From assembly GCF_038871235.1 (NCBI RefSeq), contig NZ_JAVZIN010000001.1, positions 64,001-128,000 on the forward strand: DNA of 64,000 bases. The letters run 5' to 3'. The position numbers and the translations under genes are program-made. The DNA comes from Candidatus Hadarchaeum sp. (GTDB taxonomy: Archaea > Hadarchaeota > Hadarchaeia > Hadarchaeales > Hadarchaeaceae). Of this stretch, positions 1 to 64,000 are shown piece by piece. The notes beneath the pieces were generated by a model. That model saw nothing but the letters and a program-made list of their open reading frames with translations. It did not search any database and had not been told where the DNA came from. Numbering within the stretch: position 1 is the first letter of the stretch; each line of letters begins with the position of its first letter.

Positions 1-40
1 TTACCAGCTCAATCTCATCCCAGCATTTGGGACATTTCAT
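1..40 (-). CDS. 5' end of a small CxxC (zinc-ribbon-like) protein running off the window edge
   Basis: GGTGA RBS followed by ATG AAA TGT CCC AAA TGC TGG (MKCPKCWDEIELV...), truncated by the window. Confidence 0.4.
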   Translation of the reverse strand, partial: MKCPKCWDEIELV

Positions 41-73
41 TTAGGTCACCAATTGTTAGGTTAACGTGAGTAT

Positions 74-1138
74 TTAAGTTCCTCTTTCGGGTGGGCTTAG
101 TTTTCTGATGGTTTTGAAGCCCATGGGATGAGTCAGATCTTCTTCCTCGTCCACCGATTTAATCCTGAAACGCTGATATGGAGAGATGCAGGGTCTGGGC
201 CGGCTAACCACTTCGAATCTAAACAGCGTTGATCGATACCAGTCTATCCCCGGATTCGGCCCCACAGGAAATGGAAGCTCTTTGGCGAAGATCTCGTAAT
301 CCACCGCGTCGTATTTCATCGGGTACCTTGAAAAATCCCTGATGATATCCGTAATCACACAGTTCATCTTACCCAGCAGCTTTTCTATCTGTAGCCATTT
401 ACTGCGCGAGGCCTCGAGAGTAGTTAAACCGAAGTATCCCACCCCGTTTTCCTTCAGGCAGCTGACCCCACGGACAACAAAGGCCTTCAATCCGCTAATG
501 CTTTCAAGGGGTTCTGAGGAAAAGACATCAAAGGCCCCTATCATTTTTTTGGGCAAGGGATCCTCCACGTTGTACTTAATGAATTCTATTTCAAACCCGT
601 GCTCCCGGTTTACTGCCTTGAGGAATTCTTCCAACCTTTCGTCCGCATCAAGCACGCAGATCCTTGCCGGCATCTTGGTGAGCGATAAAGCGACGCTCAG
701 CAGATCGTCATCTCCCATCAATACGATTTCCCGGCTTCTAAGATCACCATGCCGATGCATCAAGGCCGCTCTTACAATAACGTCCTCCTCCCTCATGTAG
801 CCCTGAAAAAATTTAAGTGACGGAACCGGCCTATCCTTCACGATTTCCCTAAAATCAGCGATAATTTTTTGGAATTTCTCACCCACCACAACTCCTTTTC
901 CATCACAACAATGGCAGATTTCGCCGGCACGAACCCCAGAACCACAATCAATCGCTTTAATTCCTTTTTTATTGGGCTTGATACCGGCTCCATTGATACT
1001 GATGTAACCATTTCTTTTCAGCGAGTCTATTGTCCTGATAATCTCACTTAGTGGAAATGGGCTACGCTCGCATAGGCCCCAGAAAGAATCAACTCCAGAG
1101 GTCAACTGGCAGAGGACATATTCTTCAACCTTTTTCAT
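74..1138 (-). CDS. bpsA: N4-bis(aminopropyl)spermidine synthase (branched-chain polyamine synthase)
   Basis: CxxCxGKG, FFQGYM, GDDDLLS, GYFGLT, DWYRS motifs typical of BpsA/DUF43; downstream of AdoMetDC. Confidence 0.9.
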   Translation of the reverse strand: MKKVEEYVLCQLTSGVDSFWGLCERSPFPLSEIIRTIDSLKRNGYISINGAGIKPNKKGIKAIDCGSGVRAGEICHCCDGKGVVVGEKFQKIIADFREIVKDRPVPSLKFFQGYMREEDVIVRAALMHRHGDLRSREIVLMGDDDLLSVALSLTKMPARICVLDADERLEEFLKAVNREHGFEIEFIKYNVEDPLPKKMIGAFDVFSSEPLESISGLKAFVVRGVSCLKENGVGYFGLTTLEASRSKWLQIEKLLGKMNCVITDIIRDFSRYPMKYDAVDYEIFAKELPFPVGPNPGIDWYRSTLFRFEVVSRPRPCISPYQRFRIKSVDEEEDLTHPMGFKTIRKLSPPERGT

Positions 1139-1472
1139 TAGGATCCCTCCTCAAGAGCCGCTTTTTAACTTTTTTCGGCTTCAGCCACTTTATTAGAAGA
1201 TCAAGCGCCTTGATGGCCTTTTTCTCGGAACCGCAACAAAAAATATCAATTGCTGCATATTCATGTTCCGGCCACGTGTGAATGCTTAGGTGGGATTCTC
1301 GCAAAAGATAGAAGGCAGAAACACCGTGCGGCTCAAACTGATGAAAAGCGGAGTTAATGGGTTTTAAACCTGATTTAATTATCACTCGGTCTAGGATTTC
1401 CCGGAGTGGTTCTACTCGGGAAATCTTCTGCGCCGCCACGCCCAAAAATTCGGCGATAACATGGATGCTCAT
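1125..1472 (-). CDS. speD: S-adenosylmethionine decarboxylase proenzyme
   Basis: HQFEPHGVS...LRESHLSIHTWPE with the ESH self-cleavage site. Confidence 0.92.
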   Translation of the reverse strand: MSIHVIAEFLGVAAQKISRVEPLREILDRVIIKSGLKPINSAFHQFEPHGVSAFYLLRESHLSIHTWPEHEYAAIDIFCCGSEKKAIKALDLLIKWLKPKKVKKRLLRRDPNEKG

Positions 1473-1638
1473 GGCTCACACCCCATGTAACCGTCGAATT
1501 TTTGCGGGTTGTGGATAGTTTTGAACTACTCATCATTATTGTTATTTCAAAAAATTTATTTTAAAATTTTTCTGAAGAAACCGGCGCTAATAATAACTAG
1601 GCTTAAGATGAAGTTGTTTCGGTAATCCTCCGAAAAAG

Positions 1639-2586
1639 GTGGTGGTTCTGAGCAAAATGAGGCAGGCCAAGGGTCTGATGGCCGGCAAATTCGCATCCGA
1701 TTTATTGGGCGCTCAGAGGGATGGTAAAGTTTACAGCGTTTTCGAAAGAACATTCAACGTCTTGTTCGATAATGGCCTGGTAGGCATCACGAGAAGCGAA
1801 GTGCCCCTTAGCCCAATGGACCTGAGAACCGATATTTCTCCCCCGGAAAAAATACCGGAATTGGGTATTAAAAAGGGCTTGCAAGCCAAAGTGTCCGGAG
1901 ATTTTGTGTCGGTGGGTGATGTTCTCCATATCGACCTCACCGAGGCTGGAGTCTGGAGACCTCCAAACAGGGTCAAAGATCCAGCGGACCCGACCCAGAT
2001 TAAAAAAGCCTTAAGCAAAGTAGAGGAAGTCGCTCTAGCTCGGCCGCGATCCGAGGGTTTAGGGCAGCTGTTGCCCTATCTGGATTCAATACTCAACTTA
2101 GAAGCACCCCATTTAGTTGCGGTTAACGATGTTTCCCAAGCAGCGCTACCACAACTGGTCGATTTAGTGCGGGCGACCACGGAGGGGGATATCCATGGCA
2201 TCAAAACTGCGGTCAACAAGCTTATCGGGCTAGGACCCGGACTGACTCCGTCAGCCGATGATTTGCTCATTGGTTACATCAGCGCTATCCATTGGGTTTC
2301 CCAATCTTTTGATAAGTGGGATGATTTTTTCCGAAAGATTAACGAAGCCATAATTTCCCCTGCGGAAGCCACAACTCTTCTTGGTTCCCAACTGTTGAGG
2401 CTTGCGGCACACGGGGAAGTAAATGAGGTTTTGGTGAACCTGTATCAGGCCATACTATCAGGAGAACTTTCCACCTTGAATGTTTTGATATCCAATTTAA
2501 TGAATTTCGGCAGCACCTCCGGAATGGACACGCTGGTTGGGCTTCTCCTTGGTATAAAAATCACCCTTAAAATGATGTTTAGATAA
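1639..2586 (+). CDS. DUF2877 (YlbF/YahE-like) protein
   Basis: LIGLGPGLTPSADD and GSTSGMD motifs. Confidence 0.8.
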   Translation: MVVLSKMRQAKGLMAGKFASDLLGAQRDGKVYSVFERTFNVLFDNGLVGITRSEVPLSPMDLRTDISPPEKIPELGIKKGLQAKVSGDFVSVGDVLHIDLTEAGVWRPPNRVKDPADPTQIKKALSKVEEVALARPRSEGLGQLLPYLDSILNLEAPHLVAVNDVSQAALPQLVDLVRATTEGDIHGIKTAVNKLIGLGPGLTPSADDLLIGYISAIHWVSQSFDKWDDFFRKINEAIISPAEATTLLGSQLLRLAAHGEVNEVLVNLYQAILSGELSTLNVLISNLMNFGSTSGMDTLVGLLLGIKITLKMMFR

Positions 2587-2667
2587 ATAGCTAGTCCAAT
2601 CTGACCATAATTAGGGGTAAGAAATGATGGGAGAAATTAAGCTTAAATAAACCCGACCGGACTTTTA

Positions 2668-3414
2668 CTATCTGCTGCTGCCATAATATAGACATTGATG
2701 AAGCGGGATCTTTGGTGAATATTTGGGGCTATCGGTCAATTCAACCTCTGCCTCTCGCACGACGGCAACGGGAATTCGTTCACCCGCTTCTCCCATCACC
2801 AGCTGCGCGGCCGTGGCGAGCTGGTCAGCCGTTGCCCGGTAAGTTATCTTCAACGGCTTTCCATAGATGTCAAGCTTGCCCCGGCAGTCAATGACGGGCT
2901 CGATTCCCGCGGTGGCTATCGCCTGACCAACGGTGCCAAGCCTCAGCGGGTGAACGATGCTGTCAGAGATCACCACTCCGACCTTGACACTCGCCCCCGA
3001 GATCAGCGCAAGCCTGAGTCTCTCTGCGGATTTTTGGGGATACCGCGGTAGAAGTATAGCCTTACCCTTCGGGGCATTGGATAGATCTACTCCCGCATTG
3101 GCGCAGATTATTCCGTCCTTTATCGTCAGCACGACTCCTCTGTGGATCCGGAGCACCCTGTCTGCCTCGCGCAGAATCAGTTCCACAAACTCGGGTGGTT
3201 GTCCGCTTTTAGCCGCGATTTTTTTTGCCCTCTGTGACGGTCTGATTTTTGACAGATCTTTGATTCTTCCTTCGGCTGCGGCCACTGCCTTTGAAGAAAC
3301 CACGACAATGTCGCCGTCGCGCAGTCCCCCGATCTGATCGGCTGCTTTCAGTATCATTGATGGAAGATCATCTCCTGACTCGATTATGGGTAGGCTCAGT
3401 CCCAGAACTTCCAC
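2668..3414 (-). CDS. cofE: CofE-family gamma-glutamyl ligase (F420-0:L-glutamate ligase or FolC2-like)
   Basis: GDIVVVSSKAV, ANAGVDLSN, VVISDS, VMGEAGERIPVAVVR. Confidence 0.85.
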   Translation of the reverse strand: MEVLGLSLPIIESGDDLPSMILKAADQIGGLRDGDIVVVSSKAVAAAEGRIKDLSKIRPSQRAKKIAAKSGQPPEFVELILREADRVLRIHRGVVLTIKDGIICANAGVDLSNAPKGKAILLPRYPQKSAERLRLALISGASVKVGVVISDSIVHPLRLGTVGQAIATAGIEPVIDCRGKLDIYGKPLKITYRATADQLATAAQLVMGEAGERIPVAVVREAEVELTDSPKYSPKIPLHQCLYYGSSR

Positions 3415-3418
3415 AATC

Positions 3419-4351
3419 TCACCCTACCGCGTCCCTGATCGCTTCAGCGATTCTAGCTGCTTGCAGTGTTTCAAGCGGGTCGTGGGTCCGCAGCGCGTGG
3501 GCTCCGTTGACGACGGCAATGGCGGCCGCGGCCAGTGAGCCGTAGAGCCTCTCTCTAGGGTCAGGAAGATTTAGTATCTCGCCTATTGAAGATTTTCTCG
3601 ATATACCAAGGCAGATGGGTCGGCCAGTTTTAATTTCCCTTAGTTTTACCAGGATCCGGAGGTCTAGGTAGGTTGCCAAACTATAATCACCGTCCCCAAA
3701 CTTTTTTCTCGCTCGAGGACCTAACCGGTCAAGTCTTGCCGGCCATTGCCCAAACGCAGGGTCAACGACGACTTTTTTTAACGAGATGTTATGTCTGCGA
3801 CAAATCTCAAGACTTGACAGGAGCGCTTCTTTGATTTCGGCAATTGTATATACATCTCCAGGAAATTTTTTAGCGGCCATCAGAATAGCTGAGCAACCGG
3901 TTTTCGATATAACTTCAGCCATGCCTTCATCAGCCTTGAGTCCGCTGACGTCGTTAATTATCGAAGCCCCCGCTGCAACTGCAGCTTCGGCAACAGCGGC
4001 CCTTTGGGTGTCGGCTGAAATCGGAACATCGACCTCACCGGCAACGGCTCTGATGGCTGGTATCAGCTTCCGCATTTCCTGTTGTTCTGAAATCGGTTGT
4101 GACCTGGGCCCGGTGGCCATGGCACCGATGTCGATGATCTGGGCACCTTCATCCACCATCTCCCCCGCCCGTTTAACGACGTCTCGGAGATTCCCAACAA
4201 CAGATCCCGGATAAAAGGAACCCTCGCTGAGGTTGATCGCCCCAATGATCACAGTGGGCTGACCATTCCCGACCACAACTTTATCTAGCCTTGCAATGAC
4301 CACTAAAGCACCATAATCACTTTGATCCAAGGCAATAAAACGATGCCCCAA
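3419..4351 (-). CDS. folP: dihydropteroate synthase
   Basis: INLSEGSFY, IIDIGA, ISADT, INDVSG, GISRKS, LRTHD; true start may be downstream of the ORF start. Confidence 0.9.
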   Translation of the reverse strand: MGHRFIALDQSDYGALVVIARLDKVVVGNGQPTVIIGAINLSEGSFYPGSVVGNLRDVVKRAGEMVDEGAQIIDIGAMATGPRSQPISEQQEMRKLIPAIRAVAGEVDVPISADTQRAAVAEAAVAAGASIINDVSGLKADEGMAEVISKTGCSAILMAAKKFPGDVYTIAEIKEALLSSLEICRRHNISLKKVVVDPAFGQWPARLDRLGPRARKKFGDGDYSLATYLDLRILVKLREIKTGRPICLGISRKSSIGEILNLPDPRERLYGSLAAAAIAVVNGAHALRTHDPLETLQAARIAEAIRDAVG

Positions 4352-4355
4352 GAAA

Positions 4356-6263
4356 TTAAGCCACTATCTCAAAGTTCTCGGGTGAAACATAGTCCCCATA
4401 CTTTTCCCTAGCTTGAGTCAGCCTCTGCCTCTGGTTCTCCAGCTCCACAAATACCTCTCGCGGGGTGTTCGGCACCTTGGCGGAATAAATCTTTAAGATC
4501 CGGTCTATCTTGGCCAAATGCTCCGGTATTCTCAGCTTGAACTGCTTCAGGTAGTCCTCCTTGGCGTAGTCGATGTTGAGCACCCGCTTGAAGAGCACCC
4601 TGAGGTCATCATAGAGCGGGATGAGTCCGGTGGGTGTTTTCCTAGCCTTGACCTCGTTGTGGCAGCGAAGCTCCATCCACTTCAGCCAAACTGCCTTGTA
4701 AAGCTTATCGGTCAGGTAATTGCCGCCCTCCTTGAGGAAATAGTTCACCGAGAATATTTTGGGCGGCTTCTCCAGCTTGGCGCCGAACTTCAGGTTTATC
4801 TCAATATATTTCGCCAGCGGGATGGAGAGAAAATCCAGATTGGCCATCGGGTTGAACTCCCTCGTGCCCTCCTTTCCTAAGACCGCCGCTGTGACCTCGG
4901 ACTCCAGCGAGGCTCCTTTGGTCACTATCCCATGAACCCAGTTGAACGCCTCCTCAACCGGCACACAGGTGTCTGAATCTCTTCCACCATAAATGATTCC
5001 TGAGATCTCCACCCCCTCAGGATCCTCTATTCTGGGGTCAAGGTTTTCCAAGAGCCTCATGTTTAGCGTTAGCCTCGCGTTCTTGTGTGAGGGGGGGATT
5101 TCATTGCCCTCGGCGTCCCTCTTTCCTGGATACCATTCCCCAGAATGGTTGATTCCCCGCTTGGGCACCTCGCCGTCGTGACCGATCCAGTAAACGCTGC
5201 CGTCGTCCAGCATCAAGACGTTGGAGAAAATTATTTCCCCGGGACTGTGAAGCGCCTTCCAGAGTATCGGATCGTCTTTGGAGTTAATGCCTTGGATTAT
5301 CCCAAACATCCCGCACTCGACATTGACGGCCCTGACTTTCCCGTGTCTTATCCTCAGATAGGCGATATCATCCCCAACTATTTTTTCACCACGCATCATC
5401 GAGGTGGAAGTCTTGCCGCAGAGGGAGGGGAAGGCCCCGGTGAAGTAGGTCAACCTACCACCCGGGCCGTGAACTCCCATAATGAACATATGCTCGGTTA
5501 GCCAACCTTCCTCTGAAGCCCGCTTTATCGCCAGCCGCATTGCCAGCTTTTTCAACCCAATCGTGTTGCCGCCATACTGCGTGTTGACACTGTAGACCGT
5601 CTCATCAGTAAGGTCAACGTAAATCCTGCGCTTGTCAATGTTCTTGCTGACTCCGTTAACGAGTTCACCTTCCGAATGAACAAACTTGAAGAACCTCGCC
5701 TTTCTGCCCAGCCTCCTGAACTCCGAGTATCCCTGCCGGTAGAGCAGGTTCTCGCTGTGGGCCACATAAGGAGAATCGGTCAGCTGAAGACAGGGGATAG
5801 AAAAATCAGAGTTAAGTGGGCCAAGACAGAAAAATAAGACGTAAAGCCTGTGTCCTTTCATGATGTCCTTCAGCAGGACGTGGATCTCCCTCAGTCCGGC
5901 TTCCCTTTCCAGCTGACCGAGGCTCTCACCGGCAGCCAGCGCCCCCAGTCCTAAGTCGACACCTTTAGGCAGGAGCAGCCGGGTGTTTTTTCTGTCCCTA
6001 GCCTGATCATAATAACCGTCGAAGTGAATAGTATGCCCCTCTATCGCGAGCCTTCTTTCCTCACCCGTCCTGATGGCTTCTTCTCTAATGAACTTCAGCT
6101 CCTCATCCGTGCCCGTGCTGACGAAGACATCGTCGGGGTTACAATGTCCCACATACTTGGCCACAAACTCATGTAGAGCTGGGTTATCTATCGCCAGCAG
6201 TTTGCCAAGGTTTTCTTTGCTCAACTTCCGTTCAAGGATACTTAGACCAGTTCCTTCACACAT
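4356..6263 (-). CDS. pckG: phosphoenolpyruvate carboxykinase (GTP)
   Basis: YGGNTIGLKK, WLTEHM, AFPSLCGKTS, VGDDIAY, YGGRDSDT. Confidence 0.95.
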   Translation of the reverse strand: MCEGTGLSILERKLSKENLGKLLAIDNPALHEFVAKYVGHCNPDDVFVSTGTDEELKFIREEAIRTGEERRLAIEGHTIHFDGYYDQARDRKNTRLLLPKGVDLGLGALAAGESLGQLEREAGLREIHVLLKDIMKGHRLYVLFFCLGPLNSDFSIPCLQLTDSPYVAHSENLLYRQGYSEFRRLGRKARFFKFVHSEGELVNGVSKNIDKRRIYVDLTDETVYSVNTQYGGNTIGLKKLAMRLAIKRASEEGWLTEHMFIMGVHGPGGRLTYFTGAFPSLCGKTSTSMMRGEKIVGDDIAYLRIRHGKVRAVNVECGMFGIIQGINSKDDPILWKALHSPGEIIFSNVLMLDDGSVYWIGHDGEVPKRGINHSGEWYPGKRDAEGNEIPPSHKNARLTLNMRLLENLDPRIEDPEGVEISGIIYGGRDSDTCVPVEEAFNWVHGIVTKGASLESEVTAAVLGKEGTREFNPMANLDFLSIPLAKYIEINLKFGAKLEKPPKIFSVNYFLKEGGNYLTDKLYKAVWLKWMELRCHNEVKARKTPTGLIPLYDDLRVLFKRVLNIDYAKEDYLKQFKLRIPEHLAKIDRILKIYSAKVPNTPREVFVELENQRQRLTQAREKYGDYVSPENFEIVA

Positions 6264-6293
6264 AGTATCGATTGCTACTGAAAGCCCCCTCGT

Positions 6294-7913
6294 TTAAGTT
6301 TTACTGTCATGGGTTGGGACCAGCCTTTTGGACATATAGGGCCCTTCCCGGTCGTATCCTAACCTGTGGTAGTACTCTCGCGTCCCAATCCCGGCCAGTA
6401 CTAAGATCTTCCTAGCCCCAATCTCTTCTCGGGAGACTCGTTCCGCCTCCTGCAGAAGCCGTTCCCCCCAGCCTCGGTGCTGCCATTCGCTCGGGCCAGC
6501 TACTCGACCCACCCCCACCAGTGGGCCGTAAACGTGTAACTCTCGGACGATGGTGGCATCGCCTAGTCTGACCTCGGGCCGATGGGCTTTTTCCGACGGC
6601 TCCCTCAACCGCAATAGTCCGATCAGCACATCATTTGCCATATCCTCAAAGGAGAGAAAAATCTCGGTACCCCCGGAGGCACGATACTTTTCAGTTACCA
6701 GCTCGATGTCTTCGGGTCGGGGCTCAAAACCCGTTTTGTAGCTAACATGCCCGACCTCTCGACACCTGATGCAACGACAAGCCCGACCCTGTTGCTTTAA
6801 TCTTTCTTGAACCAAGGCCCTGAGATCACCACGTTTGACGCCCGCGGCCACCAGATTTGCCGGTATGTCCCGCTGGATTCGCTGGATCCTAATCCACTTC
6901 GGCGTCATTTTCTTTACCTCTATGATTAAATCAACAAGTTTCTCAAAAGAGTAGGGTTTGTACTCTCCACGGCGCCACATCTCATACAGACCTGTCCCCG
7001 GCAAAACTAGCGTGGGATAAATTTTCAGAGCGTCGGGTTTGAACCTCTCATCGCTGAAAATTGTCCTGAACATTTCTAGATCCCGCACATAGCTGGATCC
7101 TGGGAGGTTGGGCATCATGTGGAAGACGATGGCAAAGCCAGAATCCCTAGCTATCCGCACGGCCTCCACGACATCCTCAACGGTGTGGCCACGTTTCACG
7201 ATTTGATAAACATCATCGTAAACCGTTTGGACGCCCAACTCCACCCTCGTGGTTCCCAAACCAAGAAGGAAATCAACTTGGGACTCTCTGCAGTAATCCG
7301 GACGAGTTTCTATAGCTATGTCGCTGACGCGGATGGCAGACTTCTCGGCCTCCGTCTGGGCCTCGTGCAGGCTTTTTGCCCTCCCCCCTGTGATGGCGTT
7401 CAGGCATTGCGTGATGAACCATTCTAAGTAATCCTTTGGATAGCAGGTTAAAGTCCCGCCGAAGACTACCAGCTCGACCTTGTCCACTTCATGACCGATG
7501 GCGCGCAGCTGCTCAATCCTGCTGCTTACTTGAGCGTAGGGGTCATAGTTGTGCTGAAGCGCCCGGGCCGCGGCGGGCTCCTTCCCCGTGTATGATTTCG
7601 GGGTGTTGTAATCAGGGCCCCCGGGACAGTAAATGCAGGTTTGCTCCGTCGGGCAGGGATAGGGCTTGGGCATGACGGTGATCACGGTGACGCCTGAAAT
7701 GGATCGCACCGGCTTAAGCCGGAGGATTGTGATGAGCTTAGACCTTTCTTCAGGGGTGGCGAGAGCTAGCAGTTCCGAGTTTCTCGGCGGGCGGGGAAGT
7801 TTAAATTCCCGGCAGATCTCAGTTTTGATTCTTGACAAACCTTGAGGATCAATAGTTCCCTGCCTCAGAATTCTCCGAATTGCTTCGCGGCTGGCAGTTG
7901 TAAAGGCCTCCAT
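6294..7913 (-). CDS. elp3: Elp3 tRNA uridine(34) acetyltransferase (radical SAM + KAT)
   Basis: CP...CIYCPGG, ETRPD, KIYPTLV, RELHVYG, QHRGWG. Confidence 0.95.
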   Translation of the reverse strand: MEAFTTASREAIRRILRQGTIDPQGLSRIKTEICREFKLPRPPRNSELLALATPEERSKLITILRLKPVRSISGVTVITVMPKPYPCPTEQTCIYCPGGPDYNTPKSYTGKEPAAARALQHNYDPYAQVSSRIEQLRAIGHEVDKVELVVFGGTLTCYPKDYLEWFITQCLNAITGGRAKSLHEAQTEAEKSAIRVSDIAIETRPDYCRESQVDFLLGLGTTRVELGVQTVYDDVYQIVKRGHTVEDVVEAVRIARDSGFAIVFHMMPNLPGSSYVRDLEMFRTIFSDERFKPDALKIYPTLVLPGTGLYEMWRRGEYKPYSFEKLVDLIIEVKKMTPKWIRIQRIQRDIPANLVAAGVKRGDLRALVQERLKQQGRACRCIRCREVGHVSYKTGFEPRPEDIELVTEKYRASGGTEIFLSFEDMANDVLIGLLRLREPSEKAHRPEVRLGDATIVRELHVYGPLVGVGRVAGPSEWQHRGWGERLLQEAERVSREEIGARKILVLAGIGTREYYHRLGYDREGPYMSKRLVPTHDSKT

Positions 7914-7938
7914 CCAACCACCCCTAAGATTAATCTAC

Positions 7939-10164
7939 ATGGTGGCTAATCTTCTTGACGGTGTTGGCTTGCACATCAGTGAAGTATGCAAAAGATACGG
8001 ACTAGACGCTCAGATACCGCAGATATTAGAAAGGTCAGGCATTTCCACCCTTTATCCACCGCAGCGGGAGGCCGTGAAAAAGGGAGCCCTCGATGGCAAG
8101 AATCTAGTGATGGCGATACCAACCGCGGCCGGGAAGACTCTCATCGCTGAGTTGTGCATGCTCCGGTCGGCGCTGGGCGGTAGGGGCAAGTGTCTTTACA
8201 TCGTCCCACTGCGCGCCCTTGCCAGTGAAAAGTATGAAGACTTTAAGGAGAAATACGAGCCGCTGGGAATTAAGGTGGGCATAAGCACCGGTGATTTTGA
8301 TTTTGCCGATCCCAGACTGGCCAATTATGATATTCTTGTCGCCACCTCGGAGAAGGTGGATTCACTGTTGCGCCACCGGGCTAAGTGGCTGGCTGACGTC
8401 GTTTCCGTGGTGGTTTTGGATGAAGTTCATCTTATCGACGACCCGGGGCGAGGTCCAACGCTTGAGGTCCTGACGGCTAGGCTCAGACAGGTAAATCCCG
8501 ATGTCCAGATCTTAGCACTTTCCGCGACGGTGAAAAATGCCGACGAAATAGCTGAGTGGCTGGGGGCCGAGCTAGTCAGGAGTGAATGGCGCCCGGTCCC
8601 GCTCAAAAAAGGGATCTACTTTAAGGGAAAGATAGCGTTTGACGACGGAAGCAAACTTAAGCTGGAGGTTGGAGAAATGGACGACCTCACGGCACTAGCG
8701 ACCAGCACGGTGAGGGAAGGGGGTCAGTCTCTAGTCTTTGTCAACACCCGGCGCTCCGCCCAGGCCGCCGCCGCTCTGATTTCCGAAACCATAGCCACCT
8801 TACTCTCAGAGGAGGATAAGGAGAAGCTTGACGCCGTTGCCAAAACTGTGGAGAGCGCTCTAGGTGAACCCTCGCGGACCTGCCGAGAGCTGGCCAGCTG
8901 TGTCCGCAGGGGCGTTGCCTTCCACCACGCCGGCCTCCATCATGTGCAGAGAAAAGCTATCGAGGATGCCTTTAGGAAGAACTTAATCAAGGTGGTCTGC
9001 GCGACGCCCACCTTGGCCATGGGAGTCAACCTGCCCTCCCGCAGGACCATCGTTCGAGATTACCGTAGATATGTGGAACCATACGGTCAAGTTTTCATCC
9101 CCGTGCTGGAGTTTTACCAGATGGCGGGGAGAGCTGGCAGGCCCCAGTATGATAAGCATGGGGAGGCGGTCCTGATTGCGAAGAGCAAGAGCGAGGTCGA
9201 GGCACTTTTTGAAAAGTTCATCAAAGCCGAGCCGGAGCGGATTACCTCTAAGCTGGCAACAGAGCCCGCCCTTAGGACGCACGTTCTCGCCTCGATCGCG
9301 GCCGGATACGTGAGCGATGAAAACGCTTTGCTCGAATTCATGTCGAGAACTTTCTTCGCCCATCAGTACGGCGTGACTGATGTCGAGAGAGTGGTTCATC
9401 GCGTGCTTGATTTTCTTGATCGGGAGGGGATGATTAAACGGGAGGAAAAGTTGTTGCTCGCGACTGAGTTCGGGAGGCGGGTTTCCATGCTCTATATTGA
9501 TCCTCTTTCCGCGGTGATACTTCGCGACGGCCTTCGCGGGGCAATTTCCAAGGCGCCCACTGAGATCGGTCTGCTTCACCTAGTCTGCCATACTCCAGAT
9601 ATGGAGCTGTTGTACCTCAGGCAAGAAGATTATGCAGAAATGGAAGCATTTTTCTTGGAGCATGCGGACGATCTGCTGACGTCAATACCTGATGGACGGA
9701 GCGAGCCGGAAAAGTTTGAATCGTTGCTGGCGGAGTTAAAAACAGCGAGAATGCTTCAGTCTTGGATAAACGAGATGAAGGAGGATGACATTCACGAGAT
9801 GTTCGGCGTTGGTGCCGGTGATATCCGCCGGGCCGCCGATACCGCCAAGTGGTTGCTCTATTCAGCGCACGAGCTTTCCAGCCTTTTCAGGATCAAGGCG
9901 ACCCTGGCTCCACTGAGAAAGTTGGAGCAGCGGATCAAATATGGAATTAGGGAAGAACTTCTCGAGCTGGTGCAGTTGCGAGGAATCGGAAGAGTCCGAG
10001 GGCGAAGTCTGTTCCATGCCGGCTACCGCAAGCTCTCGGATATCGAGAGAGCAAGCGAGCAGGAACTGGCTCGCGTCCCCTACATCGGCACCGAAATTGC
10101 CCGCAGCATCAAGCGGCAAGTGGAACAGAAAATTGAACCAGAAATACCACAACCTGAAATTTAA
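7939..10164 (+). CDS. hel308: ATP-dependent DNA helicase Hel308/Hjm
   Basis: PTAAGKT, DEVH, HHAGL, QMAGRAGRPQYD, C-terminal HhH. Confidence 0.93.
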   Translation: MVANLLDGVGLHISEVCKRYGLDAQIPQILERSGISTLYPPQREAVKKGALDGKNLVMAIPTAAGKTLIAELCMLRSALGGRGKCLYIVPLRALASEKYEDFKEKYEPLGIKVGISTGDFDFADPRLANYDILVATSEKVDSLLRHRAKWLADVVSVVVLDEVHLIDDPGRGPTLEVLTARLRQVNPDVQILALSATVKNADEIAEWLGAELVRSEWRPVPLKKGIYFKGKIAFDDGSKLKLEVGEMDDLTALATSTVREGGQSLVFVNTRRSAQAAAALISETIATLLSEEDKEKLDAVAKTVESALGEPSRTCRELASCVRRGVAFHHAGLHHVQRKAIEDAFRKNLIKVVCATPTLAMGVNLPSRRTIVRDYRRYVEPYGQVFIPVLEFYQMAGRAGRPQYDKHGEAVLIAKSKSEVEALFEKFIKAEPERITSKLATEPALRTHVLASIAAGYVSDENALLEFMSRTFFAHQYGVTDVERVVHRVLDFLDREGMIKREEKLLLATEFGRRVSMLYIDPLSAVILRDGLRGAISKAPTEIGLLHLVCHTPDMELLYLRQEDYAEMEAFFLEHADDLLTSIPDGRSEPEKFESLLAELKTARMLQSWINEMKEDDIHEMFGVGAGDIRRAADTAKWLLYSAHELSSLFRIKATLAPLRKLEQRIKYGIREELLELVQLRGIGRVRGRSLFHAGYRKLSDIERASEQELARVPYIGTEIARSIKRQVEQKIEPEIPQPEI

Positions 10165-10221
10165 TTTTCGGAAAAGTTTCAAGATAGAAAGACTATTAAT
10201 CAGCCTTTCCTATTTTATTTT

Positions 10222-11277
10222 ATGCGATCAAAATTTTTGAAAACCCCTACCCACCCGATAGAAGTTCAGCCCGGGCGCAGCATCAGCCATTTGACCGAAG
10301 GGCTGCTCGCGACCGGCTTCCAGGGCAGAAAGCTCGGCGAAGCCGTTGAAGTTTGGGCCAAGATGCTTCGGGAAAAACAGAACATAATTTGGCTAGGCTT
10401 AGCTGGGGCGATGGTCCCGGCGGGAATGAGGAAAGTAATCTCCTACCTGATTAAACGCCGCATGATCGATGTCTTGGTCTCAACCGGAGCCAACCTTTAC
10501 CACGATCTCCATGAAGCCAGGGGAAAGAGGCACTACGTTGGCAGCCACCTAGTCGACGATGTGAAGCTAAGAAAGCATTATGTGGATCGTATATACGATG
10601 TTTTCGCAGATGAAACCGAGTTTTACAGGACTGATCTCTGGATAGAAAAGGAATTCTGCCCCCACCTCTCTGATATGTATCGCTATTCCTCGCGTGAGAT
10701 AATCTATGAGCTGGGCAAGTTCCTCGACAGCTGGGGCGCGGAAAAGGATTCCATTATCCTGAGCGCTTACCACAGCGGTGTTCCGGTGTTCTGCCCGGCC
10801 CTGAACGACAGCTCGCTTGGCTTTTCCCTGATGTTTGCCAATAGAAGGCGCGGGAGGAGAATAATACTGGACTCCCTCAAAGACGTCGACGAGAGTTCAA
10901 GGATAACTGAAGTGGCTGGCACGACCTCGGTTGTCTACATTGGTGGGGGCGTGCCCAAGAACTTCATCCAGCAGACGGCGGTGATAGCGGGTTATCAGAC
11001 GCGTCATGACCGAAGCCACAAATATGCCCTGCAGATATCGATGGATGCGCCGATGTGGGGTGGGCTGTCAGGATGCACTTTTGAAGAGGCGCAGTCATGG
11101 GGCAAAATTGATCTCCGCGCCAAGAAAGTGATGTGCTACGCCGACGCCACCATAGCGCTGCCAATAGTCGCACATGCGCTCGGGGAGAAGTTCAAGAAAC
11201 TAAGAAGGGATGTCCCGGTCTTCGAGTGGGGTAGAAATGGCACCCTGACGATAAAGTACGAGAAGAGGTCGCTTTAA
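10222..11277 (+). CDS. dys: deoxyhypusine synthase family protein
   Basis: GFQGRKLG, STGANLYHD, GGGVPKNF, GGLSGCTFEEAQSWGK. Confidence 0.88.
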   Translation: MRSKFLKTPTHPIEVQPGRSISHLTEGLLATGFQGRKLGEAVEVWAKMLREKQNIIWLGLAGAMVPAGMRKVISYLIKRRMIDVLVSTGANLYHDLHEARGKRHYVGSHLVDDVKLRKHYVDRIYDVFADETEFYRTDLWIEKEFCPHLSDMYRYSSREIIYELGKFLDSWGAEKDSIILSAYHSGVPVFCPALNDSSLGFSLMFANRRRGRRIILDSLKDVDESSRITEVAGTTSVVYIGGGVPKNFIQQTAVIAGYQTRHDRSHKYALQISMDAPMWGGLSGCTFEEAQSWGKIDLRAKKVMCYADATIALPIVAHALGEKFKKLRRDVPVFEWGRNGTLTIKYEKRSL

Positions 11278-11289
11278 ACCAAATAACGT

Positions 11290-11880
11290 TTAATCAATCC
11301 TGAGGACGTGAACCCTTCCATTTTTTATTTCTACGTCGGCTAGAGTTTTAACGTCCAATCCGGTTTCTCGTTTTACCCTCTCCGGGCCCTGACCGCGGTT
11401 CATCACTATGATCACGTCTTTAACGATTACACCAACCTTCTTCAATCCTTGAATGACCCCGGAAACGGTGCCGCCAGTTGACATGACGTCGTCTATTATT
11501 ATCACGCGATCGCCCTTTCTGACCGAGTTAATGTAGAATTTCTGCACCGTTTCCTTCCCGGCAATTTTGCGGTAGCTCTTTTTTACCTCAACTTCGATTT
11601 CCCCAGGCAGGTTGAACTTCTTCTTTCTGACGATAATTATTGGCACCTTGGTCATCGTGGCCACCAAGGCCGAGACATGTATGCCCATAGCCTCGATTGT
11701 TACTATCCTATCCACGTTGAAATCGGCTCTTTCAACTATTCGCTGGGCGATTTCCATCAAGAGTTCCGGCTTTAGGGGCGGTGCGACCCCCTGCGTTGGG
11801 TTCACGAAGTACTCATATTTGCCCATTTTGACGACGATAGCATTTTCCAGCGCTTCCTTGAGAAGAGGTAATTTGGTCAT
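11290..11880 (-). CDS. purine phosphoribosyltransferase (archaeal Hpt/Apt-like)
   Basis: EAMGI, PRPP-binding IIIDDVMSTGGT. Confidence 0.85.
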   Translation of the reverse strand: MTKLPLLKEALENAIVVKMGKYEYFVNPTQGVAPPLKPELLMEIAQRIVERADFNVDRIVTIEAMGIHVSALVATMTKVPIIIVRKKKFNLPGEIEVEVKKSYRKIAGKETVQKFYINSVRKGDRVIIIDDVMSTGGTVSGVIQGLKKVGVIVKDVIIVMNRGQGPERVKRETGLDVKTLADVEIKNGRVHVLRID

Positions 11881-11899
11881 TTCACCTACCAGAACATTT

Positions 11900-12835
11900 T
11901 TACTCGAACTCTATAGTGGCTGGAGGCTTGCCGGTTAGATCATAGAGGACATGAGTAACAGAAGGATTTTCTTCCCTTATCCTCCGCTCGATCCGGCGCA
12001 GTATTTTCCAAGGCAAGGCCACGGGCTCAGCAGTCATGGCGTCCTTTGATTTCACCGCCCGGACAACTACGATTTCACCATATTTTCTCTTGAGATCCTT
12101 GGTGACTCCCGTGGCCCGGTCTTGAAGCAGCACTGCAAAAGCCTGGAAGCAGGGAATGTTTTTCGTTTCCTCTTCAACCACCTTGGTGGCCCTCCGGACC
12201 AGCTCCACCCTTTCCGGAGTTACCTCGCCGATGACTCTAATGGAAAGTCCCGGACCAGGGAAGGGTCTCCTCATTGACTCCGGCTTCATCCCAAGCGCCT
12301 TGGCGACGGCCCTCACCTCATGCTTGTAAATGTCCTTCAGGGGTTCAAGAATCTTCAACCCATATCTTTCCAACGGATGAACATTTATCTGCTCCAGAAC
12401 ATTGTGTTGAGTTTTCACCCCCGCCTTGGTTTCAACCACGTCGGCGGCAATGGTGCCTTGAATCATGAACTTGGCACCGAGCTCCTCAGATATTTTTCCT
12501 AGGGACCTGTAGAAAACCTCCCGGAAGGCTTTCCTTTTTTCCTCAGGGTCAATCAGTCCCTTCAGGGCTGCGAAGAAATCGTCCCAGAGGCGGTAGATCC
12601 TAGTATTTAGTCCCAGTTGCTTCAGGCGATTGTAGACCTGCTGTGGCTCACCGGCCCTCATCAGTCCGTCGTCCAGAAAAACCACCGTCAGTTTGTCACC
12701 GACGGCCATGTGTCCGAGCACCGCAGCAACCGTGCTGTCCACACCTCCGGAAACGGCAGCAAAGGCTTTTTCATCCCCAATCGTCTCCTTCAACCATTCA
12801 ACCTTTTCTCGAACAAATTTTTTGGCATCAAACAT
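11900..12835 (-). CDS. guaAB: GMP synthase subunit B (ATP pyrophosphatase)
   Basis: SGGVDS, PEEKRK, KTQHNV, RPFPGPGL, KPPATIEFE. Confidence 0.93.
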   Translation of the reverse strand: MFDAKKFVREKVEWLKETIGDEKAFAAVSGGVDSTVAAVLGHMAVGDKLTVVFLDDGLMRAGEPQQVYNRLKQLGLNTRIYRLWDDFFAALKGLIDPEEKRKAFREVFYRSLGKISEELGAKFMIQGTIAADVVETKAGVKTQHNVLEQINVHPLERYGLKILEPLKDIYKHEVRAVAKALGMKPESMRRPFPGPGLSIRVIGEVTPERVELVRRATKVVEEETKNIPCFQAFAVLLQDRATGVTKDLKRKYGEIVVVRAVKSKDAMTAEPVALPWKILRRIERRIREENPSVTHVLYDLTGKPPATIEFE

Positions 12836-12966
12836 TCAACAACTCTCCTCGGTAATACACTGATAGGTTGAACTTCCATATTTTAGCCTTTGCTGTGGTG
12901 CCTTTCCAAGGCAAAAAACGATTTTCGCGGAAGAATTTTATCGTCTCGGTGGAGATCTTCAATTGA

Positions 12967-14115
12967 TTGTGCATGGATTTTTTCACGTCGAGACGCGGCT
13001 ATAAAAGCAGATGTGTGCTCTGCGGCCTAGAGGCCAATTACGTCTCGGAGACCTTGGGTGTGTGTCCTAGCTGTGTCCGCAACCGTTTTGATGAAGCTAG
13101 GCCTTACCTCGCCACGGCCCATGCCAAAATTCGGAAGAGATACGGGCTGCCGCCTGAGCCGCCAAGGGACAAGAACGGGATTGAATGCCGGGATTGCGGT
13201 AATCTCTGTAAGATACCCCGAGGAGGGAAGGGATTCTGCGGCATGGTAGAAAATTTTGAGGGTAAGTTGGTCAGGAGATTTGGAACACCTGAACGGGGAC
13301 TTCTGAGCTGGTACTACGATCCACTCCCAACCAACTGTGTACCGGCGGATTTTTGCGCCGGGTCTAGCGGAGCTGGTTATCCAAAGTGGTGTCGAACACC
13401 TCGTGGTGATATCGGTTACTACAACCTCTCCATCTTCATGGGCAGTTGCACCTACAGCTGCCTCTACTGTCAGAACTACGGCTACCGCGATCTGACCGTC
13501 ACCGGCTCCCCGACCATGAACGCGGCCCAGCTTGCAGAAAAGGCCGATGAAAGCGTCGGCTGTGTCTGTTACTTCGGCGGTGACCCCTCCAGCCAGATGC
13601 CCTTTGTGATCGCTTCGGCAGGGATGATGCGCGACGACGCTGAAAAGGAAGGACGCATCCTGAGGGTCTGTCTCGAGACCAACCTCAGCATGAACCATGA
13701 AACTCTGGAAAAGTTCACCGAACTATCCATTAACAGCGGCGGGGGAATAAAGGCGGATCTGAAATGCTGGTCGTCTGAAATCCTCTACGCGCTTTCCGGC
13801 ATCGAACACCGCGCGGCTTACGATAATTTCGTTTGGTTGGGGAAGCAGCATTCCCGGCGTCCTGAGGTGCCGCTCGCTCGTGCCAGCACCTTGCTTGTGC
13901 CAGGTTACATCGACGAAGAAGAGATTCGATCGCTGGCTTCATTTATAGCCAACCTTGATCCTACCATACCCTACTCGCTTCTTGCCTTTCACCCCCTTTA
14001 CCATATGGAGGACATGCCGTTAACCAAGAAGGAGGACGCTGAGAGGTTTCTCAAAATTTGCCGGGAGGAGGGCTTGCAAAGAGTCAGGATTGGGAATCCA
14101 TGGCTCTTGGTATAA
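12967..14115 (+). CDS. radical SAM protein, PFL-activase/AmmeMemoRadiSam-like, Cys-rich N-terminus
   Basis: CTYSCLYCQN, YFGGDP, ETN, LLAFHP. Confidence 0.8.
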   Translation: MCMDFFTSRRGYKSRCVLCGLEANYVSETLGVCPSCVRNRFDEARPYLATAHAKIRKRYGLPPEPPRDKNGIECRDCGNLCKIPRGGKGFCGMVENFEGKLVRRFGTPERGLLSWYYDPLPTNCVPADFCAGSSGAGYPKWCRTPRGDIGYYNLSIFMGSCTYSCLYCQNYGYRDLTVTGSPTMNAAQLAEKADESVGCVCYFGGDPSSQMPFVIASAGMMRDDAEKEGRILRVCLETNLSMNHETLEKFTELSINSGGGIKADLKCWSSEILYALSGIEHRAAYDNFVWLGKQHSRRPEVPLARASTLLVPGYIDEEEIRSLASFIANLDPTIPYSLLAFHPLYHMEDMPLTKKEDAERFLKICREEGLQRVRIGNPWLLV

Positions 14116-14158
14116 CGAATGGAGTAGGCTTAAACATTCTCAAAGAGATTAAAAAACG

Positions 14159-14533
14159 ATGCCTATGGGGGCAAAAATTGAGCAGCTTATCTTGGAGATG
14201 CTTTCCCGCGAGCAAGAGGGGGGCTTGATCAAGACCAAGCTAGATACTGTCAGGGCGTTGATTCACTACCACGGTGCCATCTGGAAATCTGAACTTGTTC
14301 AGGAATTGACCCTGCAGGCCGCAGCAACCGGTTCTGAAGGGCCGGACATGGGGCAGCTCGACAAGGGGCTTCACGAACTGGAAAAATCAGGTATCGTGAA
14401 GATTAAAAAAGCGCTGAGGGCAACCCTGCAGTCCAGTAGTGGCGTGGAGGATGAACTGATCTCGATAGTTGACCTACACGCTGCCTACACGGCTCTGGCG
14501 AGGGACAAAAAGCTGGCCCTTCGCCGTTTTTGA
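14159..14533 (+). CDS. hypothetical protein, possible winged helix
   Basis: 124-aa ORF with TATA-like element upstream; LHELEKSGIVK pattern. Confidence 0.6.
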   Translation: MPMGAKIEQLILEMLSREQEGGLIKTKLDTVRALIHYHGAIWKSELVQELTLQAAATGSEGPDMGQLDKGLHELEKSGIVKIKKALRATLQSSSGVEDELISIVDLHAAYTALARDKKLALRRF

Positions 14534-14802
14534 TGGCGGCCAAAGAAAATCTTCAGGGATTTAGGCTCTCCCTGCTTCGAAAACCTCCGATATAAGCACT
14601 CGGAAGTCATTTCTGCGGTCTTTGTGGGGTCTTCCTATCCCACCAGTAAGGATGCTTTTTATTCCGTTTTAAAAATTTCATACAGCACCAGTACAACTTG
14701 GGGCAAAGCCAGTTCAATTTTTTGTTTCAAAACTGGAAAATGAATTTCCCAACCGACCCCTAATTAATCATCCATGAGATATTGTTAATGGGGTGATAAC
14801 CA

Positions 14803-15537
14803 TTGGTAAGGAAAGTGATTGGGGCAGTCTTGGTCGTCGTGGGCGCTTCTGTGCTGGTGCTTGCTTCCTTATTTGCACAACTTTATCCTAAGCCAGCAGT
14901 TGAGCCGACCACGGAAAACGAGATTGGCGTAACGCTACCACCGCCACGTCTTGACAGCGACTTCTCAATCGAGAAAGCGCTGTTCTTGAGGAGATCGGTT
15001 AGGGAGTATACCGGTGAACCGCTGAGCTTAAGTGAGGTCTCCCAGCTACTGTGGGCGGCGCAGGGAATAACGGATCCCCGCGGTTTTAGGACGGCGCCTT
15101 CTGCGGGCGGGCTTTACCCTCTTGAGGTTTACTTGGTGGCCGGAGATGTGGAGAACTTGGAGGCGGGTATTTACCGGTACCGGCCTCAGAGCCATGAGTT
15201 GGTCAAAATACAAACCGGTGATCTAAGAGAGGTGCTCTGCACGGCCGCGCTGGGACAGGCTTGGGTAAAAGAGGCCGCGATAGATATCGTTATCGTGGGA
15301 ATCTATGAGCGGACAACGGTGAAGTACGGTGACCGCGGAGTTCAATACGTACACCTGGAGGCAGGTCACGCGGCGCAGAACGTTTGCCTGCAGGCGACCG
15401 CGTTGGGGCTTGGCACGGTAACCGTCGGAGGTTTTTATGATGACCAAGTGCAGAAAGTCCTAATGGCCCCGGAGAATGAGAAACCGCTGTACGTGATGCC
15501 CGTGGGCAGACCTACTCGGGGTGGTGCGGGGGAATAG
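14803..15537 (+). CDS. SagB/ThcOx-family nitroreductase with N-terminal membrane anchor
   Basis: RRSVREY, RTAPSAGGLYPLE, EAGHAAQN. Confidence 0.88.
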   Translation: MVRKVIGAVLVVVGASVLVLASLFAQLYPKPAVEPTTENEIGVTLPPPRLDSDFSIEKALFLRRSVREYTGEPLSLSEVSQLLWAAQGITDPRGFRTAPSAGGLYPLEVYLVAGDVENLEAGIYRYRPQSHELVKIQTGDLREVLCTAALGQAWVKEAAIDIVIVGIYERTTVKYGDRGVQYVHLEAGHAAQNVCLQATALGLGTVTVGGFYDDQVQKVLMAPENEKPLYVMPVGRPTRGGAGE

Positions 15538-15667
15538 GTTTATACTATCGTTTGAAGCTACTGAAACCACGCAGTGCTGAAATAGGGCAAGAAAGGGGGA
15601 TTTTTAGCGCCCGCTGCTGGCTGCGATTTTGGGATCTCACCAGTGTGGACATTCGAGTTCTGCCTTT

Positions 15668-18085
15668 TCACAGACCAAGCTTTCTGAACACATAGTACTT
15701 TGGGAAATCGATGGCTAACGTGAACGCGGCAGAGAATACCAAGACAAAAGCAACCTCCAGTGCCGTGACGGGCGGGATGATTAATCCATACACGCCCAAC
15801 AGCGCAAATCCAGCTGTTGCACCGATGCTGGAAATGAGAAGCTCCCTGCCGGGTCTTGAGTGCCAGAAGTGCCCTCTTTCTCTCACGATGTAAACTCTGA
15901 ACACACTTGTGAACACGAGAGCCAACATAACAAGGGTCTGTAGAGCGGCCGGCGGCAAGCGGAAATAACTCGTGCCGACAAACACAATTATGCCACCTTC
16001 TATTACGAGTAAGAGCCCAACCAAAAGAGACGCTAGGAAGATGTTCTTAACATTCCACAGATTCGGGCTGATCGTGCTCTTGGAGTTGTCCGTCGCAAGC
16101 GACATCGTCACGAAGTCGTTTGCGAATATCAGCAAAACCATGCCCAATGCGGTGAGCAAAAAATCGTGTAACCAGAAGAAGCCCAAGACCAGCAATCCTA
16201 TGAATTGAATCACCTTGCTGATCTTGTTCAGCACCCACGTGAGCATGCGCTGGTAGATCTGCCTGCTGGTCTTTGTCGCGTCGATTATTCCTTTCATTCC
16301 CGGTTCGGTCAGGACTATGCTCGACGAGACCTTTGCCACGTCGGTAGAGTTGCTCACCGCTATGCCGACTTCGGCCTGCTTCAATGCGGGGGAATCGTTC
16401 ACACCGTCGCCGGTCATCCCGACAACGTAGCCTTTGGATTGCAGGAGCCTGACGATTCTATACTTGTCCTCGGGATATATCTCAGCGAAGCCATCGTATT
16501 CCTCTATGATTTTTGACTGCTCTTCTTCACTTAGTCCTCTCAGATCAGGCATTCGGACGATCTTGTCCCCAATGGAAACCTGCCGAGCTACCTCCTTGGC
16601 TATCGCGATGTTATCCCCGGTCAGCATCTTCACCGCTATGCCTAGCCCTTTTAGCTCCTCTATGATTTCTTTTGAATCGGGCCTTGGAGGGTCGGCCAGC
16701 GGCAGCAGACCCACGAGCTGAAGATTGTCGAAGTCGGCTCCTCGGGACCTAGCTACCGCTAGAGTTCTGTAACCCTTTGAAGACAACTCAAGCACGAGTG
16801 GATCAATTTTACTGCAGGACTCTGGATCCGTCTCTTGACATAGTGATGCTATCACTTGCGGGGCACCCTTGACCACTTTGAAGCGATGCCCTTCATGTTC
16901 GACTATCGCCTCCGATCTCTTCGTTGTCGGGTCAAAAGGCGTGAACGAAATCTGCTTGTATCTGGTCATCTCGGCGCCAACAGATTTTGCGTGCTCGATG
17001 ACGGTGATGTCTATGAGGTCTCCAGTTTCAGCTCTGGATGCCAGGCTTGCCATGAGCGCAACGTCATCTTTCTTGAATTCCGAGAAAGGCATGCAATCGA
17101 AAACTGATAGCTTGTTCTGAGTGATTGTCCCCGTTTTGTCCAGGCACAGTACCTCCATGGATGCCGCGTCTTCGATTGAACTAAGCTTGGTCACGAGGAT
17201 CTTCTTCTTTGATAGTTCAATTGCGCCCGCCGCGAGGACCACCGCGAAAACGGCCGGCAACGCCACCGGGACCGCTCCCATCAGGAAAACTAATGTGAAT
17301 GTCAGTATCATCATAATGTCTGTATGCAATAGGGCAGCGTACGCGACAACTAGAATCAGCGCAGCCACGCCGACGTACATGCTGTACTTTACGACGGCCA
17401 TCATTACTTGCTGCTGATGGGACTTGGGCCCGGCTGTCCTCACTAGTTCTGCGGTCCTGCCAAAGTACGTTTTCGCTCCGGTGGCGATTACGACGCACTT
17501 CGCGTCCCCACTTTTTACTATGGAGCTGGAGTATACGATGTCGGACTTGCGAGCCTTTACTGGTAGAGATTCCCCAGTAAGGGCTGATTGATCCAGAGTA
17601 ACTTCATCATCGCTTATTATTTTGGCGTCAGCTGGCACCAAGTCGCCGAGACCAATGGCGATTACGTCCCCAGGGACTAGCTCCCTTGCAGGGATTGTCA
17701 CTAACTTACCATCTCGCATGACTTTTGCCTTGACCGCTAACCGCTGCTTCAACAGTTCCAGCGCTTTTCGAGAACTGCGAGAATGCCAGAATCCTATCAA
17801 CGCGTTTATCGTGAGCAGCGAGAATATCACCAAGAACTCGAGATAATGAGCAGAAATGTACGAAAGCACCATAGCAAATTCCAATAGCCAAGGCATAGGT
17901 CCCCAGTAGCGAGACAGAAAGTCCAAGGCGGGGCTTCTCTCCTTTTCCATCACCTCGTTGAATCCGAATTTGTTTAACCTTTCATTGGCCTGGGCACCGG
18001 TGAGGCCGTTAGCCGAAGTCTCTAATAGGCGTATTGTTTCTTCGACGGAGATGCTCTTGAAATCGGATGTTCCTGTGGGTTTCAA
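15668..18085 (-). CDS. P-type (IIIA) plasma-membrane H+-ATPase
   Basis: WGPMPW, TGES, PVALP, DKTGT, KGAP, DPPR, TGDGVNDSPAL. Confidence 0.92.
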   Translation of the reverse strand: MKPTGTSDFKSISVEETIRLLETSANGLTGAQANERLNKFGFNEVMEKERSPALDFLSRYWGPMPWLLEFAMVLSYISAHYLEFLVIFSLLTINALIGFWHSRSSRKALELLKQRLAVKAKVMRDGKLVTIPARELVPGDVIAIGLGDLVPADAKIISDDEVTLDQSALTGESLPVKARKSDIVYSSSIVKSGDAKCVVIATGAKTYFGRTAELVRTAGPKSHQQQVMMAVVKYSMYVGVAALILVVAYAALLHTDIMMILTFTLVFLMGAVPVALPAVFAVVLAAGAIELSKKKILVTKLSSIEDAASMEVLCLDKTGTITQNKLSVFDCMPFSEFKKDDVALMASLASRAETGDLIDITVIEHAKSVGAEMTRYKQISFTPFDPTTKRSEAIVEHEGHRFKVVKGAPQVIASLCQETDPESCSKIDPLVLELSSKGYRTLAVARSRGADFDNLQLVGLLPLADPPRPDSKEIIEELKGLGIAVKMLTGDNIAIAKEVARQVSIGDKIVRMPDLRGLSEEEQSKIIEEYDGFAEIYPEDKYRIVRLLQSKGYVVGMTGDGVNDSPALKQAEVGIAVSNSTDVAKVSSSIVLTEPGMKGIIDATKTSRQIYQRMLTWVLNKISKVIQFIGLLVLGFFWLHDFLLTALGMVLLIFANDFVTMSLATDNSKSTISPNLWNVKNIFLASLLVGLLLVIEGGIIVFVGTSYFRLPPAALQTLVMLALVFTSVFRVYIVRERGHFWHSRPGRELLISSIGATAGFALLGVYGLIIPPVTALEVAFVLVFSAAFTLAIDFPKYYVFRKLGL

Positions 18086-18240
18086 GAAATCATGCCCCCC
18101 ACTTTTTGTATTTCACCTGAAGAAGCCTTTGCAAAAGTTTGTCATAAAGCATTCGACTTCTAAAAATAGCCGTTGAGGCAAGGAATTACATGACTTTGCC
18201 TAAAATCTGCCTAAATCTTGCTCAGTTGGTCGTTGAAGAA

Positions 18241-18348
18241 TGGTGCGGGGGAGGGGATTTGAACCCCCGAACTCCTTCGAGACCAGCCCCTCAAGCTGGC
18301 GCCTTAGGCCGGCTTTTGAGACCATTGACCTGGCTAGGCTACCCCCGC
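18241..18348 (-). tRNA. tRNA-Leu(GAG) with 20-nt intron at 21/22 (D-arm)
   Basis: GCGGGGG/CCCCCGC acceptor, CCAGC-TT-GAG-GG-GCTGG anticodon arm, long variable arm, GGTTCAAATCC, CCA. Confidence 0.92.
18305..18324 (-). other. tRNA-Leu intron 21/22 (TGGTCTCAAAAGCCGGCCTA)
   Basis: BHB GGTC-AA^T...GGCC-TA^A; excision restores GGTCAAAGGCG. Confidence 0.85.
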
Positions 18349-18381
18349 GCCAGCAGAATTATCGCGTTTGCCTTTTAAAAA

Positions 18382-19170
18382 TCAGAGCTTTTTGACCAGC
18401 TTGGGGAACTCCTCAAACTTCGCCTGAAGGGATTCAACCGCCTTAAGTATTATCTGGTCCGGTGGCAGTGTTCCCGTTGACTCAACTCTGAAGATGAACT
18501 TGGTCGGGTCACCTGAAACCTTAACCGCCTTGGAGTGACAGGCCTCCGCGCAGGTCTTGCACATGGTACACTGGGTCAAATCCTTAACCCGAACCTTTCT
18601 TTCCTCGATTTCGAGAATGTCCTTTGGACAGGCCTTGACGCAGTCGCCACAGGCATTGCAGAGTTTGGGATCAAACTCAAGCACCGGCATGTACTTGTAA
18701 GCCACGATTCCGGGTTGCCACTTGGCATGTTCCTTACCAAGACCTAGACGAGCGATAGCCACTAGCTCCAGCCTCTGCCCACTCTCCAGCCTCACTATCG
18801 GAATAGAACTATTGACTGGCCTTACTTCCTCATCCGATGGGTTAAGTGAACCGCTGTAAACCATGCCGGGGCCCTCTGCTTTGAGTTCGAGTTCCGCGGA
18901 ACACTTCTCACAACGCCCCTCGCGACAACCGCACTCGCTGGGCAACACATAGCCCTTAGGTGGGGTGGTAAGCGGCACCATGGCGAGTCGGTGGGCAATG
19001 ATCTCGTCGTACATTGCGGAATCATTCACCTTGAACTCCACCTCGTCGACCGCCATGATCGGCACATCGCGCAAGGCTGCTCTACGGACGGAGTTGGCAA
19101 AGGCCGGGGTCGCGTTTGAGAGCATGAACTCCATTTCGTCCCCGTCGAGTTTTCTGATTTCTATCTGCAT
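18382..19170 (-). CDS. rpoD: RNA polymerase subunit D (Rpo3) with ferredoxin-like domain
   Basis: FANSVRR, DEIIAHRLAMVP, GKEHAKWQP, two CxxCxxCxxxC motifs; start taken at MQIEI. Confidence 0.95.
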   Translation of the reverse strand: MQIEIRKLDGDEMEFMLSNATPAFANSVRRAALRDVPIMAVDEVEFKVNDSAMYDEIIAHRLAMVPLTTPPKGYVLPSECGCREGRCEKCSAELELKAEGPGMVYSGSLNPSDEEVRPVNSSIPIVRLESGQRLELVAIARLGLGKEHAKWQPGIVAYKYMPVLEFDPKLCNACGDCVKACPKDILEIEERKVRVKDLTQCTMCKTCAEACHSKAVKVSGDPTKFIFRVESTGTLPPDQIILKAVESLQAKFEEFPKLVKKL

Positions 19171-19284
19171 ACCGACACCAAAATCGTCCTTCAAGATGTT
19201 GTGTTCAGCTTAAATATTGCTTTCGGTGGGGTTTAAAAACACACACCAGGGCCATGAGACGGTAAATCGGGCCCTGGGTCAAAA

Positions 19285-19383
19285 TGGCGCCCTTCGGCAG
19301 AGCTATTGCTCCTTGGCCGGGATTTGAACCCGGGGCGGAGCCTCGACAGGGCTCCATGTTAGACCGGGCTACACCACCAGGGC
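19285..19383 (-). tRNA. tRNA-Asp(GTC) with 21-nt intron at 68/69 in the acceptor stem
   Basis: GCCCTGG...GAGCC-CT-GTC-GA-GGCTC...GGTTCAAATCCCGGCCA[intron]GGGCGCCA; splicing restores CCAGGGC-G-CCA. Confidence 0.9.
19293..19313 (-). other. tRNA-Asp intron 68/69 (AGGAGCAATAGCTCTGCCGAA)
   Basis: strict hBHBh': CC/GG, CGGC/GCCG, bulges CA^A and AA^G, inner GGAGC/GCTCT. Confidence 0.88.
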
Positions 19384-19537
19384 CCAAACTCACTAAATAA
19401 TGTCTCGGTTTAAGACGCTTATGTCAGGTAGAGGTCCGCGGAAGTAAATACCCAACCAGCTGGCCCGCGCTCTTTTGGTGCTAAACTCACGAGTAACTCA
19501 CCATATGGTAAACCTTGACAAAAGAACTAAAATCAAC

Positions 19538-19659
19538 GGTTGGCAGCGAACCGGGCTTCCCTTTGGCTTGCGCACAAAAGTACAACCCGATACGCAGGCG
19601 AGCTTGACTTCCGGGATCTGACGAGACCGGGTATTTCCTCGCCGCTATGGCCGCCAACC
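19538..19659 (-). rRNA. rrf: 5S rRNA
   Basis: GGTTGGCGGCCATAGCGGCGAGGAAATACCCGGTCTCGTCAGATCCCGGAAGTCAAGC...GCTGCCAACC, about 122 nt with paired ends. Confidence 0.92.
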
Positions 19660-19696
19660 GAAATTATTGTTGTCCACTCAGTTTTAAAAGCTTGTG

Positions 19697-19833
19697 TGGT
19701 CCCGCGGGGGAGAGTTTCAGCGGCTTAATCCGCGTTTGAACTCCCGACATTTACCGGAATCCTCTAGATTCTGTCGGTTTCAGCGCGGTTTGGGTCTACA
19801 GCCGACCACTCTACCAGGCTGAGTTACCGCGGG
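19697..19833 (-). tRNA. tRNA-Tyr(GTA) with three introns (37/38, 43/44, 59/60)
   Basis: C1-G72 CCCGCGG/CCGCGGG-A-CCA; GTCGG-CT-GTA-G...; removing 19779-19795, 19751-19772 and 19714-19734 gives a normal cloverleaf. Confidence 0.88.
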
Positions 19834-19941
19834 ACCGTTTAAGAATCTGGAATCTCCGTTATTAAGGTTTAACCTCTGCACTTACGAGTCTCATCTTCAG
19901 AAAAGATTGGTTTATAAAGTAGTGAGGAGACCTCATAGACG

Positions 19942-20838
19942 ATGTCAACCGAATTGGCCCAAAAAGGAGACGCTGCGCGGCGCAGGTTTTTCAAACCCAT
20001 GATCGCTGTTCTGATGGTCGTCGTGATTCTTCTGGTGACCGCCCCATCGATTGCCCAAGCTAAATCAAAGAGCACTGCTGCGGTAAAAGTTTATCAAGAA
20101 CGTGATGGCGTAACTAGGTTCGAGGAATATACCCCGCTCTCATCCCAACTGGGCGTTCCACCAGGATTTTTCTACAAGGCCAATGTTTACGCTGTTAACT
20201 TCAAGGGAGGAATTGTTTTAATCGATTGCGGCGCCGAGGATCTTTACTCCGATCTCATGGTGGCAATCAACAAAAAGTTACCCAGTAGACCAATTCTAGC
20301 CGTGCTGCTGACGCATGGACATGCCGATCATGCCGGAGCCGGACACTATTTCATAGACGCTGGAATCCCAGTTTACGCGTCCTTCGCGGATTCATATCTG
20401 ATTCAGATGGGGATGAACTTCCCGGGAGTGCCGATCGACTTTACCTATACTGGCTACACGCCGACCCAGCTGCTCTATGGAGGCGAACATCTTTTTGGTC
20501 TAAACGTGATCCCGACTCCCGGGCACACTTATGGATGTCTAAGTTTTCTGGAAGTGGAAACTAAATTACTTTTCAGCGGCGATGTCACGATATCCTATCC
20601 GGGTGACGATGTGGCACCTGAGGACATGACTTTTGAACTCGAATACATGACCTTGCAAGCAACCGATGACACAAGTTTGGAGATGCAGTTGAATTCTCTC
20701 AACTTACTTCTTGAGCTAACGGGCGACAGGCAAGTCAAAGCGATTATGCCGGGCCACAACCAAACTTATTACGGCAAACACGTCGTTGATTACCTTAAGA
20801 ACTCAATTGAAATGGTATCACAAGAGCTGGCCAATTAA
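19942..20838 (+). CDS. exported metallo-beta-lactamase-fold hydrolase
   Basis: THGHADH, TPGHT, FSGD, MPGH; N-terminal RRRFFK plus hydrophobic stretch. Confidence 0.85.
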   Translation: MSTELAQKGDAARRRFFKPMIAVLMVVVILLVTAPSIAQAKSKSTAAVKVYQERDGVTRFEEYTPLSSQLGVPPGFFYKANVYAVNFKGGIVLIDCGAEDLYSDLMVAINKKLPSRPILAVLLTHGHADHAGAGHYFIDAGIPVYASFADSYLIQMGMNFPGVPIDFTYTGYTPTQLLYGGEHLFGLNVIPTPGHTYGCLSFLEVETKLLFSGDVTISYPGDDVAPEDMTFELEYMTLQATDDTSLEMQLNSLNLLLELTGDRQVKAIMPGHNQTYYGKHVVDYLKNSIEMVSQELAN

Positions 20839-20845
20839 TCCTTAG

Positions 20846-21277
20846 TTAGCGCCTGAGTCGCTTGTGCTCGAGCATGATGCAGCGGTCCATGACGACCTCG
20901 AGTCCGGCTTTTTCGGCCATCTCAGCTGCCGCCTCGTTGGCGATGCCCAGTTGCATCCAGACACCCCTGACTTTGCCGTGCCTTCTTCTCAGCTCAACTG
21001 CTTGTGCCACGATTGGAGGAACATCGTCCGATGGCCGGAAGATATCGACCAGCTCTATCTCCTTCTGCAGCTGCTCAGGCACGTCCAAAAGGCTCGGGTA
21101 ACTCCTTTCACCAAGTATCTCCTCGGCCGATGGATTTACCGGAACTATGCGGTAGCCGTGACCCTTCAGGTAGGCTCCAACCTTGTGGCCATATTTTAAG
21201 GGGTCCTTTGACATTCCCACTACTGCGATCACCTTAGCGCTCAAAAGTGACCTTAACTTTTCATCACTTACGGCCAT
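20846..21277 (-). CDS. CoA-binding protein (YccU-like)
   Basis: IAVVGMS, VPVNP, VDIFRP, WMQLG, DRCI. Confidence 0.9.
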   Translation of the reverse strand: MAVSDEKLRSLLSAKVIAVVGMSKDPLKYGHKVGAYLKGHGYRIVPVNPSAEEILGERSYPSLLDVPEQLQKEIELVDIFRPSDDVPPIVAQAVELRRRHGKVRGVWMQLGIANEAAAEMAEKAGLEVVMDRCIMLEHKRLRR

Positions 21278-21296
21278 TTACCTCGTTACCTCGGAA

Positions 21297-22037
21297 TCAG
21301 GCATACATCTTCTCTGGCTCGGTGGCAGTGGCCTTCTCGTAGTTCTCCGCGATCTCCCTCAGCTTCTCCCGAATCTCATTGGCACCCGCGATCAATTCGG
21401 CGGTGTCAATTTTCAGCCCGTGGGTTCTGTTCAGCGCCTCGATCAGCACCGCGGCACCTTCGGGATCAGGAATGGTAGCCATCGCTGGGGTGAGGATGGC
21501 CGTTCCTTCTATTTTTCTCGTCAGGCATTCGCTGAGTATAGCACCGGCAATTCCGTAGATGATGCCCTTTCGAAGCAGATTGATTCCCCGATCCTTGAAG
21601 TGTTCGCACTTGCCCAGCTCGGTCACGCAGAAGGGCTGGCGATCCGTAGGTAATCCCGGCACCGGTATGCCCTCAAGAACCAGAATTTCTTTGGTGTCAT
21701 GCTTTTCGGCCCAATCGAGAAGTGCCGAAGATATTGAGTAGAGCCCCTCCTCTTTCAGTGGAATCTCGCAGATAACCACACAGAGGTTGTCCTTTTTGCT
21801 CGCGTGGATCCTAAAAGGATGCCTCAACTTTTCCCCAACAAATATCGCCACCGGAGGCAGGTGTTTAGATTTGATATAAGCCACCTCTTCCATTTTCAGC
21901 TTAGTTATTATCTGATCCACGGCAATTGAGCCCACCAAACCAGCTCCGACAAAACCGGCGATAATCAGCGGGTTCTTCAGGCCCAGATCTTTAACCTCTA
22001 CTATCTCAACTTCCGCCGCGTTTGATCCCCTTGTCAT
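21297..22037 (-). CDS. PAC2 proteasome assembly chaperone family protein
   Basis: GFVGAGLVGSIA, LPPVA, PDPEGA, C-terminal HbYX-like MYA. Confidence 0.88.
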   Translation of the reverse strand: MTRGSNAAEVEIVEVKDLGLKNPLIIAGFVGAGLVGSIAVDQIITKLKMEEVAYIKSKHLPPVAIFVGEKLRHPFRIHASKKDNLCVVICEIPLKEEGLYSISSALLDWAEKHDTKEILVLEGIPVPGLPTDRQPFCVTELGKCEHFKDRGINLLRKGIIYGIAGAILSECLTRKIEGTAILTPAMATIPDPEGAAVLIEALNRTHGLKIDTAELIAGANEIREKLREIAENYEKATATEPEKMYA

Positions 22038-22083
22038 GGATATCCCAAATCAATTTTCGCCGCCAATATTAAAGGGCCTCAGA

Positions 22084-23205
22084 TCAACCAATGAACTCAT
22101 GAAGCCTGCGGATCGCTTTCAACTTTTCCTCATGCCCGCACTTAGCCGCTTCAATGGCTCCTTCCAGGATCTCGGTTGTTTCTTGGTAGGTCTTCCTGTC
22201 CACAGGAAATGGAACACCGTCCTTACCGCCGTGGGCAAAGGAATATCTAATCGGATCCCGCCAAGACGGGGGTTTTCCGTAGATCAAGGTTGAAACCAGA
22301 GCTAGGGCCCTAATCGCTTTAGGTCCAATTCCGGAGATGGCTATTAACTCCTCATAGTTCTCCGGTTGGATTTCATAGGCGCGCTGCAGGGCGGCGATGG
22401 TCCGCTTGGGCAGCTCGGTGATTCTATGGCTGCGGGGCATCACGAGTCTCATGGTCCGCTCTTCCTTGCCCACAAAATCATCCAATGAGCGCTGCTCGAA
22501 CTCGCGAATTTCGGCCAAAATCCTTTTTGGACCATCGCGTACTAGATCCACGCTTGTCCTCCTTGCCTCCTCACTATCCCGAGCAGTCATATCCAGCGCT
22601 ACCTCCTCGGCACGTTCACCAATTATTCCAGAATGGGGCTCCTCCACAAAGCTTCTCAATCCCTCGGAAAGCCAGTGATATCGCCGCGCAAAGTTTTCGT
22701 TCATCCCCTGCTGAACCACGGCCCAATTTCCGTTCTCATCGACGAAAAAAGCGTGGTGGTAAAGCTGATAACCATCCTGAACGCAGGCGTTGTCCACCTT
22801 TGCGGCCATCCTGCTGGCATATTTGAGCCGCTCCGTCTTTGCCGTGGTGAATGAGAAGATATCCGTCAATCCTTCAATTTCCTGTGGCACCAATTTTGAC
22901 ACTTTTCCCTTGCCACCACAGACAGCTATTCCCAGCTCCTCGGGCATTAGTGCTTCTTTCAGGGCGCCGGTGAGCGTCGTGGTCAGACCTGAGGAGTGGA
23001 AATCAAAACCCACGATACAACCAAGTGACTGGAAGAAGAATGGGTCCGCCATCCTCTGCAAAAATTCCTCCGTGCCGTGTTCCAGCACAATGGCCTCAAC
23101 TATTGCACCCGATAATTTAACCATGCGCCGGAATAGCCAAGGGGGGCAAGCCCCATAATGCAGAGGTAGTTCCGCGGTTCCGGTTCTTTTCATTTCAACA
23201 CCCAA
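22084..23205 (-). CDS. DUF763 family protein
   Basis: LPLHYG, DFHSSGLTT, ARRYHW, FAHGGKDGVPFPV. Confidence 0.9.
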   Translation of the reverse strand: MGVEMKRTGTAELPLHYGACPPWLFRRMVKLSGAIVEAIVLEHGTEEFLQRMADPFFFQSLGCIVGFDFHSSGLTTTLTGALKEALMPEELGIAVCGGKGKVSKLVPQEIEGLTDIFSFTTAKTERLKYASRMAAKVDNACVQDGYQLYHHAFFVDENGNWAVVQQGMNENFARRYHWLSEGLRSFVEEPHSGIIGERAEEVALDMTARDSEEARRTSVDLVRDGPKRILAEIREFEQRSLDDFVGKEERTMRLVMPRSHRITELPKRTIAALQRAYEIQPENYEELIAISGIGPKAIRALALVSTLIYGKPPSWRDPIRYSFAHGGKDGVPFPVDRKTYQETTEILEGAIEAAKCGHEEKLKAIRRLHEFIG

Positions 23206-23334
23206 TCATTTTCATGGGTGGAAACTGCACGCTTTTTCACTATCCTTTATCTTGGTCTGTTTTTTTATTTTCGATGGTGTTTGGGAAAAAGAATGCTGTG
23301 ATTGTCTATAACCTAGTTACAACTAAGGCAAGAT

Positions 23335-23348
23335 AAAAAAACAAAAAA
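23335..23348 (-). terminator. U-rich archaeal terminator
   Basis: TTTTTTGTTTTTTT on the minus strand 14 nt after the stop of the 71-aa ORF. Confidence 0.55.
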
Positions 23349-23362
23349 GCAGGGGGGTGGAG

Positions 23363-23578
23363 TCACTTTAACAAATGATATCCCGCCGCCTTTTCTCTCG
23401 CCACGCGCTTGGCAAAGCCTTTCGCGACGAGCTCCATCAGCGCGTTGTTCACCATACCCTTGGGTAGGTGCGCGGTTCGCATCACATCGTCCGCTGTTTT
23501 CAGCACCTCAGGGCTTGTCGCGCCTAGCTTTTTAAGCGCATCGTAGACCTTCTGGGCATTGGGTGTCAATTCGGCCAT
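23363..23578 (-). CDS. small basic winged-helix-like protein
   Basis: strong GAGGTGATC RBS; NALMELVAKGFAKR helix pattern. Confidence 0.75.
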   Translation of the reverse strand: MAELTPNAQKVYDALKKLGATSPEVLKTADDVMRTAHLPKGMVNNALMELVAKGFAKRVAREKAAGYHLLK

Positions 23579-23678
23579 ATGATCACCTCATTTTCTGCTA
23601 TTCTGTCACCGATTATCTTAAAAACGCTTACTGTTGCGGTCTCCAGTCACAAAAGACGGGTTTTGAATACCACCTCGC

Positions 23679-24530
23679 TCAAAGGGCCTCCCTTATCTTT
23701 AGCGTCATATCTATTGAATGCGAGCGCATTGTCATGTAGCTAGTCGATATTATTTCAACGCCAGTTGCCGCATAATCGGCGATATTTGCAGGAGTTATCC
23801 CCCCAGAGGCTTCCAAGGAGACTCTCTTTCTCAAATCTGCCTTTTCAAGCAACGTGATAGTACGTTTTATCTGGTCCGGTGTCATGTTATCCAGCATCAC
23901 AATATCGGCACCGGCACTCGCCGCTTCCAGCACCTCCTCTGGCGTGGTGATTTCAATCTCGATCTTTCCGAACTTGCCTACCTCCTTAAACTTCTTCACC
24001 GCGGCAGCGATGGAACCCACCAGCTTGAGATGGTTGTCCTTAATGAGAACTTGGTCGCTCAAGTTGAAACGATGAGGATGGCCGCCAGCAATCTCCACTG
24101 CGCGTTTATCAAAATACTTTAACAGTGGGGCCGTTTTCCTCGTCGCCGCGATTATCACCTTGGGATTTTTTTCTCTCGCCAACTCGATCAGCTCACGCGT
24201 TGCCGTGGCTATGCCGCTCATTCTCATCATCAAATTCAGCGCCACTCTTTCGGCGGCCAGTATCTTTCTCGCCGGGCCGTCCAATCTCATGATCACTTCA
24301 TCGGGACGGATGCTCTCTCCATCACGACGCAAAATTTTCACCCTAACGCCAACTTCCCTGAAGACCATCGCGGCCTCCTTCACACCGGCCAGCACCCCGT
24401 CCTGTTTTGAGATAATTTCAGCCTTAGCGCGGAGCTTCGGATCAATCAGAACGTTTGAGGTCACATCTCCGCTTCCTAGGTCCTCGGCCAGCATCTCCCG
24501 GATTTTCTTTCTAAGATAGTTTTCAGTCAC
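23679..24530 (-). CDS. nadC: nicotinate-nucleotide pyrophosphorylase (carboxylating)
   Basis: ATRKTAP, LIKDNH, VMLDN, EASGGI. Confidence 0.95.
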   Translation of the reverse strand: MTENYLRKKIREMLAEDLGSGDVTSNVLIDPKLRAKAEIISKQDGVLAGVKEAAMVFREVGVRVKILRRDGESIRPDEVIMRLDGPARKILAAERVALNLMMRMSGIATATRELIELAREKNPKVIIAATRKTAPLLKYFDKRAVEIAGGHPHRFNLSDQVLIKDNHLKLVGSIAAAVKKFKEVGKFGKIEIEITTPEEVLEAASAGADIVMLDNMTPDQIKRTITLLEKADLRKRVSLEASGGITPANIADYAATGVEIISTSYMTMRSHSIDMTLKIREAL

Positions 24531-25455
24531 GGGTAGCCCTCCCTGAGAGCTCCAACATCCTTCCCGTCGCTCGTCGAGCCCTTGCGGCGATGGCCGGCGG
24601 AACTGTCACCACGTGTTTCATATCCCGCAATGACTCGTATAGCTTTTGCAGGTTGTGTTTTTTCATCTGCTGACAGACAGCAGTCCCCAGCGCGGGTATA
24701 AACTCCTTTTCTGGGAACTCCCGCCTGAGGCGCTCCACCATACCTACTTCGGTGGTGATGATGAACCTTTTCGCTGGGGAGGCCTTGGCTCTGATCACCA
24801 TCTGGCTGGTGCTGCACATGTGGCTGGCCAGCTTCTGTACCTCGGGGTCGCATTCAGGGTGAACCAGTACCTCGGCGTCCGGAAACCTCTCCTTTTTGAG
24901 GAGGATGTCAGCGGGAGTGAACATTCTGTGAACATAACAGTAGCCGAAATCTGGTATTGGAATAATCTTCTTGTCAGTTCTCTGCTGAACATACCAGGCC
25001 AAGTTTTTGTCAGGACCAAAAATGATTTCCTCCTCATCGAGAGCATTGACTATCTGAGCCGCGTTAGCTGAGGTGCAGACAACATCGGCCTCGGCGCGAG
25101 TTTCGGCGAGGGTGTTGATGTAAAGAACCACCGCCGCCCCGGGATACTTCAACCTGACCTCGCGGACCGTTTCAGGGGGCAGCTGGGCGGCCATCGGGCA
25201 TCGGGCATCTGGGTCCGGGATCAGAATTGTTTTATCCGGGTTCAGCATCGCCGCGGTCTGGGCCATGAAATCAACTCCGGCAAAGAGCACTACTTTCTCC
25301 TTTACCTTAGCAGAATACCTTGCTAAATCAAGCGAGTCCCCGATGTAGTCCGCAAGTAGCTGTATCTCCTCCCGCTGATAATTGTGGGCGAGGATGATGG
25401 CCTCACGCTCGGCCTTCAGCCTCAAAATTTCGTCACGAAGTTGCTCTTGCTGCAT
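24523..25455 (-). CDS. nadA: quinolinate synthase A
   Basis: AHNYQ, GDSL, CPMA, CTSANA, CYVH, HPEC. Confidence 0.95.
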   Translation of the reverse strand: MQQEQLRDEILRLKAEREAIILAHNYQREEIQLLADYIGDSLDLARYSAKVKEKVVLFAGVDFMAQTAAMLNPDKTILIPDPDARCPMAAQLPPETVREVRLKYPGAAVVLYINTLAETRAEADVVCTSANAAQIVNALDEEEIIFGPDKNLAWYVQQRTDKKIIPIPDFGYCYVHRMFTPADILLKKERFPDAEVLVHPECDPEVQKLASHMCSTSQMVIRAKASPAKRFIITTEVGMVERLRREFPEKEFIPALGTAVCQQMKKHNLQKLYESLRDMKHVVTVPPAIAARARRATGRMLELSGRATRD

Positions 25456-25492
25456 ACTGACACTAAGAAAACAAGTGGGCAGAGGTTATTAA

Positions 25493-26314
25493 CTATGTGC
25501 CAACTTGAACTGTCTCGCTTAGATTTTTTAAAGTTCGTGCTACTGAAAGTGCTGCCAGATAGCTGGTTCGCGGTGACTCCGGAAAGGGCACATTAAGCGA
25601 CCTAGTCAAGAGTTCGCCTGCCTCGCCGCGGATTCTAATCTCGTGGATATTTCTTTTGATTCGCGGGTCGGCAACAATCCTCACTAATGTTCTATCAAAG
25701 CCGACACCGGCCAAGCTCAAGGTGGCGGCCACGTTGACGCTGGCTGGGAAGAACTTCACAGCCTCACGGGCTGTTCCACTAAAGATCACCTTTGGTCCCC
25801 TGAGTCCGCTTAGCTTTATTCCTTTTCTTTTGAGATATTCGTTATTCTTAAAAGCAGAAGGAGGTTTTCGCGTTGTCAGCCTCACCTCTTTAATTTCCCG
25901 TAGCGACGAAGCCTTTGCTCCGTCAATTCCCACCACGGCGCCGGAGGGGATGTAGATCTTCCTGCCCAAGTTCATGGCTTCGGTTCGCAGACTGTTGAGG
26001 AGGTCCTCACCAGAAAGAGCGCCCACACTAAGGATGATGAGGTCTTTTCCGGACCTGAGGACGTCCAGCGAATATTGTCTGACCGCCTCCTGAGAAGCGG
26101 CCTCGACAACTATGTCGACATCCTCGTCCTCGTAAATTTCGGCAACCCTGCGCAAAATTCTGGGCTTGTTTTTTAAGCCGGAAACCAGCCTCTTGCAGCG
26201 CTCCAGCTTCAAGTCATAGACCCAGCCCAGCTCCACCCCACCTGCTTCACCTGAATCAATCAACTGTGCCAATGCCGCGCCAATTGCGCCACAACCTATC
26301 AGGCCAACCTTCAT
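25493..26314 (-). CDS. nadX: L-aspartate dehydrogenase
   Basis: GCGAIG, VEAASQ, PSGA, TTRKPP, NVAATL, TSYLAALS; start taken at MKVGL. Confidence 0.92.
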   Translation of the reverse strand: MKVGLIGCGAIGAALAQLIDSGEAGGVELGWVYDLKLERCKRLVSGLKNKPRILRRVAEIYEDEDVDIVVEAASQEAVRQYSLDVLRSGKDLIILSVGALSGEDLLNSLRTEAMNLGRKIYIPSGAVVGIDGAKASSLREIKEVRLTTRKPPSAFKNNEYLKRKGIKLSGLRGPKVIFSGTAREAVKFFPASVNVAATLSLAGVGFDRTLVRIVADPRIKRNIHEIRIRGEAGELLTRSLNVPFPESPRTSYLAALSVARTLKNLSETVQVGT

Positions 26315-26374
26315 CTCATCCACCAAAGTTTTGAGCTCATAGGTCATTTTTCCATTGAGGGCATCCTAGTTACT

Positions 26375-27208
26375 TTAATGCGGGCTCTTAAAAGCGATTT
26401 CCAGAAGTTTTCTGTATTTTACATTATAGTTAAAGAACCCAACGGCAAGTATGAGGTAGCCCAGATCCCAGAGAACGTCGATAATGTGGCCGCTCAGGTA
26501 GGAGCTCAATATAAGGGTGTAAAGGACGTCTGCGACCGCTATTAATAACAGAGCAGCTAAAATTGTCACCCACAGCTTGAAAAGCTCTTTTCCCGAAATG
26601 TGGATCATCGTGGTGATGAGGGCGATCAACAAAAAGGCGTCACCAATGATATAGCCTGCGGTGGTTGCCTTCTCCACAGCGGGCATGTCGACCGCTGTGA
26701 GTGTTGGCAACGAAAGGTAAAAAAAGAAGACTAAGATAATCGCTGACAGCATCAGATTGAAAATCAGCCTTTTATAATCGCGCTTTATTTTTGTCGAGTT
26801 CCAAACGAGCAAAATTCCCAGTATAAATAGAGGATAGCCGGCAATCCAAAAAACATCAGCAATGCTGGCCACGGGCGCTTCAACACCGAGAACGATTTTA
26901 TATAAGCTCCAGCTTAATTCCCCAAGAAACCAGAAAAATATCCCCGCCGTCAAGAAAATCATGATTCTGCCTCTGATGTTAGAGAGACCATGCAGTTTGC
27001 AGGAAGCAGCGCCGAAAATTACTGCAAGAAGTGAGAAAAACATAGTGATGATATTGCTTACGAGGGAAAAGTCGTCGCCTAGGGGCTGAAAAATGTGGAG
27101 AAGCAAATCAACCAAAAAGGCAATCGCTAAGCCTACAGTTGTGGGACCAAGCCTTTTCATGTATGTCCTAAATGACTTGTTTTTTCGTTTTAAATGCTGT
27201 TGTGTCAA
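26375..27208 (-). CDS. multi-pass membrane protein resembling a stand-alone sensor domain
   Basis: about 8 hydrophobic segments, WFLGE...SIADVFWIAGY pattern. Confidence 0.65.
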   Translation of the reverse strand: MTQQHLKRKNKSFRTYMKRLGPTTVGLAIAFLVDLLLHIFQPLGDDFSLVSNIITMFFSLLAVIFGAASCKLHGLSNIRGRIMIFLTAGIFFWFLGELSWSLYKIVLGVEAPVASIADVFWIAGYPLFILGILLVWNSTKIKRDYKRLIFNLMLSAIILVFFFYLSLPTLTAVDMPAVEKATTAGYIIGDAFLLIALITTMIHISGKELFKLWVTILAALLLIAVADVLYTLILSSYLSGHIIDVLWDLGYLILAVGFFNYNVKYRKLLEIAFKSPH

Positions 27209-27242
27209 CCAGCTAAATTGCCTTTTTCCCGCGAGCGGGTCC

Positions 27243-28736
27243 TCACATCTGCAACGGGTTTAATCCCTGTTCCATCGCCCTCAGATATGGCTTGAGCCCA
27301 CGCTTGATGAACCCGATGAAAACCTTCTCCAGCATGATTCGATGGACGAACGACCTGAATTCATCCTTAGCTAGCTCGTCAATCCATTTCAGGTCATGTT
27401 TCACACAAGCGGCCAGCAGTTTCCAATGTTCTGGCATCATGTCGTTAACGGTAAATCTCCTCGCTTCACTGAGCACCCCTAGCGGCACGAAAAAGAGGGG
27501 AACGATGAGGGATTTGTACTCCTTTAGTTCCTCCACCAGTTCAATCGTCTTTACAACATCTTCTGGTTTTTCCCCGGGCAACCCCATGATCAGCGTAGAA
27601 CAGGGCACCCAGCAGTTATCGTGCAACAGCTTGTGGGCCTCAATCACCACCTCCGGCCACTGCTCTGGTTTGAATGGTGCCACCTTTCCCCGCATATTTT
27701 TTTCTATGAGACGGGGCGACCCGGTCTCTATGCCAACCTGTCCCGCGATCCATGGTATTTTTCTGCTCGGCACCTCCATGAGCTCCTTCAGCTGCTTTAT
27801 CAGCTCGGGTTTCGCCATAGCCGAGGCGAAGGCAAAGTGAGAGATATAGGCACCCCATCCCGTGACCTTTTTCACCTCTTCAAACAGCTTCAGGACCTTA
27901 GCTTCATCAGGGATGATACTTTTCGCCCCGTATCTCAGCACATCCTCGGCATGCAGGAGGATTCTGTCGAGCCCGGCATCGAGGTTGACCTTCACCTCCT
28001 CCAGAATTTTGTCGATCGGTCTGCATCTGAAATAGCGGAGGGTGGGAACGCAGAACTCACATCCCCTGCCGCAACCTCGGGCGATTTCAACTATCCCATT
28101 TATCGTGGCGTGTTTTATGGATGGGATTTCCTCAACGGGTACCACTTCACCCTCTACAATCCCCGGGAGCGTCTCACCTTTCAATGCCTTTTCAAATACC
28201 TTCACAGCGGTTCTTTCTCCCTCCCCTACAACCACACAATCTATCTCCAATTGTTTTCGCACCGAATCGTCCGCCAGCTGCCACGCCCCAGGGCCACCGA
28301 CTATCGTCTTTAGACCATTGTCCTTAATTATGGGATTGGTGATCAGTTTCCGGAAGAAGATTGCCGAATAGGTCTCCTTACCCATCAGGCTGGAAAAAGT
28401 ACTGGAAGCGGGACCTATTCCTAAGGGGTCGTTCGAGGTAATGCCCAAAACCTTGGTTTCGTTATCGATAACCTTATTCAACTGATCCGGATGCGCCACC
28501 ACCACATCGAAGCCCTTCTCTAATAGGGCGGCCTCGATCTTTCTCGTTCCTCCGGGCGCATATTTCACCACCCCGTTGTGCCGGGGCACGGGGGGACATA
28601 CCACCAACCTGTATAACCAATCTGGCACTATCTTCGGGGCGCAGGCGGCAAAGCCGAGAAACTCTGAACCGCGGTAATCGCTCATCAGGGAATACTCCGC
28701 GGTCAGAACTATCTCGCTCAGAGCAACTACCCCCAT
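27243..28736 (-). CDS. B12-binding radical SAM protein, GrsA/GrsB-like (candidate GDGT ring synthase)
   Basis: IVLTA..SLMSDY.G.EFLGF, APGGTRKIEA, GGPGAWQ, RGCGRGCEFC, GIETGS. Confidence 0.7.
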   Translation of the reverse strand: MGVVALSEIVLTAEYSLMSDYRGSEFLGFAACAPKIVPDWLYRLVVCPPVPRHNGVVKYAPGGTRKIEAALLEKGFDVVVAHPDQLNKVIDNETKVLGITSNDPLGIGPASSTFSSLMGKETYSAIFFRKLITNPIIKDNGLKTIVGGPGAWQLADDSVRKQLEIDCVVVGEGERTAVKVFEKALKGETLPGIVEGEVVPVEEIPSIKHATINGIVEIARGCGRGCEFCVPTLRYFRCRPIDKILEEVKVNLDAGLDRILLHAEDVLRYGAKSIIPDEAKVLKLFEEVKKVTGWGAYISHFAFASAMAKPELIKQLKELMEVPSRKIPWIAGQVGIETGSPRLIEKNMRGKVAPFKPEQWPEVVIEAHKLLHDNCWVPCSTLIMGLPGEKPEDVVKTIELVEELKEYKSLIVPLFFVPLGVLSEARRFTVNDMMPEHWKLLAACVKHDLKWIDELAKDEFRSFVHRIMLEKVFIGFIKRGLKPYLRAMEQGLNPLQM

Positions 28737-28772
28737 TTTAACTAGTCGCTAAGATGTTACGTTGCTCTTTTT

Positions 28773-29129
28773 TCACCCTGAAATCTTCTTCAGATAGTAT
28801 AGACGCCGGCGTATCTCACATCCCACTGCCCGGATGAAATCATCAGAATGCAACCTGAAATAGCGATAGGCTAACCGCCCTTCCTTTGTCACTGAGATTT
28901 CTCTCTGAACTAGTTTCAAATTAACCAGCTTCTTCAGGTGCTCTTTAACGGCCCGCTCCGATCTTTTCGTGCCAGCGACAATTTCCGCCACTGAGAGTTT
29001 TTTCTCAGTTCGCGCCAAGAGGTCCAAAATTCTCCTTCCTGTGGACTTTATCCCTAATATCTTTGCCGCTTCATGAATCATGCCTTTGTCATTCATAACC
29101 TTACCCAATATGATGATAAAAAAAGTCAC
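28773..29129 (-). CDS. HTH transcriptional regulator (TrmB/ArsR-like)
   Basis: LSVAEI...SERAVKEHLKKLV winged HTH. Confidence 0.75.
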   Translation of the reverse strand: MTFFIIILGKVMNDKGMIHEAAKILGIKSTGRRILDLLARTEKKLSVAEIVAGTKRSERAVKEHLKKLVNLKLVQREISVTKEGRLAYRYFRLHSDDFIRAVGCEIRRRLYYLKKISG

Positions 29130-29229
29130 TTATAAATGCACACGTGTGCAAAAATATCTGCATCAGAAATTATCGGGGTAAAAGTTTTAGGTTCCGCAAC
29201 ACGATTTTATAACAAACTTTGGTGAGCTG

Positions 29230-30249
29230 ATGAGGGCAGCGGTGATCACAAAGATTGCTCCTGTCGAAGAAAATCCACTGGAACTAGTCGACCTGATCGA
29301 CCCCGTTCCCGCTGGCAATCAGATTCTGATCAAGATATCCGCTTGTGGAATCTGCCACACCGAACTGGACGAAATCGAGGGCAGAGTGCCACCGACAAGA
29401 TTTCCCATGGTGCCTGGACACGAGATAGTTGGTCGGGTGGAAAAACTTGGCCCCCAAGCTTCCAAATTTAAGGTGGGTGACCGGGTAGGGGTGGCTTGGA
29501 TCAACTGGGCCTGCGGCAGATGTCACTTCTGCCTCGTCGGTGCGGAAAATCTATGCGCCGAGGCTAGATGGACGGGTAAGGATGAAGATGGAGGTTATGC
29601 CCAGTACACGGTCGTCTCCGAGGATTTCGCTTACCCAATACCAGAGCTATTTACCGACTTCCAAGCCGCACCACTGCTCTGCGCAGGTGTAATCGGTTAC
29701 CGGGCCCTGAGGCTGTCAGGGATGGCGGATGGAAAGGTTCTCGGCCTTTATGGGTTCGGTGCCTCGGCCCACATCGTCATTCAGGTGGTCAAACACCTTC
29801 AACCTAACTCAAGGGTCTTCGTCTTCACCAGAGTGGGACAAACGGAACATCAGGAACTGGCCCGGAAGCTAGGAGCCGATTGGGTTGGAGCCACTGGGGA
29901 TACCCCTCCGGCCAAACTTGACTGCGCCATTGATTTTACTCCTGTGGGCGAACCAGTTCGGGAAGCGTTAAGAAACCTTCAGAAGGGAGGCAGAGTCGTG
30001 GTCAATGCGATCAGAAAAATAACCACCATCCCTGAGCTAAACTATGCCGAGCATCTCTGGTGGGAGAAAGAGCTGAAAAGCGTCGCCAATGTGACTCGGA
30101 GAGACGTGCGGGAGTTTTTACCCTTAGCGGCCGAAATACCGATAAAACCGCAGATCAAATTGTTTAAGCTGGAAGAAGCAAACGACGCTTTGATTCTACT
30201 CAAGCAGGGAAAAATTAGCGGCGCCGGGGTACTAAATATAAACGGATAA
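29230..30249 (+). CDS. zinc-dependent alcohol dehydrogenase family protein
   Basis: CGICHTE, PGHEIVG, CGRCHFC...C, GFGASAH. Confidence 0.92.
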   Translation: MRAAVITKIAPVEENPLELVDLIDPVPAGNQILIKISACGICHTELDEIEGRVPPTRFPMVPGHEIVGRVEKLGPQASKFKVGDRVGVAWINWACGRCHFCLVGAENLCAEARWTGKDEDGGYAQYTVVSEDFAYPIPELFTDFQAAPLLCAGVIGYRALRLSGMADGKVLGLYGFGASAHIVIQVVKHLQPNSRVFVFTRVGQTEHQELARKLGADWVGATGDTPPAKLDCAIDFTPVGEPVREALRNLQKGGRVVVNAIRKITTIPELNYAEHLWWEKELKSVANVTRRDVREFLPLAAEIPIKPQIKLFKLEEANDALILLKQGKISGAGVLNING

Positions 30250-30342
30250 TTTTATTTACCCTCTTTAAGCGTGGTGGTGACGAAATCCAAAAATATATTA
30301 TGATTCATAAATTGTTCCTGAGATACTAGTAATGAGAGCCAG

Positions 30343-31326
30343 ATGATAGAAACTATACTCAAATGCATGCTTGGTGCCAGATGGAAAACTGCCATCTTCA
30401 GTGTTACCTCCGCTTGCAACTGCCGGTGCTCGATGTGCAACATACCAAACCTGCCTCCTAAAAATCTTCCCATCGACGCTGCCTTTGAACTCCTGCGCCA
30501 GTGTGTGGAAAATAAAGTGGCCTTTCTTTCCCTCACCGGAGGTGAGCCTTTTCTCCACCCCCATCTTCCTGCGTTGGTAAAGAGGGCCCATGATTTGGGT
30601 ATCTTCGTACACATAGCGACAAACGGAACCTTGCCCGACAGAGTCGACGAAGTAAAGGGCCACGTGGATGCGATCGGTTTTAGCATCGACAGCCATGTGA
30701 GTTCAGAACATGACCAAAACAGGGGGCACGCTGGTGCTTTTGAAAAATGCTTGAAAAGCGTGGGAAATTGTAAAAAGTTAGGAATAAGATCTTTTGCCAA
30801 CACCCCACCCAACCGATACATAATCGAAAAAATAGAAGAATATGTCAGGTTTGTAAACGACGAAGTTGGCATTCCCGTTGGTTTCTGCTATCCCGAAACG
30901 AATGGCGGGGAATATTTTTCGAAGTGCAACAGCATCATCAGTGGCCTGAGAAATGAGCAGATAGCAGATTTCTTCAGCGCCGCGCTCAGGCTGAAAAAAA
31001 TGGGTTACGATATCATCAACACTGATATTTTTTTGCACGAGGCGATAGCATACGCAAAGGGTAATTTCAGTGACACGAGCCGTTGTGGCAGCGGGCGCGT
31101 CGTTTATTGGATTGATTGGTCCGGAAAAGTTCACCCTTGTTTTAAAAAGAGGACGGTGTTGAACAGGAACAAGAGCTGGGAAAAATACAACCCATTTGGT
31201 TGTAATGATTGTTTCGTTCAATGTTTCAGGGAACCGTCTTCATTTGTTTACCATCTACCCTTCTCGCTCAATGACCTGAAAACTTGGAAACGTTTTCTTG
31301 TGAAAAAACCAAGTGGCTCAAAGTAA
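30343..31326 (+). CDS. radical SAM/SPASM-domain protein
   Basis: CNCRCSMC, TGGEP, TNG, C-terminal C...G.VHPC...CNDC; AT-richer than flanks. Confidence 0.82.
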   Translation: MIETILKCMLGARWKTAIFSVTSACNCRCSMCNIPNLPPKNLPIDAAFELLRQCVENKVAFLSLTGGEPFLHPHLPALVKRAHDLGIFVHIATNGTLPDRVDEVKGHVDAIGFSIDSHVSSEHDQNRGHAGAFEKCLKSVGNCKKLGIRSFANTPPNRYIIEKIEEYVRFVNDEVGIPVGFCYPETNGGEYFSKCNSIISGLRNEQIADFFSAALRLKKMGYDIINTDIFLHEAIAYAKGNFSDTSRCGSGRVVYWIDWSGKVHPCFKKRTVLNRNKSWEKYNPFGCNDCFVQCFREPSSFVYHLPFSLNDLKTWKRFLVKKPSGSK

Positions 31327-31474
31327 AAACCTCATTTTTACAAACGGGAAGTCCAGAGTTTAATTTGAGGAAGCTAATGAGGGATAAAAAGTTTATTTTC
31401 CACACGCACCAAGAAGTATATTTGTACCTCAAAACTTTTTTGATTTTAAAACTACTTAACAGTTTCAGCCAAGT

Positions 31475-31954
31475 TTACCCTCCCGGAGTTCCATGATAAG
31501 GAACGTCTCTCCAGAGGGCACTCCACCAGTCCTCCTCAGTTACCGTTTCACCTCGAATGAGAATCTCCAACACCTTTTTTAGCAATTCGTGATGTCTCTT
31601 CTCGTCCGAAAGTATCGCATCTAAAAGGAGTTTAACCTTCTCATTTTCGATGCTTGGCATCACTTCGCTGATCTTTTGAATCAGTTCTGCCTCAAGGCGG
31701 ATGTGTTTTTTCACGAGTTCCTTTTGTTTGTCGAGATGCTCCTGTGTAAGGGCGCGGGTAATGCCAGTTAATAACTTAATGGCCGCATCGTACATTTCCG
31801 CGTGCTTTTTCGAATCCAAGGAGATGCCTTTAAGAGCTCCCTTCACGGCGGGATTTCCAATTTCAACCAATGCGCGGTTCAACGAGCGAGTGATCTCTTT
31901 TTCGATCTTAATTTGTTCCTCAATGAAATTTACTAAGGCTTCCTTTGATTTCAA
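31475..31954 (-). CDS. ferritin-like di-iron protein
   Basis: DSKKHAE and DEKRHH motifs; likely TTG start at 31954. Confidence 0.8.
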   Translation of the reverse strand: MKSKEALVNFIEEQIKIEKEITRSLNRALVEIGNPAVKGALKGISLDSKKHAEMYDAAIKLLTGITRALTQEHLDKQKELVKKHIRLEAELIQKISEVMPSIENEKVKLLLDAILSDEKRHHELLKKVLEILIRGETVTEEDWWSALWRDVPYHGTPGG

Positions 31955-32101
31955 GGATTTCCCATATTTATTGTAAATTCGTTTGATAAATATTTTGCAG
32001 AAACTGAGGATCACGGAGACTGCAAAACCGATAGATGGTCAAAAGATATTAGATGGAGGACAAAAAGTCTACTAGGAAAGACTTATGAATTTGGTGATTT
32101 A

Positions 32102-32651
32102 TTGAAAAAACTTACGTCCATAACCGCCGCGATGGTCTTGGTGATTGCCCTAGCAGGGGTGGCTGGATATTTTCTAACGATGGGGAAAACCAGTCCTCAG
32201 GGTTCAGAAAATCGACCAGAGGAAAATGACATTGGCATTGGAATCGGACAAATAGCCCCGGATTTCACCCTGACTGATATCGACGGTCACCCATTCAGCC
32301 TTAGCGATCATCGCGGCAAAATCGTGATCATCGATTTTCATGGCCACATGGTGCGGCCCCTGCGTTGCGCAGATGGGCCATCTCAAGGAAGTTTATGGCA
32401 ACTACGGTAATAAAGTTGTGATAATGTCGATCGATATCGACACAAATGAGACAAACGAGACCATCCGGGTATTCAAGGAGAGATACGGTGGTGAGTGGAT
32501 CTTTGCAAGTGGACCAGACGTTGGAGTAACCTACGCGGTGAGTTATATTCCGACGATATACATACTTGACCAGCAAGGGCGCATCTCACATAAAAACGTG
32601 GGCGCGACATCCTACGCGGTCCTATCGGCTGAAATCGACAGGTTAATCTAG
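32102..32651 (+). pseudogene. TlpA/ResA-like thiol-disulfide oxidoreductase split by a 1-nt insertion (or sequencing error)
   Basis: APDFTL...IVIIDF in one frame continues as MATWCGPC in another; removing one T of T4 at 32335-32338 fuses them. Confidence 0.8.
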
Positions 32652-32663
32652 GTTGTCGTTGAT

Positions 32664-33384
32664 ATGGTAGATACTGCGCTCCTTTCGCTCGCTTTCGGAG
32701 CTGGCCTTGTCACCTTCTTTAACCCCTGTGCCTATGCCCTGCTTCCAGCATATGTCGCTTACCATTTCAGACGACGCGGAATTATCTCTATGCGGAAAAG
32801 TGTCGCCGAGGGAGCCAGTGTTGGTGCCGCGGTATCTTTCGGCTTCATCACCGTTTTTCTCATGACGGGCACACTGGTCTCACTGTTGGGCGTCCAAATC
32901 GGACCATACTCTCCCTGGGCGATGATCGCAGTTGGGGAATTCCTCATCGCGCTCGGTCTCCTCTGGCTGGCCGGAGTTAAGCTCTCCCTCTCTGTCTCAC
33001 TCCCCGCGCCACTTCGCGGAGGTCTGCTGTCCTTCTTCATCTTTGGAGTCGGCTACGCCATTGCATCCACCGCTTGTGCCCTCCCGGTTTTTCTGATGGT
33101 GGTCTTCACGGCGATAAGCTCGGGGGAACTCCTCTCGGGACTCTTAATCTTCTTGGCATATTCGCTAGGAATGGCCGTGCTGATGGTTCCACTGACGATA
33201 GCGGTTTCAACATCGAAAAATTTGATCCTGCATCGCTTTGAGCGGGTTATACCACAGGTGCGAAAAATAGGGTGGAGTAATCCTGATCCTCGCGGGAGCT
33301 TATCTCATCTATCTTCAGAGCTGGATCCTTTTTTTAACTAAAGTCAGTTCATGGCTGTCTGCGCTTCCAGCCCGGCCAATGTGA
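32664..33384 (+). CDS. ccdA: CcdA/DsbD-like cytochrome c biogenesis membrane protein with a frameshifted final TM helix
   Basis: NPCAYALLPAY, STACALPVF; removing one G at 33270-33272 restores IGGVILILAGAYLIY. Confidence 0.8.
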
Positions 33385-33423
33385 TTTTACCGAGATGTCT
33401 TGGAATTTAATATCCAAAAGGTT

Positions 33424-33501
33424 TGGTGGGGCCGCCGAGATTTGAACTCGGGTCACCAGCACCCCAAGCTGAGAGGCTAGACCAAGCTACCCCACGGCCC
33501 C
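33424..33501 (-). tRNA. tRNA-Pro(GGG), intronless
   Basis: GGGGCCG/CGGCCCC-A-CCA; TCAGC-TT-GGG-GT-GCTGG. Confidence 0.93.
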
Positions 33502-33599
33502 CTAAGGATTAACAACTTGGTATAAGAAAATGTTTTCTGCTGAACATCGCCCACAAAATCGCTGTTTTTGGTGCGTACATTACTTAGTGACGTGGATGC

Positions 33600-34604
33600 C
33601 TAGATGCTCTCAGCGACTGGTTCCTCTTCAGATATCACGAAGAGAAAATCACCTTTTTTAAGTCTAAATTCACCCTTTGGGTTTATGTTTATTTCACCGC
33701 CTCTTTCCACTGCCAGCAGGATGATGTCTTTCTCTCTACCAAATCTAACAAAGGTTTCCTTGAAACTTTTTCCGACGCAACTGTTGGGCAGTGGTATCCT
33801 ATAGACCTCATCACCCTCCCCAAACGTTAAAAGCGAGGAGAACATCTTCGACAAGCCTGGGCTGACACACGACTGCAGAATCAAATACTCCCCAAATTTA
33901 CTGGGACAAATAACTTCATCGACCTTTGCCTTCGCTAGATGTCGCTCGTTCTCCGGGTCCAATATTTCCACACAGGTGTAAACATCCCTGTTCAGACTCT
34001 CCACCGTAAGCGTGGTGAGAATAGCTTGGGCATCGGGATTATCTGACTTTTCATCTGCCAAAATTATAGCGGCATAAGCAGACATGACGCCGGCTTTTCT
34101 CATGTCTTCGTCTTTGGTCGGGTCACCGGAAATAAAATGGATGTCTTCCTCAGGGAGCGGGTTCTTTGGCTCCTTGGAGAGGTAAACTATTTGACGCTTG
34201 GTCTTTATGTCCGGTGACCTTAACTGAAGAATTATCCTTCGGGCTTTTTCCGGCGGGCCACATAAGATTATGTGGTTTTTAAACCCCTTGCCCTTCGTAA
34301 TTGTCCCACCCTTCATGATATAGCTAGCAACTGCAGCGATAAATATTGAGAGGACGGCTAGACCCTCAATGACGACCATCGTGCAAACGATGCGTCCGGC
34401 TGTTGTCGCTGGTACTATCTCAGCCCCGCTCACCAGATAGATGATTATGAACCAAAATGCCTCAAAGGGATCACTGGCCTCTGGATTGGCCTGACCCTCA
34501 AATATCCAAAACAGCATCGCTTGAACAAAAATTATAGCAGCCAGAATGGCGCCGACCTTCAGGGTTTTTATAACAGCTAGCTTAAACGACCTGCTAAAAA
34601 CCAT
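33600..34604 (-). CDS. 2TM ion channel with RCK (TrkA-N/C) domains, non-canonical filter
   Basis: FEAFWF...PATTAGR pore region, HIILCG, GDPT, INP...LKKGD. Confidence 0.85.
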   Translation of the reverse strand: MVFSRSFKLAVIKTLKVGAILAAIIFVQAMLFWIFEGQANPEASDPFEAFWFIIIYLVSGAEIVPATTAGRIVCTMVVIEGLAVLSIFIAAVASYIMKGGTITKGKGFKNHIILCGPPEKARRIILQLRSPDIKTKRQIVYLSKEPKNPLPEEDIHFISGDPTKDEDMRKAGVMSAYAAIILADEKSDNPDAQAILTTLTVESLNRDVYTCVEILDPENERHLAKAKVDEVICPSKFGEYLILQSCVSPGLSKMFSSLLTFGEGDEVYRIPLPNSCVGKSFKETFVRFGREKDIILLAVERGGEININPKGEFRLKKGDFLFVISEEEPVAESI

Positions 34605-34706
34605 GCCCTGTCCCTAATATACCGTTTGCTACAATTTAAAACTATCTGCCGTGCCTTGCATCGTTTTACTTCAATAATTCACCGCTTTAAATTCTAGTAT
34701 AACTAT

Positions 34707-35648
34707 TCACGTTTTTATCACGCGCAATATATTCTCATGCGTCTCGGCCGGTGGCGGCACGGTGTTGACCATGAAGACCTCCGATTTTTCTAGGAGCCTT
34801 TTGAAGAAGTTCTTTCGCAGCGCCATCTTCCTGGCGTCCCTGACCAGCTGGTGGGGGTTGCAGAAATCGTTGGCGAGCAGGTATTCCAGTCCCTCCTCGG
34901 GCGAAATTCTGTAGACCCGTCTCTCATCTGTGCTATCCCGCTTCAACAGGATGATCTTCCTAATCGTGGTCATGGGGATCACGCCACCTGAACCAACTAT
35001 CCACCTCACGTTTACCACCGCTCGGCCCTTCTCGTCAAAGTGCGACCGTTCCACAAGCGGTAGATATTCACCCCAGATCTTGCCGATGTCGGCCTCGATG
35101 TAGCAGTTCTTCTCCGAGCCGAAGGCCAGATGCCCCCGGTCGAATAACCTCACGAAAAACCAGTCATCCGAGATCAGCCTTGCCTCAGGATGTCTGAGCA
35201 GCCCCCAGGAGTGCGTCGTCTTTCCCGTCCCAGAAGGCGCGATAATGCAAACACCGGTGCCACCAAAATCTATCGCCGCCCCGTGAACCGAGTAAATCCC
35301 GTGCTCATCCTCGAGAACATCTCCGGCCACGGCCAGCGCGATGCTTTTCACCCACCCATAGTAGTTCACGTTGGTGAGAAAGGCGGTGTTGGTGTAAGGA
35401 TCGTACTTGACGTTCAGTTCGCCACCTTTTTCCCTCAGCACGATAAGGCGGCCGTGGGAGCGGATGTTCTCATCCATCGTGTAAAAATTTTCCTCCCACC
35501 TGTCCTTGATCTCCTCAAGCTCGGTGAGCAATTTTATGCAGCAGCCGTAGATGTTGGCCTTCTTGGTGTAGAGGTAGCGGTGCAGGTTCTGGTTGAAAAT
35601 TTCATCCTTTTCCTCAGGAGTGATCAGCTCAACATTATAAGGCGACAT
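34707..35648 (-). CDS. HPr kinase-like P-loop protein
   Basis: VHGAAI, APSGTGKTT, LISDDW; start taken at MSPYN. Confidence 0.7.
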   Translation of the reverse strand: MSPYNVELITPEEKDEIFNQNLHRYLYTKKANIYGCCIKLLTELEEIKDRWEENFYTMDENIRSHGRLIVLREKGGELNVKYDPYTNTAFLTNVNYYGWVKSIALAVAGDVLEDEHGIYSVHGAAIDFGGTGVCIIAPSGTGKTTHSWGLLRHPEARLISDDWFFVRLFDRGHLAFGSEKNCYIEADIGKIWGEYLPLVERSHFDEKGRAVVNVRWIVGSGGVIPMTTIRKIILLKRDSTDERRVYRISPEEGLEYLLANDFCNPHQLVRDARKMALRKNFFKRLLEKSEVFMVNTVPPPAETHENILRVIKT

Positions 35649-35665
35649 CGCTCCCTCTCCATTGT

Positions 35666-36955
35666 TCACTTCGGTCTGGTGTATCCCCAGGTTTCCAGAG
35701 CCCGCCTTAGCTCCTGGTGCGTCTTGGCATACTCGCTCAATGGGATCCCATCCATGGTGGCCTCAATCGCCTGCCGGAGCGCCCTAGCTCCAGCACGGCC
35801 ACCATCAGGATGGCCCCAAATGCCGCCTCCGATCTGGATGAGGATGTCGTGACTCAAAAGCCTCATAACCTGTGGGACAAGGCCCGGATGAAGTCCACCG
35901 GAGCTGACTGGAAAGATCGGCCTGAGCCCGCACCAGTCCTGTGGCAAGAATCCATCAGATTCTTTTACCCGATCGCTGGTGATTGTTTCTTTGAGCGCGA
36001 GCACCTCTTCCTTGGGTGACTCCAGCTTACCCACCACTGTACCTACATGAAGCTGGTCAACGCCCTGCAACCTAGCTATCTTGGCGACCACGCGCATAGA
36101 CATGCCGTGTTTCGGGTTCCTCGTGAAGGCCGCGTGGAAGGCCCTGTGGGCGTGGATGGCTAGGCCTAGCCGCTCACACTCCTCTCGCAACGTCTGCACC
36201 GCCGCCCAGCCGACTGTGAGGATATCAACCATCACGTATTCGCCGCCGAGGCTCTTCACCATCCTAGCGCGCCTCAGCATTTCCCGGGTCTCGGCAGTAA
36301 CGTTAATGAGATAGCTCTTTCTTTCACCGGTTTCCTTCTCTGCCTTATTCCTCATCTTGAAAGAAAGCCTAGCCCTCCTTTCAAACTGGTTGAAGGTCTG
36401 GCTGGAGAGATTCTCATCGTCCTTCAACAAGTCCAACCCGCCCGACCAAGCCTCGTAACCAGCCTCGGCGTGCTCCTCGCTACTCATTCCAACCTTGGGC
36501 TTGGGCACCGAAACCGTCAGCGGTCTATCCTTAACTCCAAAGATACTTCTGATTCCTGAAATGCCGAACTGCGGCCCGGGAAATGATTTCACCAACGATG
36601 GCGGAAAACTGACGTCCTCCAGCCTGAGGTTTTTGATGGCCTTCATACCAAAGATGTTGCCCGCGATGGAGCTGAGCACCTGCGGCATGTTACCTAGTTC
36701 GAAAAGCTCAGAGGGGTAGGCGACCTTGACCCAAGGCTTGTTGATGTCGAAGGCCTTGGCCATAAGCCTCCTCCTCTCAGGAGTCATCGTCGTCAGCTTG
36801 GTCCAGGTCCCTATCGAGCTCTCAGAAGCCACCCTGCCCACTGCCTCAGGCATGCTGATGCCTTTAGCCGGCTCGACTCTAAAGAGGGCGACGAGCTCAT
36901 CGCCAGAGGGCCGGTAGTCGAGGTCAACAAAGTCCAGATACCACTCGGTGCTCAT
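35666..36955 (-). CDS. rbcL: form III RuBisCO
   Basis: ESSIGTW, GNIFGMK, KPKVG, DLLKDDE, HAHRAFH, GKLE, SGGLHPG, GGGIWGHP. Confidence 0.95.
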   Translation of the reverse strand: MSTEWYLDFVDLDYRPSGDELVALFRVEPAKGISMPEAVGRVASESSIGTWTKLTTMTPERRRLMAKAFDINKPWVKVAYPSELFELGNMPQVLSSIAGNIFGMKAIKNLRLEDVSFPPSLVKSFPGPQFGISGIRSIFGVKDRPLTVSVPKPKVGMSSEEHAEAGYEAWSGGLDLLKDDENLSSQTFNQFERRARLSFKMRNKAEKETGERKSYLINVTAETREMLRRARMVKSLGGEYVMVDILTVGWAAVQTLREECERLGLAIHAHRAFHAAFTRNPKHGMSMRVVAKIARLQGVDQLHVGTVVGKLESPKEEVLALKETITSDRVKESDGFLPQDWCGLRPIFPVSSGGLHPGLVPQVMRLLSHDILIQIGGGIWGHPDGGRAGARALRQAIEATMDGIPLSEYAKTHQELRRALETWGYTRPK

Positions 36956-36994
36956 GTGTTTAAATTGATCCTTTGCGGCTAAAAAGCTGTTTGA

Positions 36995-37189
36995 CTACTT
37001 CTTGAACTTGGCGATTTCTTCGGTGAAATCGACGCTAGTGATAACCGCCGTCCTGCAGCAATAGCGCTTCAACCCTAAGTCATCCAACACTCGGGCGGGT
37101 TCCTCGCCCTTCTTGACCCGCTCCTCGAAAATGTCGTATTTATCGGCGAGGAGCTTGCCGCAGGTGAAACAGCGCACAGGTCTCATCAC
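36995..37189 (-). CDS. rpoN: RNA polymerase subunit N (Rpo10)
   Basis: PVRCFTCG...RYCCR. Confidence 0.95.
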   Translation of the reverse strand: MMRPVRCFTCGKLLADKYDIFEERVKKGEEPARVLDDLGLKRYCCRTAVITSVDFTEEIAKFKK

Positions 37190-37195
37190 AACACC

Positions 37196-37597
37196 TCAAC
37201 GATAGCTCTTCTGGAACTTGGCCCTAGCCCCCGGGCCTCCCGGCTTCTTCGTCTCCTTGAACCTAACATCGCTCTTGATCAGTGTCCAGTCATGGCGCCT
37301 GAATAACTCGCGAATTTTGGGATCCTTGGACCACTCAAAAAGCCCCCGGGCAATCGCCGTGCGGGCGGCCTCGGCCTGTCCCATGAACCCACCACCCTTC
37401 ACCTCAATTTTTATGTCCACAGTCTTGGCGAGTTCCGGAACCAGCTGCAGCGGCTCCATGATCTTCAGGCGGGCCAGCTCCGGCTCATAGGCCTCTAGTG
37501 CCCGATTGTTCACAATAACTTTTCCCTTACCAGGTGTGATCTTCACCTTAGCCAGCGACGCCTTCCTTCTCCCGATGGCAATAACCGGCTTCATCAA
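37196..37597 (-). CDS. rps9: 30S ribosomal protein S9
   Basis: GGGFMGQAEA, GARAKFQKSYR. Confidence 0.96.
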   Translation of the reverse strand: MMKPVIAIGRRKASLAKVKITPGKGKVIVNNRALEAYEPELARLKIMEPLQLVPELAKTVDIKIEVKGGGFMGQAEAARTAIARGLFEWSKDPKIRELFRRHDWTLIKSDVRFKETKKPGGPGARAKFQKSYR

Positions 37598-38022
37598 AAC
37601 CTACCGCCCAACAACTTGCTCAGCTCGCCAACCCTTATAAAGCGTCTGGTACCGAGGTCCGCCAAACTGGCTCGCGGCACCTTAGCGGTCTCCTTCCCGG
37701 TGAACTCCTCCGGCACCCCAACAAAAACACGAAGGCGACGAAAGGCTTCCCTGCCTTTGGGCTTATCGTACGGTAACATGCCCCTGACTGCGCGTCTTAC
37801 GATGTCCTCAGGTCGTTTGGGGTGTTGAGGTCCTTTTCTTGGGTTGGCGACGTTCCTCGTTTCCAGCCACGCCCGGTAGGACTCCAGAGTAGCGTCTTTC
37901 CTTCCTGAGATAACCACCTGTTCCGCGTTCAGCACGACGACCTTCTCACCCTCCAGCAACCTCTTGGCTGCGAAACTCGCCAGCCTGCCCAGAACCAAGT
38001 CCTTTCCGTCAACGATAATCAT
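37594..38022 (-). CDS. rpl13: 50S ribosomal protein L13
   Basis: VLGRLAS, VRGMLP. Confidence 0.96.
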   Translation of the reverse strand: MIIVDGKDLVLGRLASFAAKRLLEGEKVVVLNAEQVVISGRKDATLESYRAWLETRNVANPRKGPQHPKRPEDIVRRAVRGMLPYDKPKGREAFRRLRVFVGVPEEFTGKETAKVPRASLADLGTRRFIRVGELSKLLGGRF

Positions 38023-38026
38023 GATA

Positions 38027-38392
38027 TCACTCCATCAACTTCACACCTTTGCCCACCGGGTTCTGCTCCAGCAGCTGTTGCAGGGTCATGGGGGTGCCAC
38101 CTGCCGCCAAGATCTTGCGCTTCGCCGGGGCTGAGAACGCCAGCGCCGCGACCTTGACGGGATGATCCAACCTTCCCGCCGACAAAACCTTGCCAGGAAC
38201 TGCAACGAAGCTTCCGTTTTCAGTATAGCGATTGATCTGGCTGAGGTTGACCTCGGCGCGAGACCTCCGAGGTCGCTCCAATCGCTCGGCCAGATCCAGC
38301 CAGATCTTCGCCTTCTGCTTTTTACCCTGCTCGCGAAGTAGTCGCAACAGCTTCCTTACTTGGGGGTTGGTCGGTCCCGTGGGCTTAGGCAT
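38027..38392 (-). CDS. rpl18e: 50S ribosomal protein L18e
   Basis: TNP, EVNLSQI, VPGKVL. Confidence 0.95.
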   Translation of the reverse strand: MPKPTGPTNPQVRKLLRLLREQGKKQKAKIWLDLAERLERPRRSRAEVNLSQINRYTENGSFVAVPGKVLSAGRLDHPVKVAALAFSAPAKRKILAAGGTPMTLQQLLEQNPVGKGVKLME

Positions 38393-38510
38393 AGTATCAG
38401 CTTCACAAACTTATCCACTCACCCCAAATAAATGCTACGGTTGAGGACAATAACCTCGAACTCACCTGCCCGCAATCCAGCAGCTGGCCATAGAAAGGAA
38501 CGACTTTGTA

Positions 38511-38750
38511 TCACTGCTCAGTTTTCTCGGCTGGGGCACCACCCGTTTCCGCAGGGCTGGGCTCAACCGGTCTTCTCTTCTCCAGCTCACCGGCTAGATT
38601 CAGGGCACCGACGACGATCAGGTAAATACCCACCAGCCAGGAGATCAGCGCGGGAAAGGCGATGATCAGGGCACCGAAGATTATCATCAAAATCGCTGCC
38701 GCCATCCCGTGGATGCCAACTTTTTTAAGAAGCTTTTCCGGCGTTTCCAT
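38511..38750 (-). CDS. small membrane protein (DUF3096-like)
   Basis: IIFGALII.FP.LISWLVGIYLIVVG; GGAGGTGA RBS. Confidence 0.75.
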   Translation of the reverse strand: METPEKLLKKVGIHGMAAAILMIIFGALIIAFPALISWLVGIYLIVVGALNLAGELEKRRPVEPSPAETGGAPAEKTEQ

Positions 38751-38821
38751 CTCCCTTCACCTCCGATATTTTTCTCTTTCTCTCCTGCAAAAAAGCTTCT
38801 GGTCTTCTCCGATGACCAAAC

Positions 38822-38909
38822 TGGTGCAGGGGGTGGGATTTGAACCCACGAAGGCCTTAGCCACAGGGTTCTAAGCCCTGCTCCTTAGACCTAGCTCGGA
38901 TACCCCTGC
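38822..38909 (-). tRNA. tRNA-Leu(TAG), intronless
   Basis: GCAGGGG/CCCCTGC-A-CCA; CAGGG-CT-TAG-AA-CCCTG; long variable arm. Confidence 0.93.
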
Positions 38910-38957
38910 CCGTGAGAATCTATTCCTCACTGAATTAAACTTATTTTGTTGAGCTGA

Positions 38958-39161
38958 TTATCTCCAATAATCGCGCTGGGCCATCCTCTCATAGCGTGAC
39001 TGCTTTTTGCCCTCCTTGTAGCAGCTCCGGCAGTAGCTCTTTCCCAAGGTTTTCTTGGCGCACTGGCGATGCATCTCAGCACCGCATCGGGCGCACTTCA
39101 CCGTGGCTTTTTCCAGCGGTTTTCCGCAAACAGCGCAGCTGGGCATGACTTCACCAACCAA
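38958..39161 (-). CDS. small zinc-finger protein
   Basis: CAVC, CARC, HRQC, CRSC. Confidence 0.7.
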   Translation of the reverse strand: MVGEVMPSCAVCGKPLEKATVKCARCGAEMHRQCAKKTLGKSYCRSCYKEGKKQSRYERMAQRDYWR

Positions 39162-39200
39162 AACGGCAGGTCCCGCCCATATAAATCATGGGTCTAAGAT

Positions 39201-39500
39201 TTACCTGATGGGAATTCTCTTGGTCTTTATCGGCTTCAGCAGCGGGGCAACTATCTCCAGCAGCCCCTCGACATCGTAGTACTTGGTCTTGACTTTGTTC
39301 GGGTCAACGGGGACATCAAGGGAACGGCAGGTGGCGAAGACGAGATCATCCCTCTGAGCCTTGATACAGAATCCATTCTTGGAAAAGTTCAGCTCGATGT
39401 TCTCCTTTTTCACCTGTGGCAACCTGACGTGGATTTCGTATTTTTTTCCCGAATGGTAGTGTGCGCAGACCTCGGGAGCAACCAAAGGTCGTTTTACCAA
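39201..39500 (-). CDS. Hsp20/alpha-crystallin family protein
   Basis: LPQVKKENI, A/TKY..GLLEI, RIPI. Confidence 0.75.
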   Translation of the reverse strand: MVKRPLVAPEVCAHYHSGKKYEIHVRLPQVKKENIELNFSKNGFCIKAQRDDLVFATCRSLDVPVDPNKVKTKYYDVEGLLEIVAPLLKPIKTKRIPIR

Positions 39501-39563
39501 CTATTCACCTATAAACAATCCGAGTCGATGTTTTTATCTTTTTTTGCCCATCGCAAGGAGCGG

Positions 39564-40793
39564 CTACGAGAGCGGCGGCCTAGTGCCCAGCTCAACGGAG
39601 ACATTAATGGTGGTGTTGCTCCTGACTACCGTGAATTTAACCACCTGCCCCGGGGTGGTGTTTTCCTCAAGGTAGCTCATCAGATCATCAAGGGTAATTA
39701 TGCGGTGCCCGTCGACGGCTATCAGGATGTCGCCCCCGATAGTCACCACAGCACCAGTTGAAGTCAAGTACTGCTTGGTGCCACCGCGCAGGCCCGCCTT
39801 ATCAGCAGGGCCTCCAGGGACTACCGAGACGACCAGCCAACCGTAGGTCACGTCGGTGTTCATGGCTCGGGCAATCTCGTAGTCCATGTCGCGCCCCAAA
39901 ATGCCAAGCCAGGGATGTTTGTTGTAGGTGCCTGTTTTTACCAGCGCCTCTATCTCGCGCAGAATTGTGTTTGAGGGAACGGCGAAACCCAAGCCCTGGG
40001 AATCGGCGACAATCGCGGTGGTGATTCCAACTACCTGACCAAGAACGTTCAGCAGCGGCCCGCCTGAATTGCCGGGATTTATTGGTGCGCTGGTCTGGAT
40101 GATGTTCGCGATTGAGTAGTTTCCAATGGTTGACTCCTGTATTGTGCGACCGAGCTGGCTCACTATCCCCACCGTCATCGAGCCGGTGAGGCCGTAGGGG
40201 TTGCCCACCGCCACCACCGTATCACCGACCTTCAACGTGGACGAGCTGACGATCTCCAGCGTCTTGATTTCATGGCTGGGGACGCTGAGGGAAAGCACGG
40301 CGAGGTCTGCATATGGATCCGAGCCGAGCAGCGTGGCGGGATAGGCGTTGCCGTTTCTGAGCGTCACCACTATCTCGCTGGCACCGCTGACCACGTGGTA
40401 GTTGGTCACTATCACTGGCTGGCCCTCAAAATTATACCAGAAACCAGAGCCCTGAGCCACCCTACCAGAAAGTGTGGAGCGAATCACGACGACGGCGTCC
40501 TTGACCTTTTCATATAAGTCAGGGAGAGAAAAATTCTCCTGCACCACGTGAATGACATTTTCCCTCGCCAGCCCAGAGATCTGGTCGCTGATTGACGAAA
40601 TTTTGTTTTCCAGCGCTAAGAGCTGCTCCTCAAGTGAAGACACCTGGCCTTGGAGGTTTTTAACCTCCTGCCAGGTTATCATGTAACCGGCCACTGCACC
40701 GGCAAAAATGCCGACCGCCAGCACCAAAACGACCAACCCAACCAGCAGCCGGCCTGAGTAGCGGCCTCGGCGTCTCGGCAAACCATTCACCAA
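39564..40793 (-). CDS. HtrA/DegP-like membrane-anchored serine protease with PDZ
   Basis: GSGF, TNYHVV, DLAVL, INPGNSGGPL, PDZ domain. Confidence 0.92.
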   Translation of the reverse strand: MVNGLPRRRGRYSGRLLVGLVVLVLAVGIFAGAVAGYMITWQEVKNLQGQVSSLEEQLLALENKISSISDQISGLARENVIHVVQENFSLPDLYEKVKDAVVVIRSTLSGRVAQGSGFWYNFEGQPVIVTNYHVVSGASEIVVTLRNGNAYPATLLGSDPYADLAVLSLSVPSHEIKTLEIVSSSTLKVGDTVVAVGNPYGLTGSMTVGIVSQLGRTIQESTIGNYSIANIIQTSAPINPGNSGGPLLNVLGQVVGITTAIVADSQGLGFAVPSNTILREIEALVKTGTYNKHPWLGILGRDMDYEIARAMNTDVTYGWLVVSVVPGGPADKAGLRGGTKQYLTSTGAVVTIGGDILIAVDGHRIITLDDLMSYLEENTTPGQVVKFTVVRSNTTINVSVELGTRPPLS

Positions 40794-40851
40794 AACCCAA
40801 TTTCGCTGCGATTTGTTTTAACCCTTATCATCTAGCGATCGTGGGTTGTTT

Positions 40852-41679
40852 TTACCTCATGAGCATGGCGCCGTTTGCTACCCATGCCGCCCAGAGAACC
40901 GCGATCAAAATGGCTAGGGCCAGAAGATAAATTGCGATTAAAACGGCCTTTCTCTTCCAGCCCGTGGATAAAAGTCCACCGAAGAATCTCCTCAGTCGAT
41001 GTGGAACGAATGGAAGTAGAAAGGGAACCCGCCGTTGATATTCCAAGTACGCCTGGCCAAACTTTTCCTTGAGCCTCCCCTCCTCATCCTCGGCTAAGAT
41101 TGCGTGGAGGAAGACTAGGTTGGCCCAAGCAATGAAATCAATTGGCCTCAGGCCGTAAAGCACAAAGCCAAGGGCCAAGATGTTGACGCCCAGATATTGC
41201 GGATGTCTGACCAGCGAATACAGTCCAGCTGTCACCAGCCCGCCACCGCGAATTTTTGACCTGATGATTTGAACAAGACCGACCACAAAAATTGCCAAGC
41301 CTAACACGGTGAGGATTGGGGCGATAAGTTGGAACAGTTGCGGATCTGATGTTCGTCCTCTCACCAGCCAAGCGGTGGCCTCAGAGGAGAGCAGCGGGGC
41401 CCAGATTCCGTAGATGAGAGCAACCAGTCCACCGTAGATCAACGCCATGCCTACCGAGACCTGAAAGAGCGCTAGCAGGACTGGGGCGTAAAACGCCCAC
41501 ACCGCTCCGGCTCCGGCCCAGCTCAAAATTCGACGCTTCCATAGAACTCCTAACAAACCGATGGCGAGAAGCGCTACGACTAACAGTGCCGGAAGCAGCT
41601 GCGGAACGCTGCCCATGATCCAGAAGACAGAAAAGAGCGTCAGGAGGATGATAACAGTTTGTGCAAGCGTTTTTCTCAT
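40852..41679 (-). CDS. isoprenylcysteine carboxyl methyltransferase/PEMT family membrane protein
   Basis: GLYSLVRHPQY, EE..L.EKFG.AY.EY..RVP. Confidence 0.8.
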   Translation of the reverse strand: MRKTLAQTVIILLTLFSVFWIMGSVPQLLPALLVVALLAIGLLGVLWKRRILSWAGAGAVWAFYAPVLLALFQVSVGMALIYGGLVALIYGIWAPLLSSEATAWLVRGRTSDPQLFQLIAPILTVLGLAIFVVGLVQIIRSKIRGGGLVTAGLYSLVRHPQYLGVNILALGFVLYGLRPIDFIAWANLVFLHAILAEDEEGRLKEKFGQAYLEYQRRVPFLLPFVPHRLRRFFGGLLSTGWKRKAVLIAIYLLALAILIAVLWAAWVANGAMLMR

Positions 41680-41794
41680 CTCAGACAGCCAATTAACTGA
41701 CGTGGTTGAATAAATAAATTACATCATTCGTAAAAACCGAAGCTGAAATTCTCAACTAGAAAAACCAATTTAAATATTATTCAAAAATATCAGA

Positions 41795-43291
41795 TTGAGT
41801 GCTCTTGGTGGATGTATGAACAAGGTGATGTTCACCATCATGATCCTGCTGATATTAGGAGCGTTAGGCACCAGTGTTTACTTATTTTTTATGAATCCGA
41901 GACAACTGACTCAAACGATATCCACAACAACCACCTTGACATCCCTCCCGCCAGAGTTGCCACCATCTAACACGCCGACCACAACTGGAACCATAAAGCT
42001 GGAAGTGCCTGTTTATCCCGGCGCAAACGAATTTCTGATACCAGATTGGATGAAACTCAGACTGGGGATTCCTTCAGATGCCAGCCCTGAAGGATACACC
42101 ACAAGCGCAGATGCTGAAGAAGTAGTGGACTGGTACCTCCAGCACATGGGCGAATGGGAATTGGTAAAGGAGAACAGCTTTTTCCCTGACACCAAAACTG
42201 CCGTGTATCTGCAGTACTACAGATCTGGTGACAGCGGTGTATTCATCTTTGCGGTAATGACCACTGAAATGGAAGGCACGATATTTGGCATCGTCACTGG
42301 GTCCTGGGCGGCTGTTCTGGGGTATGGTCCAGCCGCAGAAGAGCAGGCCGAAGAGGAAAAAGTATTTGGCTTTGATCCCGCTCTTCCTCCGGGAGAACTT
42401 GAATTTACCTTTTCGCCCGTGGAAATCGACTTAATCAAGTACATCATCCCCTTGGGTAACTTGGTGCCACCAGCCCATACCCTGCCCACGGACCACATCT
42501 ACTTCGTTTACGGTGGGGCCAAGAGTGATGTTTTCGCTCCGACCTCGGGAAAGGTTTTAGAGATAAGACCCAGTGGCCCGGACGACAATCAGATCATCAT
42601 CGGCGTATCCAGCAGCTTTTCCTACTATCTGGACCACGTAATAGTGGACGAAAAAATAAAAGTCGGAGACTATGTGGATGCCGGGCAAAGGCTCGGAAAC
42701 TTGGCACCGCCGACGGCGTTGGACCTAGGCGTACTCAACAAAGACTTGATAAATCCCTTTGTTAATCCGCAAAGATACAGTAGCAAAGGAATACACGGAG
42801 ATAAACCTCTCCAGTACTTCGTCGAGCCAATCAAAACGCAGCTGTACTCGATGGTGGCGACCACCGGGGAGGACAAGAACGGGACCTTCTGCTCCGACGT
42901 CCCCGGAAAGCTGATCGGAAACTGGTTCTACGAAAACATCCCCCCAGAGGTCTTGAACACATCCGAGTTCGAGGAATATGCGATCGCTTTCGTTTATAGT
43001 AACTACGATCCATCTCAAGTTATGATCTCAATCGGGAGCGAAATGGTCGGTCTGCCTCCTGCGGCTTACAAGGCCGAGGGACCACCTCCTGAAAGCGTTG
43101 CTCCTTCTTCAGGAAAGGTTGCATACAAACTATACTCGTTCCAGTGTGGATGGCCGTTTAACTACGGTGGAAGAGTGGGAATTCTCATCGTGGAGATGCT
43201 CGACGAAAACACCCTCAGGGTTGAAGCTTTTTCTGATGTGGTTTCGGAGACTAGAGAGTTCACTTCGAACGCGAAAATTTACCTCAGGTAA
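41795..43291 (+). CDS. membrane-anchored secreted protein with Thr/Pro linker and M23-like beta domain
   Basis: N-terminal TM, TTTTLTS..PP linker, HTLPTDH, VFAPTSGKV, VGDYVDAGQRLG. Confidence 0.6.
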   Translation: MSALGGCMNKVMFTIMILLILGALGTSVYLFFMNPRQLTQTISTTTTLTSLPPELPPSNTPTTTGTIKLEVPVYPGANEFLIPDWMKLRLGIPSDASPEGYTTSADAEEVVDWYLQHMGEWELVKENSFFPDTKTAVYLQYYRSGDSGVFIFAVMTTEMEGTIFGIVTGSWAAVLGYGPAAEEQAEEEKVFGFDPALPPGELEFTFSPVEIDLIKYIIPLGNLVPPAHTLPTDHIYFVYGGAKSDVFAPTSGKVLEIRPSGPDDNQIIIGVSSSFSYYLDHVIVDEKIKVGDYVDAGQRLGNLAPPTALDLGVLNKDLINPFVNPQRYSSKGIHGDKPLQYFVEPIKTQLYSMVATTGEDKNGTFCSDVPGKLIGNWFYENIPPEVLNTSEFEEYAIAFVYSNYDPSQVMISIGSEMVGLPPAAYKAEGPPPESVAPSSGKVAYKLYSFQCGWPFNYGGRVGILIVEMLDENTLRVEAFSDVVSETREFTSNAKIYLR

Positions 43292-43368
43292 TTTCCGTTC
43301 TTGTTATTTCGCCAAAGACCTAGGGAACCGGATGGCTGGAGATTAACTTAATTGAACATTGGCCAAGT

Positions 43369-43446
43369 TGGTGCCCCGGGCGGGATTTGAACCCGCGTCG
43401 CAGCCTCGAAAGGGCTGTATGATTGACCGGCCTACACCACCGGGGC
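43369..43446 (-). tRNA. tRNA-Glu(TTC), intronless
   Basis: GCCCCGG/CCGGGGC-A-CCA; CAGCC-CT-TTC-GA-GGCTG. Confidence 0.93.
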
Positions 43447-43493
43447 CCACTATCTTTTACGCTTCAGATTATTAAACCCGATTTCATCAAAAG

Positions 43494-44198
43494 CTATTTC
43501 TCCATGATCCTGAACTCAACATCACCCTTGAGCTGGCTGACCATCCCGCCACCCTGCGAGATCTTCCTCATCACGCTCGCGGGATCTTTCACCCTGACGC
43601 CGGCGAGCACATCCGCCCCGTAGTCAAAGAGAACCTCGGACATTGGCGTGGATGGTCCCATGATCACGGTGAACTTGCCCCGGCTCAGCTCCAGCAGCCT
43701 CTCCAGTGACTTGTTTATGATCGCCGACCCAGTGATGGCGACGATATCGGCTCTCGGTATCAGGTACTCCGCCGCGGTATCGGGGAGGTCCCCGGGTTGC
43801 GGGTTTCTCTCCAGCACCCAGACCTCCTTGGCCACCCTCTGCAAATCTTTGATATCGGGAAAGTGCCCCACCATCACTATCCTCTTGTTCCTGCCTACCT
43901 CCCTGATGATGTCAAAGGCGTTCTTCCTCTTCCCTCTGACATCGATCAGCGAGTTCAGGGTGGCGATGCCGATGCCCGCCTCAAGGAAGTTCCAAGATTT
44001 AGCGTAGGACAGTAGCTTAGAGCACCCCAGCTTTTCCAGATTGCCGAAGCCCTCCGGAGCCGGGGTGTAAGGCCCACCGTAATTCTTCGCCAGCCCGCAG
44101 TGTTTGGTCACGACACCGATCCAGAGGTAACCGACGCGGACCTCCCTGACCTTACACTCCTTGTCCGGCAGGCTGGCGATCAGATCATCGATGAGCAT
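43494..44198 (-). CDS. DUF364 Rossmann-like putative metal-chelation protein
   Basis: VGHFP, GDLPD.AAE, ITGS..INKS, GPSTP. Confidence 0.85.
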   Translation of the reverse strand: MLIDDLIASLPDKECKVREVRVGYLWIGVVTKHCGLAKNYGGPYTPAPEGFGNLEKLGCSKLLSYAKSWNFLEAGIGIATLNSLIDVRGKRKNAFDIIREVGRNKRIVMVGHFPDIKDLQRVAKEVWVLERNPQPGDLPDTAAEYLIPRADIVAITGSAIINKSLERLLELSRGKFTVIMGPSTPMSEVLFDYGADVLAGVRVKDPASVMRKISQGGGMVSQLKGDVEFRIMEK

Positions 44199-44715
44199 CC
44201 ACGTCCACCTGAAATTTTCCCATCAAATCAACGAGCAAACGGGGCAGCTCCTCCCGGTTCTCCTCTGTGACCTCAACAACCTTGAAGTCGATGCCGTCCA
44301 GCTCACGTAGCAGCCTGTCCTTAAGAGTGTCTTGGACTACGAGGATGACATTATCATGCTGTTTGAAGGTCTCCAGTGCATTATCGAAGCCCCTTCCCAT
44401 CAGCTCCAGCTTGCCGAACTCGTCAATTATCATCAGATCGCCTTTCTTTCCCAGCGCCCTCTTACCAAAATCGATTCCTTCCGGACTGAAGACAAAGTGA
44501 CAGTGTGGTATCCCTCCCGGAATCTCGCGGGAACCGGTCACGGCGGCAAGAAGCTTTTTATCACCGCTGGCGATGTCCTCGACCACGAGTTCATCACCCT
44601 GCTGTGAAGTTATCGTGCCAGCACAGATGAGCCTCATCTCAGCAGCGATCTCGATGATCTTCCGGCAAATCGTTGTCTTGCCAACTCCCTTCTCTCCAGC
44701 TAAGATAACCCTCAC
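44185..44715 (-). CDS. THEP1/DUF2478-like NTPase
   Basis: GEKGVGKTT, IIDEFGKLE. Confidence 0.78.
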   Translation of the reverse strand: MRVILAGEKGVGKTTICRKIIEIAAEMRLICAGTITSQQGDELVVEDIASGDKKLLAAVTGSREIPGGIPHCHFVFSPEGIDFGKRALGKKGDLMIIDEFGKLELMGRGFDNALETFKQHDNVILVVQDTLKDRLLRELDGIDFKVVEVTEENREELPRLLVDLMGKFQVDVDAHR

Positions 44716-44719
44716 CGTC

Positions 44720-45508
44720 TCACCCTGCGAAGTTCTCCGGGGCCAGCTCCGCTATCGGTCGCTTCTCCACCTTTCTAAACACCAGTTTCATGCCATATAT
44801 CCCTTTCAAGACCCGTTCCGTCAGCACCTTGATCGGGTCTCCCTGAGCGATTATCCTGCCCCCGTTCAGTATCTTGACCTCATCCGCCACTAGTGAGGCC
44901 TCATTGACATCGTGGGTGGAGAAGATCACCGTCTTTCCTGCCTTCGCCGCCTTTCTGATCGCCTGAAGCACTCGAGCCTTATTCCTAAGATCTAGGTGTA
45001 CTGTGGGCTCATCGAGGATTAGCACCTGAGTTTGCTGAACTAGGGCCCGAGCGATGAAGATTAACCTCTTCTCGCCGCCGCTCAGGTCGGTCGTCTTTCG
45101 GCAGCTAAGTTCCGAAATTCCCAGCTCAGCAAGGGTGCGCCTGAGTATCCGCTCGTCCTCACCCGTCGGCACGTCGAAGAAGCCGAGGTGCGGTGCCCGG
45201 CCCAGCATGAGATATTCGTGCACCGTGTAGGGAAACAGCGGCTCCTCCTCCTGTGGCACCCAGGCCACGATTTTGCTCAGCTCAGACAAACTCAACTGGT
45301 TTAGCTCTCTTCCGTTGAGATGGATGCTGCCCGCGGTCGGGGTCAGCACCTTGAGGATTAACTTGAAAAGCGTTGTCTTTCCGGAGGCGTTGGGTCCGAG
45401 CAAAGCGGTGACTCTGCCTCCAGAGAAGACCGTAGAAACTCCTCTCAGAACATCCTCGCTTTGTCCCGAATATCGGAACCTCACTCCCTTGGTCTCTATC
45501 TTTGTCAT
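44720..45508 (-). CDS. iron-chelate/cobalamin ABC transporter ATPase
   Basis: GPNASGKTT, LSGGE, ILDEPT, THD. Confidence 0.9.
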   Translation of the reverse strand: MTKIETKGVRFRYSGQSEDVLRGVSTVFSGGRVTALLGPNASGKTTLFKLILKVLTPTAGSIHLNGRELNQLSLSELSKIVAWVPQEEEPLFPYTVHEYLMLGRAPHLGFFDVPTGEDERILRRTLAELGISELSCRKTTDLSGGEKRLIFIARALVQQTQVLILDEPTVHLDLRNKARVLQAIRKAAKAGKTVIFSTHDVNEASLVADEVKILNGGRIIAQGDPIKVLTERVLKGIYGMKLVFRKVEKRPIAELAPENFAG

Positions 45509-46479
45509 CAGCTTTCACCCCCTCTTGAAAGCAGCAGGAGAAAGACCGGCGCTCCGCAAAGCGATGTGATTATGCCCAGTGGAATTTCACCGGCGGTAAT
45601 GGCTCTGGCGATGGTGTCAAAGACAATCATGAGCGTGGCGCCCAAGATCAGAGAAGCCGGGACAATCCGGCTGTTATCGGCGCCGAATATTTTCCGAGAC
45701 ATGTGTGGTACGATCAGGCCCACCCAAGCGATAACTCCGGCCACCGAGGTGACCGCCGCAGCGGCCAGTACGGCAAAAACAACCACCACGGCGCGTAGCT
45801 TCCCCGGATCGGAACCCAGTGAAAAGGTGACGTCATCCCTCAAGGTGAGCAGATTAATCCTCCAGCGAATTATCAGAAGCCCTGTAATTCCACAAAGAGT
45901 CAGCGGTAGCATGTAAATCAGGTCATTCCACCGCACCCCGGAGAGACCACCCAGCAGCCAGAAGGTCAGTGCCGGAAGCTGGTTCAGCGGATCGGCCATG
46001 GTCTTGATAACCCCGACCCCGCCGGAAAACATCGCCGAGACCGCAATCCCAGCCAGAACCAGCCTGAGGATTTTTCCACCGTATTTTATTGACGAAGACA
46101 GCGTGTAGGCGACCAGAAGCGCCAGCAACCCGAACACGGTTGACGACGCCTCGATGACGAACGGCGAGTTTACCAAAAACAGGATGGCCAGCGCCGCACC
46201 GAAGGCCGAACCCTGGCTCACGCCAAGCAGGCTTGGCTCCACCAGCGGATTTTTAAACGCCGACTGCAAAGCCGCGCCCGCCGCCGAGAGCGCCATTCCC
46301 AGCAGAACCGCGGCGAGTATTCTCGGCAATCTAATGTTGAAAATTATTTCCGCGCCCAAGCCACTAGAGATCAAATCCCGAATATCCGCTGCGTATCTGC
46401 CCGCGAATAGGGAAACAAAGAAAACCGCCAGCAAAACGACCGTTATCGCCAGAAAGCGGAAGTGGTGCCTCATGTCCAT
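45508..46479 (-). CDS. FecCD/BtuC-family ABC permease
   Basis: IRLPRI, NPLVEP, VGLIVPH, EIPLGI. Confidence 0.92.
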   Translation of the reverse strand: MDMRHHFRFLAITVVLLAVFFVSLFAGRYAADIRDLISSGLGAEIIFNIRLPRILAAVLLGMALSAAGAALQSAFKNPLVEPSLLGVSQGSAFGAALAILFLVNSPFVIEASSTVFGLLALLVAYTLSSSIKYGGKILRLVLAGIAVSAMFSGGVGVIKTMADPLNQLPALTFWLLGGLSGVRWNDLIYMLPLTLCGITGLLIIRWRINLLTLRDDVTFSLGSDPGKLRAVVVVFAVLAAAAVTSVAGVIAWVGLIVPHMSRKIFGADNSRIVPASLILGATLMIVFDTIARAITAGEIPLGIITSLCGAPVFLLLLSRGGES

Positions 46480-46481
46480 CT

Positions 46482-47603
46482 CTACAAATCCCCGGTGATC
46501 TGCTGCATGATCTCACCGGCCCCTACCTCATCGAGACCATACATTTCCCTGTAGAACTGCCTCACCTCAGCCGTCAGATCCAGCTCCGTGAAGATGGTAG
46601 GCTGGATTTTCTTGGCCATCCAAAGCTGTCCCAGTATCCACCGGGAGTTTGGAGTATCCCAGCTTCCAATCGCGATCAAATGGGAATCATCCGGTACCGC
46701 ATAAACCCGGCCCTCCTTAACCGCGGCCACATCTCTCCAGAGTGGATCATGGAGGATGTTTTCCTTGACGCTGGCTGGAGAAGGATTATCAGAATAGGTA
46801 ACGATGAAGATGATCTCCGGATTCCACTGTGCAATCTGTTCGAATGACACTGTGTTCCATCCCCCGCCGCCGAGTTCTTTGGACAGCGGGTAACCTCCGG
46901 CCACTTCAATCATCATTGTCTGCAGCCAGCGAGATCCCGGCGCGTTGAACGAGATGGTTCCTCCCTTGACGCTGTAAAATAGGAAGAGAGTTCGAGGTCT
47001 ATTCGACAGCGGTAAGGAGGAGGTCTTGGAGAGAACGTAGCGGTATTTCTCCTCATAGTAGCCAGCGATTTTGTTGGCTCGAGGCTCTTCACCAAACAAC
47101 TTCCCCATCAGCCTGACATCGCGGAGATAGCTGTCGATGTTCTCCAGATCAACATAGACCACGCTGATGCCGAGGGACTCTAGGGACTCAGCGACCTGGA
47201 GTTTTACCACCGTCTTGAATATCACCAGATCAGGGTTCAGCTTGGCCAGCTCCTCGACGTTAGGGGCATCAGAGCCGGCGCCCAGATCACTGCTCACCGT
47301 CTTGGCGTCAATTGATGGATCGACCGCACGGAAAAGCGGCACGCTGGCGGTCCGCTGGTCCAGTCCATACAACACACTTCTGGCACTGGAAAACATGTAG
47401 GCCACGCTGGTGATGGGAAAGGCGCTCTTGCCGGTGATGATGACACGATCAACGGGAAGCTCGACCTGAACCGTCCTGCCGAGAGCATCGACAACGGAAA
47501 TTGGCCCCGTTAACGGGGGATAGGATGTCTGTCCGATAACCAGATAGGCGGCCACCACCACGACCAGTATCAGGACAATCGGAGAGATAAGATTCTTTTT
47601 CAT
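46482..47603 (-). CDS. iron/cobalamin ABC substrate-binding protein
   Basis: DALGR.V, NVEELAKLNPD, VSFEQI..WNP, AVKEGRVY. Confidence 0.9.
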   Translation of the reverse strand: MKKNLISPIVLILVVVVAAYLVIGQTSYPPLTGPISVVDALGRTVQVELPVDRVIITGKSAFPITSVAYMFSSARSVLYGLDQRTASVPLFRAVDPSIDAKTVSSDLGAGSDAPNVEELAKLNPDLVIFKTVVKLQVAESLESLGISVVYVDLENIDSYLRDVRLMGKLFGEEPRANKIAGYYEEKYRYVLSKTSSLPLSNRPRTLFLFYSVKGGTISFNAPGSRWLQTMMIEVAGGYPLSKELGGGGWNTVSFEQIAQWNPEIIFIVTYSDNPSPASVKENILHDPLWRDVAAVKEGRVYAVPDDSHLIAIGSWDTPNSRWILGQLWMAKKIQPTIFTELDLTAEVRQFYREMYGLDEVGAGEIMQQITGDL

Positions 47604-47716
47604 TCCCTTACACCAAGTTCCTTAATTTTCAAACACTACTTTTTGTTAAACAATAATAGTATAAAAAAAGATATGTTAATTAAAAAAGGTTTACAGCTGG
47701 AGCACTCAAAATCAGA

Positions 47717-47829
47717 TGGTGGGCCCGGAGGGCTTCGAACCCTCGACCACCCGGTTTCCCCGGTCAACCTATGAGCCTCGCCCAACTTCTTCAGTTGTCG
47801 GGCGCTCCACCAGGCTGAGCTACGGGCCC
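47717..47829 (-). tRNA. tRNA-CAT (probably Ile2, agmatidine) with introns at 30/31 and 37/38
   Basis: GGGCCCG/CGGGCCC-A-CCA; removing 47777-47798 and 47756-47769 gives CCCGG-CT-CAT-AA-CCGGG; Ile vs Met identity inferred from the GGGCCC acceptor. Confidence 0.87.
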
Positions 47830-47946
47830 ACAAAAAGCCATATGCAATCACTGCTAAAAAAAGTTTGCAAATCTCTAGCCCTGCTGAAAAAGTAGTCGTA
47901 CCTGTTATGTAGCCATACTACATATTTATAGACATCGCCACATAGG

Positions 47947-48660
47947 TTGATGGTAAAAAGCCTGGTGGGCCGGATGAAAGAAGTGGTCAAGGTTGATGAG
48001 GTAACCAAGATCTACCGCATGGGTGAGGTTGACCTGCGGGCGCTGGACGGAGTGAGCTTAAAGATCATGCCCTCAGAAAATCTATCGATAATCGGTCCCT
48101 CGGGATCGGGAAAGTCCACCCTGCTGCACCTGATGGGCTGCCTGGACAGGCCGACCAGTGGCAGGATCTACATCGACGGTGTTGACACCTCGCAGCTCAA
48201 TGGCACTAAGCTGGCCGAGATCAGAAGACACAAAATTGGCTTCGTCTTCCAGTTCTTTTACCTCATCCCGACGCTGAACGCCTTGGAAAATGTGGAACTG
48301 CCCATGATGTTCGCGGGTGTGAATGAAAGCGAGAGAAAAAAACGCGCCGCCGAGCTTCTGGAGCTGGTAAACCTGAAGGATCGGATGAAACACCGGCCCT
48401 CCGAGCTGAGCGGAGGCGAGAGGCAGAGAGTGGCCATAGCCAGAGCCTTGGCAAATAACCCCAAGATCGTGCTTGCCGACGAGCCCACCGGCAACCTCGA
48501 CTCCCGTTCGGGCAGAGAAATCATTGACCTATTAAGAAGGTTGAACGAGGAGAAGGGGGTAACGCTGGTGATCGTGACCCATGATCCTTATATTGCCAGC
48601 ACTATGAAGAGAACAATATATTTAAAGGATGGTCGAATCGTAAAGGAGGAGAGGAGATAA
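47947..48660 (+). CDS. LolD/MacB-type ABC ATPase
   Basis: GPSGSGKST, GFVFQ, LSGGERQR, ADEPTGNLD. Confidence 0.92.
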   Translation: MMVKSLVGRMKEVVKVDEVTKIYRMGEVDLRALDGVSLKIMPSENLSIIGPSGSGKSTLLHLMGCLDRPTSGRIYIDGVDTSQLNGTKLAEIRRHKIGFVFQFFYLIPTLNALENVELPMMFAGVNESERKKRAAELLELVNLKDRMKHRPSELSGGERQRVAIARALANNPKIVLADEPTGNLDSRSGREIIDLLRRLNEEKGVTLVIVTHDPYIASTMKRTIYLKDGRIVKEERR

Positions 48661-48662
48661 TT

Positions 48663-49868
48663 ATGAAAAAAGCGATGTTGATGCTAACGGTCTCAGCTCT
48701 GGTCGCTCTGGCCATCATAGGGGGCGCGGGGTCGGCCTCGGCAGCTGATGGTTCGCTCAACTTGGGCTGGTCACTGCTCGATAACTACATCAGGCCGGGC
48801 GGAGAAACCACCCTGATAATTTCCATTCAGAACGCCACGACCTCAAAAATTTACCACGTGGAAATCAGCTTTAAAACCGGGGATGAGCTTTCGCTTGACC
48901 CCTCCGATTTTTACCTCTATAGCATTTCTCCGATGACTTCCCAGCTGACCTCGTTCAAGATCAAGGCAGGCGAAAATGCACCGCCCAAGGTCACCTATGT
49001 GGAAATCACGGCAAAATATCACGTCGGCAACGTCAGCGCCGAGGAAAACGAGCTCAAAATCTGGGTACCTGTAGTCATCAGGTCCGCACCGCTGCTGAAG
49101 ATAGAGAAGATCGCGTTCGACAAAGATCCAGTCAGCCCAGGCAGTGTTGTAACCGTTTCCTTTGAGGTGAAGAACTATGGTGATGGTCCAGCCAAGGATC
49201 TCATAGTTTCGCTGGACCAAGCTGCGGGTACTTTTGTCTCTGATCTGAACGAAAAATACGTGGGGGGGGTGCCGGTAAACGGCTCAGCAAAAATCTCCTT
49301 CAGGCTGAACATCAACCAGAACCTGAGCGCGGGAGTCTACTCGATCCCAATACTTTTGAGTTACTTGGATGAGACCAAGACACAGATTTTCACCGGCCGA
49401 GAATTTGCCGGGCTGAGGGTCTACGGCAGCATCAACCTGATAACCACGCTGAACTCACAGGACATGGTGGCGGCCGGTACCAGTGGCTCCATGGAAATAA
49501 AGATCGCCAACGCCGGGACGATGGAGGCTCAGTTCCTGCAGCTGAACTTTATCGGCTCCTCGGTCTTGGAAGATGTTTCGCCCACTAGCATCTATATCGG
49601 GCGCCTGAAATCCGACGACTACGACACCGAAAAAATATCCTTCCGGGTCAGCGGAAACGCGACCAAGGGGGTCTATCCTGTGAAGCTGGAGTTGGTCTAC
49701 CAAGACCCGTTTGGCAAGGAGTTCACCGAGGCCGAAACGGTGTACCTAACGGTGTTGTCTCAGGAGGACCTTAATAAAAATGTTGAAATTCCCCTCTGGC
49801 AGCTGGCCATCATTGGTCTAATTATTGTCATCGTCGTCTACTCTTTCTGGCGTAAGAGGAGAAAATGA
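48663..49868 (+). CDS. COG1361 S-layer-domain protein
   Basis: signal peptide, repeated Ig-like N.G...A motifs, GVY.I.L..Y, C-terminal TM + RKRRK. Confidence 0.8.
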   Translation: MKKAMLMLTVSALVALAIIGGAGSASAADGSLNLGWSLLDNYIRPGGETTLIISIQNATTSKIYHVEISFKTGDELSLDPSDFYLYSISPMTSQLTSFKIKAGENAPPKVTYVEITAKYHVGNVSAEENELKIWVPVVIRSAPLLKIEKIAFDKDPVSPGSVVTVSFEVKNYGDGPAKDLIVSLDQAAGTFVSDLNEKYVGGVPVNGSAKISFRLNINQNLSAGVYSIPILLSYLDETKTQIFTGREFAGLRVYGSINLITTLNSQDMVAAGTSGSMEIKIANAGTMEAQFLQLNFIGSSVLEDVSPTSIYIGRLKSDDYDTEKISFRVSGNATKGVYPVKLELVYQDPFGKEFTEAETVYLTVLSQEDLNKNVEIPLWQLAIIGLIIVIVVYSFWRKRRK

Positions 49869-49871
49869 TGT

Positions 49872-51110
49872 ATGCTGAAGGGTTCCTTTATCCTGATCTT
49901 CAGGAACTTGACGCAGCGGAAGCTGAGGAGTTCCCTGACGACGCTGGGCGTCATCATCGGAATAGCGGCGATTGTCGGCATGGTCTCGGCCACTCAGGGA
50001 ATCAGCAATTCCATCGGTGAACAGCTGGAAAAGCTACAGGGGAACAGAATCCTTATCACCTCGAGTAGCCGGGGTGGACTGTTCTCCCCCGGCACCGCCG
50101 GAGGATTGACGGAAAAGGATGTTGAAATTATTCAGAGGATCAACGGGGTCAGTGTCGCCTACGGCCAGCTTCAGACCTCGGCCCTCGTCATTTACGGGGG
50201 CGAAGGGCAGGGTCTGACCATCGTCGGGCTCTCGCCCAGCGATTTTGAAAGGCTGGACACCCTTGGCGTGGAGGTGGGGCGGTATCTCAAGGACTCCGAT
50301 CGCTACGCCACCGTCATCGGCAATTCCGTGGCCTACGAAAAGTTCCAGAAGGAGGTTGGCCTGAGGAAGAAGCTGGTAATCAAGGACACCGAGTTTCAAG
50401 TCGTCGGCATCATGAACAAGGCTGGCGGCGCCCTGATGACCACCGACTCCACCGTTTATCTCCCCAAAGAGGCGATGAGGGAGGTATTCAACTTGCCCGA
50501 GGACCGTGTGGACTCAATTGTCGTGGGGGTAAAATCAGACGCGAACATCAACGAAGTGGCGGAGAGGATCTCCGAGGCCCTGCGCCGCTCCCACCGAGTC
50601 ACCAAGAACAACGAAGACTTTACCGTGATAACGCCCGACTACGTCAAGAACATCGTGGGGCAGATAACCGGGCTGCTGTCCATCCTGCTGGGCGGCATCG
50701 CCGGCATCTCCCTGATCGTGGGGACCATCGGCATCACCAACATCATGTTTGTCACCGTCTCCGAGAGGACGCGGGAAATTGGCGTGATGAAAGCGCTGGG
50801 ATCGACCAACCGCGATATCCTGATGCTGTTCGTCTTGGAGTCCGGCATCATCAGCCTCATCGGTGGCGTCATCGGTGTGTTTGTAGGGCTAGGGCTTGGG
50901 GAGGGTCTGATATTCCTCTCCCGCATGGCCATCAGCGGCACCACCATTGCCAACGGTGGTTTGAGTTCACTTCGTGCCAGTATAGCCATCATTCCAGAAC
51001 TCATTGCCGGTGCCATTGCCCTTTCCTTCTTCGTGGGTGTTATCGCAGGATTTCTACCGGCCAGAAAGGCGGCCAACCTGAACCCCATCGAGGCCCTCCG
51101 CTACGAGTGA
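49872..51110 (+). CDS. MacB/FtsX-family ABC permease
   Basis: RS.LT.LGVIIGI, GITNIM.VTV.ERTREIG.MKALG, NPIEALRYE. Confidence 0.92.
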   Translation: MLKGSFILIFRNLTQRKLRSSLTTLGVIIGIAAIVGMVSATQGISNSIGEQLEKLQGNRILITSSSRGGLFSPGTAGGLTEKDVEIIQRINGVSVAYGQLQTSALVIYGGEGQGLTIVGLSPSDFERLDTLGVEVGRYLKDSDRYATVIGNSVAYEKFQKEVGLRKKLVIKDTEFQVVGIMNKAGGALMTTDSTVYLPKEAMREVFNLPEDRVDSIVVGVKSDANINEVAERISEALRRSHRVTKNNEDFTVITPDYVKNIVGQITGLLSILLGGIAGISLIVGTIGITNIMFVTVSERTREIGVMKALGSTNRDILMLFVLESGIISLIGGVIGVFVGLGLGEGLIFLSRMAISGTTIANGGLSSLRASIAIIPELIAGAIALSFFVGVIAGFLPARKAANLNPIEALRYE

Positions 51111-51170
51111 ACCTTTATGCCGCTGGCTCAAAGTTATTAGTTAAAAAATCTAACTGAGCGTGGTGCTGGC

Positions 51171-52148
51171 TTGGGGATAAAGATACTGACTCACGGCGAC
51201 ACCGATGGCATTTGCGCCGCCGCACTGGCCCGATACCGGTTTCCCGATGCCGAGATTTGGTTCACCAGACCCATTAGGTTGCTAAGGGATCTGAACACCA
51301 TCGAGCCGGGCACGGCGGTGATGATCTTTGACGTGGCCATCGATGAAGCCAACAAGGATCAGATCTTCCAGCGGATGCGGGAGCTGGCCCAAAAGGATGA
51401 GGTTCTCTACGCGGATCATCACCCCCTCCCACCCGGAACTCTGAAAAGGGATTTCCCGGTGACGCAGTTTGCCCTTGATACTGGGGCAAGTTCTTCCGAG
51501 CTGGCCTTCAAGCTGCTCATTCAGGACCCCAAATCTGACATGGACCGCGTCGCCCTCTGGGGAGCCATCGCCGACTACTGCTGGGACACCGAGTTCGTTC
51601 GGGGAAGGATGGACAAATACGACCGGAGAACCATCTACATGGAGGCGGGCCTGCTCACCCAGGGTCTGGGGGAAGCTGCCGGAGACTATCACTTCAAGAG
51701 GGATATCGTGATCAAGCTCGCCCAAGGAATACCGCCCACGGAGATGCCCGACCTGGTCGATCGAGCCCTGAAAGCTACCAAGAGGGAGTGGGACATCTAC
51801 GAATATGTGAAGAAGCACGTTGTTGTTGAGGACAATATCGCCATCGTCTACGATCTCCCAGTAGGCAGCTTGGGAAAGGCTGCGCTTTACGCCTTGGGCA
51901 TCACCGGAGTTGACGTCGGGATCTGCACCCGGGTAAAGAAGGACGATGTGGATATCAGCATCAGGCGCAGGACCGGGAGCAAGATAGACCTAAACGAGAT
52001 GCTCCGCCACATCACGGCTAGGGTCGGTGGATCTGGCGGTGGGCATGAAGGGGCTGCCGGGGCCACCGTCCCAGTAAACCTGCTGGAGACATTTCTGGAG
52101 ACGATAAAAAGGGAGGTTTCTCCCATCAGTGGTTTGGGAACCGTTTAA
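51171..52148 (+). CDS. DHH/DHHA1 phosphoesterase (RecJ-like)
   Basis: HGDTDG, DHH, GGSGGGH..AAG. Confidence 0.88.
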   Translation: MGIKILTHGDTDGICAAALARYRFPDAEIWFTRPIRLLRDLNTIEPGTAVMIFDVAIDEANKDQIFQRMRELAQKDEVLYADHHPLPPGTLKRDFPVTQFALDTGASSSELAFKLLIQDPKSDMDRVALWGAIADYCWDTEFVRGRMDKYDRRTIYMEAGLLTQGLGEAAGDYHFKRDIVIKLAQGIPPTEMPDLVDRALKATKREWDIYEYVKKHVVVEDNIAIVYDLPVGSLGKAALYALGITGVDVGICTRVKKDDVDISIRRRTGSKIDLNEMLRHITARVGGSGGGHEGAAGATVPVNLLETFLETIKREVSPISGLGTV

Positions 52149-52155
52149 ACTCGCT

Positions 52156-53151
52156 TCAAAAAAGTTCGACCCACTTTCCCTTGCCCAGTTTTTTTGCCTT
52201 CTGATAAACGAACCAGTCGGTGGCGATGTCCTGTATGGCGAGGCCGGTGGAATCGAACACGGTAATTTCATCGCGGGAAGTTCGACCTGGTTTTTTCTTG
52301 GTCACTATTTCACCGAGGTCTGCATAGATATCGGACCTCGAGATCAAGCCTTTCGCCAGCGGGACGTTAACCTCTCCCCCATGAATCGCCTGCTCCACAT
52401 CGTCGACGACCACCTTGGCGTGCAGGAGGATGGCCGGATCGAGCTCCTGTTTTCCCGGGGCATCGGCACCGATGGCGTTAATATGCGTACCGCTCCTGAC
52501 ATACTCGTTCATCAGGATGGGCTTCGTCGAGGGGGTGGTGGTTACTATAATGTCGGCTACCTCAACGGTTTCCTTCACCCTCCGAAAGACCTTCGTCTCC
52601 ACCCCCAGCTCCTCGCGCATCTCAGCGGCAAAGCGCGAGGCATTTTTGGCATCGATATCGTTGACCCTGACCTCCTCTATCTTCAGCACCTCGTTCAGCC
52701 CCAGCAGCTGGGTCCTCGCCTGAACTCCGGCGCCGAGCATCGCAACGACCTTGGAATCTCGCCGAGCCAAATACTTTGCCGCGACCGCCCCGCCGGCTCC
52801 GGTTCTCAGGTTGGTTATCAGTGTTCCATCCATGATGGTGAGGGGGGCGCCCGTCTTGGGGTCAAGCAGTAGTATCGTGGCCATGACTGTGGGCAACCGG
52901 TATTTTTTTGGATTTCTGGGGTGAACGTTAACGATCTTGACACCTGCGGCGCCCATGTCCTCCAAGTAAGCGGGCATGACCCTGAAGTCGCCCCCGTACT
53001 TTTCAAAATTCACGTAGGACTTGGGCGGCATCTGGACCTTGCCCAGCCCCTTTGCCATGAAGGCCTTCTCGACCGCGTCTATAACTTCGCGCATCGAGAT
53101 TAACCCCTCGATCTCCTTCTTTGACAAAAGCAGGATTTTCATCTTTGGCAC
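52156..53151 (-). CDS. ala: alanine dehydrogenase (ornithine cyclodeaminase/mu-crystallin family)
   Basis: MPPKSY, GDFRVMPAY, KIVNVH, RTGA, DSTGLAIQD. Confidence 0.88.
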   Translation of the reverse strand: MPKMKILLLSKKEIEGLISMREVIDAVEKAFMAKGLGKVQMPPKSYVNFEKYGGDFRVMPAYLEDMGAAGVKIVNVHPRNPKKYRLPTVMATILLLDPKTGAPLTIMDGTLITNLRTGAGGAVAAKYLARRDSKVVAMLGAGVQARTQLLGLNEVLKIEEVRVNDIDAKNASRFAAEMREELGVETKVFRRVKETVEVADIIVTTTPSTKPILMNEYVRSGTHINAIGADAPGKQELDPAILLHAKVVVDDVEQAIHGGEVNVPLAKGLISRSDIYADLGEIVTKKKPGRTSRDEITVFDSTGLAIQDIATDWFVYQKAKKLGKGKWVELF

Positions 53152-53226
53152 CGATTACTGCTACCGGGACTAGGTTTTAACCGTTGCGCCTTAGCGCCCT
53201 ATGGTAAGCGATCAAGGTTAGGAAAA

Positions 53227-53378
53227 TGGCGCCGGGGAGAGGACTCGAACCTCTGACCGCTCGGTTGCTGTGCCCAGACGTGTCGTCTTTTTTTATTGAG
53301 GTTCGTTCTTCATTCACATCCGGTTTAACAGCCGAGCACTCTACCTACTGAGCTGTCGGGCCGCAACGGAACCCCGGC
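53227..53378 (-). tRNA. tRNA-Asn(GTT) with introns at 8/9 (16 nt) and 37/38 (60 nt)
   Basis: GCCGGGG-T[53355-53370]AGCTCAG...CTCGG-CT-GTT-A[53266-53325]A-CCGAG...GGTTCGAGTCCTCT-CCCCGGC-G-CCA. Confidence 0.88.
53355..53370 (-). other. tRNA-Asn intron 8/9 (TCCGTTGCGGCCCGAC)
   Basis: strict BHB: GC/GC, CGGG/CCCG, bulges GT^T and AC^A, inner CCG/CGG. Confidence 0.85.
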
Positions 53379-53410
53379 ATTTCCCCGGCACTTCTTACTT
53401 TTCCACCGAA

Positions 53411-53424
53411 TTCATAAGCTTTTG
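53411..53424 (-). promoter_or_regulatory. putative BRE/TATA promoter of tRNA-Asn
   Basis: CAAAAG-CTTATGAA; spacing puts the TSS near 53388-53391. Confidence 0.5.
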
Positions 53425-53626
53425 CCCAGTTTATCCCTTGCCCCCTCAGGAGCAAACTGCCTCTGCTCAGCTTTACCTATTCAGCAGTCGACAATGGTTG
53501 CTCATGCTCCTCTCTTCGTCCAAGCGGGTTCCAAGCATTGAGTCAAAAATCGTACTGGGGAGTACGACACGGCTTTGTCTTTAAACCCATCAATCAGTAC
53601 CGGGGAATACGAATTCTCAAAGACCG

Positions 53627-53900
53627 TTAGATCTGTGCGAGCACCTGAGCAGGCGAGCTAGAACCGAAATCGTCCAGCTGCTGATCGATAGAGTCGGGCC
53701 AATCGCGGGTCTGGCTAGGAGGGTAGGTGTCACTGAGGGTGCCGTTAGAAAGTGGCTGATCTCGACCCATCCATCCAATTTTACCCTGTTTTCATTGCTG
53801 ATACTGGCCGCTTAAATTGAAAGAGAACGAGCTCTCGAGATACCGGAGCAGGATTTCCACAACTACTGAAAGGACCTCACCAATTTTATCAACCAAATTC
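53627..53900 (+). pseudogene. degraded Cro/XRE-like HTH gene
   Basis: LARRVGVTEGAVRKWLISTHPSN reading frame with no start and in-frame TAA and TGA. Confidence 0.55.
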
Positions 53901-53953
53901 ATCTCCCACATAAACCAAGGCAGGGCCCCTACCGAACCGAAGGGTCTGGAATC

Positions 53954-54730
53954 TCATCGCCTCAAGGTGCCGGTTTCCGCCAGACGACGCAGCCCATCCT
54001 GCATTAATCGATAGGTTGCCCTCAAGCTAGAGTCATTGTCAAAATCGCCAATCGCCTTTTCAGCGCTCCTTCGGGACAGTTTGGAGAGACGCCTGGCCTC
54101 TGCGACCAAAAGCGGCATTGCCCTGACGATGTTGTCCACAATGGTGATGTCCGCCGCCCGAGCCGTTCTTGACATGGGATTCAGGTCAATCGCAATCACG
54201 CGCTTACCGAGCCTCTTCAGGGCCTCCGTTCGGTCGCCGTCCTCCAGAGGAACCAGCACCACATCCGCGGCGGCTATTCCTCGCCTGTCAACCTTCCTCC
54301 GCTGGCTGTGTACTTCCCGGATCCTCGTGTAAAACCTAGGGTCGACTCCAAGAACCTCGCTGGCACCGTGTTGGCGTAGCCAGCGGGCGATGGCTCTCTC
54401 CCTCCCTCGTGAACCATGAAACAAGTTGACCTCAAGCTTCGCCCCAGTTACCCTCGAGAGCTCGACCAATTCCTCAGGGACAAGGGCCGCGGCATTTCCG
54501 TTGACAGAGATCACCGGCCGCTCAGCCAAGAGCAGCGCTGCGGCCGCGGCCTTTATCGCTCTTCTGGCCTCACGCGTGGTCCTTTCACTCAGCAGATAAT
54601 CAAAGGCCTCCCCCCTTCCGTGCGCCGCCAGCCCTTCCTCGACGACCAGCCCCATCTTAAACCCATCCACGAGTTTTTTCCTTACCCTCAAGGACTCCGC
54701 CCGCGGATGCAGGGAAGAAATTTCATCCAT
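53954..54730 (-). CDS. pps: phosphopantothenate synthetase (4-phosphopantoate--beta-alanine ligase)
   Basis: HPRAESL, AHGRGEAFDY, SVNGN, PLEDGDR, IDLNPMSRT, DNIVRA. Confidence 0.93.
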   Translation of the reverse strand: MDEISSLHPRAESLRVRKKLVDGFKMGLVVEEGLAAHGRGEAFDYLLSERTTREARRAIKAAAAALLLAERPVISVNGNAAALVPEELVELSRVTGAKLEVNLFHGSRGRERAIARWLRQHGASEVLGVDPRFYTRIREVHSQRRKVDRRGIAAADVVLVPLEDGDRTEALKRLGKRVIAIDLNPMSRTARAADITIVDNIVRAMPLLVAEARRLSKLSRRSAEKAIGDFDNDSSLRATYRLMQDGLRRLAETGTLRR

Positions 54731-54783
54731 GGCTCTTCCTCCGGAGTCAAATTTACTTCCTGCTGATATCACCAAAAAGCTTT

Positions 54784-55641
54784 TTGAACAGGGAGAGAAG
54801 GTCTAAAGCGGTGAAGTTTAACATGCGGCTATATCCCCTCGCGATAATCCCATTGGTCTTGTCTCTGGGCGCGATAGTGGTCTCGGGCATAAATCCCGGG
54901 CCGCAGTCCTATCTTACCCTCGGCGTTGCCGGCGCCACTTTCTTGGTCTCCGCGGCGATATTATTCGCTTATTCTAGAAAATCCACTGAGGCCAAGCAGA
55001 TCCCGCTGGAAAATTTCTCCGTCTGGGCTGACGTCGGCGAACCAGCTTCAGAGCTGAGAAGGCTGAGCCGGGGAGAGACCTTTGCCGCTGCCCAGATAGC
55101 TGCCACTGACCTAGATTCCCTCGCCGCAAACGCTGAACTGCTCCAAGCACGAACTTACATGCTCGTAGGCAAGGTCGGTTTTGAATCCGTCACCGAGGAG
55201 AAGATGCACAGGCGGGTGGAAGCGCTAGTGAACGACATCAACCATATCTCAAAATCCATCAGCACCTCTAAGGAATTAACTAAGGAAGTCATCCCTCAAA
55301 TAGAACAGTGCGCCGCCCAAGCCGAACGAATCGCCAATAAATTTTTTGAGCTTGAGGAAGGAAAACCAGAGACCATCTACATATACCTGGAGCCGCTGAG
55401 GAGAGCGGCTGAAAAGCTCTCCCGCGACCTGAGGCTGGCGGCAACCAACATCTCCAAATATCTGCTGTGGGAAGAAAAAGCGCCCGGCCAGGTAGAGACG
55501 CCCGCCCCGCTGGCTGCCTCCGGTGTTGAAGCCCCTCCTCAGCCCCCGCCAGCACCGACTGAACCTGAGTCGAAGACCTCGACCACTGAGATGCTCCCAC
55601 AACCTGAACTACCCTCTGAACAACCGACCGAGAATAAATAA
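54784..55641 (+). CDS. hypothetical 2TM membrane protein with helical domain and Pro/Glu-rich tail
   Basis: long ORF, two N-terminal hydrophobic helices. Confidence 0.65.
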   Translation: MNRERRSKAVKFNMRLYPLAIIPLVLSLGAIVVSGINPGPQSYLTLGVAGATFLVSAAILFAYSRKSTEAKQIPLENFSVWADVGEPASELRRLSRGETFAAAQIAATDLDSLAANAELLQARTYMLVGKVGFESVTEEKMHRRVEALVNDINHISKSISTSKELTKEVIPQIEQCAAQAERIANKFFELEEGKPETIYIYLEPLRRAAEKLSRDLRLAATNISKYLLWEEKAPGQVETPAPLAASGVEAPPQPPPAPTEPESKTSTTEMLPQPELPSEQPTENK

Positions 55642-55653
55642 AAGGGTCTGAAC

Positions 55654-56907
55654 GTGAAGCCGCATTTGAACCTGGTCTTTATCGGCCACGTTGACCACGG
55701 CAAATCAACCCTCATCGGGAGACTGCTGGTAGAGATGGGAGTCGTCAAGGAGAAGGAGCTTCTGGATGAAGCCGGAAGCTTCAAGTTCGCCTGGGTGATG
55801 GACAGGGAAAAGGAGGAAAGGGCGCGGGGGGTGACCATTGATATCGCCTACCAGAAGATCGAGACCCAGAAGAATGTCATTACCATAATCGACGCCCCGG
55901 GCCACCGCGACTTCGTCAAAAACATGATCACGGGCGCGAGCCAGGCCGACGCGGCAGTGCTGGTTGTGGCCGCTGATGATGGGATTATGCCGCAGACCCG
56001 TGAGCACGCGGCACTGGCCTTTACCCTTGGTGTTGGCCAGATCATCGTCGCCATCAACAAGATGGACCTAGTGGGTTTTCGCCAGGAAGTTTATGAAGAG
56101 ATAAAAAACAGCATGATCACCCTGCTCAGCAGCATCGGTTACCGAAATGCCTCAGAGTTGCCTTTTATCCCACTGGCGGCTTTCTTCGGCGAGGGCGTCA
56201 CTAAACCCAGCCCAAAGATGCCCTGGTACAATGGACCCACCCTACTCGGAGCTCTGGAGAGGTTAAAGGAACCCGAGAAGCCGATAAACAAGCCCCTGAG
56301 GATCCCGATTCAAGATGTTTTCTCAATTACTGGAGTTGGCACGGTACCGATAGGTCGCGTGGAAACCGGCGTCCTGAAAATTAAGGACATCGTCGTCTTT
56401 GAGCCTTCGGGCAGTAGCGGTGAGGTCCGCAGCATCGAGATGCACCACGAACAGATTCAGCAGGCGGTTCCGGGCGATAACATCGGCTTTAGCGTCAGAG
56501 GGGTCTCCAAGGATGAGGTGAGGCGGGGAGACGTCGCCGGCCATCTGACAAACCCGCCCACCGTCACCAATGAGTTCACAGGAAAAGTGGTCATCCTCGC
56601 CGTCCCTACTGAAATCTCGCCGGGATTCACGCCGCTCTTCCACTGCCACGCGGCTCATGTCCCGGGAACCATAATCGAGATCCTGCAAAAAATAGATCCC
56701 AAGACCGGGGCGGTTGTCGAGGAACATCCGAAATCGCTGAGGAAGGGCGACGCGGGCGTCATCAGGGTCAGGCTGGCCAAGCCGATGGTGATCGAGCGAT
56801 CCAGCGAACTCCCGGAGCTAAGCCGGTTCGCCATCAGGCACGCCGGACAGACCATTGCCGCCGGCATGTGCATTGACCTCGTTGAAATTAAGAGGGCCGC
56901 GAGATAA
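55654..56907 (+). CDS. tuf: elongation factor 1-alpha (divergent)
   Basis: GHVDHGKST, RGVTID, DAPGHRDF, NKMD, GVGTVPIGRVETG, PGDNIGF. Confidence 0.88.
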   Translation: MKPHLNLVFIGHVDHGKSTLIGRLLVEMGVVKEKELLDEAGSFKFAWVMDREKEERARGVTIDIAYQKIETQKNVITIIDAPGHRDFVKNMITGASQADAAVLVVAADDGIMPQTREHAALAFTLGVGQIIVAINKMDLVGFRQEVYEEIKNSMITLLSSIGYRNASELPFIPLAAFFGEGVTKPSPKMPWYNGPTLLGALERLKEPEKPINKPLRIPIQDVFSITGVGTVPIGRVETGVLKIKDIVVFEPSGSSGEVRSIEMHHEQIQQAVPGDNIGFSVRGVSKDEVRRGDVAGHLTNPPTVTNEFTGKVVILAVPTEISPGFTPLFHCHAAHVPGTIIEILQKIDPKTGAVVEEHPKSLRKGDAGVIRVRLAKPMVIERSSELPELSRFAIRHAGQTIAAGMCIDLVEIKRAAR

Positions 56908-56942
56908 CTCGATCACGAGTTACTCAGCTGCTTCGCCCTGAT

Positions 56943-57251
56943 TCATCTCATCTTTTCCCTTACCGCTTCCACCTTCGACTCCATGGTCATCCTTTTGTCG
57001 CGACGCTCATCTAGGTTTATCTTGGTCACGATTCGAGAAACGCCCATCTTGAAAACCGCCTCCTGCATCTCCAGAGCCAGCCGTAACAGCTCCTCAGTTT
57101 CTCCTTCCACGATGGTTCCCATGGCCGTGACCTGATACTTCGCCCCCTTGCTTTCCAGAACCCCCACCGCCGCAGCCACATAATTGCTGACCGAAGCACT
57201 CCCCGTGCCCACAGGGACGATGCTAATCTCCATTAGTGCCATAACTGCCAC
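56943..57251 (-). CDS. MTH1187/YkoF thiamine-binding family protein
   Basis: ISIVPVGT...SVS.YVA, TAMGTIVEG, DERRDK. Confidence 0.9.
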   Translation of the reverse strand: MAVMALMEISIVPVGTGSASVSNYVAAAVGVLESKGAKYQVTAMGTIVEGETEELLRLALEMQEAVFKMGVSRIVTKINLDERRDKRMTMESKVEAVREKMR

Positions 57252-57325
57252 CCAACCAAGCTTGCTCAGAGAAGTAAATAAAACCGTTGCCTCGCCACCA
57301 GCAACGAGGGAATGCAGCCGGGGAA

Positions 57326-57898
57326 TCAGTAATTTTCGCTCAGCAGCTCATAGTATGCCTGAGGGTGCTTGCAGGCGGGACAGACTTTTGGTGCCTCCAT
57401 CCCCTCATGGACATAGCCGCAGTTCCGGCACTTCCACTTCACCACTCGGTCCTTTCGAAAAACAGTGTTGTTCTCCAAATTCTCCAGCAGCTTCCGATAT
57501 CTCTTCTCGTGCTGCTCTTCAACCTCAGCTATTTCCCTGAAAGAATCGGCTATCTCGTCAAAGCCCTCTTCCCTAGCCACCTTTTCGAACTCGGGGTAAA
57601 GTGTTCCCCACTCCATCCTCTCCCCTTCGGCAGCGGCCAGCAAGTTCTCCTTGGTGGTCCCGATTTTCCCGGCAGGATAGGCCGCCTCGATAGCGACTTC
57701 CCCTCCCTCCAAGTATTGGAAGAACACTTTGGCGTGCTCCTTCTCATTATCCGCGGTCTCAAGAAATATCGCACCGATCTGCTCATAACCCTCTTTTTTG
57801 GCGACGCTGGCAAAATAGGTATACCTATTTCTGGCCTGGCTCTCACCGGCAAATGCCTTCAGAAGGTTCTTCTCCGTCCGACTACCCTTTAACCTCAT
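57326..57898 (-). CDS. rbr: rubrerythrin
   Basis: AFAGESQA, NEKEHA, EEQHE, CRNCG...CPAC; start taken at MRLKG. Confidence 0.95.
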   Translation of the reverse strand: MRLKGSRTEKNLLKAFAGESQARNRYTYFASVAKKEGYEQIGAIFLETADNEKEHAKVFFQYLEGGEVAIEAAYPAGKIGTTKENLLAAAEGERMEWGTLYPEFEKVAREEGFDEIADSFREIAEVEEQHEKRYRKLLENLENNTVFRKDRVVKWKCRNCGYVHEGMEAPKVCPACKHPQAYYELLSENY

Positions 57899-57981
57899 TA
57901 CATCATCCCCTGATAAACTAAAGCCCCCCTGTTTAAAAATATCTGCAAAATAAAAACCGATTTTCTGAATCAGCAAACCTT

Positions 57982-58788
57982 TTAGAGCTTCGGGATTTCC
58001 GGAGGCCTGAGCTTGTGGAGACTCCTGCGCTCACGTTCGACAATCGACTTCACTTCATCCAGCCTCAGACCAACTGTTTTTGCAATCGCAACTGGCTTAA
58101 GACCCAGATCCAAGCCAGCGAAAATCATGTCAAGATTCTTATAACTTATACCTAACTCGCCCTCATCTGTTTGGCCCGGCCACAGCCCCGCCGTTGGTGT
58201 CTTATCCACTATCTGCTTAGGGATGCCAAGATAACAGGCCAGTTCCCTCACCTGTGTCTTATACAGCGCGCCCAAGGGGGCTAAATCAGATGCACCGTCC
58301 CCGTATTTGGTGAAATATCCCGTCCTAAGCTCGCTCCGGTTACTACATCCCACGACAAGCCTGTTCAACATGTTGGCGTAGTAATAAAGCACGACCATGC
58401 GAACCCTGGGCAGAATGTTGGCGTTTGGCAGTTTGGCCTCGGGTTTAAATTCCAGCTGGCCTCGCAGAGCCTTTACCACCGGAGCGATGTCAATAACCCT
58501 GAAATCTATGCCCAGCTTCTCCGCAACCAGCCGGGCATCGGCTACGTCGCTAGGGTCTGATACCCCAACTTCAGGAAGTGAAATTCCCAACACCTTTTCT
58601 GGACCAAGTGCTCTTACGCAGAGGACTGCCGTAACGGAGGAATCAATTCCGCCGCTGAGGCCTATGACAACACCATCGGCGCCAGACTCACGAACCTTGT
58701 TTTTGATAAAGGTAATCAGCTTTTTTTCCACCGCGACCGGATTAATTTTCAGCACTCTAGCAATCTGTTTCAATTCCTCTTCAGACAT
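57982..58788 (-). CDS. nadE: NH3-dependent NAD+ synthetase
   Basis: SGGIDS, GYFTKYGDG, PTAGLWPGQTDE. Confidence 0.95.
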   Translation of the reverse strand: MSEEELKQIARVLKINPVAVEKKLITFIKNKVRESGADGVVIGLSGGIDSSVTAVLCVRALGPEKVLGISLPEVGVSDPSDVADARLVAEKLGIDFRVIDIAPVVKALRGQLEFKPEAKLPNANILPRVRMVVLYYYANMLNRLVVGCSNRSELRTGYFTKYGDGASDLAPLGALYKTQVRELACYLGIPKQIVDKTPTAGLWPGQTDEGELGISYKNLDMIFAGLDLGLKPVAIAKTVGLRLDEVKSIVERERRSLHKLRPPEIPKL

Positions 58789-58796
58789 GCCATCAC

Positions 58797-59618
58797 CTAG
58801 AATTTTCTGGGATAGGAACCGAGGATCCTCAGCATCGCAGTTTTCCTTTCAACCTCTCTGAGGGCCTCCTTGACCTTTCTGTCCTCGCGGTGCCCCTCCA
58901 AGTCTATGAAGAAGAGGTAATCACCCAAGGCCTTTTTGGAGGGTCGGGATTCTATCTTGGTGAGGTTAATCTTCCTCACCGCGAACTCTCCAAGTATTTC
59001 ATGCAAAATACCTGGCCTATCATCCGCCGTGTAAAAGACGATGGATGTCTTATCTCTGCCGGTTCTGCGGCTGTCCTCCTTGGCGATATGTAAAAAGCGA
59101 GTAATGTTCCTTTCGCCGCTTTGGATGTTGTCCCTCAACACCTGCAAATTATATAATTTCGCCAGCATCCGGGGGCCAATGGCCGCAATGTGTGGCTGTC
59201 CTAGCTTGCTCACCTGCTCCGCTGATCTCGCCGTGCTACCCATCTCCACTATCTCCGCCATGGGTAGATTCTTTCTCAAAAATTCCCGGCACTGGGCGAT
59301 TGCCTGTGGATGTGAGAGGACCTGGGTTATCTTCTCAATCTTGGATCCCTTCACCCCGAGCAGAGCGTGCGTAATTGGGAGGACGATCTCACCCTTTATC
59401 TTAACATCGGCCCAGGTAAGTGCATCAAGCGACTCGCCCACCGATCCTTCCCTCATGCTCTCCACTGGGATAACGCCGGCATCAACCTCGCCTCGAGCGA
59501 CCGCCTCAACAACGTCCGATATCGTTGGATATAGTACTACCTCAGCCCGTCCCTTGAACTGGGACCAAGCGGCGATCTCCGAGTAGGTACCACGGGGGCC
59601 CAGCGCGCCAACCTTCAT
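58797..59618 (-). CDS. pheA: prephenate dehydratase
   Basis: LGPRGTYS, SHPQA, TRF, NLTKIESRP. Confidence 0.94.
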   Translation of the reverse strand: MKVGALGPRGTYSEIAAWSQFKGRAEVVLYPTISDVVEAVARGEVDAGVIPVESMREGSVGESLDALTWADVKIKGEIVLPITHALLGVKGSKIEKITQVLSHPQAIAQCREFLRKNLPMAEIVEMGSTARSAEQVSKLGQPHIAAIGPRMLAKLYNLQVLRDNIQSGERNITRFLHIAKEDSRRTGRDKTSIVFYTADDRPGILHEILGEFAVRKINLTKIESRPSKKALGDYLFFIDLEGHREDRKVKEALREVERKTAMLRILGSYPRKF

Positions 59619-60472
59619 GGTCCTCCTCCCTCAAACCGTCGATACAAATCTGCGTAGGCCCGCTTAACCTCATTCCTTCCGAACAAGGCCACCGCCTTGC
59701 CAACAATGGTTCTGACGGCCTTTAAATCACCCCTAGCCAATAAAGCATTCAAGGAATGAAATGCCTCTATTGCCGATTGTCTCACCAGCTCGGAATATTT
59801 ATTCTGCTGTTGAATTTCCAGATACAGTTCCGGCTTGCCCGCCGAGGCCGCTTTCGCCAGCTCAACCAGCGCCGAGAACATCGGCGTCCGCATTCTTCGG
59901 GATATCTTCCCGCCATTGAGCGCCCTTAACGCTTGGACGTAGGAAAGTAGAATGAAATGGGACAGACATTGGACAACTGCCATGGTTCGGTCGTGAAGTT
60001 CTGCGTCCATCTCAATGACCCGTGCGCCATCACTCCTGAGCAGTTCCTTCAGCTTCCGATAACGTTTTCCTGGCCTGACTGGAATTGCCACCACGTCCTT
60101 GTTTTTCAGGCTTGAGGCCCCCGGTCCGAAGAGCGGGTGAATTGAAACCAGCTCAACGTCTTTTTCTATTCTCTCCATCGTCTTTACCACCTCTAGTTTA
60201 ACCGAGGCCACATCAGCTATCAGCGCGCCGCTCTTGGCTTCCCCTGCTACCTCCAGCAAAACTTTTGGCGTGGCTGAAATAGGAACTGCAATAAATATTA
60301 TGTCAGCCTCAGCCGCGGCATTTCTTGCCAGCGCGGCCTTGACCTTTAACTCCGCGGCCAACTTTCTGGCCTTAAGGCGATTGACATCAGAAACAACAAC
60401 TTCGCCTAAGCGTTTGGAGAACTTTGCCAGCCACTTTCCCATTTCACCAGCACCTATAACTGCCGTCTTCAA
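59615..60472 (-). CDS. tyrA: prephenate dehydrogenase
   Basis: GAGEMG, DVASVK, HPLFGP, HDRTMA.VQ.L.H. Confidence 0.9.
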   Translation of the reverse strand: MKTAVIGAGEMGKWLAKFSKRLGEVVVSDVNRLKARKLAAELKVKAALARNAAAEADIIFIAVPISATPKVLLEVAGEAKSGALIADVASVKLEVVKTMERIEKDVELVSIHPLFGPGASSLKNKDVVAIPVRPGKRYRKLKELLRSDGARVIEMDAELHDRTMAVVQCLSHFILLSYVQALRALNGGKISRRMRTPMFSALVELAKAASAGKPELYLEIQQQNKYSELVRQSAIEAFHSLNALLARGDLKAVRTIVGKAVALFGRNEVKRAYADLYRRFEGGGP

Positions 60473-61323
60473 CCAACCACCTTCCCTATTTCACGTCTAA
60501 CTGCGTCTTCCATAACTTTGATGGGTGCCCTCTTTCCTGTCCAAATCTCGAAGGCCAGAGCCCCCTGTCTCACCAGCATGCCCAAGCCATCAACTGTCAT
60601 GGCCCCTGCTTTCTCCGCCTCCAGCAACAGACGGGTTCGAATGGGCTTGTAAACGATATCATAAACGGTCAGATTCCGGTGCATCATCTCCGCTGTCACC
60701 AGCGTCTCATCTATCCTCGGCCGCATGCCAACCGAAGTGGCATTAATCAGGACCTCCGTGTTCGTGATAAATCTCTTAAGCGTCCTTCGGTCTATGGAGA
60801 TAGTTGGCACCTCTTTTCCCAGCTTCTGCTCAATCAATGAAGCCAGTTCCTTCGCCCGCGACACCGTCCGGTTAGCGATGCTAAGCTCCGCCCCGGCCTT
60901 GAGCAACGAAAAGGCAATGGCCCGCGCGGCACCTCCGGCTCCAAGCAACAGTACCCTCTTGCCTTTCACTTTGCCAACTTTCTCTTCAAGATATCTCAGC
61001 GCACCTTCGCCATCTGTGTTAAAGCCAACCAGCTTGCCGCGGCTGTTTTTTATCGTGTTGACTGCCCCGGCTAAAGCCGCTGATTCATCCAATGCGTCTA
61101 AGAACTTCATCACAGCAATTTTGTGCGGGATGGTGACGTTGAGCCCGGCAATCCCCATTTTCCTAGTTCCGGCAATGGCATCCCCAAGTAAATTTTCTGG
61201 AACTCTAACGGCCACGTAGATATGGTTGAGCCTCAGTTTCTTGAAGGCCGCGTTCATCATCGCCGGGGAAAGGGAGCCCGCCACAGGGTCTCCGATAAGC
61301 ATGAAGACCTTTAGGGATTTCAA
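60469..61323 (-). CDS. aroE: shikimate dehydrogenase
   Basis: SLSP, NVTIPHK, AVNT, NTDG, GAGGAA, DGLGML..Q. Confidence 0.94.
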   Translation of the reverse strand: MKSLKVFMLIGDPVAGSLSPAMMNAAFKKLRLNHIYVAVRVPENLLGDAIAGTRKMGIAGLNVTIPHKIAVMKFLDALDESAALAGAVNTIKNSRGKLVGFNTDGEGALRYLEEKVGKVKGKRVLLLGAGGAARAIAFSLLKAGAELSIANRTVSRAKELASLIEQKLGKEVPTISIDRRTLKRFITNTEVLINATSVGMRPRIDETLVTAEMMHRNLTVYDIVYKPIRTRLLLEAEKAGAMTVDGLGMLVRQGALAFEIWTGKRAPIKVMEDAVRREIGKVVG

Positions 61324-62075
61324 CCTCCGCCCTCCCTCGGCATTAGTTTTTGCAGCAGGAGTTTGGTCTCAGCGACATCAAACTGCCCAGGTGCGGTTGG
61401 TCTGCCGACGCTGGCGTAGGTTAAAGGAGAGCCAAGCATCAGGCTGGCGATTCTGGTTATCCTGCCTGCCTCCCCCATGGCAAAGGCCACCACCGGGACT
61501 GAAATTTCATCCTGAACATCAACGAGGAAATCCAGAACTCTTATCGAATCGGTGGGATCATGGGCCATCGTCACCAACTTAATCACATCTCCACCGGCCT
61601 TGACCATTTTACCCGCCATCCTCTTGAGCGCTTTAATTCCAGGCGTCATTGAAAAATCGTGCCATGACATCAACACCGAAACCCCTTCCTGTCTAGCCGC
61701 TGTCACCACCTTATCCCTGAGGGATTTAGGTGTGGAGAACTCGAGATCCACGCAGGGCACCTGGTTCTCGATGGCCTCCAGAATTATCTCAACCCGTTCC
61801 CCCTCGCTTCCTGAAAAAGCTCCACCCTCTCTCTTCGGCCGATGGGTAAAGATCAGGGGTAAATCATCCTTCAGAATTTTCTGCCAACCTTCCTTATCCC
61901 CAAGGCTGTCCATCCTCAGCTCAACCAGATCGGCACCCCTCTTCAGCGCTAGAGAAATGGCCCGGCTCATCTCACGCACGTTCCTGCCCTCCACGGCGCC
62001 GCAAACTGCAGGAGTTTTGACAACGAGCCTTCCCAGTTTAAGCTCATTCAAAGAGAACACCGACTTATCTCTCAA
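61320..62075 (-). CDS. aroD: type I 3-dehydroquinate dehydratase
   Basis: VELRMD, EGG, SWHDF, AMGE.G..TR, APGQ. Confidence 0.92.
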   Translation of the reverse strand: MRDKSVFSLNELKLGRLVVKTPAVCGAVEGRNVREMSRAISLALKRGADLVELRMDSLGDKEGWQKILKDDLPLIFTHRPKREGGAFSGSEGERVEIILEAIENQVPCVDLEFSTPKSLRDKVVTAARQEGVSVLMSWHDFSMTPGIKALKRMAGKMVKAGGDVIKLVTMAHDPTDSIRVLDFLVDVQDEISVPVVAFAMGEAGRITRIASLMLGSPLTYASVGRPTAPGQFDVAETKLLLQKLMPREGGG

Positions 62076-63186
62076 CTACGGTCTCCTCAACACTGACGCC
62101 GAAGTGTCTCCCCGCCTTCTCCACATGAATGAGAACTTCATCGCCGGGCCTCAGCTTGGCCACGGAAATCGGATTGCCATCCTTGCTGACGAGATTAATC
62201 GTCTCCGCGTTCTGGAGAAGGGTCTTGTAAATCTCGCCCGCGTATTCGACCTCGACCAACAGCAGCGGTCGTCTCTCTATCTTAACCCTGCCTACTGTGG
62301 CCACTCTGGTCTCCCCCCTGAAGTTCACCAAGAGAACCTCGTCACCAGCGCTGAGCTCCGACATGTACTTAGTCTTGCCTCCCGGCAATCTGATATAGGC
62401 ATGGACGGCTCCGGCATTAACCCGAAACGGCCGCGGAGCCACAAATTCGCTGGTTAAGGTCTCCGAATGTACTAAAAACATGCCACTGCTTTGACTACCC
62501 ACCAGCATGCCCTCGCCAATGGTCATTAAAGAAGCAGTATCAATACAAGCCCGGTCGCCCATTCCCACTGGCCTGACCAACCTCACCGTGGCGGGGACGA
62601 GCTCCAGCCTCTCCCGCGAAAGTGACTCCAGCATTTCACCGACCTTGTTAATTTCCTCCGGTCCTCGCTCTCTGGCATCCAGAAGAACGCCCGCAGTTCC
62701 CACCTCCAACGTTTCAACGGCGACCCTGGCCTCGGTGGCGTCTTTTACTCCAGCCAGGACCTTCACGTCCGTCCGCTGCAGCTCTGCGATCATGTTTTCT
62801 AAGGGGATAACCTTCCAGTCGGGTGTGACCGCTATCAGATAATCCACACCTTTTCCAACCTCGACCGCTGCCCTCTCCATTTCCTTGTTTGAAACCTCAA
62901 CGAGAACGGCGACCTTCGCCTGGGCGCGCAGACTTTTTGCATGCCTCAGCACTTCTTCGACCTCACCGCTCTTCGCCAGGTTGAGGACGACAATGCTGAT
63001 TCCAGGAGCAAGTTCCCGGGCGGCCATCAGGATGGTGCCCTGCTTGAGGACTTCGGAAGCCTCCTCAGGCTTTATCAACACAGCGTCGGCTCCTGTTTCT
63101 ATGGCTGCTTTGACAAACGGCTTCTTTGACTCCCAAGCTTCATCCCAGTCCGCCCTGACCCAGAGTAGCCTACGCAAAAGGCTCAC
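62065..63186 (-). CDS. aroB': 3-dehydroquinate synthase II
   Basis: [38 protein letters not shown]. Confidence 0.93.
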
Positions 63187-63983
63187 CGCTTAAGCTCACG
63201 CATCGCCTGCTCGATAGTAGCGCCCTCATGAACTATACGCGCCAGAGCTCTAGTCATCGCGGTCGGGTTCTTGTGCTGGAAAATGTTCCGGCCGATGGAA
63301 ATCCCGATGGCGCCGGCGCTCAGAGCCTCTGATGCTAATTTCAGAACATCCAAATCCGTGTTCATCTTCGGTCCCCCAGCGATCACAATTGGCACTGGAC
63401 ATCCTTTCACCACCTTACTAAAGGACTTGACATCACCGGTGTAAACGGTCTTCACGATATCAGCGCCAAGCTCAGCGCCTACGCGGGCAGCATGGGCTAC
63501 CAGTGTCGGATCATGTTGGTCCTTGACCTTAGGTCCCCGGGGATACATCATCGCAAATAATGGCATGCCCCAAGTGTCGCAGGACTCAGCCACCTCGCCC
63601 AAGTGCTGCAGCTGTTCCTCCTCATTGGGCGCACCGACGTTAATGTGAACCGAAACTCCATCGGCACCCAGAGCGATCGCCTCCTCCACACTAGCAACCG
63701 GCACCTTGCAGTTAGGGTCGGGCCCAATCGAGGTGCTACCGGAGAGATGGATAATCAGCCCCAGATCTCTTCCGTAACCTCGATGACCAGCACGAACGAT
63801 TCCCTTGTGTAGCACCACGGCATTAGCGCCGCCATCGGCCACCTTGTTCACGATGGCTGCCATGTTTTCCAAGCCTGAGATGGGACCCATTGACAGCCCG
63901 TGGTCCATCGGGACGATTACCGTCCGTTTGGTCTTGCGGTCAATTATCCGCTCTAGCCTAATGCGCTTACCGGCTTCGGACAA
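63183..63983 (-). CDS. aroA': 2-amino-3,7-dideoxy-D-threo-hept-6-ulosonate synthase
   Basis: [31 protein letters not shown]; upstream of aroB'. Confidence 0.9.
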
Positions 63984-64000
63984 CCTTTACACCTCCTTTT

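Follow-up and report, generated by a model that had tools for sequence, protein, structure and literature searches.

How can a pre-tRNA be spliced when the BHB of its intron has to be built from one strand of its own acceptor stem, and what becomes of the other strand? This question is raised by two genes, tRNA-Asn and tRNA-Asp, in a stretch of 64,000 nucleotides (the window, in which all positions are given) from the genome of a member of the Hadarchaeota (Hadesarchaea), which are hot-spring archaea. A sequence-only reading had proposed that short copies of the borrowed strand beside both genes act as placeholders, and had seen none at six other tRNAs. The absence of copies stands in a comparison of the 40 recognised tRNA genes of the genome, but the total of eight tRNA genes does not, since the window holds nine: tRNA-Tyr (19697-19833, minus strand) is overlooked by ARAGORN and Rfam, and with three introns, none of them acceptor-proximal, and no copy it represents an internal control without a surrogate. 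The genome contains a single EndA gene and an RNase P RNA (198 bits).

In tRNA-Asn, all of whose features lie on the minus strand, exon 1 (nt 1-8; 53371-53378, with G1 at 53378 and U8 at 53371) is separated by a 16-nt intron at 8/9 (53355-53370) from exon 2 (nt 9-37; 53326-53354), where the Rfam tRNA match starts at 53354 with model position 9 (A9). A canonical 60-nt intron at 37/38 (53266-53325), conserved across the family and with compensatory changes in its stem, precedes exon 3 (nt 38-76, CCA encoded; 53227-53265), and the CCA ends at 53227. According to the published motif definition, the BHB of the first intron is formed by a central helix between nt 3-6 (CGGG) and the intron CCCG, bulges G7-U8-T and A-C-A9, an inner helix CCG:CGG and an outer helix with C2:G10 and G1:C11, thus using acceptor nt 1-6 as had been read from the sequence. 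Across 15 orthologs (135 cells), 97% of the cells retain these pairs, versus 20-42% in slid controls, and the inner helix shows compensatory changes from C:G to T:A in 4/15 orthologs. Just upstream, the leader repeats the 5' strand as GTGCCGGGGA (53382-53391), which forms 10 bp, one of them a G:T wobble, with the orphaned nt 65-74 (53229-53238). The minimum-energy fold of the precursor contains exactly this helix, confirming the pairing claimed earlier, and its energy of -22.7 kcal/mol is matched by only 1 of 200 shuffled leaders.

The arrangement is reversed in tRNA-Asp, also on the minus strand, in which exon 1 (nt 1-68; 19314-19383, G1 at 19383) contributes nt 61-68 to the BHB and is followed by a 21-nt intron at 68/69 (19293-19313) and by exon 2 (nt 69-76, GGGCGCCA; 19285-19292, CCA at 19285-19287). 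Here the BHB takes the 3' strand, with a central helix between nt 63-66 (CGGC) and the intron GCCG, also found in orthologs, and an inner helix of 5 bp. The trailer element CCAGGGCCCGA (19267-19277) is complementary over 11 bp, including one wobble, to TTGGGCCCTGG (19377-19387), which comprises nt -4 to -1 of the leader and the 5' acceptor strand; both parts of the earlier description of this gene are therefore correct. The trailer helix is present in the minimum-energy fold of the precursor, and none of 200 shuffles reaches its -24.0 kcal/mol.

Flank elements are strictly linked to acceptor-consuming introns in five tRNA species. Of the 40 own-genome genes, only Asn and Asp have an intron whose BHB takes up an acceptor strand; tRNA-Asn alone has a second complement to its 3' end upstream, and tRNA-Asp alone a strong trailer complement, the next tRNA being at -19.0 kcal/mol through leader-trailer pairing and not through an acceptor-strand copy. 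Non-canonical introns of other kinds are numerous in these genomes and have no flank element. In a leader survey pooling 226 distinct tRNA genes from this genome and its relatives, which were retrieved by similarity to particular tRNAs and are thus neither a random sample nor independent of one another, the leader element was found in 35/35 genes with an intron at 8/9 or 9/10 (Asn, Tyr, Lys-CTT and Met-CAT), with duplexes of 7-12 bp at -14.2 kcal/mol or below in many genera and outside the family, and was absent from the 191 other genes, all at -10.7 or above. None of these controls reaches -12 kcal/mol, and among the 68 that share the acceptor sequence GGGCCCG the strongest leader duplex is only -8.3. 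The expected co-occurrence with the intron holds across orthologs: for Asn, with 39 of 41 loci parsable, the element is present in 17/17 genes with the 8/9 intron (-19.3 to -27.6) versus 0/22 intron-less ones (-3.7 to -12.0), both states being found within five genera, and for Tyr in 5/5 versus 0/21. The same design was found independently in Lys-CTT of 5 genomes and in 9 sequences of Met-CAT. These Lys and Met genes lay outside the material of the sequence-only reading. The Asp trailer element, situated 5-28 nt past the CCA, is present in all 16 evaluable intron-bearing orthologs, being strong (-19 or below) in 11 and weak in five (-12.6 to -15.6), where it overlaps the control range; 19 of 20 intron-less Asp genes are at -16.3 or above, the exception, G040, having a strong trailer complement of -22.9.

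We think it likely that these flanks are transcribed, cis-acting parts of the pre-tRNA, that is, surrogate acceptor strands which free the strand needed by the BHB and tether the short terminal exon. With an intron at 8/9, 9/10 or 68/69, the BHB for EndA would have to be built from one acceptor strand, and the orphaned partner would either win the borrowed strand back, leaving no BHB, or hang loose. By pairing with this partner, the surrogate would take the competitor away, so that the BHB conformer becomes populated, and would tie the terminal exon (on the 5' side 8-9 nt, on the 3' side 8 nt plus trailer) to the body by 7-12 bp until both cuts have been made and the exons joined. Once they are joined, the real strand would displace the surrogate, which would be removed either as part of the leader, by RNase P, or together with the trailer. 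We infer an effect of the surrogates on cleavage or ligation, as well as this exchange of strands and the sequence in which the ends are processed. Every such tRNA gene surveyed in these archaea carries a spare copy, which probably holds the molecule together in splicing. As for origin, a new 5' strand together with the intron appears to have entered as one cassette behind the ancestral 5' strand, whose place is now taken by the leader copy. The logic is shared with RNA pairing switches such as attenuators and riboswitch anti-terminators, in which a third strand picks between two incompatible helices; unlike these, the present case would involve neither ligand nor ribosome, the outcome being fixed when the RNA is irreversibly cut and joined, and the element then discarded.

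Decoy acceptor strands beside intron-split tRNAs appear to be new to the literature, and the literature searched contained no earlier account of an acceptor strand being copied in a flank. The closest known systems are the split and permuted tRNA genes with complementary leaders and trailers of Nanoarchaeum equitans, Caldivirga, Thermofilum and Cyanidioschyzon (PMC4090602, PMC4033280, PMC3218864). As described in the available parts of these papers, extra-tRNA sequence likewise pairs, keeps the pieces together while they are cut by EndA and ligated, and is lost afterwards, the flanks pairing with each other and forming the BHB at the junction of separate or permuted halves. In contrast, the genes studied here are continuous and collinear, and the flank would pair with the mature acceptor strand and lie outside the BHB, replacing the strand that the BHB borrows. 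The introns are of the same type as the archaeal non-canonical BHB introns of Thermoproteales, Thaumarchaeota, ARMAN and Hadesarchaea, with a central helix of 4 bp and two bulges of 3 nt each; the available passages on such introns make no mention of a flank copy of the acceptor strand. The available part of PMC5829648 reports for Hadesarchaea that the tRNA genes are heavily disrupted and that EndA is of the alpha4 type and carries an additional L3 loop; the words 'leader' and 'acceptor' are both absent from it, and 'leader' and 'trailer' have zero occurrences in the Asgard census preprint. A duplicated tRNA 5' part also accompanies intron gain in the tRNA-Thr of Caldiarchaeum, but there the fragment is separated from the gene by 1.8 kb or more than 500 kb and by a recombinase gene, and the available part of the study proposes no processing role for it (PMC3293823), whereas the copy described here is 6-12 nt long, 0-4 nt from the gene and probably within the transcript.

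An alternative is that the copy is a neutral relic, a scar of intron arrival by cassette insertion or mobile-element recombination with no role in processing, which we regard as unlikely. The leader copy stands exactly at the place of the ancestral 5' strand and retains the ancestral GGT context. Moreover, the Asn copies are exact 7-nt repeats in 15/19, and mobile-element integration leaves tRNA 5' fragments and accompanies intron gain in Caldiarchaeum, according to the part of PMC3293823 available. However, the pairing of 7-12 bp persists in 35/35 genes of four tRNA species, although spacers, sequence farther upstream in the leader and intron loops are free to vary and have diverged, and a scar is not expected to vanish whenever the intron is absent (191/191 controls). 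The flank elements covary or drift so that pairing is preserved: diverged leader copies, e.g. GGGCTTG, GGGTCCG and GCTGGGG, still pair through G:T wobbles, and, in a positive outcome of the covariation test proposed previously, the Asp trailer covaries with bases of the untranslated leader that lie outside any duplication, the pair at position -1 being G:C in nine, T:A in four and G:T in two genes and position -3 showing five pair types. Against the surrogate reading, the RNAalifold consensus of 15 Asn precursors chose the ordinary acceptor stem, the surrogates being out of register in that alignment.

For surrogate acceptor strands of the leader type, the folding model indicates a shift of the equilibrium towards the BHB. 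In 33/33 genes the modelled probability of the BHB drops by one to eight orders of magnitude when the leader element is deleted. In Asn, the central helix has a probability of 0.0015-0.91 when the native leader is present and of 4e-10 to 3e-4 when only 3 nt of leader remain (17/17), and the native leader beats the median of shuffled leaders in 16/17 genes, the ortholog G002 showing no gain over them at 37 °C; in Lys, Met and Tyr the BHB probability exceeds that of the no-leader state in 16/16, by 5-fold to 3e5-fold. The Asp BHB forms in the model even without the trailer, whose native sequence raises the probability in 6/16 genes at 37 °C and in 16/16 at 70 °C, mostly by small factors, and for the tRNA-Asp of the window the values are 0.75 with the trailer and 0.86 without. 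A tether role would suit Asp better than a BHB-enabling one. The idea that a placeholder is needed for BHB folding is therefore sustained for the leader type and not clearly for Asp, and the original interpretation is supported in part, by the comparative tests throughout and by folding for the leader type only. When the spliced state is modelled, the surrogate helix is still preferred and the true acceptor stem has a probability of 1e-5 to 0.1, so that secondary structure by itself does not account for the exchange of strands that would be required.

Judged from promoter spacing and the positions of T runs, the primary transcript plausibly includes the flanks. The TATA-like box CTTATGAA of tRNA-Asn (53411-53418, minus strand), a putative promoter element, is conserved in position among orthologs; the distance from its 3' end to G1 is 30-32 nt in intron-bearing versus 23-28 nt in intron-less genes, which places the predicted start near the first base of the surrogate. 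In one genus, moreover, two species are identical upstream, and the surrogate of one coincides exactly in position with the true 5' strand of the other. In tRNA-Asp, a T5 run at 19235-19239 (minus strand) is the likely terminator, and a T5 at about +48 to +50 past nt 73 is found in 4/6 intron-bearing Asp genes of the genus. The first run of at least 5 T lies beyond the trailer element, or is missing, in 15/16, while the ortholog G007 has a T5 between the CCA and the element. Runs of at least 4 T ahead of the element occur in only 4/16 intron-bearing orthologs, and the gene of the window has such a T4 (19281-19284, minus strand), a possible partial terminator; termination at such a run would leave the element outside the transcript.

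Another explanation, which we consider quite improbable, is a lock for processing order or quality control that hides the 3' end (discriminator and CCA) or the 5' end and keeps RNase P, tRNase Z, the CCA-adding enzyme and the synthetase off the unspliced precursor, the help to the BHB being a side effect. Many leader elements indeed reach nt 73-76, e.g. TGGCGCCGGGG against CCCCGGCGCCA, the CCA is encoded in 16/16 intron-bearing versus 4/20 intron-less Asp genes, and the surrogate helix is stable after splicing in the model. Nevertheless, canonical promoter spacing suggests that the upstream TGGC extension may be untranscribed, the other non-canonical introns of these genomes manage without such an element, and the link is specific to introns whose BHB consumes the acceptor strand. 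Finally, chance or some other element, whether a coincidence, a terminator or promoter hairpin or an integrase attachment-site repeat, is hardly credible and already contradicted by the Asn, Tyr and pooled survey data, since, although GC-rich, palindromic GGGCCC-type strands raise background pairing and the Asp trailer of this genome can fold with a second copy farther downstream (19244-19253) into a hairpin that is followed by the T5 run, the controls mentioned above, including the GGGCCCG genes, lack the element, the downstream hairpin arm is not conserved even in the closest relative, and the copies stand 0-4 nt apart with no integrase-sized insert between them.

The window (G000:C1:64001-128000) is part of a 1.2-Mb genome in 16 contigs, and the sequencing runs listed for the locus include no RNA run; the DNA runs among them carry hot-spring metagenome labels. 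The tRNA-Asn gene lies on the minus strand; its 5' strand GCCGGGG (53378-53372), U8 (53371), a canonical intron of 60 nt (53325-53266) and the CCA end (53227) were read directly, a first intron of 16 nt (53370-53355) occupies the 8/9 position, and the Rfam tRNA match begins at A9 (53354), which is model position 9. Reading the bulge-helix-bulge (BHB) after the published motif definition, we found a central helix of nt 3-6 with four intron bases (CGGG with CCCG), the bulges G7-U8-T and A-C-A9, an inner helix of 3 bp and an outer helix of 2 bp (C2:G10 and G1:C11). Therefore the BHB uses acceptor nt 1-6, as the sequence-only reading had it. A spare copy of the borrowed strand, the surrogate GTGCCGGGGA, is located in the leader (53391-53382, minus strand) and forms 10 bp with nt 65-74, a helix used by the minimum-energy fold of the precursor. 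Across 15 orthologs the four central BHB pairs are intact in every cell (100%); counting the whole motif, 97% of 135 cells are paired (15 precursors) versus 20-42% with the partners slid, and compensatory changes are present in the inner helix. The RNAalifold consensus of 15 precursors is an ordinary acceptor stem, because the surrogates are out of register in the alignment.

Two other arrangements of the duplicated strand were considered. In the first, the true exon would be the upstream copy, and the downstream copy would belong to a longer intron; this is ruled out because the spliced product would have no U8 or no nt 9 in most orthologs. A second BHB removing the leader is ruled out as well, the required GGAA:TTCC pairing not being conserved. 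The 60-nt intron (53266-53325, minus strand) is a separate matter. It is conserved family-wide; its core …GATGAAGAACGAACCTCAAT… is invariant and its stem has undergone many compensatory changes. On inspection it looks like a box C/D guide RNA carried in an intron, but no family was matched to it when the Asn region was searched sensitively against Rfam.

The surrogate of tRNA-Asp lies on the other side of the gene. From G1 (19383, minus strand, read directly) the gene runs to an intron of 21 nt at the 68/69 position (19313-19293), and the trailer carries CCAGGGCCCGA (19277-19267), which forms 11 bp with leader nt -4 to -1 and nt 1-7. Nt 63-66 build the BHB central helix, which thereby takes up the T stem as well as the 3' acceptor strand; the inner helix has 5 bp, and the spliced sequence is called as tRNA-Asp with 7/7 acceptor pairs. 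Seventeen orthologs bear the intron, one of them cut by a contig end. In all of the 16 evaluable genes the central helix pairs CGGC with GCCG or GCTG, and the trailer element is found 5-28 nt after the CCA, with a strong duplex in 11 (-20.0 to -26.7 kcal/mol) and a weak one in 5 (-12.6 to -15.6 kcal/mol). Among intron-less tRNA-Asp genes, 19/20 give -5.9 to -16.3 kcal/mol and one, in genome G040, gives -22.9 kcal/mol. The trailer covaries with leader bases outside the tRNA: position -1 is G:C in 9 genes, T:A in 4 and G:T in 2, and position -3 shows five pair types. The 3' CCA is encoded in 16/16 intron-bearing genes versus 4/20 intron-less ones. This 68/69 type of Asp was the only 3'-side surrogate found in the survey.

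Several further features surround the Asp genes. The gene of G040 (L043; G040:C1, ~160054-160129) has a T5 run directly after the CCA and, beyond it, a ~15-bp interrupted complement to its own leader and 5' strand (the -22.9 kcal/mol duplex), which may remain from an intron and surrogate that have since been lost. In the trailers of two other relatives (L049 of G006 and L053 of G001) a second hairpin lies between CCA and element, with the discriminator and CCA paired with trailer bases, and the two versions differ by compensatory changes. In the window, a 10-nt copy of the tRNA-Asp 5' end, GGCCCTGGTG, occurs 13 nt after the trailer element (19244-19253, minus strand) and is able to form a hairpin with it ahead of a T5 run; the closest relative (L033) has no such copy, so that a recent origin or a chance match is probable. 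A trailer hairpin acting as terminator is ruled out, its second arm being missing in the closest relative. After the likely Asp terminator, the stretch ~19180-19233 (minus strand; …AAACCCCACCGAAAGCAATATTTAAGC…GATTTTGGTG…) is near-identical across the genus (loci L033-L036, L073 and L074) and looks like a promoter followed by the beginning of a further conserved gene or RNA.

In the window's own genome 40 tRNA genes were recognised, 38 by intact T arms and 2 with T-loop introns. Genes were parsed by T-arm anchoring and direct reading; a pipeline of BHB splicing and ARAGORN resolved just 27/44 T-arm anchors, and in its intron mode ARAGORN put several introns in the wrong place. A second upstream complement to the 3' end was found in tRNA-Asn only and a strong trailer complement in tRNA-Asp only, and apart from these two none of the 40 genes has an intron before ~nt 14 or after nt 62. 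The window had been credited with eight tRNA genes; a tRNA-Tyr(GTA) at 19697-19833 (minus strand), with introns at 37/38, in the variable region and in the T loop, was missed by both ARAGORN and the Rfam tRNA model and recognised via a relative's sequence, therefore the count is nine. The genome also contains one gene for the tRNA splicing endonuclease EndA (179 aa) and an RNase P RNA.

The comparison with relatives covered 46 genomes in 12 genera of the family, with 41 tRNA-Asn loci, of which 39 were parsable. In every Asn gene with the 8/9 intron the leader complement to the 3' end amounts to -19.3 to -27.6 kcal/mol, a value matched by just 0-2 of 200 shuffled leaders, and in all those without this intron it amounts to -3.7 to -12.0 kcal/mol; both forms coexist inside genera g1, g2, g6, g11 and g12. 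Further cases were reached from weak matches to the Rfam tRNA model (RF00005) in six other genomes, searched three genomes at a time. They comprise tRNA-Tyr with a 9/10 intron and the leader copy GGTCCCGCG(G), and tRNA-Lys(CTT) (5 genomes) and tRNA-Met(CAT) (9 sequences), whose 9/10 introns are accompanied by a leader copy directly at G1 or 1-2 nt away. The BHB central helix was found in 16/16 of the Tyr, Lys and Met genes, with an inner helix of 4-6 bp, and orthologs of Asn, Asp, Tyr and Lys that contain no intron show precisely the sequence predicted after splicing. The co-occurrence of intron and copy proposed as a check in related genomes is thereby borne out for Asn (17/17 with the intron vs 0/22 without it), Tyr (5/5 vs 0/21) and Asp (element in all evaluable genes, the 5 weak duplexes lying in the range of the controls). 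Flank copies beside tRNAs with acceptor-consuming introns, described from two genes of the window, are kept in orthologs; at the sequence level the observation holds, and it extends to five tRNA species (Asn, Tyr, Lys, Met and Asp).

The leader type was also surveyed in a pool of 226 distinct genes with intact T arms, taken from the collected loci and the own genome, by pairing the last 16 leader nt with nt 65-76; four labels of the automatic intron classifier (two errors in each direction) were corrected by hand. All 35 genes with an 8/9 or 9/10 intron reach -14.2 kcal/mol or better, and all 191 without such introns remain at -10.7 kcal/mol or worse, controls that include 21, 68 and 17 genes sharing the three acceptor sequences. 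The 3' target is invariant in the leader type, so no double changes are possible; diverged copies (GGGCTTG, GGGTCCG, GCTGGGG) carry C-to-T changes that retain a wobble pair, while spacers (0-4 nt, many sequences), intron loops and upstream leaders diverge freely. A fixed-register count of surrogate cells was left out of the statistics, since palindromic GGGCCC copies get mis-assigned in it. As a side observation, Asn genes with a D-arm intron and without the 8/9 intron (L010, L012, L015, L018, L024 and others) share a conserved GGATATTATCC between the TATA box and G1.

From the DNA itself we infer that the flanks would lie inside the primary transcript. In 12/17 intron-bearing Asn genes, those with a box inside the stretch examined, the end of a TATA-like box is 30-32 nt from G1, versus 23-28 nt in 22/22 intron-less genes. 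The archaeal box-to-start spacing is usually ~22 nt, which puts the predicted start no more than ~3 nt from the surrogate's first base. The tRNA-Tyr genes of G029 and G030, two genomes of one genus, have the same upstream sequence, and the surrogate of G030 lies exactly at the place of the true 5' strand of G029; therefore we read the surrogate as the ancestral 5' strand, with a cassette of new 5' strand and intron inserted behind it. On the Asp side, the first run of at least 5 T is beyond the element, or absent within 63 nt, in 15/16 genes, and the T4 of the window's own gene is common to just its two closest relatives. Three 'metatranscriptomic' contig sets and one DNA set compared with the locus gave just pieces of other organisms' tRNAs and 5S rRNA, and one low-depth contig of 96 nt that spans 19268-19362; contigs of this kind cannot show transcript ends.

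The folding of the precursors was modelled with ViennaRNA, taking from the ensemble the probability that the four central BHB pairs form. For Asn this probability is 0.0015-0.91 with the native 20-nt leader vs 4e-10 to 3e-4 with a 3-nt leader (17/17 genes); with shuffled leaders the median is 2e-6 to 0.07, and the native leader is higher in 16/17, the exception being the gene of G002. For Lys, Met and Tyr the native leader exceeds both no leader (5-fold to 3e5-fold at 37 C) and the shuffled-leader median in 16/16 genes. The leader surrogate is needed in the model because the intron lies outside the acceptor helix; otherwise seven G:C-rich pairs beat the 4+2 pairs of the BHB. The Asp intron interrupts the acceptor helix and the modelled BHB forms even without the trailer, therefore a tether role is favoured for this tRNA; the native trailer raises the BHB probability in 6/16 genes at 37 C and in 16/16 at 70 C, mostly by small factors. 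The interpretation of the copies as placeholder strands that let the BHB fold is thus supported for the leader type, by comparison and modelling, and only in part for Asp. After in-silico removal of both introns the surrogate helix is still preferred, and the true acceptor stem has a probability of 1e-5 to 0.1 that varies with temperature and start site; thus secondary structure does not explain how the strands would be exchanged before RNase P cuts, a step that would call for the tertiary fold of the tRNA body or for capture by RNase P.

With a central helix, two 3-nt bulges with a flanking helix, and a canonical mature tRNA, these introns agree with archaeal BHB tRNA introns (hBHBh' or relaxed). 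Cleavage by EndA, whose gene is present, and ligation in vivo are predicted. For Hadesarchaea, PMC5829648 reports an alpha4 EndA that has an additional loop, together with numerous disrupted tRNA genes. In split and permuted tRNAs, as portrayed in excerpts of PMC4090602, PMC3218864 and PMC4033280, complementary flanks pair with each other and form the BHB; unlike them, the genes found here are continuous and collinear, and the flank pairs with the mature acceptor strand, outside the BHB. An ordinary leader-trailer extension of the acceptor, in which the only partners of the leader are the trailer or nt 73-76 and the pairing stacks on the true stem, was seen in control genes (GGT ahead of tRNA-Tyr, TGGT ahead of tRNA-Glu), whereas the surrogate competes with the true strand for nt 66-72. 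Integrase attachment-site repeats are partial tRNA copies at the far end of an integrated, integrase-encoding element, whereas surrogates lie 0-4 nt (leader) or 5-28 nt (trailer) from the gene with nothing between. A full-text literature search found no mention of a flank copy replacing a borrowed acceptor strand in the text that it reached, and older key work and supplements could contain an earlier remark. We classify the surrogate as a new accessory cis element within BHB splicing and not as a new kind of system.

In a bolder reading, slightly less probable than its contrary, the primary transcript would be a pseudo-tRNA without a leader of its own: the ancestral 5' strand, today reduced to a leader, would build its acceptor stem. 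The 5' strand of the mature tRNA would come with the intron in the inserted cassette and take over only after splicing, an exon replacement in the enforced order of splicing, strand exchange and RNase P. In this mechanism the surrogate may serve as a built-in RNA chaperone and exon tether, the cis counterpart of the trans-pairing in split tRNAs. After cutting of the Asp precursor the 3' exon would be just GGGCGCCA and the trailer, held to the body by up to 11 bp, and the tether argument may extend to 5' exons of 8-9 nt.

Archaeal tRNA introns are thought to be confined to sites where the surrounding exon permits a BHB. An extra, discarded precursor strand would be a way round this limit, by which the intron can use the acceptor stem itself; it would account for introns at 8/9, 9/10 and 68/69, add a new kind of cis element to tRNA processing and predict an obligatory order of maturation steps. 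That a BHB intron beside the acceptor stem occurs only with a disposable surrogate of the borrowed strand in the precursor, as a general rule of archaeal tRNA genes, is the core of that bolder reading, which we hold to be slightly less probable than its contrary. If it is true, the surrogate could mark an evolutionary stage between continuous and split tRNA genes, which suggests a route of interconversion among continuous, intron-bearing and split genes. It is these acceptor-intron genes that ARAGORN and the Rfam model call wrongly or truncate, and tRNA finders would gain a useful signature in a second acceptor-strand complement lying no more than ~15 nt from the gene.

Some tRNA-related sequences of other kinds were met in these genomes. 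Mobile elements are able to leave tRNA 5' fragments during intron gain, according to PMC3293823. On contig C13 of the window's genome, ~2838 from the minus-strand end, a lone T arm and 3' acceptor strand without a 5' half upstream match exactly those of a tRNA on contig C9; relatives have comparable 3' fragments (loci L164, L166 and L089), and all of these may be remnants of element integration. Three tRNA-like genes of genome G028 (L091, L096 and L097) have imperfect acceptor stems and unusual anticodon arms, L096 adjoining repeated sequence, and may be element-borne genes or pseudogenes.

Follow-up and report, generated by a model that had tools for sequence, protein, structure and literature searches.

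Non-canonical introns of archaeal tRNA genes are placed by the review of Yoshihisa (2014, PMC4090602), in the portion of its text used here, at positions 20/21, 22/23, 25/26, 29/30, 30/31, 45/46, 53/54, 56/57 and 59/60. These sites cover the D, anticodon, variable and T arms, and position 3/4 is described in the same pages as "an extreme case". The intron that we describe shares with the non-canonical introns of Crenarchaeota/Thermoproteales and Thaumarchaeota the BHB motif and the same presumed enzymes, EndA and RtcB, as well as an underlying logic: one half of the BHB is built from exon sequence, and the motif sits wherever the exon allows it. It differs from the listed introns in lying at the far 3′ end of the tRNA (68/69), in leaving an exon of 8 nt and in coming with a conserved complement in the flank. 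It also differs in its host, a member of Hadarchaeota, with further cases in records of Bathyarchaeia, Ca. Terraquivivens and Nitrososphaerales. An intron within the acceptor stem and a few nucleotides from a tRNA end is known at the opposite end of the molecule as well, at 3/4 in Thermoproteales tRNAs (Sugahara 2008, cited in that portion of PMC4090602).

For the pairing of the flank, the nearest idea comes from split tRNAs. The halves of split tRNAs in Nanoarchaeum, Caldivirga and Aeropyrum carry flanking leaders that pair beside the BHB, for example through a 14-bp G/C-rich stem (PMC3218864, relevant passages). There too, sequence outside the mature tRNA pairs and holds the pieces for EndA and a ligase. 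In the locus presented here, in contrast, there is a single transcript, the flank pairs with mature tRNA sequence and not with another flank alone, and the pairing is not immediately beside the BHB.

Hadesarchaea, the same lineage as our organism, were reported to have an alpha4-type EndA with an extra L3 loop and more disrupted tRNA genes (Kaneta 2018, PMC5829648); the genome studied here has one 179-aa EndA gene, and the main text of that paper, as far as covered, gives no intron positions. The first-pass annotation of this DNA had taken 68/69 for an unfamiliar intron site, and this claim to novelty is weaker than it was put. "Acceptor stem regions" already figure among archaeal intron sites in the introduction of a 2025 paper (PMC12397907), and the available part of an Asgard preprint (10.64898/2026.10.13.758758) speaks of a small number of acceptor-stem intervening sequences. 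Acceptor-stem introns are therefore not new as a kind. The covered text of PMC3293823 contains no occurrence of Asp or acceptor, and that of PMC3728597 nothing on an acceptor-stem intron. The 68/69 position itself was not found in the literature searched, slash notation and supplementary intron tables lying outside that search. Nor did the same literature describe a complement in the flank as going with terminal introns, and we present this association, of a trailer or leader complement with such introns, as new. As regards detection, tRNAscan-SE 2.0 is described, in the section of PMC8450103 on this routine, as extending candidates by 60 nt to find introns near the ends.

An insert between positions 68 and 69 of tRNA-Asp(GUC)

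The window, that is, the whole stretch of 64,000 nucleotides analysed, belongs to a 1.2-Mb assembly of Ca. Hadarchaeum, in 16 contigs, that is 94.75% complete. That it holds an interrupted tRNA-Asp gene is confirmed. The parts of the gene and of its upstream region are as follows:

19285..19383, minus strand: whole tRNA-Asp(GUC) gene, intron included, CCA encoded, 99 nt
19314..19383, minus strand: exon 1, tRNA positions 1-68, 70 nt
19316..19321, minus strand: exon side of the BHB, C61-C62 (helix h) and C63-C66 (helix H)
19293..19313, minus strand: very probable BHB intron, 21 nt, made of the first bulge nucleotide, the h′ hairpin GGAGC-AAUA-GCUCU, the H 3′ strand GCCG and two bulge nucleotides
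19285..19292, minus strand: exon 2, G69-C72, G73 and CCA, 8 nt
19408..19415, minus strand: A/T-rich box (TCTTAAAC), 25-32 nt upstream of the tRNA 5′ end

The division first proposed, with an insert of 21 nt and a 3′ exon of 8 nt, is exact by count and leaves 70 nt for exon 1, and the insert lies in a strict hBHBh′ motif just as had been claimed, with the helices and the 3-nt bulges in place. Helix h pairs C61C62 with G70G71, H is formed by CGGC and GCCG, h′ by GGAGC and GCUCU around the loop AAUA, and the bulges, CAA and AAG, stand on opposite strands. The flanking helices h and h′ of hBHBh′ introns have at least 2 bp; here h has 2 bp and h′ 5 bp, so that both reach this threshold. H and h′ are also present in the minimum-energy fold of the 99-nt gene. 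The exon side of the motif consists of the T-stem 3′ strand and the first acceptor nucleotide. Because the BHB draws on the T-stem 3′ strand, the BHB and the T stem are mutually exclusive.

In archaea, the BHB cut falls after the second nucleotide of the bulge. Applied in silico, this rule gave what the first reading had anticipated, an intact acceptor stem (7/7 pairs) followed by G73 and CCA. The splice junction can be slid by one base (A|A) with no change in the product, which is letter-for-letter the uninterrupted Asp gene of a relative (L010). One detail had to be corrected: the junction is five nucleotides (GGGCG) from CCA, not four. The identity as tRNA-Asp follows from the anticodon gtc (ARAGORN), from G73 after the restored stem and from the Rfam tRNA match. 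A split or permuted tRNA gene was ruled out; the exons are adjacent, in order, on the same strand and 21 nt apart. Upstream, the TCTTAAAC box is likely to be an archaeal promoter, and comparable boxes are found at similar distances in relatives. With the box as promoter, the leader would be just a few nucleotides long.

Gene finders mis-call the gene, as had been predicted: ARAGORN and Rfam both read it as one uninterrupted gene (19383-19308/9). In this uninterrupted form the acceptor stem is broken, again as first described, with 5/7 pairs and pair 1-72 lost. Its Rfam score of 40.9 bits is the second lowest among the seven Rfam tRNA matches of the window, versus 54.6 bits for the uninterrupted gene of L010.

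As to the surroundings, a 5S rRNA gene (93.6 bits; 19538-19658, minus strand) lies directly upstream of tRNA-Asp, with a tRNA-Tyr gene at 19696-19832 on the same strand; the order of 5S followed by Asp recurs in L010, L013 and L017. Two further tRNA matches longer than 100 nt, both on the minus strand (18244-18348 and 47720-47829), are Trp and Met genes with an intron according to ARAGORN run on the genome, in keeping with how many of its tRNA genes are interrupted.

A single Asp gene and the splicing enzymes

ARAGORN finds one Asp gene in the genome of the window. BLAST matches elsewhere in the genome are only Glu and His tRNA look-alikes, so that the check for another tRNA-Asp proposed at the outset came back empty from both searches. 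One EndA gene was detected (PF01974, 115.5 bits), in a frame of 179 aa; its best matches among solved structures are the EndA chains 5x89, 4fz2 and 1a79, and it aligns over its full length with the last of these, the alpha4 enzyme of M. jannaschii. An RtcB gene is present as well (PF01139, 601.7 bits).

Conservation, covariation and distribution of the insert

An insert at the same place, followed by the same 8-nt exon 2, is found at 12 of the 30 loci that BLAST fetched from 40 relatives. Since both the place of the insert and exon 2 are conserved in relatives, a chance origin of the insert is excluded. A pattern scan of 185,579 species genomes (one genome each) returned 31 stretches, 25 of them tRNA-Asp genes with the insert; the other six are chance matches in other tRNAs or in bacteria. 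After duplicates and three 5′-truncated genes (L035, L048 and L060) had been dropped, 24 distinct interrupted genes were aligned. The inserts of the interrupted genes are 18-30 nt long.

Over these 24 genes, the cells of the BHB are paired in 98.1% of cases, versus 28-56% when the partners are slid. Helix h′ is 96.6% paired and shows changes on both sides in 4 of its 5 pairs, and the covariation score of the intron was reached by none of 500 shuffles. Helix H is 99% paired and invariant except for two G-U pairs and one mismatch. The 2 bp of helix h are the same in all 24 genes; as this helix never varies, covariation neither supports nor contradicts it. Exon 2, which the collecting patterns required, is also invariant in all 24, and the perfect acceptor stem seen in all of them is partly forced by the same patterns; the counts are not independent because the interrupted genes are related.

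Within Hadarchaeota, 66 genomes were compared: 17 have the interrupted 3′ end, 37 an uninterrupted one, none has both, and 12 have neither. All 17 interrupted cases belong to one family, and the spread is uneven down to the level of the genus, one genus having the intron in 2 of 14 genomes, for example. Beyond Hadarchaeota, the 68/69 insert appears under three record labels, with the same H helix and the same or nearly the same bulges: in records labelled Bathyarchaeia or Bathyarchaeota (L033, L038, L039 and L061), in Ca. Terraquivivens (L034, with L063 similar) and in records labelled Nitrososphaerales (L035 and L043). The exact insert pattern occurs in 3 of 401 sampled genomes of the class around L043, which points to a rare intron there or to an exact pattern that misses variants.

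The covariation, the identical product in a relative, the absence of a second Asp gene from the searches of the genome, the mutual exclusivity of the two forms and the enzyme genes together uphold the first-pass reading of a BHB intron at 68/69 of tRNA-Asp. On this comparative sequence evidence, we regard it as very probable that the insert at 68/69 of tRNA-Asp(GUC) is a real spliced intron. One could read the gene unspliced instead: it would be a pseudo-tRNA in decay, or else the tRNA would keep its mismatches in the acceptor stem, and the downstream GGGCGCCA would be a coincidence. ARAGORN and Rfam do accept the uninterrupted reading above threshold; however, it leaves the acceptor stem with the two missing pairs noted above in a genome where no other Asp gene was found, deprives 17 genomes of a sound tRNA-Asp and has no place for an intron hairpin that covaries. 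We consider this reading highly improbable.

Two side observations concern the interrupted genes and their relatives. CCA is encoded after G73 in 12/12 interrupted Asp genes obtained by BLAST and in 25/25 true pattern matches, but only in 4/14 Asp genes that lack the 68/69 intron; candidate causes are common ancestry, some requirement of the short exon, or a vestige of the way in which the intron was gained. Other inserts occur in tRNA-Asp genes, too. A D-loop insert of about 28 nt is present in some (L018, from genome G004; L023, from G005; L044 and L045), and G005 has the D-loop insert without the 68/69 insert, whereas G004, of the same genus, has both. A T-arm insert is seen in L024 (L024/L048), L028 has a canonical anticodon-loop intron, and the copies from Bathyarchaeia (L038, L039 and L061) have two to three inserts.

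A trailer complement accompanies the intron

The 3′ trailer of the gene can pair with the exon-1 piece, leader included, in two overlapping ways:

19267..19283, minus strand: candidate trailer clamp element, with two overlapping pairings
19377..19387, minus strand: leader -4..-1 plus acceptor 5′ strand G1-G7, partner of the trailer
19324..19336, minus strand: nt 45-58 (variable loop, T-stem 5′ strand, T loop), alternative partner of the trailer

Trailer nucleotides +8..+18 (19277-19267) form 11 consecutive base pairs with leader -4..-1 and G1-G7 (-24.0 kcal/mol), and +2..+14 (19283-19271) form 11 of 13 possible pairs with nt 45-58 in the window gene. The two pairings are mutually exclusive. 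In the genus of the window, the leader and acceptor 5′ strand match the trailer better than the T arm does, and the acceptor 3′ strand recurs in the trailer as a perfect copy, a surrogate strand. The leader-plus-acceptor type is also seen in L007, L024, L036, L054 and L061, whose leaders and trailers differ and yet match each other. In most other lineages the trailer is the reverse complement of nt 45-58, with 9-13 of 13 pairs, and in nearly all interrupted genes of Hadarchaeota this T-arm pairing keeps the register +2..+14.

The copy of the acceptor 3′ strand raises another reading, in which CCAGGGC in the trailer would be the true acceptor strand and the intervening sequence would run for about 40 nt from C66. 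The copy is indeed perfect in the window genus. Under this reading, however, the discriminator would be C and no CCA would follow, no BHB flanks such an insert, and most other lineages are without the copy yet keep GGGCGCCA. This makes it less credible still than the unspliced reading, and we continue with the intron at 68/69.

The complement goes with the intron. Trailers were shuffled 200 times for each of 23 interrupted genes (L044, with a trailer of 3 nt, was excluded); for 18 of them, no more than one shuffle matched the real trailer in pairing with the defined targets, namely the T-arm 5′ half or the leader plus acceptor strand. None of the 14 Asp genes without the 68/69 intron reaches this level. 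The best trailer energy is -20 kcal/mol or lower in 16 of the 23 and -11.4 kcal/mol or weaker in 12 of the 14; the trailers of the two exceptions among the latter run into a neighbouring tRNA gene. Five of the 23 interrupted genes have no clear complement within 32 nt of trailer, and in two of these five (L036 and L054) it lies further out, at +26.

Compensatory changes are seen in the trailer pairings. Over 22 genes (L044 and L024 dropped), with the T-arm register chosen as the best for each gene in both the 13-bp pairing and these counts, the pair between nt 46 and the trailer is C-G in 13 and A-U in 5, that is, paired in 18, while permuted trailers gave a mean of 10.8 paired and reached 18 in 0 of 2000 permutations; the pair of nt 49 is C-G in 15, U-A in 3 and U-G in 4. 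Within the genus, leader -3 and its trailer partner appear as U-G, C-G and U-A, plus one mismatch. The outer helix was aligned for the 11 of 24 genes that are Hadarchaeota rows of equal spacing: it is 84.6% paired, and the whole nested structure 90.9%, versus at most 52% when slid. The covariation score of this 11-row alignment was reached by 29 of 500 shuffles, a weak control because the exons hardly vary.

The trailer element of the window is, in addition, the 5′ arm of a hairpin (CCAGGGCC ... GGCCCUGG; 19245-19277, minus strand) whose 3′ arm lies at 19252-19245; it is seen in this genome only, same-genus relatives being without the 3′ arm.

Binding and folding energies

At 37 and 70 °C, respectively, the computed binding energy between the exon-1 piece and exon 2 is -5.0 and -2.7 kcal/mol when exon 2 is alone, and -12.3 and -9.1 kcal/mol when 20 nt of trailer follow it. 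The means over 23 genes at the two temperatures are -7.8 and -4.4 for exon 2 alone, and -12.7 and -9.1 with the trailer. As exon 2 alone binds weakly, and more strongly with the trailer, we read the trailer as a clamp, a role for which the sequence evidence leaves the chances, in our estimate, evenly balanced.

Ensemble folding shows no promotion of the BHB by the trailer; only the T stem falls. At 37 °C, helix H has a mean probability of 0.35 without and 0.31 with the trailer, and the T stem one of 0.39 and 0.30; at 70 °C, the corresponding values are 0.31 and 0.42 for H, and 0.28 and 0.14 for the T stem. In the window gene, H already has a probability of 0.95 without the trailer at 37 °C. 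Among the 36 tRNA genes of the genome, the duplex between the Asp trailer and its gene is the strongest (-25.4 kcal/mol), with a z-score against shuffles of only -0.8.

These figures bear on two alternatives that accept the intron and deny the tether. The first grants splicing but no splicing role for the trailer complement, which would be baggage inherited with the gene cassette or a hairpin for 3′ termination or processing. The missing clear gain in BHB folding and the unremarkable z-score within the genome fit such a view, and one ancestral cassette may also have fixed the encoded CCA (12/12 vs 4/14). Yet the complement has been kept while exons, hairpins (18-30 nt) and spacers diverged over three or more lineage labels, the changes at nt 46, nt 49 and leader -3 are compensatory, and an unrelated tRNA-Asn presents the mirror arrangement at its 5′ end (see below). 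We hold this alternative to be possible, although rather unlikely. According to the second, the trailer is a folding switch only, opening the T arm so that the BHB can form, with no tethering of the exon. The drop in T-stem probability agrees with this, as does the trailer of most lineages, which pairs with nt 45-58, the very strand that loses its partner once the 3′ strand of the T stem is taken up in the BHB. A pure switch, on the other hand, does not suit the genus of the window and several lineages that prefer the leader and acceptor 5′ strand, leaves the leader copy of tRNA-Asn unexplained and is at odds with a probability of H that barely changes; it seems to us unlikely, and more so than a complement without any role.

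A mirror arrangement in tRNA-Asn

The window holds a second tRNA gene with an insert close to one end, in this case the 5′ end:

53378-53227, minus strand: tRNA-Asn(GUU) gene, CCA encoded
53378-53371, minus strand: tRNA-Asn exon 1, 8 nt
53370-53355, minus strand: insert at 8/9, 16 nt, in a BHB (H CGGG/CCCG, bulges GUU and ACA)
53389-53383, minus strand: leader copy of the tRNA-Asn acceptor 5′ strand, four bases upstream of exon 1

ARAGORN missed this gene, and its Rfam match covers only model positions 9 to 63. It also has a long intron at the usual anticodon-loop site. The leader copy could pair with the acceptor 3′ strand. Among relatives, such a copy is present in 15 of 15 tRNA-Asn genes with the 8/9 insert and in none of the 3 uninterrupted ones. 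The tRNA-Tyr gene upstream of 5S has three introns, none of them terminal, and thus provides no third test of the clamp idea.

Based on the two genes, we tentatively propose, at slightly less than even confidence, that terminal BHB introns (within about 8 nt of either end) come with a surrogate pairing strand in the flank, which would act as a pseudo-acceptor or clamp helix so that splicing comes before RNase P and 3′ trimming. For 68/69 introns, the trailer would repeat the acceptor 3′ strand or complement the T-arm 5′ half; for 8/9 introns, the leader would repeat the acceptor 5′ strand.

Proposed course of splicing

For the locus as a whole, we consider it likely that we are dealing with a single functional tRNA-Asp(GUC) gene that has a BHB intron at 68/69 and a trailer that may clamp its tiny exon 2. 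The steps of cutting and joining, the clamp role and their order are what we infer from the sequences. The precursor would fold with the T-stem 3′ strand entering the BHB and with the intron hairpin as h′. The 179-aa EndA would then cut after the second nucleotide of each 3-nt bulge. Ligation of A68 to G69 by RtcB would give back an acceptor stem of 7 bp, followed by G73 and CCA.

Exon 2 has just 8 nt, and we take the 3′ trailer to be built, for this reason, to pair with the exon-1 piece. In the window gene, the trailer would stand in for the acceptor 3′ strand by pairing with the leader and the acceptor 5′ strand; its partner in most other lineages would be nt 45-58, a strand set free when the T stem opens. 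Such a clamp would tether exon 2 through cutting and joining, and it would disfavour the cloverleaf until the intron has been removed. The helix of leader and trailer lies across the RNase P site, an indication that splicing would precede the trimming of the ends.

Implications

If annotation pipelines read the gene unspliced, a quarter of the Hadarchaeota species genomes would appear to have a poor tRNA-Asp, a pseudo-tRNA or none at all, and the same error would touch some Bathyarchaeia and Nitrososphaeria. Beyond annotation, these genes pose a mechanistic question, namely how an exon of 8 nt is retained between the cut by EndA and the joining by RtcB in lineages whose record names refer to hot springs. 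The conserved, covarying flank complement, mirrored in tRNA-Asn, offers a concrete and testable answer. It may also serve as a sequence signature for hidden terminal introns, and it predicts the order in which the precursor is processed. If the proposal is true, it would be the flank clamp that allows terminal introns to be retained in three or more lineages of archaea.

Follow-up and report, generated by a model that had tools for sequence, protein, structure and literature searches.

A tRNA-Asn(GUU) gene with two inserts lies on the minus strand of the window, by which we mean the whole 64,000-nt stretch of DNA analysed here (Candidatus Hadarchaeum sp., contig NZ_JAVZIN010000001.1, positions 64,001 to 128,000). 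The gene occupies 53378-53227, with an insert of 16 nt between tRNA positions 8 and 9 and a canonical insert of 60 nt. Exon 1 (GCCGGGGU, 53378-53371, U8 at 53371) holds tRNA positions 1-8 and is invariant in 30 of 30 orthologues; the 5' exon is thus only 8 nt plus leader, as an earlier note on this DNA had stated. It is followed by the 16-nt insert UCCGUUGCGGCCCGAC (53370-53355), which can be parsed as U-CCG-UUG-CGG-CCCG-AC. Rfam alignment and the in-silico splice coordinates place exon 2, with tRNA positions 9-37 (D arm, anticodon stem and anticodon GUU), at 53354-53326, A9 being 53354. The canonical 37/38 intron (53325-53266, 60 nt) has its own BHB with the central helix CUGU:ACAG, and its core is kept in the orthologues. 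Exon 3 (53265-53227) comprises tRNA positions 38-76, including the 3' acceptor strand CCCCGGC (53237-53231), G73 (53230) and an encoded CCA. Read from A9, the RNA is GCUC AGUAGGUA GAGU ... CUGUUA-(60 nt)-A-CCGAG ... AGAGG UUCGAGU CCUCU CCCCGGC G CCA, and exon 1 pairs with CCCCGGC as the acceptor stem in the product spliced in silico.

Upstream of exon 1, on the same strand, lies the leader element GUGCCGGGGA (53391-53382), which is complementary to U65-C74 of the 3' end. Its core GCCGGGG (53389-53383), preceded by GU, is a copy of acceptor bases 1-7. The core is separated from the real 5' end by the spacer AAAU (53382-53379), whose first A is also the last base of the duplex with the 3' end; the spacer measures 1-4 nt across Hadarchaeota tRNA-Asn loci. 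A TATA-like box CTTATGAA (as RNA CUUAUGAA) at 53418-53411, minus strand, is the presumed promoter, its TTAT starting 39 nt upstream of the real +1. The interval 53355-53390 marked in the earlier note runs from the intron through the 8-nt exon 1 and the spacer to the upstream copy.

Standard gene finders fail on this gene. ARAGORN reported four tRNAs in the window and missed the tRNA-Asn gene, and the match of the Rfam tRNA model was confined to 53238-53354 (model positions 9-63), scoring 30.6 bits where the cut-off is 29. The Rfam match starts exactly at A9 and skips 61 nt in the anticodon loop, corresponding to the 60-nt intron plus position 38. Removal of both inserts in silico led ARAGORN to call a 76-nt tRNA-Asn(gtt), which agrees with the proposal that excision restores a normal acceptor/D-arm junction, and no gene was called when only the canonical intron was removed and the 8/9 insert was kept. 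Neither ARAGORN (36 genes) nor Rfam (36 matches) detected a second tRNA-Asn in the genome, which measures 1.2 Mb at 94.75% completeness.

Together with the flanking exon bases, the 8/9 insert forms a 3-4-3 BHB motif, in which the central helix C3G4G5G6:CCCG lies between the 5' bulge G7-U8-U and the 3' bulge A-C-A9. The outer helix G1C2:G10C11 has 2 bp, and the inner helix CCG/CGG carries a UUG loop. A cut after the second base of each 3-nt bulge would join G7-U8 to A9-G10, and the same rule yields the 37/38 junction. Folded on its own, the 56-nt region adopts the central and inner helices and the 3-nt 5' bulge, but it is no more stable than its shuffles (z +0.95, 161 of 200 shuffles at least as good), so the single sequence is not evidence for the motif and the support is comparative.

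A DNA search of 41 related genomes found a match in 39 and returned 30 orthologous loci, 17 of which have an insert of 15-21 nt at the same place and 13 of which lack it. When the BHB was laid on the 17 orthologues, 96.9% of the pair cells were standard, versus 25-41% with the partners slid by 1-3 columns, and the covariation score was reached by none of 500 shuffles. The inner helix varies between 2 and 5 bp among the loci and contains three pairs with compensatory changes (CCG/CGG, CUGC/GCAG, CCGC/GCGG, CCACC/GGUGG). The four central pairs are 100% paired in the 17 sequences, with G-U wobbles in 3. The exon bases of the outer and central helices do not vary, so these helices can show only G-U wobbles and no two-sided covariation; the 2-bp outer helix is structurally possible, without covariation support. 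RNAalifold, with no structure supplied, returned the central helix, the 3-nt 5' bulge and the first two inner-helix pairs. Covariation in the 17 orthologues together with RNAalifold therefore upholds the earlier description of the 16-nt insert between U8 and A9 as a strict BHB with these helices. In addition, a pattern search of 66 genomes of the phylum revealed the 8/9 arrangement in 25, and the reversed-pattern control in 0 of 66. These 25 loci are 24 tRNA-Asn genes and one tRNA(CAU) gene (genome G038), and two of them deviate from the strict 3-4-3 form, L153 by a G6xA mismatch and L159 by an offset inner helix. The insert is patchy even within the genus of the window (4 of 8 genomes), which suggests that the intron is gained or lost quickly. 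We regard the 8/9 insert as very probably an archaeal BHB intron in tRNA-Asn, and its site is a new position within a known kind of intron.

The position of this intron creates a conflict. The BHB shares bases with the 7-bp G+C-rich acceptor stem and consequently could not form in a plain precursor. ViennaRNA partition functions computed without the leader gave a probability of 0.99 for the acceptor stem and 0.00 for the BHB central helix in 17 of 17 loci, consistent with the view in the earlier note that the BHB and the mature acceptor stem are mutually exclusive. With 30 nt of native leader, the mean probability of the BHB rose to 0.47 at 37 °C and 0.52 at 70 °C (range 0.01-0.99 over the 17 loci) and that of the acceptor stem fell to 0.03-0.05. 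Some loci kept a low BHB probability despite the leader (L023 0.01-0.03, L026 0.05-0.11, L004 0.08-0.26). Shuffled leaders (20 per locus, mononucleotide) gave a mean BHB probability of 0.17, with individual shuffles up to 0.9; this control is only moderately clean, as G-rich shuffles still pair with the C-rich 3' strand.

The fold of the precursor itself points to the same leader element. The MFE of the 171-nt precursor is -64.8 kcal/mol (z -2.86), and in this structure the leader element is paired with UCCCCGGCGC of the 3' end. Measured as the longest contiguous pairing of the 3' end with the final 24 bases of the leader, the duplex has 9-12 bp in the 17 orthologous loci with the insert and 8-13 bp in 8 further loci of the phylum with the insert. 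Overall, it measures 8-13 bp in 25 of 25 Hadarchaeota insert loci, compared with 4-7 bp in the 13 loci without insert. For one of the insert loci, L021, which is a perfect tandem GCCGGGGU-GCCGGGGU, the length was read by eye, the regex parse giving 3 bp. In many loci the duplex reaches over G73, C74 and even the CCA. Several loci carry variants of the element. In L012 (GGUGCCGGG) and L023 (UGGCGCCGG) it is shifted outward onto G73-C74-C75-A76 and the inner bases are lost, the upstream element of L023 being without bases 6-7 and base 7 of L012 being A; in L152, L153, L158 and L162 it reads UGGCGCUGGGG, with U as base 3 opposite G70. These variants retain pairing with the 3' end rather than identity with the exon, suggesting that the element is selected for pairing and not as a copy. 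Because the 3' acceptor strand is invariant in tRNA-Asn, classical covariation is not available as support, and the evidence for the pairing comes from changes on one side and from its recurrence in independent tRNAs.

The promoter distances also differ between the two groups. From the start of the TATA-like box to +1, insert-bearing loci measure 36-41 nt (median 39, box in 21 of 23) and insert-less loci 26-34 nt (median 32, box in 9 of 13), so that the box lies about 7 nt farther from +1 in the insert-bearing genes. This longer distance would agree with transcription beginning just ahead of the leader element, which would then be part of the transcript. A regex scan for tandem 5'-strand copies, which demands an uninterrupted T arm and may thus miss genes, found none at the other tRNAs of this genome, tRNA-Asn alone having one. 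As a feature, this leader "anti-acceptor" is well supported as a conserved partner of the 8/9 intron.

Similar arrangements were found in other tRNAs and in other phyla. A collection-wide pattern scan matched at least 119 stretches, mostly chance matches in G+C-rich bacteria, and filtering left at least nine useful archaeal tRNA loci; the archaeal match L033 is not a tRNA. A class-level search found an 8/9 insert in tRNA(CAU) in 3 of 301 Nitrososphaeria genomes, and the scan and this search together gave at least eight tRNA(CAU) genes with the insert in Nitrososphaeria and Bathyarchaeia. Among the matches listed, the acceptor strand is copied upstream in eight of eight such tRNA(CAU) loci (7-9 bp, spacer 2-14 nt), and the best leader duplex in 11 intron-less tRNA(CAU) genes with the same acceptor stem is 3-7 bp. 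For the Nitrososphaeria and Bathyarchaeia loci, adding the leader eliminates the predicted acceptor stem, yet the probability of their weak BHB stays near 0 and this motif is not predicted. In one Hadarchaeota family, tRNA-Lys(CUU) has a 21-nt intron at 9/10 in five of six genomes, so that both the acceptor sequence and the intron position differ from the tRNA-Asn case. Its BHB has the central helix C4C5C6G7:CGGG, the bulges U8-A9-A and A-A-G10, and the inner helix GUAGC/GCUAC, which is replaced by GCAGC/GCUGC in one genome. In five of five tRNA-Lys(CUU) loci, YGGGCCC abuts G1 and pairs with C66-G73, and the BHB probability at 70 °C is 0.43-0.75 with the leader and at most 0.01 without it. Taken together, the leader element is present in 33 of 33 loci with an 8/9 insert (three phyla, among the matches listed) and in five of five with a 9/10 insert, and it is absent from 24 intron-less counterparts. 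The loci compared are kin rather than independent, and duplex length does not by itself separate the two groups fully, since the weakest positives have 7 bp and so do the strongest negatives, the latter with wobbles.

The genome encodes the enzymes expected to act on such a precursor. A single EndA gene of 179 aa was identified (PF01974, 115.5 bits), whose product aligns gap-free to the M. jannaschii alpha4 enzyme 1a79 (1.1e-36) and is without the 9-aa N-terminal loop of A. pernix alpha; neither a beta subunit nor a fused two-unit or three-unit form was found in this genome. Among the 41 relatives, exactly one EndA match is present in 34, two matches in 2, and none in 4 genomes of 71-88% completeness. 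Judged by its sequence, the enzyme is alpha4-like, with a single catalytic subunit of about 180 aa. RtcB (PF01139, 601.7 bits) and an archaeal RNase P RNA (198 bits) are also encoded. Up to four inserts occur within one tRNA-Asn gene among the relatives, that is, in a lineage with a single alpha4-like endonuclease.

Based on these results, we propose with a probability of roughly 0.7 that the locus is a functional, doubly interrupted tRNA-Asn(GUU) gene with a true BHB intron at 8/9, whose leader element resolves the competition with the acceptor stem. As a mechanism, such an anti-acceptor is plausible and modestly favoured by the sequences and the folding models. In the proposed pathway, the leader element, lying 1-4 nt before +1 and repeating the 5' acceptor strand, would capture the 3' acceptor strand, often together with G73 and CCA, and the single 179-aa EndA would cut after U8 and before A9, the exons then being joined by RtcB. 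The leader element, followed by the local BHB hairpin, would be transcribed and folded at the outset. The 3' strand, emerging about 130 nt later, would then take the free leader element, and the BHB would not be invaded. After cleavage, the 8-13-bp helix would hold the piece of leader and exon 1 on the tRNA body; exon 1, with its 8 nt, would otherwise depend on 2 bp to stay in place, so the helix may serve as a tether. Upon ligation, the real 5' strand would displace the decoy, and RNase P would remove the leader. In the folding model, when the RNA is spliced in silico with the leader kept, the 3' strand stays on the leader (0.84) rather than on the real acceptor (0.13), and its release should therefore depend on something outside the model, such as tertiary structure, RNase P or trimming. 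Splicing itself, the order of the steps, the tethering and the displacement of the decoy are what we infer from this arrangement. If the endonuclease is strict, it would require the full 3-4-3 motif and, through it, the decoy.

Alternative readings of the upstream copy were considered. The intron could be real and the copy a passive by-product of its origin, for instance through tandem duplication of the first 8 bases, with no role of its own. The sequences give this idea some footing, as GCCGGGG is repeated exactly, at a distance of only 1-4 nt, in most Hadarchaeota loci, L021 is a perfect tandem and the copy in tRNA-Lys(CUU) abuts the exon. Moreover, the loci are kin, so co-occurrence could equal linkage, and because the first 15 bases of tRNA-Asn and tRNA(CAU) are identical, transfer of a 5' module from one gene to another is conceivable. 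However, the element persists over six families' worth of divergence in leaders that otherwise diverge freely, and no intron-less orthologue has retained it, not even in the same genus. A mere relic is also hard to reconcile with the variants L012, L023 and the four C-to-U loci, which lose identity with the exon and keep at least 8-9 bp with the 3' end, or with the recurrence of the element beside another acceptor sequence and another intron position in tRNA-Lys. Furthermore, folding does not lead one to expect the BHB without the element. We therefore consider a passive by-product unlikely.

A role of the element mainly in timing 5' and 3' processing, for instance by holding back RNase P, CCA trimming or aminoacylation up to the completion of splicing, with the BHB forming independently, would fit the extension of the duplex over G73, C74 and even CCA in many loci. 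It would also fit the inhibition of a bacterial RNase P binding step by pairing between the leader and 3' RCCA, as described in the abstract of PMC9433436. Such a role does not account for the specific association of the element with introns that draw on acceptor bases, and it is compatible with the anti-acceptor reading, to which it could be added; as the main function it appears very improbable. Still less credible is that the mature tRNA begins at the upstream GCCGGGG, with a longer intron (spacer, downstream copy and 16 nt) removed, the case that the earlier note had named against itself. Although pairing of the upstream copy with the 3' acceptor strand is perfect in the MFE fold and the copy lies about as far from the TATA-like box as +1 does in intron-less genes, the base after the copy is A, G or U depending on the locus, with no conserved U8, and the element itself is defective in L023 (bases 6-7), L012 (base 7 A) and four loci (base 3 U). 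The downstream exon 1 is invariant in all loci, the conserved BHB sets the 5' cut after the downstream U8, and by eye no 3-4-3 BHB could be drawn for the alternative junction. An invariant downstream exon and a variable base after the upstream copy mean that the latter cannot supply positions 1-8; it proved to be a conserved partner of the intron instead of the 5' end. Hardly any weight can be given, likewise, to a decaying or non-functional gene, or to an insert retained in the mature RNA. The low Rfam score and the failure of ARAGORN on the raw gene could be read in that direction, but this is the sole tRNA-Asn found in the genome at 94.75% completeness, its exons are invariant or nearly so over 30 genomes, the structure of the insert is kept by compensatory changes, and the product spliced in silico is a canonical tRNA-Asn. 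A permuted or split gene was rejected, the upstream element being a copy of the 5' strand and not a 3' half.

Non-canonical archaeal BHB tRNA introns were reportedly treated by Marck & Grosjean 2003 and Sugahara et al. 2008, and Tocchini-Valentini 2011 is said to be another main intron catalogue. The excerpts of PMC4090602 name the non-canonical positions 20/21, 22/23, 25/26, 29/30, 30/31, 45/46, 53/54, 56/57, 59/60 and 3/4. Similar to the hBHBh' introns described there, the present intron has two 3-nt bulges round a 4-bp helix with flanking helices and co-exists with a canonical intron, and the likeness would extend to position-independent EndA recognition and RtcB ligation. Unlike those catalogued introns, as far as the excerpts list them, it lies at 8/9 (9/10 in tRNA-Lys) and its BHB is built from acceptor-stem bases; in addition, exon 1 has 8 nt and a leader element outside the tRNA is always present. 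The parts of the literature searched, a scope outside which the main catalogues lie, contain no 8/9 or 9/10 intron and no leader copy of the acceptor strand. The earlier suggestion that the position is unreported thus stands for the literature searched, in which 8/9 is unnamed, and does not extend to those catalogues.

The nearest published positions are the 3/4 introns, given for Thermoproteales in the excerpts of PMC4090602, and a "Possible intron 3-31" in a Thermofilum tRNA-Pro in the accessible supplement of PMC8450103. As in the present gene, the acceptor region is interrupted in these cases and standard tRNA detection is broken; according to the excerpts of PMC8450103, tRNAscan-SE 2.0 extends candidates by 60 nt for introns near the ends. 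The texts searched make no mention of a leader copy of the acceptor strand for the 3/4 or 3-31 introns. In the accessible part of the PMC8450103 supplement, the tRNA-Met genes of cultured Nitrosopumilus have no 8/9 intron. With split and permuted tRNA genes, as the excerpts of PMC3218864 and PMC3293823 present them, the locus shares G+C-rich flanking sequence that pairs: there, leaders and trailers pair, hold the pieces and present the BHB to EndA. In contrast to those genes, everything here is in cis in one transcript and the leader lies outside the BHB. Here the leader is predicted to sequester a competing 3' acceptor strand and to tether an 8-nt exon, a further difference from what the same excerpts describe. 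The leader/trailer pairing of split tRNAs would nevertheless be the closest analogy in logic. For one Hadesarchaea genome, Kaneta et al. 2018 (PMC5829648, in excerpts) report an alpha4-type EndA and marked disruption of tRNA genes. Its main text, as far as accessible, gives neither intron positions nor leader features, and its supplement may list an 8/9 intron. The same excerpts assign an "L3" loop to the Hadesarchaea EndA. The present enzyme does not have the 9-aa A. pernix alpha loop.

Non-canonical tRNA introns are usually seen as self-contained BHB cassettes that can be placed anywhere. From the present locus it would seem that, where an intron overlaps the acceptor stem, the folding competition can be won only with the help of a second, extra-genic element. 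This may be extended to a general rule, for and against which we see even chances: BHB introns that borrow acceptor bases (8/9, 9/10 and perhaps 3/4) would exist only with a cis leader anti-acceptor that captures the 3' strand, enables the BHB and tethers the exon. Under such a rule, the element would have arisen or spread in at least three tRNA species and at least three phyla. The rule, if true, would impose an obligatory order, with splicing before 5' maturation; it would make such introns rare because two features must arise at once, and it would indicate how a strict alpha4-type endonuclease could process heavily interrupted tRNA genes. It would further constrain models of the gain and loss of tRNA introns, and the locus would offer a natural example of a predicted strand-exchange switch in RNA processing. 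The arrangement also provides a new annotation signature for tRNA genes that are now missed or truncated, both ARAGORN and Rfam failing here.

The canonical 37/38 intron has features of its own. Box C/D RNAs carry the consensus RUGAUGA (box C) and CUGA (box D) on either side of a guide. The 60-nt intron includes CGAACCUC, the complement of T-arm G50-G57. Inspection by eye found a C-like AUGAAGA and no clear CUGA, the complementarity to the T arm being 8 nt only, and no box C/D RNA matched in the region in Rfam at E up to 10. Among the sequencing runs listed as containing this stretch, none is registered as RNA. Contigs of a relative were found in four runs, two labelled "metatranscriptomic" but probably DNA and two of DNA; they contain both inserts and no joints and are uninformative on splicing. 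The best metagenome matches to the DNA are hot-spring metagenomes.

The canonical intron at position 37/38 of the tRNA-Asn(GUU) gene comprises 60 nt (window 53266-53325, minus strand) and is conserved phylum-wide in its core, which reads …GGAUGAAGARCGAACCUC…GACGAC…. The stretch CGAACCUC inside this intron is the exact complement of G50-G57 in the T-arm of the same tRNA-Asn, and the intron could act as a degenerate C/D-type guide or as a folding element. A search against Rfam gave no match for the canonical intron as a guide. The genome encodes Trm56, and Cm56 therefore needs no guide.

In the tRNA-Asn orthologues at loci L152, L153, L026, L029 and L017, extra inserts of about 28 nt each were found in the D arm and in the T loop. 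The genes at L152 (genome G043) and L153 (genome G045) hold four inserts each, at 8/9, in the D arm, at 37/38 and in the T loop, and span 207 nt as far as G73. The tRNAscan-SE 2.0 paper (PMC8450103) mentions archaeal tRNA genes with as many as three introns. At L015, L024 and L025, three tRNA-Asn loci without the 8/9 insert, the final 4-5 leader bases (for example GGCG and AUGGU), immediately before +1, the first base of the tRNA proper, can pair with G73-CCA, which would add a few base pairs to the acceptor stem.

In one Hadarchaeota family, tRNA-Lys(CUU) loci (L192/L196, G025:C3:302109-302232; also L195 and L197-L199) carry a 21-nt intron at 9/10, and the region of the anticodon loop holds additional inserts. 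These loci have a TTTTTAAG box at about -36, and a second TATA-like motif (GCTTTAT) stands immediately 5' of the decoy, the leader copy of the 5' acceptor strand, only about 14 nt from +1.

The splicing endonuclease EndA is encoded in the window's genome by a single gene of 179 aa (G000:C10:38604-39140, corresponding to L150:1474-2013, minus strand), adjoining a tryptophanyl/tyrosyl-tRNA-synthetase-like ORF. Throughout the order one EndA of about 175-240 aa is found per genome (exactly one in 34 of the 41 related genomes), despite the heavily interrupted tRNA genes.

Allowing introns, ARAGORN also placed intron-containing genes for tRNA-Trp(CCA) (18244-18348; Rfam 47.0 bits) and tRNA-Met(CAU) (47720-47829; Rfam 45.1 bits) on the minus strand of the window, and a 5S rRNA gene (19538-19658) lies beside tRNA-Asp.
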